From Moniliella sp. 'wahieum' (Eukaryota): 64,000 nucleotides of DNA. The notes below the pieces were generated by a model. The model searched no databases and was not told the DNA's origin. It was given only the letters and a program-made list of their open reading frames with translations. Location of the stretch: the NCBI GenBank assembly GCA_003971905.1, contig RSEE01000055.1:372001-436000 (forward strand), read 5' to 3'. Positions 1-64,000 of the stretch are shown here, piece after piece (position 1 is the first letter of the stretch; each line of letters opens with the position of its first letter). The position numbers and the translations under genes were made by a program.

Positions 1-1266
1 ATCTTGCTGCAGCCATCGCCCCGTGCCGACGAGCGTTGTTGAGCAACATGAGCCAGCGACCAGGCCACCGCAACCAGAGCCAAGATCCGAGCCAGGCATC
101 GTCGGCCTCGCGGCGTAGCCGATGCCGGTCCGGGTCGCCGCAGAAGCGCACCCGCCAACAATGGTTCCACCCGCAGCCAGGCCCCCTCTTCTCCCCCGAC
201 CCCTTGCCCGGGATCCCCCTCGCCCCCTCCACCCCCACACGCCGCCCGCCCCGGCCCATGAAACGGCAGCCAGCTCTCGACGCCGCCATGGTGGGAGAAA
301 AGTCGAACCGCAGCCCACCCAAGCCATCATGCCCGTCTATCCACTTCGACATGAAGGCGGCCCGTCTGCCCGATGAACAGGGGACTCCACTCGTCCCCCC
401 TGCCGGCGCTGACGTTTCCAACACAAACACCATCCTTTTCCCCCCCACAGTCGCCTGAACCGATCGAGTGCGCACCCGCGCCCAGCGATTGGCTCCAAGG
501 AGAGTACATGCCATCCACGCAGCTACCGCGGGAAAAATGGGACGTACCTGAGCTTGATGCATTTCCACACGGCAAAAAGCTCGTATCTTTCCTCGACGCA
601 TCTCTTTCTGTCCCCCTCGCAAGCTGGCTTTCCTTTGGGACACAGTACCTATGGCAGTGCCGATCTCGGTCTCGCTCCCCACTTGGACCAGGACACGTCA
701 CCCCCCCCAAAAGCGATTGAGCGAGAACGATACTTGGGCGGTGCACCCGAGAGCATGTTCCCCTGGGACCTGTCCTTGCCGGAATTATCATTGACGGAAG
801 AAAGCTTGACGGACGAGGAAGATGAAGCGTTCCGACTGACCCAGTTGCTCGGTTCTGACCCAGCCTCCTTCTTGCCCTTCGTCCGGCGCCCTGGGCACTC
901 TCTGTCCAAGCCCGATCCCCATCCCCGTCCCCGTCCCAACCCCAATCCCGATCCCAATCCTAAGCTTCATTCAAGAGCGTCCACCGAACCATACCGCACC
1001 ACAGCCCGTCAACCTGCGGCCACGAAATCCAGCCTGCTGCGCCCGAGCGGTGGGACCGTCGGTCGACCCTTAAGCACTCGCCCCCTCCCTGGTCGCTCCC
1101 CCTCTTCGGTCGCGACCAACAACAAGTCTCTTGTCCTGCCTCGTGCGGTGCCTGGCCGCCGCCCCGTGCACGCGCAGTCCCGTCTGGGTGATCAGGGGGC
1201 ACGAGGGCGCGGCAGGAGGATGGCGAGGTGTACCTTGAGCTCAACCCTGCTGACGCCTTCTTCTGA
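1..1266 (+). CDS. Hypothetical low-complexity (Pro/Ser-rich) protein, 5'-truncated by the window edge
   Basis: Overlapping + ORFs 36-458, 373-720 and 554-1351 read as one frameshifted coding stretch. A plausible end is ...EDGEVYLELNPADAFF* (TGA ~1264-1266), followed by pyrimidine-rich 3'UTR-like sequence. No domain recognised. Confidence 0.4.
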
Positions 1267-1582
1267 GATTGGATCCCACCTAGTAGTTGTCCTCCTTCCC
1301 CTTCCCCTTCCCCTTCTCCTCCTTCTCTCTTATACCATTTCCCTACTGTGACTGTTTTTCTGAGACTGTTTTTCACACTTCACGTTCCCCTACAATCCGA
1401 CCTGTTTCGGCAATGGCATGGTCGCCTCCCGGAGCTGACACTAGAGTACATCGGTTGATTTTGGGGGCAATTGTACAGCCAGAAGCCCAAGGAGAGGAAA
1501 AAGTGGGGGAAAAGGGGGGGGAAGGAAGGGGGAAGGGGGAAAGAAACAAGGGAAACAAAGGGGAAAACGCGACCGAGGACAA

Positions 1583-3784
1583 CTATCTCCCGTTCCGTAC
1601 GTTAGACGGGGCCAATCCCGGGGCCAACTGGGGCGCAGCGAGATGGGGAGACCCCACGGCGGCATGATGAGACTGCGACGAGGAACGTTCGGGCGAAGGC
1701 ACGAGACCCTGTTGCTCCAGCACGTCGTACACCCGTGCCAACCGGGTCGGGTCGAGCTTGAACATGGCCCGAACATCTTTGCGTTCTAATTTGCCGTCGC
1801 GCCGGCGCTGTTCGACGAGGATAGACCGCTTGACAGTCAGGTACGTGGCAGGTCGAATGCGTTGCTCCGAACACAGTTTTTGCTCCACTTCCGATAAGAG
1901 ACCCAAGTTGGGATCGGCACTCAAGTCCAACGGACGCGAAATCGTTCGACCGCCCGGTTTGTGCGTAACGGACCAGATGTTGCCAGCGGGTCCACCGCCG
2001 TAGCGGCGGTAAGAGAAACAGAGGACTCCCTACCGCGTTGGGCGGGAGATCCCTTACGGTTAGCTCCCGATCCAGTCGGACCTCCAGGGGAACCCATGGC
2101 GGCGACATGTGCCAAATGCGGAAGGGCAGCCAAGCCACCTTCGGCAATTGCTGCCGCACGCTTCTCCCGCTCACTTAGCTCGTGTTCGTATTGTACGCCA
2201 TCCGCCAACGACGTAATCCCGGCCCGGCGCCACCGTTGCAGCTGCGCAGCTTGGCGGCGCAGCGCATCCTCGTAGCACAAGCCATTGTAAAAGTCTTCGA
2301 AATCCTGGCCAGTCTGCAATTGGGAGAAGTGACGAATGCGATGGAGAAGGTCGCGTTCTTCCTTGGGCCGCCTCCGCTCGGCGGCCAAGTTGCGACGATA
2401 ATCAATCAAGTTGCGCTCAAAAATGAACCGCTTGCGTCGCTCCCGTCGATCCAGTCGTTCGCTATACATGTCCAAGATCGTCAACTTGAGCAACAGATCC
2501 GCATCGTCCTCGTCCCAGTCTCCTGGTTTTTCTTCGTCCTCGCCGCCCGCTGCGGCGCTAGCTTCGGCAGCCGAGGGTGTCGCCACCGACTCGTCTCCGG
2601 CCAACTGGGGGACCGCCGACGCAGGTTGCGTTTCGACCTGCGTTTCAGCCTCAACTTGTTGCGTCTCATCGCCCAACTCGTTCGCGTCAGGATCGGCCTC
2701 CCCATCGGGACCAGGGAGGGTCTCTTCCATCTCCTGGTCCTCTGCCTCTCCATTCTCCTCAGGCTCGGGTGCTGTAGGTTGGGCAGAATCCTCCTCCTGC
2801 CCATTGGGAACGGCGGAAGCATCGCCATCGGGAGCATCCTCCTCAGAGGTACCCTTGTTTCCCTTGGCAGCTCGTTCCCCGGCATTGGTACGGGTCGCCG
2901 CATTGCCTCGTGCCGAGGGGGGCATACGCGCCTTGCCCTGCACCGTTTGCTGCCCTTCTCCCAGCGCTTCTGAGACCGTCTTGATTTGGTCGCCGCCAAA
3001 GCGGTACACCCGACCAAATTCCATATCCTTGTTGAGGTTTTCCGCATCTTGTTCGTACTCGGTTTCAAACTCGAGACGCCCGGCCATAAAGCCTGCGATC
3101 TCGTGGTGAGAGGTAGGGGCAGAAACGAGGGGTTTGGCCGACTTGAGTTGGGACGCGTGTTGGCTAACGAGGACTTGTTGTGTCTTGCGCAGCGTATCGA
3201 TCCGCACGCGCTTGCGTCGCTGAAACTCGTCGGCAGAGACGGCAGGATGGAAGTGCATGTTGGGACCCACGATCGGCGGTTGTTCCCATGGCGCCTCTTC
3301 GGGGGGCAAGGGGCTGCTACGCTGAGCCGCCCTCTGTCGAGTCAGACGTTCTTCCTCCTCTTGCGCCCGAATCTCGCCTTCGGGCGTACCATCTTGACCT
3401 CGAGGTAGACCGAGACGTAGTGCCGCTCCACATCTTCGGCAGTGCGGTTACCAATATGGTCGGCAATGTCGGCCCAGTTGCCCAGGCCAAAAATGCGACA
3501 CCCATCAATCAACAACAACTCTTCATCCGCGCCCCATTGGTCGGTAAAGATGGGGTAGGCATTACGCTCAATCACGCGGTACGCGTGCCACGCCTTGTGC
3601 GACCCCACTTCGGCGCCCGAGCAGAAACAGGTGCCGCACAGGTCAAATTCGCTGCACCACCAGCACACTGCACGCGCACAGTAAGTGTAATGTCCGCACC
3701 ACACACGTCGCAGTGGTACTTGGTCCCGGGCTCATGGTCCGCCTGCTCAGTGGCAACCTTGCTCTTCCGGTGCGTGACCGTCAT
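1583..3784 (-). CDS. ADA2: SAGA/ADA transcriptional adapter Ada2 (ZZ zinc finger, SANT/Myb, SWIRM)
   Basis: ATG at 3784 (MTVTHRK...[11 protein letters not shown]). Then [10 protein letters not shown]...[29 protein letters not shown] (ZZ+SANT), [35 protein letters not shown], and C-terminal [26 protein letters not shown]. Several apparent indel frameshifts. Confidence 0.93.
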
Positions 3785-6252
3785 GGGCGGGGGGAGGGGG
3801 GGGAGCGCGTCGCAGTGGGTCGGTGGCGGGGGAAGAGGCCGTGGGCGCCGTCGGGGATGGAGGGGGGAGGGGAGGAGGTGGTGGGGGCAGGGGCAGGGCA
3901 GGGGCGGGGCGGCGGTGGCGAGGCAGCAGGCGTGGCAGGCGGCAAGAAACGCGCTGCGCTCGGCTGGCTCGGGCAGTCTCTCGCGCGAAGGCTGACGCCC
4001 AAGCGGAAGCTGAAGCAGCCTGAGCCTGGCGAACAGCAGCGCACGCCGCCGCCCGCTCACCGGTCGTCACCGCTCACCGCTCAGCCCAGGGAGCGTGTTC
4101 CGCCCCGCCCCATTCCGCCCCTGGCTGGCGGGGAGGCAGTGAGCAGCGCAGGGCGTGACGGCAGCCGCCCAGCCGCCAGCCGGGTAGATAGTACGCGTGC
4201 ATTCCAATCTGGCCTCGCTTACTGCGCTTACTGGCCATCGAAGAGGCCACATCGTCGTGATCATGTCGATGATGCACGAGGAGGTGGTGCAGGACGAATG
4301 AACCATCTCTTCTGTGGCGGATGCCATCGATGCAGATCCACTTCCAATGGAGGCTCTGGCTACGTGAGCCGCCAGGGACGCGCATCCTTGGACAAGGTAT
4401 GGCCCTTCTCTCTCTTGCCTTTGTGCCCCACAAAGGGGTGCGATGGGCATTGGTAACGTTCCACTCTATATATGTGTCGGCGCGGAGCCCACGCGAGCAA
4501 ACAAGCTCTCCCCGTGGTGACTATCAAAAGGAGAATCAGCCACAGGAGAGGGAAAACAACAATATTCGAGTGCTTACGCGGGCGCTTCCGTTCGGTTAAT
4601 TGTTGTATCGATCCCTACGGGACCACGGCCAGCTCTTCAAATTGTACGGCTTCTTGATGTTGAGCCATCAGGTGGCTCGTGCTGTGGCCAATGTCCCTTC
4701 AGTTCCTCCTCAGGCCTAGGAGTTCCGTTGTTTTTCTCTCCTGTTTTTCCTTGTTCCGCAGCTTAGCCCCTGTGGTGGCGACTCGCTGCTTGATGTTCCT
4801 CTGTAGGCGTTGCAGGTTGGCTTAGACAATCACCACCACCACTAGTGCGATTGCATCACCCTCGAGGACCATCTGGACTCCAGGTCTCATCACTTGACGT
4901 ATAGCAGAGGCGGCTGCAATACCAGTGTGGCAAAACTGCGTGTATGCACCGGCTTGGACGGTAGTAACGTGGCCGAAGCCTTCGGGGCTCGGCGCCCAGG
5001 GAAGGGAAGGGGCAGCGAGGCATCAACAGTACGAGCCTGAGAGCTGGAGCATGAGCTGGGCTGGGACTGCGGGCGGCGTGGCTAGAAGGGGAGCCCATTG
5101 CACGCTGCGGGACTAGACCATTATAGCTTTCGGCGTGACACACGACGCGTACACACGCGAGTTGGGGGGATGAGAAGCTGAGAGCGAGATACGGGAGCTG
5201 GAGGACGAGGTCGAGGAGCGGACGAGCAGCTACTAAAGAGGAGAAGTTGCCTGAACTGAATCAACTGGCGGAAATGGGCAGGGTAGTGAACAGAATAGGC
5301 GAGGAGGGACGAAGAAGGGGGGGGGGGTGGAGACGCCAATAAACCGTGGGGGGAAACCCACGAACGATTGCTTGCTCACAGGGACAAAACGAGGAACAAC
5401 ACAATAGAGGAAGAAGAACGGGGGACGGGGGTAAAAAAAGGGGGAACGGTTGTCGTGCGGGAATGTAGAAAGGCAAGGTAAACGACACCCGGGGGCGCAA
5501 CTATAAACAACTTGGTAACCTCGCTGTGGCTACCGACTTCCATGACCAGAAGGCGACGATTTTCGCACGGAAAAACGTCCGACTGGTGTTCTCGCGTTGG
5601 TGTTTACGCCGGGCCTCGCGATCTCGGATCCGAACCGATTCTCACGCGCTTTACTGGGCACAAGTATCTCATCGGTAATCTTCTACTCCGAGGAGGAGAC
5701 AGCATAACTGTTGGTCATCTTACCGCCCTTCTGGGGTCGGGGTTAGGAAGGCGAAGGGAGTTCTCCGCCAGGATGATAGCCAGCCCATCTTCGCCCGTGC
5801 TAGACATGTGACAACAGCCAGGCGCTGAGATAGCGGATCGAGTCGATGGGTAAGGCGCAACATGCAAAAAGACGCTGTATCAACTGACGGGCATAACCGA
5901 CCTACAACGCGTGCATATCGGTGGAACGTGGACAAGACAGATCGGTGCTTATTAGTTACTCTCACCGTCGGGGCTCAGGCGCTCAGGCGCTAAGGCGATA
6001 GAGACCAGAATCGAAACTACTACCATGGCCAAGGGAAGCAGCAATCGTTCGGGGGAAAGCCACAACAGAGAGGACAACAGGGCGCGAAGCGGAAGAATAG
6101 GGACAGGACGACACGCTGTCAGGACAAAGATTCTGGTAAGGGGGGGCGAGATGAGCCGACTATGGTCATCCTTACGAGCTACTACTACTTACTAGTCACG
6201 AGTGCAGCTAGCATGTGGCATGTGGCAGGCCATACATCATGTGCCTGTCACG

Positions 6253-6294
6253 CATCATGCATCATGCATCATGCATCATGCATCATGCATCATG
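6253..6294. repeat. (CATCATG)x6 heptamer tandem repeat
   Basis: Six perfect copies; longest perfect example I found of the intergenic xyTNAy'x' heptad family. Confidence 0.95.
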
Positions 6295-8701
6295 CATGCC
6301 ATGCGACATGTGACATGTGAGCGCGAAGGAGTGGTCCGTCGGCTGAGCTTCTCGGCCTCGCTGCACCACGCGGGCATCACCCATTCTGCATCATGCACCA
6401 GCCATCCATGTCTCGCCCGACACGAGGAGCTCGCGCACCGATCGTCAGATCTCAGACCTGTGACATGTGACTGAACGTTGAACACCCTGAGGCTGAGCCG
6501 CCAAAAAAAGTGCCTCTGGCTTTCCGCACGCACCAGATTCCACTTCCACAGCGCAGCAGACGACGCCCACCTGGCCCAGCACCGAAAGGGCCGCCATCGG
6601 GCGCGATGCGACCGCCACGGCACCCAATCCAACTCGGCAACGCGTCCGCACGTCAACGCGTCAACATCCGATGGACTGTCCCATGTCACATGTCGCATCA
6701 TGCATCAGCGCATCAGCCGCGAGGCTCCAATGGAGGCCGCATGGGTGTTGAGCAAGGTTGCGCGTTGCGCTCAGCGGCTCAGCCGCTCAGGCTCAGCCCC
6801 CTAGGGCTGTGTTTCGGCGCAGAGGAACTGAGCGGTAAACCGGGACCACGTCGTATAGAGTGGAGTTGGGCCGGCGTTCAGCGTTTTCTCAGATTCACCC
6901 GAAACCCTCGCGCAAAACCCTCAGGCCTCACTCAAAACTCCGTGGGCCATCGGATTATCGCGCGGCGCGCAATAACCTTGGGCAACATGGTAGGCAAAGC
7001 TCCATGAAGCCAATCAAGCAGCCCAAGCAAGCCCAAAACCCAGAAGAGGGTTATTACTTTCACCATTTACATGGATAATTACATGGTACTTTTGCGTTAC
7101 TCTAGGTGTCAACAAGTCAACGTGTCAACGCTCAGCTTGTGTGGCGGCCTTTTCCGTTGACGCGTTCGGCTGAGTACAAGCTAATTCATGTTCAGGCGCT
7201 CAGGTCCTGAGCCTCAGGCCTGGAGGCCCGATGCATGATGGAGATGATCCATTGCCGGAGGCCGGAGGCTTTAAGAAGGGCGCCTATACCCGACGCGCTG
7301 ACGACCAGTGCCTACGCGCTGCTGCTAATGTTGAAATTGTTGCTCAGTGCACGGTGATTTTGTTCGAGGGTACCCGGTTACTCCGGTTACTGACTAGTGA
7401 CGGGTAAGACGAGTGTCGAAATGAACACCAACGGGGAGCCAGCGCGTTCTTCAATAACGTTCTCAAAACGTGCGGTTGAAAAGCACATCCAACCTGGTCC
7501 AAGTACTCGACGTACTCAACGCTTCTTCTCTGGTTCACCGTTCAAGCTCTGGCGATGTGTGCCAGGCTCCATGGGATGGACGGATGGGACTAGTTACTAG
7601 TCCTGGTACTGCTGTGGTGTCGACAGCCTCATCGATGATCGATGGTCGATGATTAATGATGATTGAAGGTGGAAGAGACTAGGCCAGACAAGGCCCAGGC
7701 CCTAGGTCGCACCTAACATGCTGACACTGCTGGCGTGCCCAGGTGCTCGATGGGGACGGGGACGGGGTGAAATGTGCATTTGTAAAGCATTGCATGTGCA
7801 TGCCGCATGCCGCATTCTTGCGCTGTATTGGGCGGGATGGGATCGAGCACCCTCCATCTGCCGCGCAGCGCAGACGGTCTTGTGTGGGCTGGCGGCTGGC
7901 GTGTGCCATCGGGATGTGACATGTGACACGCGCATTATGCAGGAGGTACTTTGCAGTGCTTTCCCGGTCGCATACAGAGTCACACCAAGTCATGTGATGG
8001 ATGGGCACCGCAGGTCCCTCAAACCCAGCAGACGCCGACGGCAGAATGCACCACAGTGGCCGCATGCATCCGTCCGTGTGATGATGAGCAAACCGACCCC
8101 GTGCTGGATGTGCGAATGCTGTACGGGGGCACTGTCCCAGGCCGCGTTGCCGCTGCGTTGCCGTCGCGTGCCGCAGTCGGCCGCAAGCAGCCCGGCAAGG
8201 CTCGGCAGTACGGCGGCCACCGGCCAATGCCAAATGGATGGGGCTTGGCTCGCGCGGTAGCCTGCCTGCTGCGGCCGCCTTGGTTGCCGCGCACGCTTCT
8301 TGGCCAGGCACGCGTGACGCGTGACATGCGGCGCATGCGACATGTGACGCCTGGGCGCACCATGCATCACATGCATGTCACACCCACAACTCCAGGCGCC
8401 GGCGCATGAGTGTCGCGCGCGGGAGTCGTGCGCCCGACAGCTGCCACGCACGGGTCCTTCCTGTCCAGGGAAGCGAAGAGTTTGGGGCCTGGGCCTCAGG
8501 GCAGGGCCCCAACCGCACCACACTCGCCCCGCGCCCTGCTTGCGCATGTGCGCCAGCTCAGGTGCGGCGTATTCGGTGCCTTCGTAGACGCCCATACGGA
8601 AAACATTATCCCCCCCCCCCCCAGTCCAAGCAGCACGCCCCCGCCCCTTGTTTCCGCCCCCACCACCGCTAGCGTTTCGCCCCGCCTGCCCCTCCGCCAC
8701 G

Positions 8702-10019
8702 ATGCTCGTCACTGGCTCTGCTCTTGTTGCCACCCTCGCTGTCGCCGGCACCGCCTCGGCCCGGGGGCTTGCCTACCGCCCAACAACCCGGCCGCCACCC
8801 CCGTCTTCAAGCGCCGCCTCGTCGTCGTCGTCGGTCAGTATTGTGACGACCATGCCTCTTCCCAGCAGCGCCACCACTTCTACCAGCGCCGGCATCTGGT
8901 CCACCGCCAGCCCCCAGCCCTTCTCCTACGGCACCCCCAGCCACACCTACTGGGCGTCCGGGTCGCGGCAAGAATGGCCCAACCAACCCCACCGCGCCTT
9001 CGCTCAACACGCCTGTCAACCAGTCCTCTGACGCCCGTCTCGCTACCCTCAATGGCGTCGATGACTGGTGCACCTTTGGTCCTGAACCTCTCAACAACAC
9101 TCAGACCATGGGTACCTGGAGGCCACCACGGTTGCCTACTGCACCAAGCCTCGCAACAATGCCCGTGTGATTGTAGGTCCTTCCCCCCTGCTTCTGTCAA
9201 GCCTTTAATCGGCTGACTTTTCCTCCTCGTTAGCCCGATGGCACTGTGACGGCAGTCCAATTCGTCAAGACGCCCCTGTACATCCAACTCTACGCGTTGG
9301 GTGACTTTACCAAGATCAACATGGCTCCTGGCGATATGGGCGGTGAGCTTGACCCCCACGGTGCGACCAACATGGGCAACCCCGTGGGCGGGAATGTCAC
9401 GTCCAACGTGGTCGACGGCAAGACGGACGTGTTCTACGAAGAGTGGATGAACTACATTTCCGTCTCGGAATTGTGCTTCCGCGTGTGCATTGCCGGCTCG
9501 GAGCAGGCAACGCCGGCGGTCGAGTGCCAGCACCCTGGACGAAATGGATGCTCCTTCGTCATGGCCCAGAAGGCCATTACCAACGGTACCTTCGAGTCGT
9601 GCGAGGCTGACTCGCGTACCCTCCTGGCCTGTACCCCCAACCCGACGGATCCACCTCGACGTTCCAACAGTACTTCTCTGGCGTCTACACTGTCGGTGCG
9701 ACCGCCTACTCGTTCCAAAATGCCCAGTCGGATCAGTGACACCCTCGGCGCCTTACTCCTACCCTACCCTAGCTCCTGCACGGCCGTTGCGACCATCAGC
9801 AACGGCTCAAGGGCATCGACTACGTTGCTCCGCCTGCTACCTCGACCAGCTCCTCGGCCGCAGCAAAGGGCAGCTCGGCGGGATCGAAATCGGCTAGTAG
9901 CGCGCGCTCCGTCCAGTTCCCAGAGCTCCCATCACTCCCCGGCGGCCGGATCCAAGTCGTTCCTCTTCCCTGGCTTGGCCTTCTCGGCTGCCTTGTTGGC
10001 TGGCGCAGCACTGCTGTAA
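8702..10019 (+). CDS. Secreted, probably GPI-anchored MP88-like (macrophage-activating glycoprotein family) mannoprotein
   Basis: Signal peptide MLVTGSALVATLAVAGTASA. Conserved core VAYCTKPRNNARVI|PDGTVTAVQFVKTPLYIQ...GGELDPHGATNMGNPVGGNV...YEEWMNYIS...CFRVC. Intron 9173-9233 (GTAGGT...GCTGAC...TAG). Ser-rich tail ending in hydrophobic LAFSAALLAGAALL*. Confidence 0.8.
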
Positions 10020-11541
10020 TCAACCTTCCCCTCTTCTCCCCCATGGTCTTCTCTCCTTTACAACCGAGCCACCTATTGTCTCTGATACCGTTCGTCCTTC
10101 TTTCTCCCCCCCCCCCGTGCTCCTCCCGTTCTCATCCATGATCGATTATCCATTCCACTATCCACTATCCATTATCCGCTGTTCCATTCGTCTCTTATCC
10201 AACGGGATTCCTCCTAGTGTCGGATTGACTTGTTGTGTATGGCGCTGTCTCCTTTTCTTTTGTTTCCCTTTCCCCTTATTCACCTCGAACAATTTCCACC
10301 ATGGGTCCGCCCTTGCTTCCCGTACCTGGCCTGACACGTATTCCTGCATGTGCGCGTTTTGGAACTGCAGGCGTTGCCACTGTTGGTACACGTAATATGC
10401 AGGCGGAGACAGCGTATACGATTCGTACAGTGTGAGGGACCGTCGCCACGGCAGAGGGAGGATACAGAAGCTACAGTTCAAGGAATGGAGCTTGAAACTG
10501 CTTCCCTATAATTCTGCGCCAATCGCTCCAATGATTAATGAACCTCTGCCTCATGTAATGTGTCTTCACAGTGGCTACCGGTTACTCTGAGATAGGGCGC
10601 CCAATATAGAGAGCACAACGCTAGGACGTAGGCCCCATGTTGCAGTCGCGCCCAGCTCTTCCGTTTTCCAGTCCAACTATCATCCCTGGACTGAACAGGT
10701 AACGGGTAAGGGGTAACATGAGCGATAATCGTCACAATCACCTGCATGCGAAGACCACTCTGGGTGTGCATACTGCGAAAACTGATGGTTTCCATCCGAT
10801 TATATATCCCCCGTCGACTGTCGCGACTAACAGAGCGGCAGTTTCAACGTAACTACACTCCACCAACCGCGTTACCTTGGGATGCTGCCACACAAGTCAA
10901 TCCGTCTTTGAGGACGAAAGCGCGGATCTCCTCATATTATCTTCCGATGCAAAAGCAACTACTGTATGGCATTAACCTCCATTTCGTCTGGTCCTCCGAC
11001 AGGAGAGACGAAAAAGTCAGAGGGATCTCTATCAGAGGATGAAGCGAATACAACGATGGCGACTGCTCCGCACAAGGGTCTCCAGTCAGCGCTCAGCCTG
11101 GAAGACTACCCTTTGTGTCCTGGCATCGCCACAGCAGTGGGAGGACGGGCTGGTATGCGTATTAGCAGTGCTAGACAAGATACTTGGTCGGCGTGCATCA
11201 ACCTACGCATAGCTGGACACGCAATTCCACACTGCTCCCATGCCACATTGGCAGATCAGTGACCACTGATCACCGGTCAGCGGTCACGCCTTAGGCCTTA
11301 CCCGAGTCCCCGATGGCTGCTTCCGCGCGCTTCCGCCTTCCCGAGGGCCCTGCTGCCCCTGCCCCAATCCGCCTGAAGCACTCTGGCAGGCGGAATATGG
11401 GCTGACATAAGCAGCTCGACGGCCCGCCGTGTTCGCCGTCACCGCAACGGACAAGGCGGGTGTCGCCACCGCTACCCATTGCCCATCGCCCTCATCGCCC
11501 ATCGCCCATCGCCCATCGCTGCGGCGAGCTGAGAGCTGGCC

Positions 11542-13184
11542 ATGTCTGGAGGCACCACCAACCTGCCCCCCGCTCGCGTCTCGGCGCCCGGCACGTACAC
11601 TGCTGACGACATCGTGCCTGGGTGCAAGGTATTCGTCCAGCGCATCGATCCGGCCAGCAACGAGACGGAGGAGCGCCAAGCGGAGATCCTCGCGTCGCGG
11701 GACAAGCGGCAACTGCGGCTTTCCAAACGCCTTGAGCTGGCTGCTTCCAACCCGGAGGCTGCGGCGCCTCCTAGTCCCTCCAAGGCACACGAGTCACGCG
11801 AATACTACGTCCACTACTGCGAGTTCAACAAGCGTCTCGATGAATGGGTTCCGGGCACCCGCCTGATCCTCACGCGGGAGATGGAGTGGCCCAAACCTCC
11901 TGCGCCCCCTGAGCCGGCCAAGGAACCCAGAGACCGAAAAAAGAAGGTGGCTAGGCCGAGTAAGCCAGAACCTAACTTGCTCAAGCAAGCGGCCACGAAA
12001 GCGGGTCGCGCCGCGAACAGCGCTCCCCGCCCCCTCCTCTCCCGCTACCGAGGGGGAGGGATCGCATGTCGGGGACGAGACGGAGGAGGGAACAGGACAA
12101 GCAGATGGATCCGAGTCTTCCACGCCCGGAACGATGACACCGTTGCCAACTGGCTACTCAAAGGAACAGGAGTTGGAGAAACTGCGGACGAGCGGATCAA
12201 TGACTCAAAAGTCGTCCTCGGAAATTGCCCGGGTCAAGAACTTGAACAAGATCCAAATGGGTCGATTTGAGATGGAGACGTGGTACTTTAGCCCCTATCC
12301 TATCGAGTACGCTTACATTGATACCCTCTACATTTGCGAGATGTGTTTGTCCTACTATCCCTCGATGCTGCAATTCTCGCGCCACCGGGCCAAATGCACT
12401 ATGCTCCATCCTCCCGGCAATGAGATTTACCGCCACGAGGATATTTCCTTTTTTGAGATTGACGGCAAGCGGCAAAAGACATGGTGCCGCAACCTGTGCT
12501 TGCTGTGCAAATGTTTCTTGGACCACAAGGCACTGTACTACGACGTGGATCCGTTCTTGTTTTACATTATGTGCCAACGTGACAGTGCCGGGTGCCGGGT
12601 GATTGGCTTCTTTTCCAAAGAGAAGGAGTCGGCCGAAAACTACAACTTGGCTTGCATCTTGTCCCTGCCGCAGTACCAGCGGTCGGGCTTTGGCCGTCTG
12701 CTGATCGAGTTTAGCTACGAGCTGAGCAAGCGGGAACACAAATTGGGCTCGCCTGAGAAACCTCTGTCCGACCTGGGCTTGCTCAGTTACCGCACCTACT
12801 GGTCCGAGGTGATCGTGGACCTATTGATGAACACGACAGAGGAACTGAGCATTGATGATATTGCTCACAAAACCGCGTTCACTCACGCCGACATTCTGCA
12901 CACGTACGTACCCGTACCCGTACCCGTACCCTTTGCCCCCGTTACGCGTTACCCCTGCTCCAGAAGGCGCCTGACACTGATACTGACCCTTGTCCCATGG
13001 CACCAGGTGCACGGCGCTCAACATGCTCAAGCTTTACCAGGGTCGACACTACCTCGTCCTGTCGGACGCCGTCATTGCTCAGCACGAGAAGCTGGCCAAG
13101 AAGAAACGGAGGCACATCAATCCCGACAAACTGATCTGGAAGCCCCCTGTGTTTACCCGGGACCAACTGCGGTTTGGGTGGTAA
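11542..13184 (+). CDS. ESA1: NuA4 histone acetyltransferase Esa1 (MYST family, Tudor-knot N-terminus)
   Basis: [80 protein letters not shown]. Intron 12904-13006. Ends [15 protein letters not shown]. Confidence 0.96.
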
Positions 13185-13743
13185 GATGGTCGATGATGCG
13201 CCTCGTACGCCACCGACACGCGTGGGCGACCGGCACGCGTGACTGAGTCACTCCTGTAATCCTATTCTCTTTTGTACATCCTCCCTGCGTCTCTGTACCG
13301 ACTCGTTCCCCTCTATCCATCCCCCCCCTTTGCACCGTGACAGTAACGTGGGGCAAACCAGGGGGTTTGTTGCTGTCGGGGAATCATCGATCAGTCGATC
13401 AGTATTCAATGGTTCTACTACCCGACAGTGGCCCAGGGGGCTGCTGGCAGGTAGCACACGTGTAGGTGCACGTGCCGGGTACTAGAGTCGTGAGATCTGA
13501 GAGCACTGAAAGGGCCTGTGTGCTCGTGGTCACGAGTTGAGGACCGAGGACTGAGTCCCAGAGACGGGCAAAGTAAGCGGGGCCCGTATAGGCCTAAGGC
13601 TAAGGCCTGCCAGCTGAAAGTTCAAAGTGCTCCTCCTCGTCCGCGGACAGCCGCGGCGGGCCGTCTGCCCCCTGCAGCTCCAGTGACTAGTGACTAGTGA
13701 CTACTGACTACTGACTGAGGCTTGAGGCGCGAAGCTTGCCTGG

Positions 13744-16523
13744 ATGCTCCAGCCCCACCCCCACCACCAATGTGCGCCGCCCGCCAAGAGCAGCCTGGCG
13801 ATGGCCTGCCGCACCCCCGCCTCCCCACCACCCGCCCCGCACTCCGCCTTTCCTCCGCGCCCTCCACCCGCGTCCCCCTCGCTTGCCGCCGCCCTCCCGC
13901 CCCCAGCGCCTGCCTCCCTCGCTGCCCCTCCCCCCCGCCTCCCCTCAGCTCCCGCCCCCCCCGCATGCCCCTGCCGCGCACCCAAACGCACACTAGGCAA
14001 GCGCCGCCGCCCTAAGCGCGACGTGTCGGGTCCCAGCGCCTCCCCTCCCGCTCCTGGCACCCGAGGCCTGGCTCCGCCCGAATCATCCGGCGGAGACGAC
14101 AAGTCTCCCGGCCCCACTTGTGGCCCGTTGCGGCTCCTCGCCTGTAGCAACTGCCGTCGACGAAAGCTCAAGTGCGACAAGAAAACCCCGTGTGGGGCTT
14201 GTGTCAGCCGGAATGAAGCGCGGGAATGTGCGCTGGAAGAAGGCATGATTTTGCCGTATGTATTCCCTTGGAACTTGCCCTTGCCCTCACCCTCCATGGC
14301 CCCTTTGCTTGTTCCGTCTTCGCGACGGTGTGGAACGGCGTGCTGATCTTTCTGTGGCGTGATTACAGTCCCGCAACGGAGCCTTCGCAAGACTCCCTCC
14401 AAGATCGACTAGAGAAACTCGAGTCCCTTTTGCTCAAGATCACAGACAAGGTGATGCACCAACCAGCGGAGCCCCGCCCTCCCGGCCGACTGGAGCTCAA
14501 CGTTCATCTAGGTCTGCCCCTGCGGAACAATCCCAGTGGGTAGGAGACGGAAACGGAAACACACAGGAAACAATACGGCCCCCGGCGAGGAAACTAGCGC
14601 CCAAGCGCAGGCTTTGATCACCCTTATGCGTCCTGATTCTAGCCTGCTGCATCCACCCAGGCCCGATCCAAGATTCTTCGTGAAGCTCTCGATCTCTACC
14701 CAGATGCGGAAGCTGTGCGAACGTGTTGCTCTGTTTATGTACGTTTCCCCTCCCACCATCCTGCACTTTCTCGATGAGCGTTAAGTTGAACTCTGATGGT
14801 GAATTTCTTCGTATGTAGTTCAAAGAAGCCGATGCCATGCTCCCCGTGTCAATGAGACCAAGTTCTGGCGCCAGTTCTCGAAGCACGAGGCGTTCATTCG
14901 CCGTTTCGCAACCACGAAGTGGTGTGGAGCGAAGAGATCCGAGCTGAGACGACCTTTTTTGCATTGGTCTTGGCTGTGGTGGTGGTGGGACTGGTGCACT
15001 CGTTGGATGTACAACTTTACCGCAAGTTTCGAGAGCGGTACGAGACGCCAGTGCCGATTTTTGTCCATATGACTTTTCGCCTCTTGTTTTGTTGGACCAT
15101 AATGAGCGGCCGACGTTGGATAGCATCGCGTTGGCTTGGTCACACACCAAATCTTGCTCCAGTCCCGTACCTCTTGGGCCCCCAACATCTTCACTGCCAT
15201 TATGGCCCAGGATGCATTTTTGATCAGCCTACAGGCCGATCCACCACAGGGCTGTCCCAACGACGTGGCCCTGGACGGATCAGCCTCTGGGCCAACATTG
15301 CTTTGCTGGAATGGTTTAGTTCTATCAAGATGGGCCGTGCCTCGATTATCAACTGCGACGGCTTGATGGCCACGCCTTCGTTCCTCTATTCTCAAAGCAG
15401 CTGGGACCAAGCCAGCATGGATGGACCATGGTCTTATTTGCACAAGTACCGTTTCGAGCTGGGCCGGATCGCCATGGCCTCAATGCGCCGCGATGCGATG
15501 GGGGAGGAAGAGTCGTTTGAGTACACCCTCACCCTCCAAGCGCGGCTGGACAACTTATTTGAGGTGATGCCTTTGCGGCTCAAGGAGGCGCTCGAAGACC
15601 CTTTCAACGAAGGGCGTCGCTTGGTCTCGGTACTAATCATTGCGCGTTCCATGCATGCATGGCTCGAGATGTTTTTACACGACGTCACTATTGCCGCGGC
15701 TGGACCGATCCCAAGTTCAGTATCTCGCGCCAGACGTTTTACCAAGCTGCCTTGTTCTTTATTTCGACGTTTCTCGAGTACTGGAACGACATGGCGCGTC
15801 GGCACCAACTCAGCCCGGCTAGCTTGCACTCCGATACCTGGCCTGACATTGCCCCTGGCCTCTTATTCCGGCTCTCCCCGCTTGCCCGAACCGCATTTAC
15901 GCTCGTGGACCAGGTAGAACGCCACATGGGCCTCGCGCGTGCTTACCCGCACATGGTATCTGACCAAGAACGTGCTGAACACCCTAAACTTCTCCACTTG
16001 ACCAACCAGATGAACCAGTTGCGACAACAGTTCCCCCCCTCTTCTCCTTTGCTGATAAGGACGATTCCGACACGATGGTTCCTATTATCCCTCCATTGCT
16101 TCTTTGCCCACTGTGCAACTGGATAACGACCCAGGCACAGATAACGCCTCCACTCACCCAATACAGTCTGTTGATCCGTCCGTCAACACCACCTTGTTCC
16201 CCGGTGCGCCTAGCGCTAGCATCAGTGCGGCTGGTGCGCCAGCTGGGCCGGCTGGTACGACGACAAGTGCGACTAGTACGCCGGCTGCTGCGACGACAAG
16301 TGCGCCTAGTGCGCCTAGTGCGACTAATGCGACGGCTGGTGCGACGACAAGTGCGACTAATGCGACGGCTGGTGCAACGCCTATCGCTCCACTGGACTTG
16401 GAGACGTTGTTGCAAGTGCCAGTGCTGCAGCCCATGTTTGGCAATGGCGGTCCGTACGACGATAACACTCGGTTGTCCATGTCGTTTGAAGATTTGCTAC
16501 TTGCCTTTAATCCGATCATCTGA
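13744..16523 (+). CDS. Zn(II)2Cys6 fungal transcription factor
   Basis: ACSNCRRRKLKCDKKTPCGACVSRNEAREC at ~14140-14230, followed by coiled-coil LQDRLEKLESLL. Introns ~14256-14369 and ~14739-14818. Middle region is frameshifted; Ala/Thr-rich C-terminus. Start codon uncertain (13744 or 13801). Confidence 0.85.
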
Positions 16524-17092
16524 CCTTGGCCCACTGTGGGTCCCAGAGTCCACTTGCAAGTTGCCCACACGCCTGTCGTGCAGATGGGGATGGGCCTGGG
16601 CCTGGGCCTGGGCATGGGCATAGGGATCGGAGTCCCTTTGTTCCTAGTTTGTCATGTTGGGTCTCGCAGTTCTTTTTGTTGCGGAAGCGCCGTATCCAAT
16701 CCACTTCTCCTTCACGATCGAAACGTTCCATTGAGCAGCGCCGCTCTTAACTGGGAGAATAGTAAAAGGGCCAGCAGGCTGGACGGTTGGATAAGAAAGA
16801 AGAAGGGAGGGGGAGAGCGTTCCGTATATGCGTTCTGGACCTATTTTGGTTGGGTTGGTCGGGGGGAGGAGATAGTGCAGCTACCGTGTTTACGTAGTCT
16901 TTGTGTAGAGACGAGAAATGGAGAAGCGGGTATATTGGTACACTGAATACAGGTTGTGTAGGGGGCCGCAGAGAGCTGGAAGGATGCTTGGTTGTAGAAA
17001 GAGCAAGATAGAGAGGGTTGGAGAGTGGTAGTGTGCGCACAGGGTGTGATGCGTATTACATAGGGGGGGTTGGGCATCAGTAGTTGAACCCT

Positions 17093-17948
17093 TCACGTAA
17101 GTGCGAAGGGCGGGTCATCATGCTCAAGGGGGGGCAACCCCACAGAGTTACATGGACCGGGATCCAAAGGTAGAAGAGGAAGGGCATCCGTGAACAAGGG
17201 TTCAGTGGGAGGGAAGGTAGAGGGCGGGGAAGTATCCAAGGGAAAAGGAGGCGAGGAGGTAGGAAACTGATACGAAGGCAGTGGGTTCGGCGGACTCAAC
17301 TGATTCTGCGCCATGACGAGGGTGAGGGAATGGTGCAGTTGGTGAATAACGCGCCATAGTTGGGTACGTTCCGATTGGGCGGCTGTCACCGCATGCTGTA
17401 GTGCGCTCAGTTGCGATTCTAAGTGCGCATACGAGGCGTGGTGCGCGTCAGTCTGCACCGCGGCACGCGTCGCCTCCCACCGAACTGGTTCCGAGTCGAG
17501 GGTACGACGACGGATGATGGTATCCAACAAGTCGGTCCTTCCCCGACGAAAGTGTGGGTGACTGAATTCCCATAGTTGGGGCTGCCCAGCAGCTTTGGAG
17601 GAACGAAGGGGCTTGTTCATCTTGTAAAACCCGTACCTGCACAGCACATTGGTCAGCTCCATCGTTTCTTCCACCACTGTCTATCCTTTCCACCATATGC
17701 CTCCAAAACCACCACAGGAAGAGGGGGGACGCGTACATATTGAGCTGGCGGACAAAGGAGCTAAAGTTATTGTGGTTGAAGTGTTGGCCAAGCACGTTGG
17801 TCGTAAACGCTTCCACGTCGGAAATGATGACACTGGTCCCACTGGCGTTCCAAGCCAGGTGGCTGGCCGGGTCAGCCTCGGCGTCCTGGACCATCTTGTA
17901 CAGTTTGTACACAAACCTTGACTTGCGATCCTTTTCCCGGTAATCCAT
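17093..17948 (-). CDS. HSF-type DNA-binding domain transcription factor
   Basis: FVYKLYKMV...LAWNASGTSVII...FNHNNFSSFVRQLNM|YGFYKMNK...WEFSHPHFRRGRTDLL. Intron 17637-17736 (GTACGC...CAG). Short coiled coil follows. The N-terminus may extend further upstream. Confidence 0.88.
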
Positions 17949-20900
17949 CAAGCCCTCTGGGACTGCTTGGGGCAGAGGCACGGCTGGAGCAGGGAGTGGG
18001 ACCTCACTGCTTGTCCTGGGTACAGGAAGGGATGGGGGGGCCGGGGAGCAGGCAAGGAGCTGGCTGGGGGGAGGCCGCGGGGGGCGCGGGTGGGTTGTAA
18101 CGTGGCAAAGCAGGAGTAGGCTGATGCTTGGTCCTGTCCACGAAGAGACGGCTGTGGGGGAGAGCACGAGAGGGACAAGTTGGGGTCACTGGTGCAGAGT
18201 TCGGCGCTTGACGTGACCGTGTGTGGAAGAAGGTCATAGGAGCTGGGAGTGTGCTGAACCGGCGGCCAGACGGCCGGGGGGCAGGGGGAAGGAGTCCCGG
18301 AAGAGACCGGAGGTGAGGGGTGGGCTGGGGGCGAGTGGGAGAGGGGCGCGTGGGGGCTGGTTGTCAGAGATGGGAGTGTGCATGATCGATGTTGGTGGTT
18401 GGGAGAAGAGCAGGGGGTTGGAGGCAGGGGGCGAAGGGTACTGTCGGGCCAAGGCGAGGCGCGTCTGGTTGATATTTAGTGCATTTGCACGGCCCTTCTC
18501 CAACACTCTTTCTGAGAGGCTATAGGATGCGGACAGAGGCGGGGCATATAATGGTTGCACGTTGCGCAGCCTGCCGTGGGGTAGCAAGGGGCGAAAGGGC
18601 CCCTATGTATGTGCCAGCATCATCACTAATATGATCGAAGTACAAACACACAGCCTACTACGTACGAACCGAGGTGAAGAGTGATGCAAGTGATGCAACC
18701 CCGTGAAGTTGCAAAACGGTGCAAGTAGACGCAGCACGCGCGAGTACCTGAGTACTACTGAGCTCCAGTACCCTCCCAGCACTCAGTCTGAGTACTCAGT
18801 GAGTGTCCACAGTGGTGACATACCTGTGACATCGATCATCCTGATCCACCACATCCGGATCTTGAGGCGACGCCGAGGCGGGGCCGAGGCGGAGCAGAGC
18901 GTCCAAACAGAGACTCCCAAAAGGCAGAACCGCCCAGAGCCGACCAACACGAGCGGTACAACAGCGACATGTGTGGGACATCATATACAATTCCGTCGGT
19001 CCTCGCATCACAGTATTTTGCACCTAGTACGCCCCTTCCAAGCTTTTCTCCGCTTCCCGCTTCCATGTACCACCAACCGCTGCTCTGTGTGCTTTTGCAG
19101 TCTCTCCAAAGTTCCCCATCGATCCCCATAATCGTGCATCGGCCCATCCTCGACATCGATCATCGGAGTCTCCTGAATCTGCTATGCATCACACATGCCC
19201 GCGACGACCGGCTACTTTTCGGGGCCTGGCGGTCGGCGGCACTCTTGTGCTCAATACGTGCCTCAGCTGAGGCCTCAGCCTGAGGCCTCAACGTCTCAAC
19301 CACAACACACTTGTAACTCTCATCGGCACCTTCAACGTCAAAAGCATTACATATACCCTGGAAATGCGCCGCAATTCAGCGGGATTAGGCGATTAGGAGA
19401 GTAGCAACATAGCTACTAGTACCACCTAAAATTTCCTAAAAGCCCGACAACAAGTCACTATAGTGACTTGCCCTCTTGTGCCTCTACCCTTCTGCTTATT
19501 GCAACCCTCGACAACTCCGCACTTGCCCAAGTCCCTTGGTCTGAGATCTGAGTCTTGAGAATTCCTCAATCGCTCATCGCCTCAGGCCCTCAGATCTATG
19601 AGAGCCGCTGAGCGCGAGCGGGCGAAGGCCAGCGGCGCGACCACCAATAACACATGCAACGCCGAGCTTGGCACAAGCCCCTCGGTCTGGGATATGTCAG
19701 GGATGTCGACGAGGGATGTCGATACGTCTGGATGAGCGCGCAGCTGCGCGCTACGCGCGAGCGCGAGCGCGAGCACCAGCTTGTGCAACTTGGAGCTTGG
19801 CACAAACCCTCTCTGACGTGGTGTCCAGCGTGGCGCCCCAGCCTCCATCATGCATCGTACATCATGCATCGCTAGTCACACCGAGCACCGACCCCCGAGC
19901 ACCGATCAACACCGAGCACCGACCACCGACCGCCGGTATGTAGTAAGACCTAAGGCTCAAGGCCCAGGGGAGGACCAAACGAAACGCAGACACCATCCAG
20001 CATCGGGCCCCTTTCTCAGCTAGTCTGCTACAGCTCCAGTGAGTACTGAGTTAGCCCGGGGCTACGGGGGGCAGGGGAGGAGAAAGAGGCTCAATACATA
20101 GTGCGCCCCATGTGTCATGTCTGGGATATGGTGCATGGCGTCTGTGACATGTGACATGCCACATGCGACTTTGAATGGATGGGACATGGGACATGGGATT
20201 GTCTGATGAGTTCGATCAATCATAGTGACCCTCTCGATCAGATCACCGATCACCAAGCATATCTCAGATCTGACCTCAGACTACAGAGATTCATATGTTC
20301 TCGTTCAAGTTCAGCGGTGTACACTGGCCTGCGGCCTGAGGAGACACGTTTTCTGGACCAGGTGTGCAAAACAGGTTAAAAAAGCCCCAAAGTAGCCGCG
20401 CCACATGCACAATACTCCGCGTACACTTACGTACCATCGGAGCCGCGCTGGGCCGCGCTAGGCTGCGCTGCGCCTCTTTTGCGCATCAAGCTTCAAAAGC
20501 TTCAAGCTTCAAGCTGGCTCGTTTCCTTAACCTGATCTCAGACCCCGCGAAACGCCCCACTCGACTCCACACTTATCAAGGTCACTAGGTCACTCGAGGT
20601 GGTGACATGGTGACCAAGTCGGGTTAGGCCTTAGGCCTTAGGCCTTAGGCATTCGTACCCTTAGTAGGGTCAGTTGGCTTGCCTCCTGTTGCTTTTGGTC
20701 TGTGCTCCAACACGCCACAACTGTGGAAAAATTGACTCCACCGGGCCACCGTCGGCACCACTTTTTTTTTCAGATCTCAGACTGAGATCTCACCGGTCAC
20801 CGGTCTCAGATCTCACCCCAGCCTGTCAAATTAAGAAGGGGGTGTGGACCATCACATGTCACACAGCCACGGCATCACTTTTACTGGGTATCATATAATT

Positions 20901-21828
20901 ATACCAAGCACGTTCGCTCCCGACACCATGTCCGCCTCGGATTTTCTGGATTCTCGACAACCATAGGTTTGAAGATGAAGAGGAGGCAGCTAAGTGGAGA
21001 CGAGAGGATGGCTGTATTGAATCAAATGGCCGGAAAGGGTCAGGAGTTGGACAGGACGAGAAGGGAAAGTGGGGAAAAGGATCGCCACTGATCGAGGATG
21101 CTGACTGTTCGCTGTCCCTTTTTTGGTAACCCCCTCCTAAGCCCTATCGCACTAGCATGGCTGTTGACAGCACGAAGCAGACGAAGCAAGCGAAGGCTGC
21201 GAAGGCACTAAGAATATCATCCGATAGCACTTCCTCGTAATGCATAACGCAGAACACTTGGTAGCATATACCAGTTTTGAAGAAGATAGGACAATCATTT
21301 TTTCTAGTTGTGGTACAAATCACATATTGGGTTACCGAACCCTGACAGCGTTGGCAGCAGTAGGTCCACAAGCGTGCAAACCCGACCTTGAGCAACGCCT
21401 GTTGTTGTTTGTCGAGGCGCTTCGCACCGAGATTGCATCTGTCACGGGCTGCGGCGGACTCGAGATGGTCCGACCGAAGCTAAGGCCCGCCTGCTCCGCA
21501 CATGCCCAGTAGAGCGTGCTCCGCAGGCCAACTAAGTGCGATGATGGTTGGCTAAATTAAGTATCATGGCCGAAGGGCCATGCTCCGCGCGGCAATAGTC
21601 GCCTCCCGCCCAAGTCCAACAAGTCGGCCGGCCTAAATAAGGCCACCGAGCTTCCAGTGCCGTGGCGACGTCTGTCGCCCCGTCCCCGTTTCCTTTTCCT
21701 TTCTCGGTCGCGCCTGCGGCGACCACCCCGCTTTTGACATGTCTTCCTTTCTACACCCCCTCTTGTATCCGTTTCCCTTTTGATCCTGCCTGTACCCCTG
21801 GTTGATGGGGATCTTTTCCCCCACCTTC

Positions 21829-21893
21829 CATTCTCGTCATCTCTCGTCCCCATTCTCGTCATCTCTCGTCCCCATTCTCGTCATCTCTCGTCC
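21829..21893. repeat. 22-bp tandem repeat (CATTCTCGTCATCTCTCGTCCC) x3
   Basis: Copies at 21829, 21851 and 21873 (the last lacks its final base). Confidence 0.9.
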
Positions 21894-23361
21894 TTTCCCG
21901 CCTATCCGGTCCGACTCCTGCCCGTTTTCCAGCCAATTGATCCAGTACAGGCAGCTCCTCTTGTTAGCGTCCGACATCTCCTCCGACCTCGTCCTCCAGC
22001 CATTCGTCAGTCCAGTCGCGCGAGCCCTCCTCTGGCTGCGTCGATTTCCAGTCTCAGTTGAGGCAGTGTTTGTCGGCCGCTGTCTCCTCCTCCCCTCCCT
22101 AAGTCCCGGAGGCTTCAGACACGTTACTATGGCCCAAGCCGGTGCAGACGCAGCCTTGCCACACGTGCAGCGGCCCCACCAAAGGCCTCTCCTCGTCCCT
22201 AGCACCGCTCGGATACACCAGCCAGCCCAAGCCCGAAGCTACCGTGAGTCGACCTACCGTCGCCTAAGGGAATGTACCCCAAAACCCCAGGGCGGGCCCC
22301 CTAGCGGCGCCCGCCGGTGACACGATCAGTGGGACATATATAACAGGGAACTGGCCTTGGGAGTTGGGGGCAAAAGGCGTTGCGGCTATTCCCGATACTC
22401 CCCCGTTTTGATGGTGAACGTCATCAGTGCGCCGACGCTTGACGTCGCTTTAATGCAATGTCACACGGTACTAATGACGCACGGTATGTCGCCCGTCAAG
22501 AGGGAGCACGCATACGAACCAAGGATGGTCTCAAAGGTGTGCATTAGAGGTTTTGGACAGTGGGTTGCCGGAGTAGTAGTATGCCGATGGGTATGCTGTG
22601 GTCCACAGGACGTAGAGTGTGGGCCACAGACTGTTCATACCCGGGTGCACCTGGGGGAACGACGGATAGAAGGGAGGGGGGGGAGGTTAGGGGGGTCAGC
22701 AGGAGGGTCGCACGTCATACCTTTAGCTTCTTTAATGATCAGGTAGGGTACGTGGAAGGCCAAGGAAGGCGCGGATCCAGGATCACGTTTGCGCATTCGT
22801 TGTGGCAGCTTCACACGGGCCTGTTTGGCAGGGCGTAGTTAGTCTTGGCCAATGCCTTGGAGATGATCAAAAGGGATAGATCAATCTTCTTGTTTTACAA
22901 AAGAGGTCCACCGACCGAGATGACATGTTTGACATACGCTTCTCCGCCGTTCCCACGTCCCAGTTCATAAGCATTTCCCGTCAACCAATCTCGATGGCAA
23001 TCTCCTTGAATTTGGGACCCTTCTTGTCGTGCATTTCAGGGCGGGTTCAGTACAGCCCCGCATAGCGGGTTTCTTGTTGATCACAAGAGGAAGGGGAAAT
23101 ATCCCTTTGAGAACTCGAGCTTGAAGATACTGATAAACGTCTTGCTCACCCGCTGCTCAGTCGCTTGTTCAGTCGGCGCCGATGCGAATCGCCGCCGCAA
23201 AAGGCCGGCACACCAAAAATTTAACCCGCACGGCCAAGTTGGGATCACTATAACTTACCTCGGCATCGTGCTCGCAGCCCTTGGCAATGGTGTATTAATC
23301 GCGCTTCAATCACTCCTTCCTGCTTGGTCGCGTGGATCCTTTGGACCACAACGGACATCTA

Positions 23362-23940
23362 AGTACATCGACTAACCAAGCGTAAGCACAAGAGAGACTC
23401 TCTCTCAGTGGGAAGCACCAGAGCATAGACCGGCTCGGCAGTACATTGACTAACTAAGGCTGATAGCAAGTGTTGGCTCTCTCAGTGCGAAGCGCCAGAG
23501 AGGAGACCAGCTCGGCACTACAGTGACTAACTCAGGGTGATAGCACTGAGTGATGGCTCTCTCAGTACGAAGCGCCAGAGAGCAGAGCCTCTCGGCAGTA
23601 TAGTCTAACAAGGCGTGACGCGTGAGCGCACGAGTCTCTCTCAGTGGGAAGCACCAGAGCGCAGACGAGCTCGATAGTCCATTGACTCACTACGCGTGAG
23701 CACAAGAGACTCTCTCAGGGGGAAGCAGCAGATGGCTGGCCAGCTCGGCAGTACATTGACTAACTAAGTGTGAGCACCAGTGCCTCTCTCAGTGGGTAGC
23801 ATCCGAGAGCAGGGCCGCTCGGGGTTTCATTGACTAGCGAAGCGTGAGCACAACAAACTCTCTCTATGGGAGGCACCGGAGGGAAGGGTGGATCGGCTAT
23901 GGCGTGCCTAGGCCAGTGCTCCAGTCGGCAGGCTCTCTCA
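23362..23940. repeat. Degenerate tandem array of about 7.5 units of 74-80 bp
   Basis: Anchor CTCTCTCAG ends at 23408, 23485, 23565, 23644, 23718 and 23792, with variants at 23866 (CTCTCTCTA) and ~23940 (CTCTCTCA). Approximate consensus: CTCTCTCAGTGGGAAGCACCAGAG-N-AGACCAGCTCGGCAGTACATTGACTAACTAAGCGTGAGCAC-N. Confidence 0.92.
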
Positions 23941-25300
23941 CCTACTGTCTGCCTGACCTGGGGGTAACTATAGGGCCCAGTAGTCGTCGCATCGAGCTGC
24001 AGTCAACCATTGCGACACCCCCCCCCCATCTTCCCACACGCGTCAAACACATGTGCTTGTCTGATCCATCAGTATCATCAATTGAACCGTTGCGGGGTGT
24101 AGGCGTCTGTCATAACAATACATCGCCAAGTGACGGTACGAGACTCTCAAGTCCACCATTCTGCAATTCCGGGATGAGCGATCGATGCACATCTTCCTTC
24201 TGTTGCCCAAGAAAATCAACGAGAGACGGAATTGAGGGCGTGTATTGTATGTAGGAACACAACGGTTTGTACTATAGTCTCGCTGCGTAATATGACCTCT
24301 GCAACATGTCCAGCTGCAAAAACGGCCTTGGAGATCGGTGATGAGCTTGTTGTCCGTCGTATTATATCACAGGCCTCGGAGGGTAATCTTGACTTTGGCG
24401 CGGCTGTTTCTCTCTCGGCCCTGGCAGATGGGGGGAATTGAGCTGGCTTGAAGCTAGATTGCTTTGGTTCTCGATCAAGAGGTAGGGCATGTCAACGTGG
24501 GACGTATTGTAACCAATGGCTATCTGCTCTGCCTGTTTGCTGTGTTGTGAAATGTGAAATGTGAAATGCTAAATCTGAAACGTTACACCTTGAACGTTCA
24601 ACATGGAGGCGCTCCTTGTCGCTCTCACATCTCACGCGTCACGTGCAATGCTCGCTGGGCACTTGGCTGGGGGGCTGCCCGTCTGGCGTTGCTCCGCCTG
24701 GGCCGCCGGGTAGACGCAGGTCGAGGCAGATCGAGGCAGACAAGCGCAAGGCATCAGCAGGAGTACTCGGTGCAACGTCCAGTCCCCGTGCACCTCAGCC
24801 ACACAAGCCCACGTCATTAACGTCATTTGTCCCCGGGACGCTAGTGGTGCAGTGCCCGTCTGCGTGCACAGCGTGTCCACCGCTATTTCCACCAAGCCTC
24901 ACCGGCTGAAATTTCACTCTCGCCCCATCCGATGGTGCGGTGCGTGTGGTGCGACGCGCGTGAAAGCGCGCTGGGGGACAGGAAGCTGGCCGCTGCGCTT
25001 GGCGCTTCCTACTGGCTGGCCAGTTTCACGAACCCAGCATCATTCACAGCATCCCACCTGCGCTGGCTGCTGCGCGGGGCAAGCAAGCAAGCCCAGCCAG
25101 CCCAGCCCACAGCAGCGCTTCCCACGTCCACCCCAGCCGCACCCCCCCCTGCATCCTGCCCACCTCAGCCTGCCCACCGGCCCAGCACTCCTCCGACTCC
25201 CGGGCCCACCTTTAAGTCCACCAGCGCCTCCCGCCCCCCCCTCCCCCGTCGTCTTTTCCCTTTCCCTTTCCCACCACCACGTCCCCTCCTCCCCTCGGCC

Positions 25301-26529
25301 ATGGCATCCACCGTTCCATCCTGGAAACGCTCGGCCGACCAAGGCCCCGTCCTCTCCTACCGTGCCCCCTTGTCGCTCGACACGCTCCTGGGCCTGCTCA
25401 ACGCGACGCTCCTCAAGCCATGGGCACTGCTCCTTCTCCCGCTTGGCGCGGTGGCCGAGGCCGTGCACAAGGGCACCGTGCCTGCGCCCGCATCGCTGCT
25501 CGATACGCTGCACACGCAAGGGGTCAACGGTGTGCTGACCGCTCTGCGGCCCGTAGCGCACACGGCGACAGTGAGCAAGTGGCTGTTTGTCCTCGTCTTG
25601 CTCTGGAACCTGCACCGCACAGCGACGCGCTACGTGAAGAACTTGGGAGCCTTCCGTGCCGACCCAATTGATTTTGAGAAGGATGTGATTGTCGTGACGG
25701 GAGGTGCGGCCGGGATTGGCAAGGCAGTAGTAGAACTACTGTCGCACAAACATCATGCCAAAGTGGCCGTTTTGGACATGGCTGCTCCTCACCTACGCAC
25801 CAGCACCAGCTGGTGCCCCCCATCCTGTACATCAAGACGGACGTGACGTCCAAAGCGGCTGTCGCTGCTGCCGCGCAGCAGATTAAGGAGACGTTTGGTT
25901 CGGACCCGGCTGTCTTGGTGAACAATGCCGGTTTGGCAGAGGGACATCGGTTGTTGGATGTGGACTTGGCGTTGGTGGAACGTTTGTGGCGGGTGAACAC
26001 GTTGGCGCACTATGTCACCATTCAACAGTTCCTCCCAGCTATGATTGCCTCTAACCACGGTCACGTCGTTAGTGTCGCTTCGTCGGCTTCTTACATGTCG
26101 ATCCCGCAGCTCGGCACGTACGCCATGACCAAGAGCGGGGCTTTGGCTGTGCACGAGGCCTTGACGGGCGAACTGCGGGCGCGGTACAATGCGCGTAGGG
26201 TACGCACCACCGTCGTTTGTCCTACCAAGGTCCGTACCGCCTTGGGTGACGCCTTGGAAGACCAAGCCAACCAATTGCTCGCACCTACCTTGGAACCAGT
26301 CCAAGTCGGCCAACGTATTGTCGATGCCATTAAATCCGGGATGAGCATGCAAATCATCATGCCGGGCATCATGAACATTCTCCCCGTTGCCAGTCGCGGC
26401 CCGGCATGGGCTCGCCGCCTGGTAGAAGTCATTGGCGATACCGATAACAACGTCACGGACAAATCCATCAGTCGCGCCACTAGCAACGGCTACGGCGTCG
26501 ACATCAAATCGCCCAACAAGAAGGACTGA
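25301..26529 (+). CDS. Short-chain dehydrogenase/reductase (retinol dehydrogenase/17-beta-HSD11-like) with N-terminal membrane segments
   Basis: VIVVTGGAAGIGK Rossmann motif, LVNNAG, GHVVSVAS, catalytic YAMTK (YxxxK). One frameshift near 25790. Confidence 0.92.
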
Positions 26530-27230
26530 TGGTGTCTCTGCGTCTCTGATCCGATCCGATTCAATTCAATCCGAATCTGATCCGATCCAACAAGGTGTAA
26601 GCCCAGCGCTGCCCATCCTGGGAAACATTGGGTTTCTCTTTCTCCTCCTGGTTGCATGCCTCGCTTTGGGAACCGTCTCGCTAGTCCCTGGTCCCCGACG
26701 ACCTCGAGTGCGCAAGGCGAAACCAAAGGTCTGGCATCCCATTCAGTTCCTGGCTAATGTCACATGTCATCGGTCCTCGATACTCAACTTACCTCGGCAT
26801 ACCTACTTTGTGTCCATTGTGCATACATAGCTCGCACTCTGTAGGACAGTGCTAGTGGTGCAGATGGATGAATTCATCAATCATGCCCATGCACATAGAT
26901 AGTACCTTCCGTCGCGCGCGTTAGTACGAATGGAGAATCGCATTCTACTATGGCAGACATGCAGGCACCTCTACATAGTTTAACTCCCAGAAACGGCATC
27001 CGTCGCTTGACTCCTTTACGCTTCACGCTCCACGGTCCACGCTTTTCACTTTCACGTGACGCGTGAAGCTTGAAGCTTGAAGCCTCACTAGTCCCTAGTC
27101 CCTCTTCAAGCTTCACGACACGGGGCGTTGGTTCCATGGAGGAGGCAATGGGAGAGCGGGCCAAGAAGACAAACGAAAAACGAAAAACCAAAACCAAAAG
27201 GGAAACAAAAAGGAAAAGGAAAGGAAAACG

Positions 27231-27368
27231 TGCCCTCGCCGGGATTCGAGCCGCCGGGGCAACTAATAACTTGTTCGTGCAGTGTGTAGTACAGTTAGTT
27301 CCTCGTGATCGAACCCGATGGTCAATGGGAAACGTTGCGCCTTAACCACTATTTGATCCCGAGTGTGC
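27231..27368 (-). other. tRNA-like / Pol III element (degenerate or long-intron tRNA)
   Basis: Minus strand has A-box-like TAGTGGTTAAGGCG, T-arm-like GGCTCGAATCCCGGCGAGGGCA at the 3' end, then T-rich sequence. I could not complete a cloverleaf. Confidence 0.35.
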
Positions 27369-29400
27369 ATGAACTCATGAACGAAGGGGCAACGAGACGA
27401 AATACTTGAGGGGTGGAGTTGGAACCTGGATCGGTCCACGCTTAAACTTGCACCTTCAAGTCCAACAAGTCCAACAAGTTCAACGAGTCCAACCTTGGAA
27501 ACTGTAGCTTGGTCGAATTTCCCAGCCGAACCGAGGTGGGTGGGGTGGGGCTTAGCGCTTAGCCTTTACTAGGGCACATAGGAAGGGCCTATATAGGAAC
27601 CTCCTACGGCAACAGCAGACATCTATCTGCATCCCAAAACTACCTATAGTAGTTCGGACCTCGTACCTAGAACCTAGCCACTAGCCACCACACGTCCCGC
27701 ATCACGCATCATGCACCACTAGGAATTGCTTTGGGGACCATTATGCATTGCATTACCGGATACCGGTTACCCATTGCATATTGCACCCAACCCAACGTCC
27801 AACCAAACCAAAACCCAAAACCCAAAACCCAAAGACCCTGGCCGGGCCGGGCGAACCGCCGGAGACCAAGCGCCAACGAGGCCCGAGGCACGACGCACGA
27901 CGCAGGTCCAATCGATCATCCAGATCTACGATCTAAAATCTAATCCAGACGGGCCGATCCCCCGCGCCACGATACCAGGTTACCACTACACCAGGAGACC
28001 ACACAAGAGACCACACAGGAGACCAGCACCACCGGTGACTCCGGTGACTAGTGACTAGTGACTGGGAATTAATTGCTGGTACCCGGTACCTCGCCGCACG
28101 CGTGGCGCCCGCGCTCCTCCCCCCTGCAGTGTGGTGCCCAGTGGGGTGGCGGATGGATCGATGGTCGATGATCGAGGAAGCAGCGCAGTGGCTCGGTGCC
28201 AGGCCCCAGACGACACGCAAAGCAAAGTAAAGCAAAGCAAAGCAAAGACCGCCGAGTTGGACGGTGGCTGGTGGCTGGTGGCTGTTTTCTGCTGGCTTGG
28301 GGGCTGGGGGACGTGTAGGTGCGGGCAGGTACCCGGTACGGACCAAGCTCCCAGCAGCGAGAGTCTTCCCGTCCCGCGTCCTGAGCGCCCTGAGCGCCCT
28401 GGGCCTCAGGTGCGGGTGACCGGTGAGGCCGTGAGGCCTTAGGCTGAGGTTTCAGTTGACATGAACCTGGGCGGCGCAGAGGTACTGAGTACGTGGAGGC
28501 GCAGTAAGGGCTAGGGTTGGCGTGTCGATCCTGGCGATCAGCATCATGCACCACCCATCATGCATCAGCGATCCTTCGATCCCTCGACCAGGGGGGCGCC
28601 AGAGCAGAGCAGAGCACACCCCAGCGCAGCAGGGCACACAGGGCACAGCAGGGCACAGAAGAACACGGCAGAGCACGGCAGAGCACTGCCCACTGCCCAC
28701 CGAGCGCCGAGCGCCGAGGCGCAGCGCTTGTGCTTGTGCTTGCCGGGTACCCGCGGACGCTGGGCACGAGCGCCCAGCAGGAGCGCACTCAGGCGGACTA
28801 CGATGTCTGATCGGTGATCCGTCGTCTCACAGTACTGGTACTGCACTGAGGTACTGAGGCCTGGCCTGGAAGCTGGACCGGCCGCAGCAGGAGTAGGGTT
28901 ACTGGTTACTGGTTAGGCCGTGGGCTGGCGTACGCGTGGTGTGGCGCGTGGGGCTGGTCACCGGTCACCGGTCAGCGGTCACTGGTCAGCCGAGCTCAGC
29001 GGGGCGCCTTGCTGGTCGCCAGGGGGCGCGTGAGCAGCGACGGGTGAGCGGTGAGCATGGCGCGTCGTTTGTCGCTGGCTGCGGCCGTGTGATGCGCTGC
29101 CCCGATCAGACGAGCAGACGGTGTGGTGGCGGCGCGAGAGAGAAGCGAGAGAAGCAGCGCGAGTGCGCAGGCAGTACGCAGCACGCAGTACGCAGCACGC
29201 AGTACGCAGCACAGTACACTGCACACTGCACACTGCACGCACCACACCGCACAGCACACCGCAAGAACACAGTCACTAGGCACGCAGTACACAGCACACT
29301 GCCCGCCGCTCTTTCCCCCCCCTTTTCCCACCCCCACCACCGCTTGCCACCGCCTGCTTGCCTCTGCTCTGCTCTGCTCTGCTCCCCTTGCACCACGCAC

Positions 29401-31715
29401 ATGCGCCTCTACCTCGCCGTCGACTGTGGCGGCACCAAGGCTGCGGCAGTGGTGCGATGGCACTGGCCACGTTCTGGGCCGAGGTCTAGGCGGTCCCGCC
29501 AACTTTACCGATGTCGGCTGGCACGTCTTTTTCCGTTCGCTGCGTACCGCTGTGGACCATGCGATGGCCCAAGCTAAGGAATCCGCTTCGTCCCCCACCG
29601 CCTCGGTTGGCGACAAGGCTGTCCTGCCGCTCTGCCGTGCCTGGTCCGCCCAGTCGCGCGCATGGAAACGCAGGAGCATCCACGAGGGTATCGTACCCAC
29701 GGGAGAGCAGCATATTTTCGAAGCGGCCTGGCTTGGCATAGCAGGCGTCGATTCAGCCAGTACTGTGCACCTACTTTCCCCGCCTGTAGCTGCGCTCTTG
29801 GGCTTACCTCCACCTCCTACCCCGCGCCTCGTACTGGCTAACGATACTTCCTTGTTGGCTGCCCCGGTGCACGACCTCCCCGCCCCCCTAACGCCAGCCG
29901 AACCGGCGTCGTGGTGATTGCCGGAACAGGTTCGATCGTCACGGGCTACCGAGTGGGTAAGGCATCGTCTGACCTGGCTAGCTTTGGTCGCGTAGTGGCC
30001 TCGGTTGGTTGCTCGGCGACGAAGGGTCCGGGTACGCTGTGGGACGCGAAGCCGTACGTGCCGTACTGCGTCAGGCGGATGCAGCCCGCTTCGTCGATGG
30101 CTCCGACGAGGACGATGTGGCTTCCGAGACGGAAGATGAGGAGGAGGACGAGGAGGGAAGGACGAACAATGAGAACAATGACGACTCGGCGGCACAGGTT
30201 ACCCATACGCTTTACGTGATCGTATTCTTACGGAGTACAATCTCAGTTCGACGATGAACTGTTTGGTGTGATTTACGCTTCCGACACGCACGGTCGCGAA
30301 CCTAGCAAAGAACCTTCCTCCCCCGTCGCTCTTCCCTTCCGCACCGGCCTCGCCTCAAAGTAGAAGGGACGACCGGCTGCTCCCCCCGGTCCTAATGCGC
30401 CACACCGGAGCGTCCCCTCACCCCCATCGCACCCCTCAGCACCGAACGGCCAGGTACACCCGCTTCCTTGGCCACGGCCAGTGAAGGTGAAGCCGAAACC
30501 GAAGGTGAAGTCGAAGGTGAAGGAAAGGCAGTGGGAGAAAGAAAGGCAGAACGAGGGAACCCATTCTCCCACGACACAAGACAAGGAAGCGGAGAAAGAC
30601 GAGGAACGAGCAGCGGCATCCTTGACAGCTGCTAGTGAATGGGCCGAACGTATGATCTCCCAACCTACCCACTTGGCTCGCGACCGTACCATACGCGCTA
30701 AACGTCCCGCCCCAGCATTGAAGTTGGACAACTCGGATGAACCCCCCGCGGGGCAGGACCCCCACCCCCACCCTCAATCGCAACAGCAACAACAACGAGA
30801 ACAACAGGGTCAGGGTGAGGGGCAGGGACAAGAACGAGGTCGGGACCGGGGGAACGCACCTAATCCGCCCAATCCGCCCAATGCCGCACCGACTGCGGCT
30901 GCCAAACCCGTGATGGCCCAAGCGCCCAAACATAGGTTGGCAGCCTTGGCGCCCGTCGTGTTCCATCTGGCCTTTGGCATGGAGATGCATTGGCTTTGCT
31001 CGTCTTGCGCACCCAAGCAGATTGCATTGCGCGGCAAATTGCTGAGCTGGTCCGGCCCGTGCGTCCAAAGGCAAAGGGACTAAAGGTATCTGTGCCCCCA
31101 GCGGGACTAACGGGGTCTGCGGGATCTGTTGGGCAAAGGGATCTGTGCAGCAGGGGGAGAAGAAAGTACGTTTTGGGCATGGGATTATGCGGGCGCTACG
31201 CGTGTAGGGCGACACCGTCGACCGCGCGCGGAAAATGCTGTGCTGTGTATGGGTGGAAGTTTATTGGGTGTGGATGCGTATGCTCATTTGCTCCTGCGCC
31301 AATTGGCGGCCCGTGGCGTGCACTTTGCTCGTGCTTGTTCGTACCCGACCCGGCGAGGAGTGGCGCCCTAGCCCTCGCTCGGTTGTGGGAAGGAAGGCGT
31401 GATGCGGGAGGTGTGGAGGGTGTGGGCGGGGGAGTTAACCCTCCTGTACCTGTACAGGGCGCGGGGGGTCAGGTTCAGAATGCGTCTACCTCGCATCAGC
31501 TTCACCTCGCTCCGCTTTCTTCTTTGGTTCGTACCACGAACCCGAGCACGAACCTGAACACGAACCGAGTACGAGCACGAACCCAACATGAGTACGAGTA
31601 CGAACGTGAGTACGAACTACGCGCCAGTGCACTGGGACTATCTGCTACGCGACTGGCGGCGCAGGACCTGCTGCGGCGCCCGTGGCTGTGGCCGAGTGGG
31701 TGTAATCCCATTTAA
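29401..31715 (+). CDS. BadF/BadG/BcrA/BcrD-type sugar kinase (N-acetylglucosamine kinase-like)
   Basis: MRLYLAVDCGGTKAAAV, GRGLGGPANF, WLGIAGVD, LANDTSLLA, VIAGTGS, LLGDEGSGYAVGREAVR, RLAALAPVVF, LCMGGSLL, VPDPARSGA. Many frameshifts; 3' end uncertain. Confidence 0.85.
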
Positions 31716-33177
31716 TGTGACGGACAAGCAGGCGGGGCAAAGGGCAAAGCGCAAGGGCAAGTGCAAGGATAGGGCAAGCGATCAGCCGTGTCTGGTACCT
31801 AGAAACTGTGTGTGTGGGGGGGGGCGATGTTTATGTTGCAAGCGGGGTGGGGGCAGTACGGTGGGCCAGTGGGAAGGCTTAAGGCTTAAGGCTTAAGGTG
31901 AGAGGTGAGAGGTGGGGGCTAGGAAGGGACGGGGAGGATGGGTGGATGGATGGATGGCGTGCGGCGGAAGATGGGCTATGGGGGTGCTGTGGAGAGGGAT
32001 GGGATGGGATGGGATGGGATGGTGTGCTACCTGGATGGAAGCAGGTTGGCCCTGGCCTGGGTCCAGGTGGAGATCGGGCCAAGCGCTAAGCTTTAATTAA
32101 GCCTTACCTTTAAAATGTTAAACGTTAAACGTTAAGCTCCAGCTGTAAGCTTTGAGCAATTTGAGCTTTAAGCTTGAAGCTTGAAGCTTAGGGACGGTGG
32201 CGCGGGCCAGCAGCGCAGTTGGAAGTGAAATTGAAATTGAAATTGGAATTGCACGTGCCTGCTATGGTGTGCGAAAAATGAGTGCGTGAGTGCGTGAGTG
32301 CGTGCGCCTGAGACTCAGGCCGCTCAGGCATGATGCATGATGGTGCATGATGCATGATGGGGGCAGGTGCGCAGTGTCGACGCACCGCGTCTTGGAGCTT
32401 GAGGGGCTGGGCTTGCGCTGGCCCGCTGCGCAGCGCATGGGCACACGCGCAGGGCGCAAGTGTACCATGGCGACATGTGACGCGTGTGACGTACTGAGGT
32501 ACTGAGCTCAATATCCAATCCACTCCTCAGACTGAGGACGGAGTTGCTGAGTTGAGGCGTTGAGGCGTGCTGAGCTCAGCCTGAGCGCTGACGCCACGCA
32601 CTGGCTCAGTGTGTCCTGGTCCATACTGCATACTCCATGCCGATGCCGATGCAGGGGGGCCCGCCGAGGGGGCTGGCTGGACGTAGCTTGCAGGAGGCAG
32701 GAGGCAGCAGGCAGCAGGGGGGGCGGGGGGGCAGTGTGCGGGTGGCTGGGATCATCGTTCGAGGATGGAAGATGGGTGATGCCTTTGTGATGCATGGGTG
32801 ATGCACGATGTCGATGCCTTGTGCCATCGGGGCGGGGGGCGAGTGTAGGGCCAGTGCAGCCCAGCGCTGGGCGGCGGCGGGCCGACGACAGCCCGGCGTC
32901 CACGGCCTCGCTACTCCGACGGGGGGGGGGGGGACGCAGAGACCCAGGGACCCAGGGACTGGGGACGCGGCAGCAGCAGCACAGCGCATCCAGCATCCAG
33001 CATCCAGCATCCAGCATCCAGCATTGCCCTAACCCACCACCGCTAGCAGAGGGGGGAGCTAGTCTGCGCTCGCATCTACTTGGTCTGCGCTTGTCTCCAC
33101 TCGTCTCTACTTGGCCTCGCTTGCCTGGCCTGTTGCTCGCTTCTCCTGCCCTGCCCCCTCCCCACCGTCCCCCCGCC

Positions 33178-34552
33178 ATGCCAGCCGATCTGCTGCGGCT
33201 GCTCTAGGACCCCCCACCCCCACCCCCACCTTATGCACCTTCCCTGCGCCCCCCCCGCCCAGCCCCCCCCCGCGTTGGGCGGCCCACTCCCAGTCCCACT
33301 CGACTCACTTGCCCTCCGCTCCGTTCCCCGCAACTTGCCCCTCAACTCCGCTCTCCGCAACTTGCCCCTTCGCTCCGCTCTCCACACCGCCCACGACGTC
33401 CACCGCGCCCCGCCCTTGCTCGGCTCGACACCACCCCGCACCTCGCTCGGCATACCGCCCCGCCCGCCCCGGCACCAGCCCCGTCTAGCCCACACACTAT
33501 CCTCTCCGCGTCCGAGTCGCAGCCACACCCACACGCACATGCACATGCACATGGACATACGTTCGTCGCTTCCCCCGCGCCCCTCACTCGCGTGGGGGCA
33601 TGAGGAACCCGTATCGATGCACCCATCTTTCCTCCCTCCCGCACGTGGTGGTATCTCCACTATTCTCCCGTCCTTTCTCTACGTCGGACCTGACGTGACG
33701 TGCAGGGAAGACGTGGCGGCGCTCGAGGCGCTCGGGATCACGCATATCCTCAATATGGCCACGGAGATTCCAGATGGAGGTTCGCCGCACCTCGGTCTGC
33801 CGAGCCTGTTCCACTGTCTCAAAGTCCCGCTTACCGACTCGGTCGAAGAGACGAAAGTCCAGGCTTCGATCACGCGGAGTTGTGCGTTTCTTGATCGTGC
33901 CCGTGATGCCCAGGGGAGAGTGTACGTTCACTGCAAGGCAGGTCAAAGTCGAAGTGTGTTGGTCGCTATGGCTTATCTGATTCATAGCCAACACATCACT
34001 TGGCGCCAAGCCTACCATACCGTCTTGGCTCAACGCCCGGTCGCTTGTCCGAACTTGGCGTTCATTGCGGAACTCATGGCGTTTGAACGCGCCAGACTGG
34101 GTGAGCCTTTTGGGCTTCCACTTCCACTTCCACTTCTACTTCCATTTCCACTTCCACTTCCATTTCCATCTCCACTTCCACGTCCATCCGCGTCCACATC
34201 CGCCTGGGACACCTCTGCTCCCGTTCCTCTGCAGCTTCCCCTGGCTCCTATTCCTTCGTGTGTGTCGAGCGCTAGCGCTAGCGCAAGTACCAGTGCCAGT
34301 ACCAGTGCCAGTACCAGTGCCACCGCCACTAGCGCCTGTACCTCCAGCATGTCTGGTCCGAGCCCTTGTTTGTCGGACACGAGCGCTGATACTGGGCTGA
34401 CACTGCCGCTGGTGCTGGTACTGGCTCTAGCCCATTTGCCTCCTGCCTCGCTCGCCGCCAGGCAACCCATCCGCTCTCCGTCAGCTTACCCGCCCCGACC
34501 CTCTCGCCACTTACCCTTCCAAGAGGACCATAGTACGTGCGTGCGTGGGTAG
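33178..34552 (+). CDS. Dual-specificity protein phosphatase
   Basis: ISTILPSFLYVG, LGITHILNMA, VPLTDS, active site VYVHCKAGQSRS, CPNLAFIAEL. Start uncertain (33178 or 33233). Confidence 0.88.
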
Positions 34553-35910
34553 CTTGCCCCATCGCATCATTCTATGGTTTCCTCCCCCTACCCTCTTCCT
34601 TCCTTACCCCCTTATCCCCCTTATCTCCCTTCCCCCTTTCCTTCCGTCTGCTCCATGTGTCTGTGCTTGTCTCTGTGCTTGTCTCTGTGCTTGTCCCTAT
34701 GCTTGTTTCTATCTCCCTTCTCCCCTCTCCCCCGGGCCTCGCGCATTTTTGGTGGAATCCCTCGTTTTGCTCCGCACGGGTTCGGTAACGTGCGCCCCTT
34801 GGCGCAGGTACCGGTTACGCTTACTCTTACGGTGGATCGGTTGATCGGTTGAACCGTTGATCCCTTGATCCGTTGATCCGTTGAACCTACTTAATTGGAT
34901 CTCTCTCTCTGCTTGATCGCAGAGACGCGTGTGGGTGGGCTTATGGGCTTATGGCTTATGGGCTGATTGGTGGGTTCGTAGGCTGATGGTTCGGGGCTGG
35001 TAAATGGTGGGCTCGTAGAAGTGTACTAGTAAGGCCCTATTATACTCCTCGGTTCTATGCCCGTGTTCTGACCTCTTCAGTATACATTTGTAGCCCTGCG
35101 TGAGGTAACCAGTAACCGGTACGGCTTGCTAGCTGGGATCCTCATCAACGTTCAACGTTAAACCATCTGGTAAGACTTATTGACCACAAACTTCTTCCCA
35201 AGCCCTGATGGTCAGCACGTTGGTCTCACGTCTTTTTTCACCTTCTTTTTTCCCTTGACTTTTTCACCTTTCCGCTTCGGGTTGCACGATTCTGCCAGTG
35301 AACGTTGAACGTGAATCGTACTGCAGTGGGCACTCTTTCTTCGTCCCCACGGCTCTTCTAGGACGGAAGTGTCTTCTCTTCACTAGTACCACCACCGCTC
35401 GTCAACTACGTTCAACGAGCTCCAGAGCTCAGATCCCAGATCTCAGTCATCTCTCGTCCATCGTATGGCCCCCGGTCGGGCCCTCATCAGTCACCTCGTC
35501 TCCCCATACAGGGCGATTGTAGTGCCTGGCCTCCTCTCTGTTGGATCTTCTCAGATCTCAAGCAGCACGTCGCACAGTGCGTGGGTCATGAGACGGATTC
35601 ATGTTCTGCAGCGCTCCGCTGATTGGCTTCATCTCGGGAAGGTATAGGGAGTGGTGATCATATACCCATCATATCAATATCCTCCACGAAGGTTGCTGTC
35701 CTGCTATGGCAACGGTGCCATCTACGTCACGAGTCTCCCTCCTTTTGACAACCCCCTGAACACTATTCCCAGAACCCAGCTCATTGGTCAATCAATCCTT
35801 CAAGCAGTCATTGCTTTTGGGGATGGGGCGAGCACGATCATGAGAAACGCCAACTGGTTGCAGCTTGGGACAACGGCATAAAAGCACAGCAATCTGTCGC
35901 CTGTGCCGCT

Positions 35911-37181
35911 TTAAAGAGCACCCTTGTCCGCTGCCGCAACAGCCTTGGCAGCCTCATCAAGTCCGTCAAACGAGTAGATCTTCAACCCCGACTCCTTAAT
36001 CATAGCCTTGGCTCTTTCTCCTTGGTTCCCTGCAGACGCACCACAAGGGGCACCGACAACTTGAGATCCTTGGTGGCTTGGATGATGCCTTCGGCAATCA
36101 CATCGCAGCGCATGATGCCACCAAAGATATTGACAAAGATAGCCTTGACCTTATCGGAGCGGAGGATGATCTCAAAGGCCTTCTTGACAGCCGCTGCGTT
36201 GGCACCGCCACCCACGTCCAGGAAGTTGGCCGGCTCCCCCTTTGAGCTTCAACACGTCCATGGTCGCCATGGCCAGACCGGCACCGTTAACAAGACAAGC
36301 AATGTTACCGTCGAGTGGATGTAGTTGAGGCCCACTTCGGCCGCCTCGACTTCGTCGGGGTTTTCCTGTGACCAAGTCCCGCTGAGCAAAGATATCGGTC
36401 TGACGGAACTCGGCGTGGTCGTCAAAGCCCAACTTGGCATCCATGCACAGACGCACCATCCTTGGTCTCGGCCAGAGGGTTGATCTCTACCTGCGTCGCA
36501 TCTTTCGCCTCAAACACTTGTACAGATTGACAAAGATGCGCGCCGCTTCCTTCTCCTGGTCCGGACCACTAAACCCGAGCTTGTGCGCATCTCCAGCGCC
36601 TGTTGACTGCTCAGACCTTTCTTGAAATCGATCGGAGTGGTAATGATCGCTTCGGGATTGGACTTGGCCACTTCCTCAATCGACATACCACCTTGGTTCG
36701 AAGCGATCAACACGGGACCTTGGCTCGCACGATCATTCAACACGCAACGTAGTACTCATGCTGCGGCGCACGCGCTTCAGCTAACACCACCTTGTTGCAA
36801 ATCCGACCTGCTGCCCCGGTCTGCTTGGTAATCACTTGGCTCCAAGCATTTGCTTTGCCAACGTCTCGGCCTCAGCGGCATCTTTGAGCAGGTGCACACC
36901 ACCCTGCAAACCAGAGTCGAAGTGTCCCTTACCCCGTCCACCAGCAAGCACTTGCGCCTTGATCACCGCCCCGTGCGGAAACGTCCCCGCTGCAGCTTTG
37001 GCTTCCGAAGGCGTAGAGGCAGGTACGAACTTGGGTGTCGGAACTTCGAATTGGTTCAGCACGCCCATGGATAAGTACTCGTGTGACTTAGGTTGCGCAC
37101 TTGCTGTGCCCCAGGACGAAGACGAGGCATCATACTCGCCCGCGCTGCAGCACGAAGAGGAGCAGCTGTCATCGCACGCAT
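35911..37181 (-). CDS. LSC2: Succinyl-CoA ligase beta subunit, mitochondrial
   Basis: Arg-rich presequence [14 protein letters not shown]...[79 protein letters not shown]. Ends AAADKGAL* (35911). Heavily frameshifted in this consensus. Confidence 0.93.
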
Positions 37182-40100
37182 AGTGTAGTGTGTAGTGAAG
37201 CGTAGGTAGGAGGCGAGAAGAAGAGAGATCGAGATCTCAGAAGAGAAAAAGGTGAGGGAGAGAGGGGAGAGACGGGAAAGATGATCTAGAAAGTGGTGAG
37301 GGACAAGAATATATATAAGTGACTGTCATGATGCGTGAGACCGTGAGGCCGTGAGAGCTTCCCTGAGGCTCTGGGGCGTCACGCGTTCATGCGCCAACGA
37401 GATCTGAGAGCGCAGGCAGCAGCCCACTGGCCCAGCCATAGTCAGCATGGGCCACCCATCGGACAAGAGAGATGGGGTGAGGCGTAAGGCGTGAGGCGTA
37501 AGGCGTGAGGTGTGAGGCGTGAGGCGTAGAGTGGGGCTGTGGTGGGCCAGGCGGGTCAGGCGGGCGGAGATGTGGGCGCGGATGCGGATGCGGGTGCGAG
37601 CGCGGGTGCGGGTGCGGGTGCGGGTCGGATGGGAATGCTTATGCTGGGCATCAGGCAGGGTCAAACGCTAAAACGTTAAAACGTGAAACGTGGAACGTTA
37701 ATATTTAATCGAAATCTCTTAGATTTTAAACCAGGCCGGGTCCGGGCTTCTCTGCTTCTCTGCTCGTCTGGGCGTCTGTGGGTGCGAGGCCTGAGGCCTG
37801 ATGCGTCCTGCCGCACGGATACGCAGTGAGTATTGATGCTCCGAGGCCTGAGGCTCAGCCGAGGGCGCAGGGGGGGGGGGAGGAAGGCCTCAGGCTTGGA
37901 GCAGCTTTGGTATCAATATTGACTGACTGGTGCTTTGCTGCTGTTGCTGCCGAAGGCGGTGCCGACGACGGCTACGCGCCACCACGACGTGCTCACCGGT
38001 CAGCGTCATCAGCTGCACACCCACGCACAGACCACCCCGCCATCCACCATCGACCATCTCATCTCATCTCATCTCATCTCATCTCATCTTGATCATCGAC
38101 ACCGAACACCAAAACAATCATTAATCAGCGTCAGCATCCGGACTGTGCATCAGTGCATATCAGCACTGTCACCATGTCACCCTTGAAGCTAGCTTTAGGC
38201 TCCCGCAGGCTCCCGCGCTCCGCGCTGCCGCCGGGATCGGGACGATGGGTAGGGTCTGGTGGGGCCGGTGATGCCGGTGATGCATGATACATGATGCAGA
38301 GGCAGGTGCAGGTGCGTTTGCAGTCGATAGTCACCCAGGGTTACTAACGATGGCATACTCCCCCTCAGGCCTCAGGCTCAGGTCTCGTTGGTCGTCACCG
38401 GGTCACCACAGTCACCTGAGGCCTATACTAGCTAACCCACCACCCGGCCCTAGCTCCAGCTCCAGCGCTCGCCTTACGCGTTACGCCTTACGCCCAAACC
38501 TCTCTCTCATCAAAATCGCCCACCAAGGTGTACTAACTAGTGCTCAGTACTCTCTGTACCATCTACTCAGTACTCACACTACGCCTACTCATACTCACCC
38601 TCAGCTTCACCGGCACTGTCGCCCCACCACAGTCCCTTGCCATTCGCCAGCACGCCACGAGCCAGTATGCATTGTGCAGTATGCAGTACCCAGTACTGGT
38701 TCCCTATTAGTGCATTGGCGCTTTAGCCAGTACTTAGTACTTAGTGCTAAGCCTATAGCCAGCGCTTAGCCACATTATGCATTCCCCACTGACTCCTCCT
38801 ACCGGCTACCCCTCTCCCGCGCGCCCTTTTGCTCCCGCTGTTTTCCTGGGGCCCCGCACTCGGGAAAACAAGCTCAGAAGAGTTAATAAGGCTACCTGAC
38901 CACCGGTGATCGGACGGTGAGCGAACCCAGCAGACAGGATGAATCATTAAATCATTAATCATGCATCATGCATCATGCATGGCCATCATCAGCACCTCTG
39001 ACATTTGCATTTTACTATGGACAGCCCCAACACCGCAGCCCATCATGCATCACAGTCCACAGCAGTGTACCCTCGCCCGTCTCTTCCTCCAACCTGCAGG
39101 TCCCACTCCCTCGCTCCCAGAGTTGCCAGCGGCAGGTCGCCGTGGGGCTGATGGATTTCGGATCATCGATCAGGCAGCCGCTGCTCAGTGCACTCTGTGG
39201 CTCACCGCTCAGGCGACTTACCACCACATATCGATAGCCATGCATTATGCATCAGTGCATCAGTCTTCTTAATTCCAGTGTGGCGCATTTGCATGATGCG
39301 ATTGAGAATTGATCTTCACACGCCCCACGCCCACACACCCACACACTCACCGCCTTAGACCTCACCGCCATCCCCTCTTCTCCCACCGTATCGTGTTCAA
39401 GTCAACCGTAGCATCTCGTAATCCCCTACACCCATCCACACCTGGCTTGACAGTTGACCGTCGTTGAGCCGCATCATCATCGTTTCTCCTCTTCTGTTGA
39501 TATCTTCTTCAAGAATTTCATAGCATATATCAGCAACCTTCACCACTGCACATATATCTCTTGCTTTCATCGATCATTAATCATTGACATCCCGGTTGTT
39601 ATTAATTGTTGTTCACACATCCATGATTCATCTCATCTCAGTAGTACACTCAGTACTCAGTACTCGGTCGATCGCAGATCGCAGATCGCATGCCGTGTAC
39701 CGTGCGAATCTGCCCCCCTCTCCCCCCCCTCTCACGCCACTCAGTGCTCACATCTCTGTAATATCTTTCTAGTCATGCTAGTCATCCATTTGATCGATCT
39801 CGACGTCGGCGAAATGAATTGAACCAACATTCGCTTCAGCGCCTCGATATCATCAGTCAGTACTCAGTCAAATGTAGGCTAGTTGCTCTTACTTTACCGT
39901 CATCACCTTTCTGATGTACCACTACTGTGACTAGACTACCACTCTCTCACCCGCACAGGTCACATTACTGCCGTCTTCAATTTGACTCGCCATTCATGCA
40001 CCATATTCATGCACCATGCTCGAAGGCACGCTTGCACAACCACCATCAATGAAAGATTCTCTTCGCCCAGCTTCTGCAGCTACCTTCTCCTAAGCCGCAA

Positions 40101-43100
40101 ATCTCTGTATCATCTATGATGTGAACGACTATATAACGTTGAAGGTTCAAGGTTGAAGGTTGAAGGTTGAAGGTTGAACCCGCCTTTTGCTGAACGGCTC
40201 CTTCGATGGAATCCAACCTTCTGCTTGATGCTGGCTGGGTCAGTGTCTCATCTCGATCATTCTTGTGGTTCTTGAGAGTTTGGATTACGGAGGTTGCTGA
40301 CAAGCCCAAATTCACCACAATATATTAACGTTTCTTTTGCTGTACGAAGAGATTATTGTATACCCTGTCTGCCTCTCATCTCCACCCGGTCTCAAAATAC
40401 CTAAAGCTAACAGTTCTATTCTCTCTTCTTAGGATACCCACATTACCAAATTCCAACCCTCAACCCGCAACCCTCAAGCTTCAAATGAAGCCGCCCGATA
40501 ACGTATAGGTCCTCTGCTGAGGGAGCCTCACTAATTATTATTGAGAACAACTTGAGGGTGGAGAGCCAGCGAGGAGAGAAGAGGTCTCTCTGCTCTACGA
40601 GCTTTGTGCGACTGCTCGCTTTGACTACCATTTATAGTTGCTACTGTAATTTTACTACGCTGCATTGCTTCCTCTTCACCTGTACTAGCCTGTTTGAGTT
40701 TTGACTCTCAGCTGAGCCTCAGCGCTGAGCCTCCGAGACACGTTGAAAAGTGCCGTCACTCTGTCACTCTGTGACTCTGCCAAATTCTGCTCACACGTTT
40801 GTGCCCCCCCACAAAGACGGAGGGGAGAGTCTGGGACATGCCAGAGGTGACAGTCTACGAATAATTTAAGGGCACTGGCGACAGCTCATATATCCTTCTT
40901 CTGTTGGTGCTGTTTTGTTCGCATTATTCGTGTGGCCTACCTCTTGATGGAGGAAGAATGGAGTGAACCCAAGGTGGGCGAGCGAGGCAAGAAGAGAGTC
41001 AGGTGGACCCACATTGAGACGATCAGTAGGACCAGCAGCAGCGTTTTTGATGATGTATTGGGACGCAGAGGTCAACCAATACCCCCCCACCCAAAACGGC
41101 ACACCCCGGGGAATATAGCAAGACTAACTAATAAAGGGGAGTTGGCATCCTGGAAAGGGAATCTCCCTGCAGATGGACATGGTTTATTGATCGTTGATAG
41201 TAGTTCTTCATCCAGTCTGTCACCCCTCTGGCTCGTCGGGCAAGGGGGGGGGGGGCGAGACCGGGCGTATAGACCCGAAACGTGGGCTTCGTACCAAAGA
41301 ACTGTCCTTCTGCCTGGTTACCGGTATTCTGCTGTACTGAGTCCTAGCGTCGGAGGCCGATGTTGAGGGAGGATGTAGGACAAGGCGATCGGCCGCTTGC
41401 CACAATCAAGTGCATTCTTGTTCAGAGGGGTGTTTATCTAGGCAGGCAATGTTCCGTGAGCTATAGGATGCGATATACTAAGCTGTGGTCCGTTGCGAGA
41501 CCACATGCCTGAAGCGCTGAAGGTAGCCCCCCCCCGCATGAACGCACCCACGGAGCACCGGCTATCAGAAGCCGAGAGAGATGAGCGATTGTAAGCGCAG
41601 CAGCGGTGCCAATGGTCGAATTGCCCTGTGACATGTGACACCTTCTCTACAACATAGGTTACAGGCACAAGGCGCGGATCAGAAAGGGAAGATACATATA
41701 CTGATTATCGATCAAAACCCCACCTCTCAGTACTGTGCCTTCATGCTGGAAGAGTTGGAAGAGGTGAACGAAGAGTGGACCAAAAAGTTTCTGCAATATC
41801 CATACCAAAACGTCTGGGTCTGGCACGGTTTGAGGAGAGGGGGTTTGTCCCGCTTCTCTAGTGTTCATGTAGTTTTGGGTTTTGGATAGGGACCAGGACC
41901 AGGACCGTAAGGAACCGAGTACTGAGTCTGAGTCTGAGATCATCTCAGCCTTAGAATGAGGACCGATTGGGGAAAAGATATGGACGCTGCTTCGTTGAGA
42001 TGGATGATCGATTATCGATTATCGATTATCCCGTAAGGAGATGCCCCGGCCAAATGTTGTTCTGGAGTCAATATTCAGTCCATACGTGGTGTGCAGTGGC
42101 GGCAGGTACCAGGTGGTGACATGGTGACATCTCAATAACCCAATGCCGTGACACAAAAGCGGCGTCAACACGTCAATCGCACGGGACTCTCGATAACGTT
42201 GTTAAGTACGTGTTCACAGTTGAACGTGGAATGCTAAGCGGCTCATCAGGCTGGGCCGTGGCAGTTACTGTTCAAGCTTCAAGGTACAAGGTACAATATT
42301 GGTCCACCGGCTGTCCACCAAGAGTATATACAGACAGACACAATGTCGTAACCGCATCCGGCAACTATTGCCCACATGGAAGCCGCCGGTACATCGTCGT
42401 AACTATTAACACGCCATAGTACTCCCCTGCCTGCAAATGCCTCCTTCAATTGTTGTCATGCATCTCTTGTCGATCAACCTTGCTCTTTCTTCGTAGGCGT
42501 TGGGCGGCTGAGCCTCAGCATCAAGCTGCTGTAAGCGTCAAGCTTCGAGCTTCAAGCTTCAAGCTTCAAGAGGGTCCATGATCGAATCCAGCATCGAGTT
42601 CGCGGAGGAGTGTACGTGGAAGCAGAGGCTGGCGCTGAGGTGCTGAAGAAGCTTGAAGCCAACAATGGAAGCGGATAGTCGTCGATCAGCAACAATTCAG
42701 ACTGGCATGCGCCGGTTGTCCGCATTCCAGGCATGCACCGCGCTGCCCATTCCTTTATTTTTTTTCAAACAATGGCTGGCGACAACGCAGCGAGCGAGCA
42801 CAGTCCTCAGCAAGTATACCACGCGTGATGTCACACATACTTTGAAATTTGAACGTTGAACGCCCGCCATTGACCATCCCTTTGCATCGCTCCGCCACGT
42901 TACTTACTCCCCCAGCCACCACCGTTATCTGCGTTCAATGGAACCATGACAACGAAGCAGCATCGACACTGTCGATCCGATCGGTCATTCTGCTTGTTCA
43001 GGCAACCCCAGTTCTGCACCCTTGGCCCCATGGACCAACACCCAGACCAGGAAGGGTTTGTGGCATGAGTGTATGAGAGAAGCCGGTGCCACACACTCAT

Positions 43101-43569
43101 GCCGCTCTTCCTCCGGCCTTTCTGGAACAGGAAGATCTTGTGGAAGGTGGGCAGGATCGCTGTGACATGTTACATGTTACAGGAAGAGTGCCCAAACAAG
43201 TAGGATCTGCATCCTGTCCAATCGAATCGTCCAGGCCCACACTCTAGCCCTTGCCCATTCTGGCCACAAAAGCCCAGAGCAGACGCATTCCGATCAACAT
43301 TATTCTTTCCTTACATGCTACATTTGGATCTCAGATCTCAGATCTCACCAGAGGACTGCGCACAACAGACGCTCCTACTGTGTGTTCCTACCTGTCGCTT
43401 TGCTACAACAGGCATGATGCATGATGCTCTTCTCTGCCACTGCTCTCCCTAGGTATAATCAAGAGCAAGATACTCAGCACAGCAGCAGTGTGGTATACCT
43501 ATCTATGGTGGCATCTCATACTACTGCCCCGCCTTAACCGTATGAACTAGTATCCAGGGTGCCCAGCTG

Positions 43570-43577
43570 TATATAAA
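43570..43577 (+). promoter_or_regulatory. Putative TATA box for the secreted repeat-protein gene
   Basis: TATATAAA about 155 nt upstream of ATG 43726, followed by a pyrimidine-rich leader. Confidence 0.45.
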
Positions 43578-43725
43578 CCAGGGCCTATGTGTGGTCCTAT
43601 TGACTCTATCTTCATCATCTCTTCTCCCCACACCCCCACCACCCCCACCACCCCCCTCCTTCACTTACCGCGGGCACCTCTTCTTCCCCCCCACTCTTTT
43701 CCCTCACGGTATACGCTCTTTGATC

Positions 43726-45333
43726 ATGAAGGTCTTTAGTTCCTTGCTCGCTTGGACGATGGCCCTGGCAGTCGTTTCCTATGTTGAAGCAGCCAAATAC
43801 ACTCTTCCCACCAAGCAAATGTGCCTCAACCGGTTTTCGCACACTGACAAGGGTACGTTGCAACGCCTTTTCCCTTCTCCTTTCTCCGAAGACGACACAC
43901 ACCATGATCGAGCGGATGAACTAACATTGAACTGTTTTTTTCATATCCAGACAACCGTGTGACTGTGCACGTGTCCTGCTTGCAGTACGGCATTGCCAAG
44001 GACAGCAGTGTGAGGGACCGGGTGGTCCATGGCAATGGCAAGCGCGAGTCTCGGCCCAAAGCGCGCCACTTGCGCGCCAACCCGCACGAGGGCATCCTAG
44101 CCCAGCGAGATGGCACAACGCTCTTGTCGGGCTTGGTCAACGTGGCGGTAGGCGGCAACGTGACCAACAACTACAACCAATGCAATGGCGACAGCCCCAT
44201 CCTTTGGTTTGATCAACATTGCCATCGACGGTCACATTACCAACAACTACAAGAGAGGCAACTTGGATGACATCTTGGATGGCCTGGTCAATGTCGGTAT
44301 CCTCGGAGGTGATGTGACCAACAATTTTAATTCCCCCCCAGACTGCGGTGCTTCCTCAAGCACTTCTTCCCCCTCTTCTTCGTCGGCGTCGTCGACCACT
44401 GCTCTCAGTCCTCTTCCACGGCTAGTAGCAAATCTTCCTCGTCGCGCTCGTCTACGACCACTGCCTCCCGTTCTTCCTCGGTCTCGTCCTCCTCGGTCTC
44501 GTCCTCGTCCTCGTCCTCCTCGGTCTCGTCCTCGTCCTCGTCCTCCTCGTCCTCGTCCTCCTCGTCCTCGTCCTCGTCCCACTCATCTTCTTCGTCCGTG
44601 GAACCGCCGCCGCAATGCGGTCCCACCTCGGTGCATCACCATTCTTCCTCCTACCTCGTCGTCATCGTCTACTTCCACCCCCGCTCACCACCATCACTCG
44701 CACTCGCATTCGCGCTCTCAGTCCCCTTCCAAGTCTCATTCCAAGTCTCATTCCAAGTCGCGCTCGCGTCACCATTCTTCCTCTGCGTCGTCCACCCACT
44801 CGCGCCACCACCACTCTTCCTCCTCCAAGTCCCACACGCATACCCCCAAGTCCTCGTCCCACAGTAGCACGAGCCACCACCATCACCCTTCGTCCTCGAC
44901 CAAGTCGTCTACCAAGTCTTCGAGCAAGTCGTCGACCAAGCCTTCGAGCAAGTCGTCTACCAAGCCTTCGAGCAAGTCGTCCAGCAGCCTTTCGTCGACC
45001 AAGTCGTCCAGCAGCCTTTCGTCGACCAAGTCTTCCAGCAGCCTTTCGTCGACCAAGTCTTCCAGCAGTATCTCGTCGACCAAGTCTTCCAGCAATATCT
45101 CGTCGACCAAGTCCCGCAGCAGCTCTTCGCCTACCAGCAGCCATTCCTCGACCCGATCCTCTTCGTCCAGCAGCCGTTCGTCGAGTCAATCTTCATCGTC
45201 CTCGTCGTCATCATCTTCTTCTTCTTCCTCCTCGTCCCGCCCTACCTCTTCTTCCTCAGGAGGGGGAAACAACCTGCTTGACGGTATCCTCAACGTGGGT
45301 GCTTTGGGGGGGCAGGTCAACAACAACTTTTAG
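43726..45333 (+). CDS. Secreted Ser/His-rich protein with four amphipathic LxGLVNV..GGxVTNN[FY] repeats (repellent-like)
   Basis: Signal peptide MKVFSSLLAWTMALAVVSYVEA. Intron 43853-43950. KR sites at ~44040 and ~44251. Repeats at 44121, 44203, 44272 and 45274, with a long Ser-rich spacer. TAG at 45331-45333. Confidence 0.8.
44992..45110 (+). repeat. 27-bp coding tandem repeat (SSTKSSSS[L/I]) x~4.5
   Basis: TCGTCGACCAAGTCKTCCAGCAGCCTT-like units inside the secreted protein, preceded by 24-bp SSTKPSSK units. Confidence 0.85.
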
Positions 45334-47343
45334 AAAATAACCTACTGTCATCTTATTGATGTCTCTCCCTCCCTCCATTCGGGCGGTTCCGTTGCAGCAA
45401 GAAGTCGATCACCCGACTCGACTGTGTGCATTTCGGCCCTCCCACCCCCACCCCCTTTTTCACATCTTGGGGGCCGAGCTGGTTCTCTGGTCCCTTCAAT
45501 TTCTTTGTCTCTCGTTTTCCGGATCCCCTTTCTCCTCGTGAACCTCCCTCTCACCTCCCTCTCTTCTTTACCGCCTTTTCCTTCCGTTGTCCCCTTGGTC
45601 CTCGTCTTGTGTCTACTATCATTTTCATGAGCTCTTTTCCCTCTCACGTTCTTCATATTGTTAGGTCGAGCTCTTCAGTTCTCAGTTGGTATATAGCTGC
45701 CTTCCCCCTGATTGCATCTCGACCACCTCTTCCCCTACTGCCTTGCTCGCCTGCCACTGCCACAGCGATATAAATTGCGTCTTTTCTGTATGTTTATGCC
45801 CCGTGTTTGATTTCCTAGAGACGATCATTGAGATCAATCATCGAATGTATCAATGCATTGACCACTGTGATGCAATGTGTGACCAATGGTTGGTCGATTG
45901 ATATATTGGTCGGGCGAGGATGGAGGCCGCTGCGCTTTGGGGCTGGGATCTGCTGGGAGACGGGCAGGAAGCTTGCTGTGGGGAAGCAGGGACGGATGCC
46001 CTACGCCTGTGGCGGCAGACTGGACGGCGGGGGCGGGTGGAGGCGGGTGGAGGCGATTGCCAAGCCTAGGCGGCTTGGCAAACAAGACGCCCGCCCACAC
46101 ACGGCGCAGAGGGGCGCTGTGCTACGAGGATCAGCATCACATGCACATGCATCACTGGTCACCATGCATCATGCATTCCTTCGCACTGCGACCCTACGCA
46201 CTACGCCATACTCAGCACCCGCCCAGACTCAGCCTCGCGCTTTGCCAAGCGAATGCGAGCAACTGCCTCCACACTCGGCTGCTGCTGCACCCAGCACGAC
46301 ACCCGTGTTCCGCAGGCCATACGATCGCCCCTGGGGCTGTCTGCCTTGCTGGGGCAGCAGCCGAGAGGCCGATCCGCCGTGCGCTGCACATTCTCTGTTC
46401 TTGGTCCCTCGTGCACACCATGGTTACTCTGGTCCCAGTACCCAGTCACTATAGCCACGAGCCACTAGCCACTAGTCACTGTGCTGGCCATTCCCTCGGG
46501 CCTCCACGCTTCCGCCGTGGCTGGGCGTGCGCAGGCGTGAGCTGGGCATGCCATGCTGGCATACTGGAATGGACGACGCGAAGGGGAGGGAAGACATGCC
46601 AAGGCGGCGAGGCGAATGGGAGAGAAACGCCATGCCAAGGCAGCGCAGCGTGTTGGGCATTGCGAATGCAACCACAGTGGCGCGATACTCGTGTTGAACG
46701 TGGAGACGAGCACATGCACACCGTCTGTCTCTACGCCGCCAGCCACCCCTCCGGCACCCCGACAGCCTGAGCCCCCCACAAGCCTACGCAGCTCGGCCGA
46801 GCGTGGGGCGCTGCCAAGACGCACTGCGGTCGATGATGATGAATCGACGAGGAGCGATCATTGATCGTTGATCAGCACGTACTCAGTATTCAGAACCCAG
46901 TACTCAGTACCCACAATCACCATATGACCCGTATGATCTCTCTGCGCCCAAACGTTAATCGCAGTGCCTCCAAGCTCCCGGAGAGGACTGTCTGACAGGG
47001 CCCCATAGTCGGCATGATGTTTTCCCGTAGCCAGCCTGTCTGCCTCAACGCCTCGCTCCATCCTTGTGCCCCGCACCATTGGCTCAGGCACCGCACCGCC
47101 GCCGCAGCCCTTCTCAGCGCTCAGCCCCCCATCCACCTCCCGCCCCGCCCCGCCTTTTCGTCTGACACCTTCGTCCTCATCCGTATCTGTATCCTTATCC
47201 CCATCCCCATCCTCACCCCCCCCCTCGGGCCCCTCCCACCAACCACCGCACGCCCCCCTCCTCCACTCTCCTTTCACTGCCCGCTGTCCCCTGCTCCACG
47301 ACAGCCTCTCGGCTTCGCATTTCCCCTCCTCCGCCTTGGCACA

Positions 47344-48964
47344 ATGCGCTTCCGTCCCTTGCCCGCTGTCTTCCTCGCCCTCTCCTTGCTTCTCGCCCTC
47401 TTTGCTCTCCTGTACAGGCGGCGAGCCAGGAGGGAGAGCCAGGCCGACCCTACCCCCGCCGCGACAGTCCCAAGGTCTTGTTCCAGGGCCATCGACAGCT
47501 CAGCCATCCCCGAACCCCGCTTCGATCCCTTTTACCTCCGCCCCGGCAACCTGAGCCTGTACAAACCAGGCGATGTCATCCGCCATCGCGTCATTCAGGC
47601 CCAATACAAAATCAATGGCGCCGGGCGCGTCTCCCAGATTGCGTACCGCACCACCAACTCCCAAGGCCATCCCTCTACCTCGGTCACCACCATCATCGAG
47701 CCTTCTCGCGGCGTTCAGCCCCGGATGCTGTCCTACCACATCTGGGAGGACTCGACCAACCGCAACTGTGCTCCTTCCTACACCATTCTAAAGGAAGCGA
47801 TGCGCCCAACATTATGGTTTTGGGTGCGTTTGTTTCCTCCTTTCTCTTTGCTCGATATATCTAAGCACGCCGCGTGGTTGCTCCCCCCCACCCCACGGAT
47901 TCCATCCCTGCTGACACCGACCGGTTTTGCGATTGCCATTGCAGGTGATGATGTGCCGATCTGGTGGTCGTTCCTGCTCAACAACGGGATCAGCGTTGTG
48001 GTACCGGATTATGAGGGCCCCAAATCGGCGCTCTTTGCTGGGTTTACAGCCGGCTACGCCATTCTGGATTCCGCTCGGGCAGTGAAGCAGTACATGGCCT
48101 GGCCGGCCGATGCTCGGATTGCCATGACGGGCTACTGGAGGGCGCCCACGTTACCCCTGGGCAGCGAATCTGGCTCCGTCGTACGCCTGAACTCAACATT
48201 GTTGTGTTACGCATGGCGGCACCCCCATCGACATGGAACTGTCGTTGCGTCATTTTGACAATACGCCCTTTTCGGGCTTTACGCTGGGCGGCATGATGGC
48301 ATCTGGGCTTATCCTAAGTTCAACCGGACCATCACCCAATTGCCGACAAGCGCGTTCTCGATGACTTGGCAACCATCTATGCCCCGCCCGTTTGTCATTC
48401 CATCCTACGCGGCGCCCAGTTTGCTGGCATTCCCTACATGGAGATGCTCAATTTACCTGGTGGCGATCCCTATGCGCATCCGGTCGTCAGGGTGCTGGCG
48501 CGCGAGACAATGTGGAGCAACAAGTCTTCGGTTGGCGTTGGGTATCCTACTTTTCCCCGTATGATCTACCACGGCCGCAACGACGATGTGATCAGCTTTG
48601 AAGCGGTCCAGGTGTACGTCGACCAAAATGTTCCCACCCTGGTGTCAGATCCAGTTCAACGTGTACGAGCCAATGCGCACACAGCTCCCCAACTCGTCCT
48701 CGGTGGCGACTTGAATGCAATGAAGTTTGTTTTGGAAGTGATGGAGTCCAATGGCAATTCCTCACCCCCGTCCCGTGTGGTCAACCTTCCCTGGCCTACT
48801 CAACCTTGCCCCTGGGGCATCACAACATCCTCGGCGGCGATATTGTCAAGGGCATCCAAGACCTCAAAGATCAAATCGGTTCTTCCGCCGACATGCCCAA
48901 TGTTGGATTTGGTAGCGTTCCCATGTTGCTCAAGATGCTCCAGAAGCTCATTCCCCCCTTTTAA
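47344..48964 (+). CDS. Secretory lipase (LIP / Candida antarctica lipase A-like family)
   Basis: Signal-like MRFRPLPAVFLALSLLLAL, DPFY, AYRTTNSQG, LSYHIWEDS..NCAPSY, VVVPDYEGP, AILDSARA, IAMTGY(S)GG (frameshifted nucleophile elbow), IYHGRNDDVI. Intron 47824-47944. Ends KLIPPF*. Confidence 0.88.
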
Positions 48965-50751
48965 CTTGGTCTTTTTCTTTCGTTCGATGACGCACTTGTT
49001 GATTTGCTCTTACCCCCCCCTTCCTTCGGAGAAAGTGCCTGGGGTCAGCACGGTATATGTGCTGGAGCTTGGGTTGTTGCTCGGCTACCTTCTCCGTCGG
49101 CCTGTTCCCGTGCCCGGCTGTTCGAACCAAGTGATCCGGGCTGGTACTGCCCTTCATTGCCAAACCTGCCAATCACTTTGGCTCTTTCCTTTCCAGCTCG
49201 CCACGAACGGGCCCTCCCCCCCCCCCCCCTGAGGCTGAGGCACCGTAGGTTACCCCGTTCTCCCCCTTCTCTTCTTTCGTTTCATTATTAATTTCCTCGT
49301 GTTCTCCTCGGCTTTTTCCTTTGCCTTTGCTCTACCTTCCTACTACCACCTCCTCACCCTTTCCCTCTCTCTCCACCTATCGTTCTATCGTTCTTTGCAC
49401 CGCGGCTCATCGAGCTCCTCTCTCTTTTTTGTTATCCTCCCTTTGCTTTGACTCTTCATCTCTCTCCGCGTTTGGCCGGGTATTATTAGCATTCCATTTG
49501 GCTGCAATGTGCATTGGGGACGAGGAGAGGATGCGAAACCACAGTGGCCAAGGGTTGGTGTGGTCACGCCATCCTCTCGTTCCCCCGTCTGTCTCTGGGT
49601 TTGTCGTGGTCTTTGGTCGTGCCGGTGTGGGTTCTGCGGGTTTGGGGTTAGATCAGGGTTGGGTTGCACTCCTCGTATATCCACTTCAATGCCCCTCTCC
49701 ACCCTTCTTGCTCCCCTCTTGCCTCTCCTGCCGAGTTGTTTGTAAAATGACCAAGAAAAGTCTCTTTGGGCAGCCTTTCCCAGTTCCTTCCAGCGGCAGG
49801 TGCTGTGCATAGTCTCATTCCGTCCCGTCGTCTTGGTCAAAGGGCAGGGGGTATAGAACTACACATCTCACGTCGGCCCCTTGGTGACGTTGATGTACCA
49901 CCTGGGTATATCCATGGTACCTTCACGTCCATGACTTATGTTCAGTTCAGAGACAGTACGGCACAGTGCTATACGGCTATGCACGGCGCTTTTTCTTGTG
50001 GTAGTCTCTGGCCGTGGTCTTGACCTCTGCATGGTGGATCACTATATATAATGTAAGTACTAAGACGATGGTGGGAGTGTGTCTGCAGAGTTAGTGACTC
50101 GTCGTGCGGTTGCTTTGCGCTATACCCCCCGCTATATCCCCCCCCCCCCCCCACTCTTGTTCATACCTCCCAGGCGCGATGAACGTTTGCCATTCCTCTC
50201 TGGCACCATGTCCACAGACACCCCGACCAAGGCATTGAAGCTATCGACGGACTGCCCCCTATCCCATCAGCCCACTCTCCTGCTGCCCAAAGGCGAGTCG
50301 GCCATCCCCCGTTTCATACTGGCTACGAGACTTGCAACTAGTTTTCCTGCCAAGGCGAACCGAACCTTTCTCCTGTCGTGCTCTTCACTACAACACTGTG
50401 CCCGACTCTGGACGGGGCTAAAGGTGGGTCGTCAAGTTAGCCTAAGCAGACCAGGGAGACGAGGTAGACCATGTAGACCATTTTAGGATTGCATGGGCCG
50501 AACAGAAACGGTACCCAAAAAGAGCAACCATTTCCGGCTCTGGGATGACACAGTATCACTTTACTGTCCCATCCCGTGCGAAGCGACAAAACAGATGGAG
50601 CAACGGGTAGGTCGTCCGGTCACTGTTCCGTCTTTTGGTAAGGGTGGTGAGGGTGGTTAAGGGCGGCAGGGGTGAGGGGGAGGGAGAGAAAAAAGAGACC
50701 AAAGATGCAGTCCTGTCCTTCTCTCAACAGAGTATCGTAGCCTTCTGGTCT

Positions 50752-51201
50752 TTAGTTCGACACCGAGGAGAGCAGGTCCGAGTCACCCGCGTCCGTAACC
50801 GCGAGCACACTAGATCAAAGCCATGTCAGTCAGTATACGGTAAGTGGGTCAACCCGGCAAGAGGGGGAAGAGAACCAGAGAGGAAGAGGAAGAAAGAAAA
50901 AATAAAGAAAAAACACGTACCCAACACGGAAGAGCTTCCCGGACGCCGTGCCCAGAGCCACATTCGAGCCCTGGTAGTGGTGCACCAAGGTCTTGGACAG
51001 CATGGCGTAGTACTCCAGCTCCGACTTGCGCAGCGGCGGCGTGTTGGCCGAGATGAGAACCAACTTGGCCTTGCCATTGCGCAGGGTCTTGAGCGTGCTC
51101 GAGTAGCCCAGTTGCACCTTGCCCGACTTCATGACAAGTTGCAACTTGCCATTGATGTTCTCCTGCGTCGAGGTCTTCTTCTTGTTGCTCACAGGCGCCA
51201 T
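50752..51201 (-). CDS. RPL30: 60S ribosomal protein eL30
   Basis: [20 protein letters not shown]...[17 protein letters not shown]...[25 protein letters not shown]. Intron 50810-50920. Probable 5'UTR intron 51208-51488 (GTAAGT...ACTGAC...CAG). Confidence 0.96.
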
Positions 51202-52030
51202 CTTGGACTGCATCATACCAGTCTGTCAGTATGGAACGTTCCCAGTTGCAGCATCAACGCGGCCACCACCCTTCCAGCTCAGCCATCACGCTTAGGTCCA
51301 GCCCCCGCATGCAACCCTCAACAACGTTCGGGTCCGGCTAGGGTGCCGCAGCCGCACCGAAAGTAGGACGAAGCCATTTCGGCGATTAATACGGCTGGCC
51401 GGGCTGGCGGGCAGGATGGGGGGAAGGACGGGAGGGCAGCAGGCCAGGAAAGAGCGTCGACGACAACACCTCAGGGGGCGATACTTACGAGTTTGTCGGT
51501 CCGGTCGGGGGCGTTGAGGAGACACGAAGCAGAGGTTTGGACCGCCCTGCTCGATGGCAGCGAAGGTTAGGGTTCCCGCCCTGCCCCCGGCCCCGCCGCC
51601 AGACTGTCGCCATGCCGAATCATCAGCGACCGCAGCAATCACATAACACTGGTCGGATGCCGGCGTCATAAAAATTGCGCCTCCGAGGCCACACTGCTGA
51701 GTGCCCGTGACCTGTGCGGGTTGGGGGGCGGGGCTGGGGCGGAACGGAGGGGGGGCAGTCAGCCAGCGGAGAGCAAAGAGAGACACTGGCCGAAGTGGCT
51801 GCTGCTGCTACACCACCTCGCCTTCCCCCTTCCCCGCTAGGCTCGTTTATCAAGTACGTTTGACCGATCCAGGCTGTGGTCCTGCGCACGCTCCTGGGCA
51901 TTGATTTCATCTGCCATGCCCATCTGGACCGGGGGTGCGCTTGGTCCCGCGTGCGGGAGTAGCGATGCATCCTGAGTCTGAGCCACTGACTCACTGTTCT
52001 TCTTTTTGGCCCTCCCCTCCCCGTTCAGAC

Positions 52031-52303
52031 ATGACTCGCGCACCACCTCGTTCGGTCTGCGCCACATCAAGGCGCACACGCTGTGCCGTCGTTGCGGTAA
52101 GCGCTCCTTCCACAAGCAGCACAAGGAGTGCGCCTCGTGCGGCTACCCTTCGACCCTTCGCCAAGACCCGTTCGTACCAGTGGGGCCAGAAGGCCATCCG
52201 TCGCCGCACCACCGGCACGGGCCGCATGCGCTACCTCAAGACGGTCCCGCGCAAGGCCAAGAACGGCTTCCGTACCGGCGCGCCTAAGGCGGCTTCGGCT
52301 TAA
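52031..52303 (+). CDS. RPL37: 60S ribosomal protein eL37
   Basis: [36 protein letters not shown]...[24 protein letters not shown]. Probable 5'UTR intron 51854-52028. Small indels. Confidence 0.95.
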
Positions 52304-52913
52304 GCCGCTTTGCAGCCGAGTGCTCAGGAGGGAACCTGCGTTGCGTAGCACACATATGTCTGCTGCTTCTTCTCTTCCCCCCCCTATGCTTCGCCCCCCC
52401 CACCAAAAAGGCACAGCGGGAGATGCGCTGTGGACTGCATGCTTATGGTGTCTGCATGTGGGAACTGCTCGTGGGTTGGTGCAGTAGCTGTGTGAGAGCG
52501 AGTTGCAGTGGAGGAGCGGGACAGAGACTGGGGATGCGTTGTTGCCGTCAGATCTGATCTGGATGCGCTGCGCCAGGGGCAGAGGCTACAGAGGCTGCGG
52601 GTAGTGGAGCGATGGATTGAGCGCGGGATGGAGGAACCCAATAGGGACAGGCGCCCATTCAACTCCAGGAGTCCAAATTGATCTTTGACTAGGGGTATGG
52701 AACAGAATCGAGTGGCCTAGGCAGCTCGAATGGTTCCCGACGGCGGGCACGAGGCCAGCGCGCCACTCGTGAGGTGAATATTTCACAGGTGTTACATCAG
52801 CAGTGGGATCCTTGCAATTTCAGATTGGGCTGCCACTTTTTTTTTGTTTTTTCTGTCGCTGCTCTCGCCTGGGCGAGAGACGCTGCTCCCCAACCGACCC
52901 GCCGCCGCCTGCC

Positions 52914-55900
52914 ATGTCCAAGGCGCTCGACTTCTCGGGCTCGACGGCCTCACCCCCGCCCGCACCTCCGCACCCATCCTCGCAGACCCCGACGACGATG
53001 CCGCTGCCGACATGACTGCCGCCCTCATGGGCAGCAGCAAGCCCACCCCCCCCGCCGCCACGCCGACAACGACGACAACGACGACGACGATGCCCAGCAG
53101 ATCGAGCGCGCCCAGGCCAAGGCCATCCGCGACTCTACCCGCCAGGCCAAGCGCAATGCCCCTGGCTCCGGCGGCCCTTTTCAAAAAGGGTGGTGGCTTC
53201 CAGAGCATGGGGCTTGCCCCCTGGCTCCTGCGCGCCATTCTCCTCCGCAACTTCCACCTCCCACGCCCATCCACGCGCCGCCATCCCTTCCATCCTTGCC
53301 CAGCCCGCACGCGACGTCGTGGCCATGGCCCGAACCGGATCCGGTAAAACCCTGGCGTATGTCATTCCCTTGCTCCAGCTCCTGGGTGGCCGCCACCGCT
53401 CCGCCTATGGCGCCCGTGCGTTGGTCATCGTGCCATCGCGTGAGTTGGCGATGCAGGTGCTGCGGGTGGCCAAGGACCTTGGCCGTGGTCGCAAGTCCGC
53501 CAGTGGAGAGGACGATGCGGCGGAGCAGCTCCGATTTTGTCTGCTCACCGGTGGTGACTCGCTCGAAGACGACTTTGCCAAGCTGGCGGCAAATCCCGAT
53601 GTGATTATTGCCACGCCGGGTCGTTTGCTTCACGTGGTCGTCGAGGCGGATGTGGCGTTGAGCTCGGTACAGTATGCCGTCTTTGACGAGGCCGACCGAC
53701 TGTTCGAGCTGGGCTTGGCCGAACAACTGGACGAGATCATTGCCCGTCTTCCGCCCACACGTCAAACGGTACTCTGCTCCGCCACTCTGCCCCGCTCCTC
53801 GTACAGTTTGCCCGGGCGGGCCTGCAAAACAACCCGCGCCTGGTCCGTCTCGATGCGGAAGCCACATTTCGGATGCTCTGCAGATGGCTTTCTTTTCCTC
53901 CTCGCCCGACGCCAAGGAGGCGGTGCTGCTCTGCCTGTTGCGCTACGTGATTGGCGTTCCGCTTGGACGGCAGGACAAGAAAAGTACCCCGTTTGCCACC
54001 GGTGCCAACGCACCTGACAAAGGAGCCAAGAAGACTACTCGTACCTTGGAGCCGTACCAAACCGTCGTATTTTGCGCTACCAAGCACCATGTCGAGTACT
54101 ACCACACCCTGCTCACGGCAGCCGGTTGGGCCACCGGCGCACTCTACTCAAGTCTGGACCAATCCGCTCGGATGAATGAGATGGCCAAGTTCAAGCGGGC
54201 AAGACGTCGATTCTTGTCGTGACCGATGTCGCCGCTCGCGGAATTGACTTGCCCCTCTTGGGCCATGTGGTCAACCTCGACATTCCACCCCAAGCACGCA
54301 CGTTTGTTCATCGCGTTGGCCGTACAGCTCGTGCGGGTGCACAAGGGTGGGCCTACACCATTGTCTCTACTGCCGAACTTGCTTACCTAGCCGACCTGTC
54401 CACCTTTTTGAGCCGCTCCGTCGTTCGTACCCCCTGGGCCCCACCGGCACCTGCCCCCCTGCCCGACGGAAGCGAGCCATGCTCCAGTCCAACCTTGTTC
54501 TCGGCGTCATGACCCCGGACGATGTGGAGAGCGAACAGGCATTCATCACCACCATCCCGCTCCGGGGGAGCAGGTACCGACCTCAGTGGCTTAAAGCGAA
54601 CCGCGGCTAAGGCGCAAAAGATGTACGAACGATCTCGTCCCCAACCCACGCCGGCCGGTTACAAGAAAGCCAAAGCCTGGTCCACCCACGCTCACGATCC
54701 CACCGCCTTGTCTCGTGTGGCCAAGGCGGCTGAAAAGCAAGCTCATTCCGAAGCGCTGGAAGAATTGAGTACGTGCCTTTGCCGCTCGTCGGAGCGCCAT
54801 CGGCCGAAACGGGAGTAACATGGTCTATGCTCGTCCGGAACTGTTCGGACTGGGTCAGACGGCCGAGTTGAAATCATCCACGCGTGTCTGGGGCGCTCCC
54901 ACTCGCCCCCGGTACCAACGTGCAGCGTCCCAGGTAGTTTGGAGGCAGAGGAGGCAGCCGCTCGCGCTTCCTTGCTGGCCAAGTTGTCTGCGTTTACCCC
55001 TTCGGAAACCGTGCTCGAGTCTACCCGCTCTATCGCCAAGGGCGGACCGGATGAGACGACAGTGGAGTTGATGCGCAAGCGCCGCTCGACCTGGGCTCAG
55101 TCCCGGTTGCGCAAGGCGGCCAACGATGCACAGGCTTCAGCCGAAGCAGATGCCGAGCCGAGTTGCAGCCTCTGAAGAAGAGCAAGAAGAGGGGAGAAGT
55201 ATGTGTCGTCGGATCTTGGTCTTGGGACACAAAAGAAGTACTTCAAGATGAGGCCGCACCCGAAGAGATTGAGGAGGTGTTTGGTGCGGCTCGACCGCAC
55301 AAGAAGGCCAAGGTGTCCCGCATGGGCCAGCTGGCTCGTCCGCAGCAAGGTGCGTACAAGGACCGTCAGCCTACCTCACCTATACCCCGCGTGGGGACAA
55401 GACCGATTCCGCCGGCATGTTTGTCGCGGAAGCGAATGAGTTGGCAGAGGATGCAATGAACGATGAGGGTGGACGTGCCAAGGGACAACGTGCTGGCGAC
55501 AGCAACCAGCGTCCCAATGCTCGACGGTGGGATACTACCAGCAAAAAGTTTGTCCGTACCGACCAGCGCGGACAGGACAATGCTAAGTTGATCAAGACTG
55601 AATCGGGAACCCGGTTGCCGGCCAGTTACCGTTCCGGACGGTACGATGCTTGGGCCAAGCACAACCGTATGAACATTCCCCGTGTGGGCCAGGACGAGCT
55701 GGATCTCAACTCGGTCGGTGCGCCGGACCTACGCGCTTCGCTGGACAAGGCGGCCAACATGAAGGGCGCCCCGGGCGGCAAGTGCATGAAGCACACCAAG
55801 CTCACCCACCCCAAAACCCGTTCAAGCGACAACACTGGAACCCGGCTGCACGGCAGGACCAACCGTCCGACCGTAAGGGCCCAACCAAGACGTTTGCCAA

Positions 55901-56066
55901 GGGCAAAAAGAAGGTCCTGCCCAACTCGGGCACTCGTACCGCCAGCGGAGGCCGGAACGAGATCAAGTCCGCCCAGGACATTTACAAGCAGCGCACCATC
56001 ATGGCTCAGCGCAAGGCCAAGAATGCCCGCAAGCCGACCAGCGGCAAGGGCAAAGGTCGGCGTTAG
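52914..56066 (+). CDS. DBP10: ATP-dependent DEAD-box RNA helicase Dbp10
   Basis: [65 protein letters not shown], and DBP10CT-like [10 protein letters not shown]...[23 protein letters not shown]. Many frameshifts. Confidence 0.93.
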
Positions 56067-56619
56067 CATGGGGTGCGGATGAGGGTGTGAGTGGTACTGC
56101 TATATGGTTCGGTTGCCCTATATCTCCTTCTTGCTTGTTTGTATAGCCGCCGCACCGTATGCAACTAGTACATAGTAGCCATGCGAGACTGCGCATCCAC
56201 AAACCCGAAGGCCACATCGATTGGTCCTGTAGTCCCTCCTACCACCGGTTTGCATGAGTGCATGAGATCGGACCGTCCAACATGTGATGAATGTCAGGTT
56301 TCTGTAAGCACGCTCTGCTTCGCTCTCATTCGGCCTTGTACACCGGTCATGGCGGGTGGAGCGGTGGTCAAGTCGGAGATGTCAAACACGTCGATGTTGC
56401 GCAGGCTACTTAGTGCGCTCGGCCATTAATCAGTAGTCCATACTCCACGTCCTATTATCTGTGCACCGACAATCTCCTTTTCCGTTCACTAATTCATTCG
56501 GCACCCATTGCATGCCAATTCACAAGAATGGAAAAGAGGTGAGAAGAGTCCGTTGAACGCACAGCAGTGACTACTGCACCACACTGCACCTCTCCCGACA
56601 CACAACATGACACGAGCAA

Positions 56620-58073
56620 CTAGACTGTCAAGGATGTACGTAGTTTGAGGCGAGCACTCATACGGGACAACATGCCGTCGAGCCCAACGTTGGCGTCCGT
56701 GCCGTACCCGCCCGTCATGGGCTTGCGTTCGGGCAAGTCGACTTCTTCGTAGTAGTAGGCCTTCTTGGAGTGACCCATGCGCCACGTCTTGAGCATCCGC
56801 ACCAACTCATTCAAACTCTTGCTGGCTTGGGGAAAGGGGGCGGCGAGCGCACGCAAGTTGGCATCGTACCCAGCCCAAACAAACGCTCGTTGCGCACCAG
56901 ACAGGTGGGTGGGACGAACAGGATTGGGGATACCCAAGATGGAATCCAACGCTCGTACCATAAACGCTTGGTTGCCCGATACACCCTCGCACCCGTCCCA
57001 CCCCCACCCGTAAAACCCTTGCACGTACCGCGCCACACATCCTTCTTGACCACATCCGGCTTGAGGTTCTTGTAAAAGTAGCCAAACGCAGCCTTGACTG
57101 CGGCCACCCCTTCTTCCAGCGCAACACTGTCTTGCCCTGCTTCCAACTCGGATGCAAAGCGGGCAAGACAAGCGTACAACGGATGGGCAATACCTTCCAT
57201 GATAACAAACAACTTGGCCGTCCAGTGCTCGGCATCTTGCGAAGCTTGGTCAAACTGATAAGGCAAAGCGTATATACTTGGTAATATACCAACCCATCCA
57301 CTTCCTTTTCTATTCAGAGTGCGTCACGACTCTGAAGAGATCATCACCATATACGTACGTTCTTGGTCACCAGATACTCCAGTCGGTCCTCAGCATGATT
57401 CCAGTTGTTGTAATACGTTGTGGTCACCGTCCCCCCCGTCGTGTGAAGTCCCAGACGGGAGTTGAGGTACAACATTGAGACCAACAGGGTATCGGGCAAA
57501 GAAGAGTGTGTATCATCTTGCGCAGCTGTAAGAGTTGGGATGGTGCCCCATCTGCTCATGAGACATGCCCGGGTTTCAGTTAGCATTGTAATGCTTTCTC
57601 CTCACACTCTTTCTCTCCTCTTCCCCTCCTGCGTCGCACCTGTCACCCCGGCGGGGCGACACGAGTGAGGCAGACGAGTGCCCAACGGATAAGCGGATTG
57701 GAATCAAGGGATCAAGGGATCATCATCGATCATCCCATCAACGTACCGATAAAGATGAGCCAGGACAGTCACTGTGGCAGAGATACCGAGCAGCTGGTTT
57801 TGGTCGAGGGTCTTGAGAGCGTCCATGGTTGCCTGGGCGGGGGGAAGCCGTTCTTCCACCCACTTCCGATTCGGGGCATAGTCATCGGCACTCAGCTGCG
57901 TCACATCCATCGTCTTGCACAGCACGTTGGGCGCTTCGAGACAGAGCTGGTGCAGGTGCTAAGTGGCCCGGGGGGAACTCATACGAGGGCTGCGGCGGCC
58001 AGCTGCCACCACCTTCAAGGCAGAGTCGCTCGTACGCAGTGGCAAACGCGGCGGAAGCAGGGGGAGCAGTCAT
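56620..58073 (-). CDS. Divergent indoleamine 2,3-dioxygenase-like (IDO/PrnB fold) protein
   Basis: ATG at 58073. VLAHLYR|WGTIP across intron 57552-57746; YYNNW; second intron ~57255-57358; FVIMEG; WRGYVQGFYGWG..GVSGNQ; RMLKTWRMGH (candidate haem-ligand His); MTGG. Family call is from motif resemblance only. Confidence 0.55.
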
Positions 58074-60338
58074 GATCCTGGCAGGCAGGCGAGAGCAGAG
58101 GAGGGGAGGAGAAAGATGAAGAACGAAGAGGGGGGGGTGGCCTTGGTTTCGGTCGAGGGAGGTGGAAGGGGTTGAGGCAGATGATAAAAGTCGTATCCAA
58201 ATGAATAATCTTCGTCCGTATTTATCTGGTTCAGATAATCGAGTGGGATGCTGTACATGATACGGAGGATACACAGGACTCGCAGAGGAGAACATGCGGC
58301 GCTCCACAACTATAATGCTCGTACTATACCTGTGCACCGTGTAGTACAAGGGGTGCTGAGGCCGACCGGGTCACGCAGCTATCGCCATCAAGCTTGAGAC
58401 TTAGAGGCCTCACCTCTCCCTCAGCTCTCAAGCTAGGCCTTGGGGGAGACAGGGTGGCAGAGGATCGATGGTGGCCCGAGCGACGGTGGATGTGCGGGTA
58501 ATTTTGGGCGGTTACGATAATTCGATAACCGGTTTTATTGCTGTTCGCCCTTCAAAGTTGAAATTTCACCGGGACGCCTTGACCTGGGACCCTGGGACCC
58601 CACGAGGCCGTGTAGACTGCAGATCGTGCTCAAAAGTCTTCCGTCCTGGTCCTTTTCGGATCCATCCTAAGAAGAAGCTTAAATGCGACCGTAAGCTTTA
58701 GCTTAACCACGGTTGGAAAGTGTTCATATAGCCGAAGAGTCTCCTTGTAGAGATTTGGTTCCTGTCGGTCTCGTTTCCCTGTCTACCACACATATTGCGC
58801 TCAAAATATCCTTCGGCCGGACACATTGTCAGCTGACAGTACTATTGTTGTATACAGTACGGGAGCGAATGAGCCCCTGGTTCTTTTCCCCCATCGACGT
58901 TCTAAGTGTCATTACGCAGAGATAGGAGCCTGGTCGGACCCATATTGCGGGAAAGTGAAGAGAAATAAGAAGAGGAACTTTTTTGGTTGGTCGATGATGA
59001 CCTGATGTTATTCTGCTGGAGACACACCAGTACATTTTGGCTTTCTATAGAGTCAAGTGGGTGGGCGTAAGCCATGGTTAGCAAACGCAGTATGTGTGCG
59101 AAGTTTTGAGGACAGGGTGTTGTGGGTGTGGAGCTGGTATAGCATCCATTCCCTCTCTTAGCTTAATTGAGCTCAAGGTGGTTGACGCGTTGACCCCTGC
59201 TACTCTTGTATGAGTTCAAATCCATCTGCAGACGAAGACTCAGTGTTCGGCGAGTTGGATCACCCCCACCAACCTGCCGAGCGCGGCTGCATGACCTGCA
59301 TGACTGGGCATAGCCAGGACCTGGGGTGATCACCTCTTATCGAAAACCGGATTATATCCCCCCCGCGTTATCGATATCTCGACGGGGGCGGCACTTTATC
59401 AACTCGGTGGGGTAAATTCAGTCATTTCGTACAACAAGCACTTATCTCAATGCCAACATATGCCCCAAGTCAATCTATGGGCTACCCGCTGCCCTCCCTG
59501 TGGTGCCCTGCGACATTTGTGACAACGGGGAATATCACATCTGACCGATACCCACCCACACACATAGAGCCGCGTATCGCGGTTCAGACGTTGCCGTACC
59601 AGCCACTTAATTAGCTTAATTGGACGTTCCGATATATCGAGAGAGCGCCAAAAAGCGTCTCATCTCGGTCGGGGTCTGTGGGGAGGGGATGCCGAATGTA
59701 CCATCTCGTAGCTTGCAGATACGAGTGCGGATGTGGGGGCAGGAGCAGGCCCAGTTCGCCGCCTCTGTTCGGGAGGCGAATGTATGTCCACTCTTTTCTG
59801 GGGAGCGTGCTGAACGCTGGTGGAGAGAAGAGCGTGGATTTTGTTTTTGGTGTTCCTGCTGCTGCGTGCCATCCACAGATACTCCTCTGCAATTACGTCA
59901 TCAGTCGCCACGCATCACACCTCGGTCACCCATCACATGTCACATGTCACATGCGGTGCCACTTGTTCGCTCGCTGGCTGTAACGCCAGGGGCCACGCGG
60001 GCGCTGCAGAGCACGCATCATCCATCCCGCCCCATCATTTGCGAGCGAGCAGCGAGCGAGACGAGGGCGGCGTATATACTGGCCGTCTCGCCCCAGTGCC
60101 CAACGAGCGACCGAGCAAGCGACCCGTCCCCTCCACCGGGGAGCATCGCGCGAGCAAGCAGCCGCCGCCGCCACCGTCTTGCCCCCCATGCTGAACCAGT
60201 CCAGAAGGGACACTACAGCTATATAATAGCTCGGTCCGGTTGTTCTTGGTATCCCTCGCTCAGTGCGATCCGTCTCCGTTTGTTCTTCTCGCACCCTCAC
60301 TATTCTCCCCCCACTTCTTCCCCATCCACATCCGCACT

Positions 60339-62816
60339 ATGGCCGGTGCTGAACTCGGCTACGACGAAGGGTCCTACGACGCCTACACCGCCCAGCCCAG
60401 CACATTCCCTACCGCGACAGTCAGCAGCTCCAGTTTGGTACTGCCTCCTCATTCTACTCGAGCTCCACCGCTGGCCCTGACGACGCTACTCAGGCTACCC
60501 ACAAACGCACCGCTTGGGGCAGCACCGATGCCCATGACCAGGATTTTGGTCCGTCACCCTTTACCCGCGCGGGGTCGGGCAGCTACCGTTCGGCAGCTGC
60601 TCTTGGCTCGGCTCCCTGGGTCGGAGGACCCGCTGGCGCATCACCAGGTGTAGGTGTGCCTGCCAACAGCCACGCGCGCTGGCCTCTGCGGCAGCACAAG
60701 GTGCGAGGACACCGGTAGGAGTCAAGTCGTCGCCAAGTGCAACTACGACCGCAGTGGGAGCCTCGTCGTCCTCTTCGCCCGATGTGGCCTCGCGGTTCGG
60801 CCTGTTGGATCCCAATGCGCATCAACTTTCAGGATTGTATTACAGCGAGATGGATGATTTGGACGACGACCTGCACCGCATTGGCCCCGACGACCTTGCC
60901 CACCGCAACAAGAATTCCGGTGGGATCAGCAAACGGGGGCTGTTGAACTTGAGTACCTTGGCCATCCTCATTCTTGCGTTGCTCATGTTGTTTGCTGGGT
61001 ACCCTATCTTGACTGCCATGCGCGACAAGCACGATCAACTGGGTGGGTATGGACCAGGAGGAACTAATGGTTCTGGCCAAGTCTCCAGTATTCCGGGTTC
61101 GCACCACCCTCATCGACCCGGATACGCCACAGGATGCCTACACGCGCAAATCGGGCGTCGACCAAAGTACCATGAACCTAGTCTTTTCCGACGAGTTTGA
61201 AAAGCCCGGTCGGAGCTTTTATCCCGGTGATGAGTATGTCCATATGTCCTTTTCCTCCCAGGTTTTTTCCCTGTATATATACCTGTGGACCGATCTGCCC
61301 GTCAAGGTAGTGATATTATATGAAGTTACTGACCCCCCCCCTCCTCCCCTGCTGCTATGTGCCCCCCTCAGCCCCTTTTGGGAAGCTGTCGATCTACACT
61401 ACTGGGCCACTAACAATTACGAATGGTACGACCCTGCGGCAGTCACGACCGCCAATGGTGCGTTGCGACTTACCATCAGCCAACACCCCGAGCACAACCT
61501 CAACTTTCGTGGGGGCATGGTCCAGTCCTGGAATAAGTTTTGCTTTACGGGCGGTGTACTGGTGGCCAGTGTACGGTTGCCAGGGAAAGCCAAAGCTTCA
61601 GGTTTGTGGCCGGCTATCTGGTTGATGGGCAACTTGGGCCGCGCAGGGTACGGTGCTACCCTAGAAGGAACCTGGCCTTATAGTTACGATGCGTGTGATG
61701 TGGGCACCTTGGCCAACCAAACTGACCCAGCCACCAACTTGCCTGATTCTTCAACTTGGGCAACTGCCCCTTTAACCAAAAACACAGTAGCAAGTCCCTT
61801 TCCTTCCTCCCGGGACAACGCTTGTCGGCGTGCACGTGCCCAGGAGACGATCATCCCGGTCCGCAGTTCCCCAATGGCTCTTACCCGGGACGCATGGCCC
61901 CAGAAATCGACCTGTTTGAGGCCCAGGTCAACCAACAGGAAGGTATGACGGTCAGTCAAAGTTGCCAATTTGCCCCGTACAAGTATGTATCCCCCCCCCC
62001 ATCCCCCCTTTCACCCATGTTGGGTTGTTTCCAAATGTCCCACTATTAGGAGAAGAGAGCTGACCGATCGGGGGCTATGTGATCTTCCATCATTAATCGT
62101 TCCGCAGCGCATACTATCGTCCCACTGCCAAACCCATGTTGCTCGACAAACGTACCATTGTCAATAGCTACACGGGCGAGCTTACGCAACAAAGCATGTC
62201 GGGCGTCACCCCCACCAACCAACAGGGCATGCAGTACCTCCAGGACAACTCGACGGGAATCTTTACCGAATACGCCGTCGAGTACCAACCGGGTCAAGGG
62301 GGTACGTACAATGGTGGGCGAGCGGTACGCCTGCCTGGCGGTTAACTGCGGACGAGTTAGCGGCCGACCCAGTGTCGAAAATTTCCTCCCGCCCCGTCCC
62401 GCCCGAACCACTGTACATTCTCGCCAACGTGGGCATCTCGCAAAACTTTGGCACTCCGTCTTGGCAGCAACTCATTTGGCCTTCGGCCATGGAGTTGGAT
62501 TGGATTCGTGTCTACCAGCCACAAGGTAAGACCAACGTCGGTTGCGACCCTCCGGATTACCCTACCGCAGCCTACATTGCTCGCCATCAAGAAGCCTACA
62601 CCAATCCCAATTATACCCTCTGGGGAGGGGGGCTACGGCGCCGTCTGGCCCCGCAACCGTTTGAACCCAGATGGTTGTAATGCCGTTCCATCTAAAAACC
62701 CTGGAAGTCCCACCAAGCCCATGCCCAAGGCTAAAAGTTTCCCTTCCCACGCCATTGGCAACAACCAGCAACAGTGCCAGATCAATTCGTGGAATGACGG
62801 ACAGCAGCAGAATTGA
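60339..62816 (+). CDS. KRE6: Beta-1,6-glucan synthesis-associated protein, Kre6/Skn1 family (GH16, type II membrane)
   Basis: DDDLH, TM segment RGLLNLSTLAILILALLMLFAGYPI, LIDPDTP, LVFSDEF, FWEAVDLHYWAT, GGMVQSWNKFCFTGG, GLWPAIWLMGNLGRAGYGA, RLSACTC, APEIDLFE, DWIRVYQ, CDPPDYPT. Introns 61234-61371 and 61983-62107. Confidence 0.93.
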
Positions 62817-63601
62817 GCGGTTGCAAGGAAAGTGGGAGCTCGATTTTGTATGTGCGAAAAAAAGATTTTATCCACTCACCTTTTCCCCAATTCTCTTCCT
62901 GTCCCTGTCCCTGTCTCTCTGTCTCTCTCGGCCTCTCTCTATCCCTCTTCCCACTCACTGTATCTGTCCCTTGGACTCTCACACGTAATTTTCCTCACTC
63001 CCCCCCTTTCCCTCCCGTTTTTATCCCTCACTCTCTCTTCATTTCTCTCCCCCCCTGCCCTATTTCTCCACGGTGTGACCCCCGTGACCTTGGACCCGTC
63101 TTTTGCTCTGTATCTAAGAGCGCAGCTCGAGCGAGACAGCCACAGTAAACACCCACAGTTAGGTATAGCCAGTGGCCAGTGACTAGTGGCTGCGCGCGAC
63201 CCGCATACAGATACTCCTCGCTCTCTCGTCGGTCTCGGTTCGTCCGTTTGGGGAGAAGCACAATCGCGTTATTTGTTGGCAGGAATCCGAAGGGCCCCAA
63301 ACGGAGGAACTGAGCGAAAGGATGATCGATGAAGAGCAAAACAATGAATCCGCGCGGGAGCTCATTATTCGGTGTACACAGAGGTGAGTAGCGGGGAACC
63401 TTGGAAACGTTTGGAGAACGTAGGACCTCGCCTGGAGGCGAGACTACTGAGGCTCTTGGGGGCGCGGGACGGACACGGTTAAGGAGGGTTACGAGTAACT
63501 TATTTAGGGTGATATAAAGAGACGTAGAAGCGCAAGTGGTTCAGATTATTGATTTTCTTTTACCTCAACACTCCAAATAATGTGGGCAGTTTAGTTAAGC
63601 C

Positions 63602-63686
63602 GGGCGGATAGCTCAGTTGGTAGAGCGCACGCTTCGCATCGTTCTGTGTATTTGTGAGGTCTGGGGTTCGATTCCCTATTCGTCCA
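63602..63686 (+). tRNA. tRNA-Ala (CGC) with ~12-nt intron
   Basis: Acceptor stem GGGCGGA/TTCGTCC with the G3:U70 alanine identity pair, D arm GCTCAGTTGGTAGAGC, CACGC-TT-CGC-A, intron ~63639-63650, T arm TGGGG-TTCGATT-CCCTA, then an oligo-T terminator. Confidence 0.92.
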
Positions 63687-64000
63687 TTTCTTTTTTTCTT
63701 GTTTGGGGAACGGACCACTCTTTTAGCCTCGTTGTGCTAACTGGCTACCACTACTACTACTACCCTCTCGTCGTGGCGACCATCGGGGTGGTACATTGCC
63801 CCGAGCGCGCCGGACTCTCGTTCTGTTGTTTTAGAGAAATCTCAACACAGCTATCGATGGACCATATGGACCGGAGAGATAAAAAGGGCGAATAAGAGCG
63901 TAGAAGACGGGGATTACGAAGATCCTGATAAGCACTTGAATCCAAAGCATAGAACTGTGCCCTTCTGATACCTGCCTCGTAGCCGGTGGGGATAGCAGTA

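Follow-up and report, generated by a model that had tools for sequence, protein, structure and literature searches.

TNA-centred heptamer tandems in intergenic DNA of Moniliella sp. 'wahieum' as candidate excision scars of a DNA element

The non-coding islands of the window (64,000 nucleotides of contig RSEE01000055.1) contain many short tandem repeats with a 7-bp period whose units are palindromes centred on TNA. These period-7 tandems are one part of a larger family. The simplest family members are two copies of a non-palindromic nnTNAnn heptamer with one or two bases between them, e.g. GGTTACT-CC-GGTTACT, and the density of such 7-base scars between genes is unusual. We lean towards the view, from the sequence, that a cut-and-paste DNA element left the heptad tandems behind as excision scars, which slippage then expanded. 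All the evidence comes from this one 64-kb window, in which the following islands, arrays and individual scars were found.

5970..8400, unstranded, non-coding island dense in scars and arrays (sequence reading)
5973..5987, + strand, GCTCAGG-C-GCTCAGG, 7-bp duplication with 1 putative P nucleotide (insert complements the adjoining base, k=1)
6252..6297, + strand, CATCATG array, 6.6 copies, the longest array (period-7 array listing)
6309..6320, + strand, 12-nt elementary product TGTGACA-TGTGA, of the form x y T N A y' x' x y T N A (outer flanks: matching on the left, unrelated on the right)
7376..7391, + strand, GGTTACT-CC-GGTTACT, intact 7-bp duplication with 2 putative P nucleotides (sequence reading, insert test)
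13682..13703, + strand, AGTGACT array, 3.1 copies (period-7 array listing)
18680..18695, + strand, AGTGATG-CA-AGTGATG, duplication with 2 putative P nucleotides derived from the left copy (insert test)
18700..20900, unstranded, non-coding island upstream of an HSF-type gene (array counts, domain scan)
20624..20650, + strand, CCTTAGG array, 3.9 copies (period-7 array listing)
27000..29000, unstranded, non-coding island downstream of a short-chain dehydrogenase gene (array counts, domain scan)
28034..28049, + strand, GGTGACT-CC-GGTGACT, continuing into an AGTGACT array at 28044-28063 (array listing, insert test)
28380..28395, + strand, CCTGAGC-GC-CCTGAGC (insert test)
31900..32600, unstranded, non-coding island upstream of a dual-specificity phosphatase gene (array counts, domain scan)
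32151..32166, + strand, TTTGAGC-AA-TTTGAGC (insert test)
32476..32491, + strand, TGTGACG-CG-TGTGACG (insert test)
37300..43500, unstranded, largest non-coding island (6 kb), a divergent upstream region (array counts, domain scan)
38267..38282, + strand, GGTGATG-CC-GGTGATG (insert test)
42548..42570, + strand, CTTCAAG array, 3.3 copies (period-7 array listing)
46100..46900, unstranded, non-coding island upstream of a secretory lipase gene (array counts, domain scan)
59933..59953, + strand, TGTCACA array, 3 copies, beyond the range of the earlier reading (period-7 array listing)

Results

Period-7 tandems and their symmetry

An earlier, sequence-only reading had described the islands as full of tandem TNA-centred heptads. 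The tandems are real: all 13 examples that it quoted were recovered, at most 5 bases displaced. Twelve of these are period-7 arrays, and GCTGAGC at 40711 is a single heptamer within a chain of CTNAG words. The expected enrichment over a Markov background holds in the window, where 89 exact period-7 tandems of at least two copies occur as compared to 3-5 expected (3.2-5.0 with models of order 1, 3 and 5). The unit has a reverse-complement-symmetric rotation in 37 of the 89, as compared to 0.4-0.8 expected, and these 37 units are centred on TNA in 34 cases and on ANT, CNG and GNC in one case each. The symmetry excess is limited to period 7. At periods 5, 6, 8 and 9 the symmetric units (32/123, 15/87, 3/27 and 0/21, respectively) are at chance fractions.

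Autocorrelation of TNA gave the anticipated period-7 peak, with 2.63, 1.73 and 1.61 at lags 7, 14 and 21, respectively; the lag-7 values of ANT, CNG and GNC are 1.64, 1.17 and 1.14, respectively. Within the islands of the earlier reading (14.6 kb), 194 of 812 TNA triplets (24%) lie inside a 7-bp palindrome, as compared to 8.3% outside the islands and to 6.5-7.5% for island ANT, CNG and GNC centres. Both the tandem units and the island triplets show the enrichment of TNA over other odd-palindrome centres. Deamination of CNG to TNA was rejected as a source, since CNG palindromes are at baseline, without depletion. At least 12 of the 16 possible flank pairs had been reported; we found 12 in tandems and all 16 as single heptamers.

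The islands together hold 62 period-7 arrays, 31 of which are TNA-palindromic. These 31 are from a total of 34 TNA arrays, in agreement with the claimed concentration in non-coding DNA, and the other three (35145, 35299 and 59933) lie where no Pfam domain was found. The island tandem arrays at periods 5, 6, 7, 8, 9 and 10 number 32, 23, 62, 14, 7 and 3, respectively. TNA-type runs of at least 12 nt occur 80 times in the 64 kb, and the scar density, about 1 per 180 bp of island DNA, is even across all seven islands. The pattern was absent from the negative control L002, a 20.8-kb contig of another eukaryote with similar GC, which has 3 period-7 tandems. Metagenome relatives (8 loci, 39-69% identical in ESA1) were used as a negative control only.

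Short tandem duplications are in general excess at periods 5 to 10. This excess would suit a purely replicative origin, in which slippage or microhomology-mediated tandem duplication favours palindromic heptamers since their looped-out units or flaps can form small TNA-loop hairpins. Arrays of at least three units do fold with a TNA triloop (-3.2 to -12.7 kcal/mol), and passages of PMC13167724 describe microhomology-mediated tandem duplication as a known and conserved process. However, arrays of only two units do not fold stably (0 to -1.4 kcal/mol), palindromic arrays are no longer than others (copy number 2.66 vs. 2.50, p=0.21), and none of the 21 period-9 arrays, whose stems are potentially better, is symmetric. 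Hairpin-stabilised slippage as the origin was rejected on these three grounds. Slippage is also unable to put 1-2 reverse-complement bases between intact copies or to yield 12-nt runs with fixed ends, and we consider the purely replicative origin decidedly unlikely. Because their copy number equals that of other arrays, the excess of palindromic arrays lies in their births. As far as excerpts of the two reports go (PMC13167724; bioRxiv 10.64898/2026.02.28.708716), microhomology-mediated tandem duplication or microsatellite slippage explains the symmetry-free 5-10-bp background and the growth of scars into arrays, but leaves the TNA centre, the reverse-complement inserts and the fixed ends unexplained; the main-text portions of both contain no mention of palindromes or heptamers. 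The 41 arrays without TNA have arbitrary units and pure head-to-tail copies, as in microsatellites or tandem duplication, and the TNA class does not have this form.

Inserts and joints

Exact 7-base nnTNAnn repeat pairs with 0, 1 and 2 inserted bases number 47, 16 and 11, respectively, as compared to 0.05-0.2 simulated (Markov-3 pair totals are 0.2 for the 2-base and 0.15 for the 1-base insert class). In 10 of the 11 pairs with a 2-base insert, reverse-complementing the insert gives the two bases next to it in one of the copies (chance about 0.19 per pair). One-base inserts fit this rule in 14 of 16 pairs, where the chance level is high (about 0.44), and 3-base inserts fit in 3 of 8 exact pairs. 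Pairs centred on CNG and GNC fit in 0/5, 1/14, 1/7 and 2/8. ANT-centred pairs fit in 3/5 and 2/4, which counts against excision scars as the explanation.

If two bases of the other copy give way to the two added ones, the outcome is the xyTNAy'x' tandem of the earlier reading, with a 4-bp palindrome at its joint. The products seen in the sequence include both copies intact (H-p-H and H-pp-H). In the commonest product, two P bases take the place of the first two in the next copy; it reads x y T N A y' x' x y T N A, i.e., one perfect TNA-centred heptamer palindrome plus the palindrome at the joint. Period-7 runs of 12-13 nt with a TNA-palindromic unit occur 46 times, as compared to 0.6 expected, and 22 of the 27 runs of exactly 12 nt span x to A, or the mirror of this (chance 2 in 7). 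Run-phase analysis of arrays of at least 14 nt gave a weak signal, with 18 of 68 ends at unit edges as compared to 9.7 expected.

In an unbiased test on 5-nt repeats at spacing 7 (n=105), the spacer reverse-complements the first 2 bases in 21 cases and the last 2 bases in 16 (controls 7 and 8, chance 6.6). No comparable excess was found at other period and spacer combinations; the one other combination above chance is period 8 with a 1-nt spacer (10/18 vs. 4.5). The 4-bp palindrome abuts one TNA in 12+10 of 42 cases at spacing 8 and in 4+8 of 24 at spacing 9, where it is never central. At spacing 11 it lies at the ends in 5+5 of 23 cases, as compared to 1-2 per inner position. At spacings 7, 8 and 9 there are 78, 22 and 12 palindrome-bearing joints, respectively, which indicates variable products with one modal length. 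The inner pair alone is complementary in 24 broken joints and the outer pair alone in 10, as expected if P tracts begin at the joint.

Neighbouring units have the same N in 48 cases and a complementary N in 7. The copies are therefore direct duplicates, and a rolling-hairpin or fold-back origin of the tandems is ruled out by the same counts. Both flank pairs are complementary in 34 of the 48 arrays with TNA in the unit, one pair in 11 and none in 3. Independent half-site target preference was rejected, since it would give both flanks complementary in about 7%. The two-TNA cores with the same N (n=61) include 16 of class L2R0, 8 of L0R2, 11 of L2R2 and none of L0R0. One matching and one unrelated outer flank had been predicted in advance of this test. 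Because these cores match at one outer flank only, flank symmetry appears to be made by repair and not by target preference. The first candidate of the sequence-only reading was 7-bp target-site duplications or excision footprints of an enzyme preferring symmetric TNA sites. Its first part stands, given nnTNAnn direct repeats with reverse-complement inserts of 1-2 bases; the enzyme's preference for symmetric sites finds no support.

The palindromes might instead be selected cis-regulatory or structural sites, dyad-symmetric for dimeric DNA-binding proteins and kept in promoter tandems. The majority of the islands lie upstream of genes, and identical words occur with unrelated flanks (GACATGTGAC at 11 loci, GCATCATGCA at 10 loci and GCATCATGCACCA at 4 loci). 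However, the variety does not fit any single factor, with at least 12 different units in tandems and all 16 flank pairs represented overall. As binding sites, neither the non-palindromic H-pp-H forms nor the one-sided flank pattern make sense, and scars are also found downstream of a gene (the 27-29 kb island). We regard selected sites as very improbable, and a structural code read by a chromatin factor, which had also been suggested, was judged unnecessary. The recurrence of identical arrays at 10-11 loci with unrelated flanks could also reflect selection.

Proposed origin by excision

Under excision, an element would insert at nnTNAnn sites and generate a 7-bp target-site duplication. It would then excise through hairpins on the flanking DNA, and opening of a hairpin a few bases off its tip would leave P nucleotides, the inverted last 1-3 bases of one duplication copy. 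Joining in register may be favoured through microhomology, because an inverted nnTNAnn again has T and A at the same places. The resulting 5-base repeat at 7-base spacing could then be expanded by slippage or microhomology-mediated tandem duplication into arrays of the perfect palindromic unit. The very high scar density would call for an element that is either very active or long-lived.

Search for the element

Transposons with 7-bp duplications of this form, to which the sequence-only reading had pointed, were not found within the 64-kb window. There were no heptamer-flanked inverted termini in the window, and none of its 256 inverted-repeat pairs (11-base seeds) has a 7-bp duplication. A dedicated search of the window for heptamers with terminal inverted repeats returned a single match, an array artefact. 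A scan of 138 ORFs (16+122), chosen from the 197 ORFs of at least 110 aa in the window, gave no transposase domain.

The same chemistry, 7-base staggered joining with hairpin-type repair, might operate with no free-living transposon. A domesticated transposase-like nuclease would then be responsible, or else other DNA would be captured and lost repeatedly where open intergenic chromatin breaks. The absence of both element and transposase from the window is consistent with this possibility, as is the very high density of scars, even over all seven islands. However, duplicating both copies needs an integration-like step, and 64 kb is too small to call the element absent. To our knowledge there is no enzyme of this kind, which also counts against such an agent, and we consider it unlikely.

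Comparison with known systems

We know of no element documented as targeting nnTNAnn. The hAT target consensus has T and A at positions 2 and 7. The duplication here has them at positions 3 and 5, unlike that of Ac/Ds (hAT), and is 7 bp long, not 8. The modal repeat is 7 bp, and in 14 of the 16 period-8 forms the additional base obeys the P rule, which does not agree with a classical 8-bp hAT duplication. In a classical hAT footprint the bordering base is swapped for its complement, whereas here the bordering base is kept and its complement added. Of 53 joints examined, none shows the hAT 'switch' pattern on both sides and 5 show it on one. Unlike in Ac/Ds, the palindromes here are centred between the bases at the joint and not on the complement of the bordering base, and the scars are a feature of the genome, about 1 per 180 bp of island DNA, not of a reporter locus.

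Transib elements generate 5-bp duplications, unlike the intact repeats of 7 bases here. A 5-bp duplication with 2 P bases (Transib- or hAT5-like) was rejected, since each side carries an intact 7-base repeat. PIF/Harbinger elements target and duplicate a 3-bp TNA motif. The TNA autocorrelation is 1.25 at lag 3 vs. 2.63 at lag 7, and the intact repeats are 7 bases long, which does not agree with a 3-bp duplication. A text search of the literature found nothing on the PIF/Harbinger target motif. Terminal bases of an element around a 3-bp TNA duplication were rejected, since the joints show at least 12 different palindromes, all similarly frequent. Heptamer repeat arrays in prokaryotes were reportedly described by Rehm et al. 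in 2015. Those arrays resemble the present ones in being period-7, intergenic and present at many loci per genome, but they are long, with one non-palindromic unit per family and often inverted pairs. The present arrays are short, have many palindromic units and putative P-nucleotide intermediates, and occur in a fungal host. The sequence-only reading also mentioned period-7 repeats in Ustilago maydis; no confirmation was found in a literature search.

Passages of PMC5873905 on Ac/Ds footprints in Saccharomyces cerevisiae and Candida albicans report P-nucleotide palindromes, the use of microhomology and flank hairpins opened by host enzymes. The present scars are like these footprints, and like those in plants, in keeping both duplication copies, in short deletions, in P-nucleotide palindromes and in microhomology (PMC5873905, in part). 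According to portions of PMC5499845, hAT, Transib and MULE elements form hairpins on flanking DNA, and in V(D)J coding joints and Transib or MULE excision the hairpin lies exactly at the flank end, the same geometry as is proposed here. Opening of such a hairpin gives even palindromes (h7 h7', h6 h7 h7' h6'), as observed. Among basidiomycete DNA transposons, sections of PMC12730594 list hAT7 (Pucciniales) and Kyakuja (Agaricomycotina) with 7-bp duplications. They share phylum and duplication length with the scars, and the hAT7 superfamily forms hairpins. However, these sections report neither from Ustilaginomycotina, no copy was found in the window, and target sequences of both are absent from the text and searchable supplement of PMC12730594, so far as these are accessible. 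The duplication size fits hAT7 or Kyakuja. The geometry of the hairpin tip fits Transib- or MULE-like elements better than classical hAT.

Discussion

Transposon footprints at single loci are textbook knowledge. A full-text literature search found no report of a genome with non-coding DNA visibly built from excision footprints. It is possible, although we hold it doubtful, that an extremely active and so far undescribed (or domesticated) transposase in this Ustilaginomycotina lineage writes about one scar per 150-200 bp of intergenic DNA. If so, excision footprints would be a main source of intergenic sequence growth, and the intergenic DNA would be largely a palimpsest of the repair products of one enzyme. 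New dyad-symmetric words would arise from the footprints as well, and these could serve dimeric regulators as ready-made sites.

If the excision reading holds, the scars would directly record, in sequence only, how an element chose its targets and how its hairpins were repaired, in a fungal lineage that has received little study. They would provide a ready test case for repair products that seed microsatellites. Promoters would also receive from them a mutational input that can be measured and that generates perfect palindromes. Covariation of the palindrome arms per site, moreover, distinguishes 'made by repair' from 'preferred by the enzyme'.

Tandem heptads centred on TNA

The sequence-only reading had described tandem 7-bp odd palindromes centred on TNA (xyTNAy'x', in which y' and x' are the complements of y and x) in intergenic DNA, and our analysis confirmed this pattern. 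Exact tandems with period 7 and two or more copies number 89 in the window, compared with 3.2-5.0 expected under first-, third- and fifth-order Markov models. An odd-palindrome rotation was found in 37 of the 89 units (0.4-0.8 expected), and TNA is the centre in 34 of these 37. Symmetric units at other periods occurred at chance fractions (32/123, 15/87, 3/27 and 0/21 for periods 5, 6, 8 and 9). The autocorrelation of TNA peaks at lags 7, 14 and 21 (2.63, 1.73 and 1.61, respectively), with other centres at most 1.64. Within the non-coding islands delimited by that reading, 24% of TNA triplets lie in a 7-bp palindrome vs. 6.5-7.5% for the three other centre types, and 31 of the 34 TNA-centred palindromic arrays are located there. 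The pattern is absent from a control contig of another eukaryote. All counts are based on the single 64-kb window; the rest is from the literature.

The window is nuclear DNA of an Ustilaginomycotina fungus. Its ORFs carry eukaryotic domains (SKN1/KRE6, secretory lipase, MYST/ESA1, HSF, Zn2Cys6, DBP10 and others), its GC content is about 57%, and the ESA1 fragment shares 79-81% identity with Tilletiaria, Thecaphora, Pseudozyma and Moesziomyces proteins and 86% with one further protein. A metagenome scan for relatives returned distant ones only.

Island arrays of periods 5, 6, 7, 8, 9 and 10 number 32, 23, 62, 14, 7 and 3, respectively. When the 31 TNA-perfect arrays are subtracted, the counts fall smoothly with period. 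What remains is an unspecific background of short tandem duplications such as those attributed to microhomology-mediated duplication (PMC13167724), and the TNA class is an excess separate from it. TNA-class arrays do not exceed the others in length (2.66 vs. 2.50 copies, Mann-Whitney p = 0.21); thus the excess is one of births rather than of expansion. Over the whole window, tandems lacking TNA are in general excess (41 arrays at period 7), and periods 5, 6 and 8-10 are also well over Markov expectation, in keeping with frequent microhomology-mediated duplication. Ten period-5 island arrays have a CNG-centred 5-bp palindrome in the unit (3.0 expected; e.g. 28600-28686 and 29362-29384), and CAGAG and CTCTG period-5 arrays face each other about 780 bp apart.

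Origin of the symmetry

Of the 48 arrays with TNA in the unit, 34 have two complementary flank pairs, 11 have one and 3 have none. The y flank base varies (C 131, G 88, A 85, T 64), and therefore only about 7% of sites would be perfect palindromes if a dimeric enzyme read the two half-sites independently. A simple target preference for symmetric sites thus fails; the flank covariation means that one half of the palindrome is a copy of the other half. Thermodynamic hairpins were also rejected as the cause, because two-unit arrays have no fold (0 to -1.4 kcal/mol), folding being limited to arrays of at least three units, and period-9 arrays, for which better stems are possible, are never symmetric. 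Adjacent units have the same central base in 48 cases and complementary ones in 7, so that the copies are direct ones, and a fold-back origin was discarded.

Elementary products and probable intact footprints

Period-7 runs of 12-13 nt (180 vs. 52 expected) outnumber full tandems. A TNA-palindromic unit is present in 46 of them (0.6 expected), compared with 0, 6 and 0 for the three other centres. Their ends are fixed: among the 27 runs whose length is exactly 12 nt, xyTNAy'x'xyTNA accounts for 12 and its mirror for 10, and with one-base chance extensions 37 of the 46 have this form. A hairpin model had forecast beforehand that two-TNA cores would have one outer flank matching the joint and the other unrelated. 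The 61 cores with the same central base comprise, by outer flank bases matching the joint at left (L) and right (R), 16 L2R0, 8 L0R2, 13 L2R1 or L1R2, 11 L2R2 and no L0R0. In an unbiased test of all 5-nt repeats at spacing 7 (n = 105), the 2-nt spacer is reverse-complementary to the first two bases of the repeat in 21 and to the last two in 16 (controls 7 and 8, chance 6.6). No other combination of period and spacer gave a comparable excess, the sole other one above chance being period 8 with a 1-nt spacer (10/18 vs. 4.5). Broken joints keep the inner pair more often than the outer (24 vs. 10), as predicted if P (added) nucleotide tracts start at the joint.

With two P bases added and none lost, the two copies are expected 9 bases apart, and they were found so. 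Examples, among others present, are:

Probable intact two-base footprints (forward strand, window position)
7376, GGTTACT-CC-GGTTACT, two-base insert
18680, AGTGATG-CA-AGTGATG, two-base insert
28034, GGTGACT-CC-GGTGACT, two-base insert
28380, CCTGAGC-GC-CCTGAGC, two-base insert
32151, TTTGAGC-AA-TTTGAGC, two-base insert
32476, TGTGACG-CG-TGTGACG, two-base insert
38267, GGTGATG-CC-GGTGATG, two-base insert

In exact nnTNAnn pairs, the reverse-complement rule holds for 10 of 11 two-base inserts (chance about 0.19 per pair) and 14 of 16 one-base inserts (about 0.44); simulated totals of such pairs are 0.2 and 0.15, respectively. The fit is at chance or lower for CNG- and GNC-centred pairs, and 3/5 and 2/4 for ANT-centred ones. 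The heptamers of intact footprints are non-palindromic and show the original targets to be nnTNAnn, whose outer and central positions favour G or C (27 sites). Where the spacing is 8, 9 or 11, the 4-bp palindrome abuts one TNA; none is central when the spacing is 9, and when it is 11 each of the two end positions has 5 vs. 1-2 at inner ones. The first candidate of the sequence-only reading, accumulated 7-bp target-site duplications or excision footprints at symmetric TNA sites, therefore survives in refined form as to duplications and footprints, on these insert counts, but not as to symmetric sites, given the 34/11/3 split of the 48 arrays.

Proposed mechanism

These products, which are present in the sequence itself, are those expected of a 7-bp target-site duplication with subsequent flank-hairpin excision and end joining, and we lean, with some reserve, towards this footprint mechanism. 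Insertion would duplicate the 7-bp target; excision would leave hairpins on the flanking DNA, which would open off the tip and be joined. In the commonest product, two P bases replace two bases of the other copy with the 7-base register kept, presumably because the inverted nnTNAnn again places T and A in register and so offers microhomology. This in-register product is the pattern first noticed, TNA every 7 bases with 4-bp palindromic joints. Slippage or microhomology-mediated duplication would readily act on its 5-base repeat at 7-base spacing and so produce the perfect-unit arrays. That the same chemistry acted with no free-living element is unlikely in our judgment. Two observations fit the footprint mechanism poorly: the 64-kb window yielded neither an element nor a terminal inverted repeat nor a transposase domain, and the density of TNA-type runs of at least 12 nt (80 in 64 kb) is very high.

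Elements of the hAT, Transib and MULE groups have been documented to excise in this way, through flank hairpins (PMC5499845). Ac/Ds footprints in S. cerevisiae and C. albicans, described with P-nucleotide palindromes and microhomology use (PMC5873905), match the window products, including the palindromes. The window joint palindromes are even, the bordering base being kept and its complement added, whereas none of 53 joints shows on both sides the classical hAT product, in which the bordering base is replaced. The hairpin tip geometry thus looks more like that of Transib or MULE. In the account of PMC12730594, hAT7 and Kyakuja are the only Basidiomycota elements known to make duplications of this 7-bp size.

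Recurring words and other repeats

Identical words are found at 10-11 loci in unrelated sequence contexts. A target preference can account for this recurrence, and selection may act on some of the words. The 13-mer GCATCATGCACCA, at four loci with unrelated flanks (6388, 27706, 28541 and 32342), is longer than the heptad logic demands and may thus be a real binding site. CTNAG words spaced 5 or 6 bases apart are often complementary at their central bases (inverted 10, direct 7 at spacing 6) and form perfect palindromes of 10-15 bp in the islands (e.g. 18784-18800, 19264-19290 and 41924-41950), possibly long P tracts.

Other repeats include a minisatellite at 23362-23881, where long ORFs are lacking (about 5-7 copies of a 74-77-bp unit, roughly 70% identical); nested tandem repeats of 33 and 51 bp at 16247-16383 (87-96% matches), made of CGACTAGTG-like 9-mers and lying within or adjoining a Zn2Cys6-type gene region; and a perfect 22-bp repeat of 3.0 copies at 21828-21893 (CCATTCTCGTCATCTCTCGTCC). 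C or G runs of at least 10 nt occur at 10 separate loci (e.g. 5317, 8610, 41244 and 49216), and the word CCCACCCCCACC at 6 loci.

A full-text literature search found no description of such a pattern and no confirmation of the period-7 Ustilago maydis repeats mentioned in the sequence-only reading. The kind of event, a transposon excision footprint, is known; its setting and form are unreported. The unreported features are a target of 7 bp centred on TNA and, as the dominant product, an in-register P replacement by which perfect heptamer palindromes arise. At this scar density, the footprints become the visible texture of the intergenic DNA.
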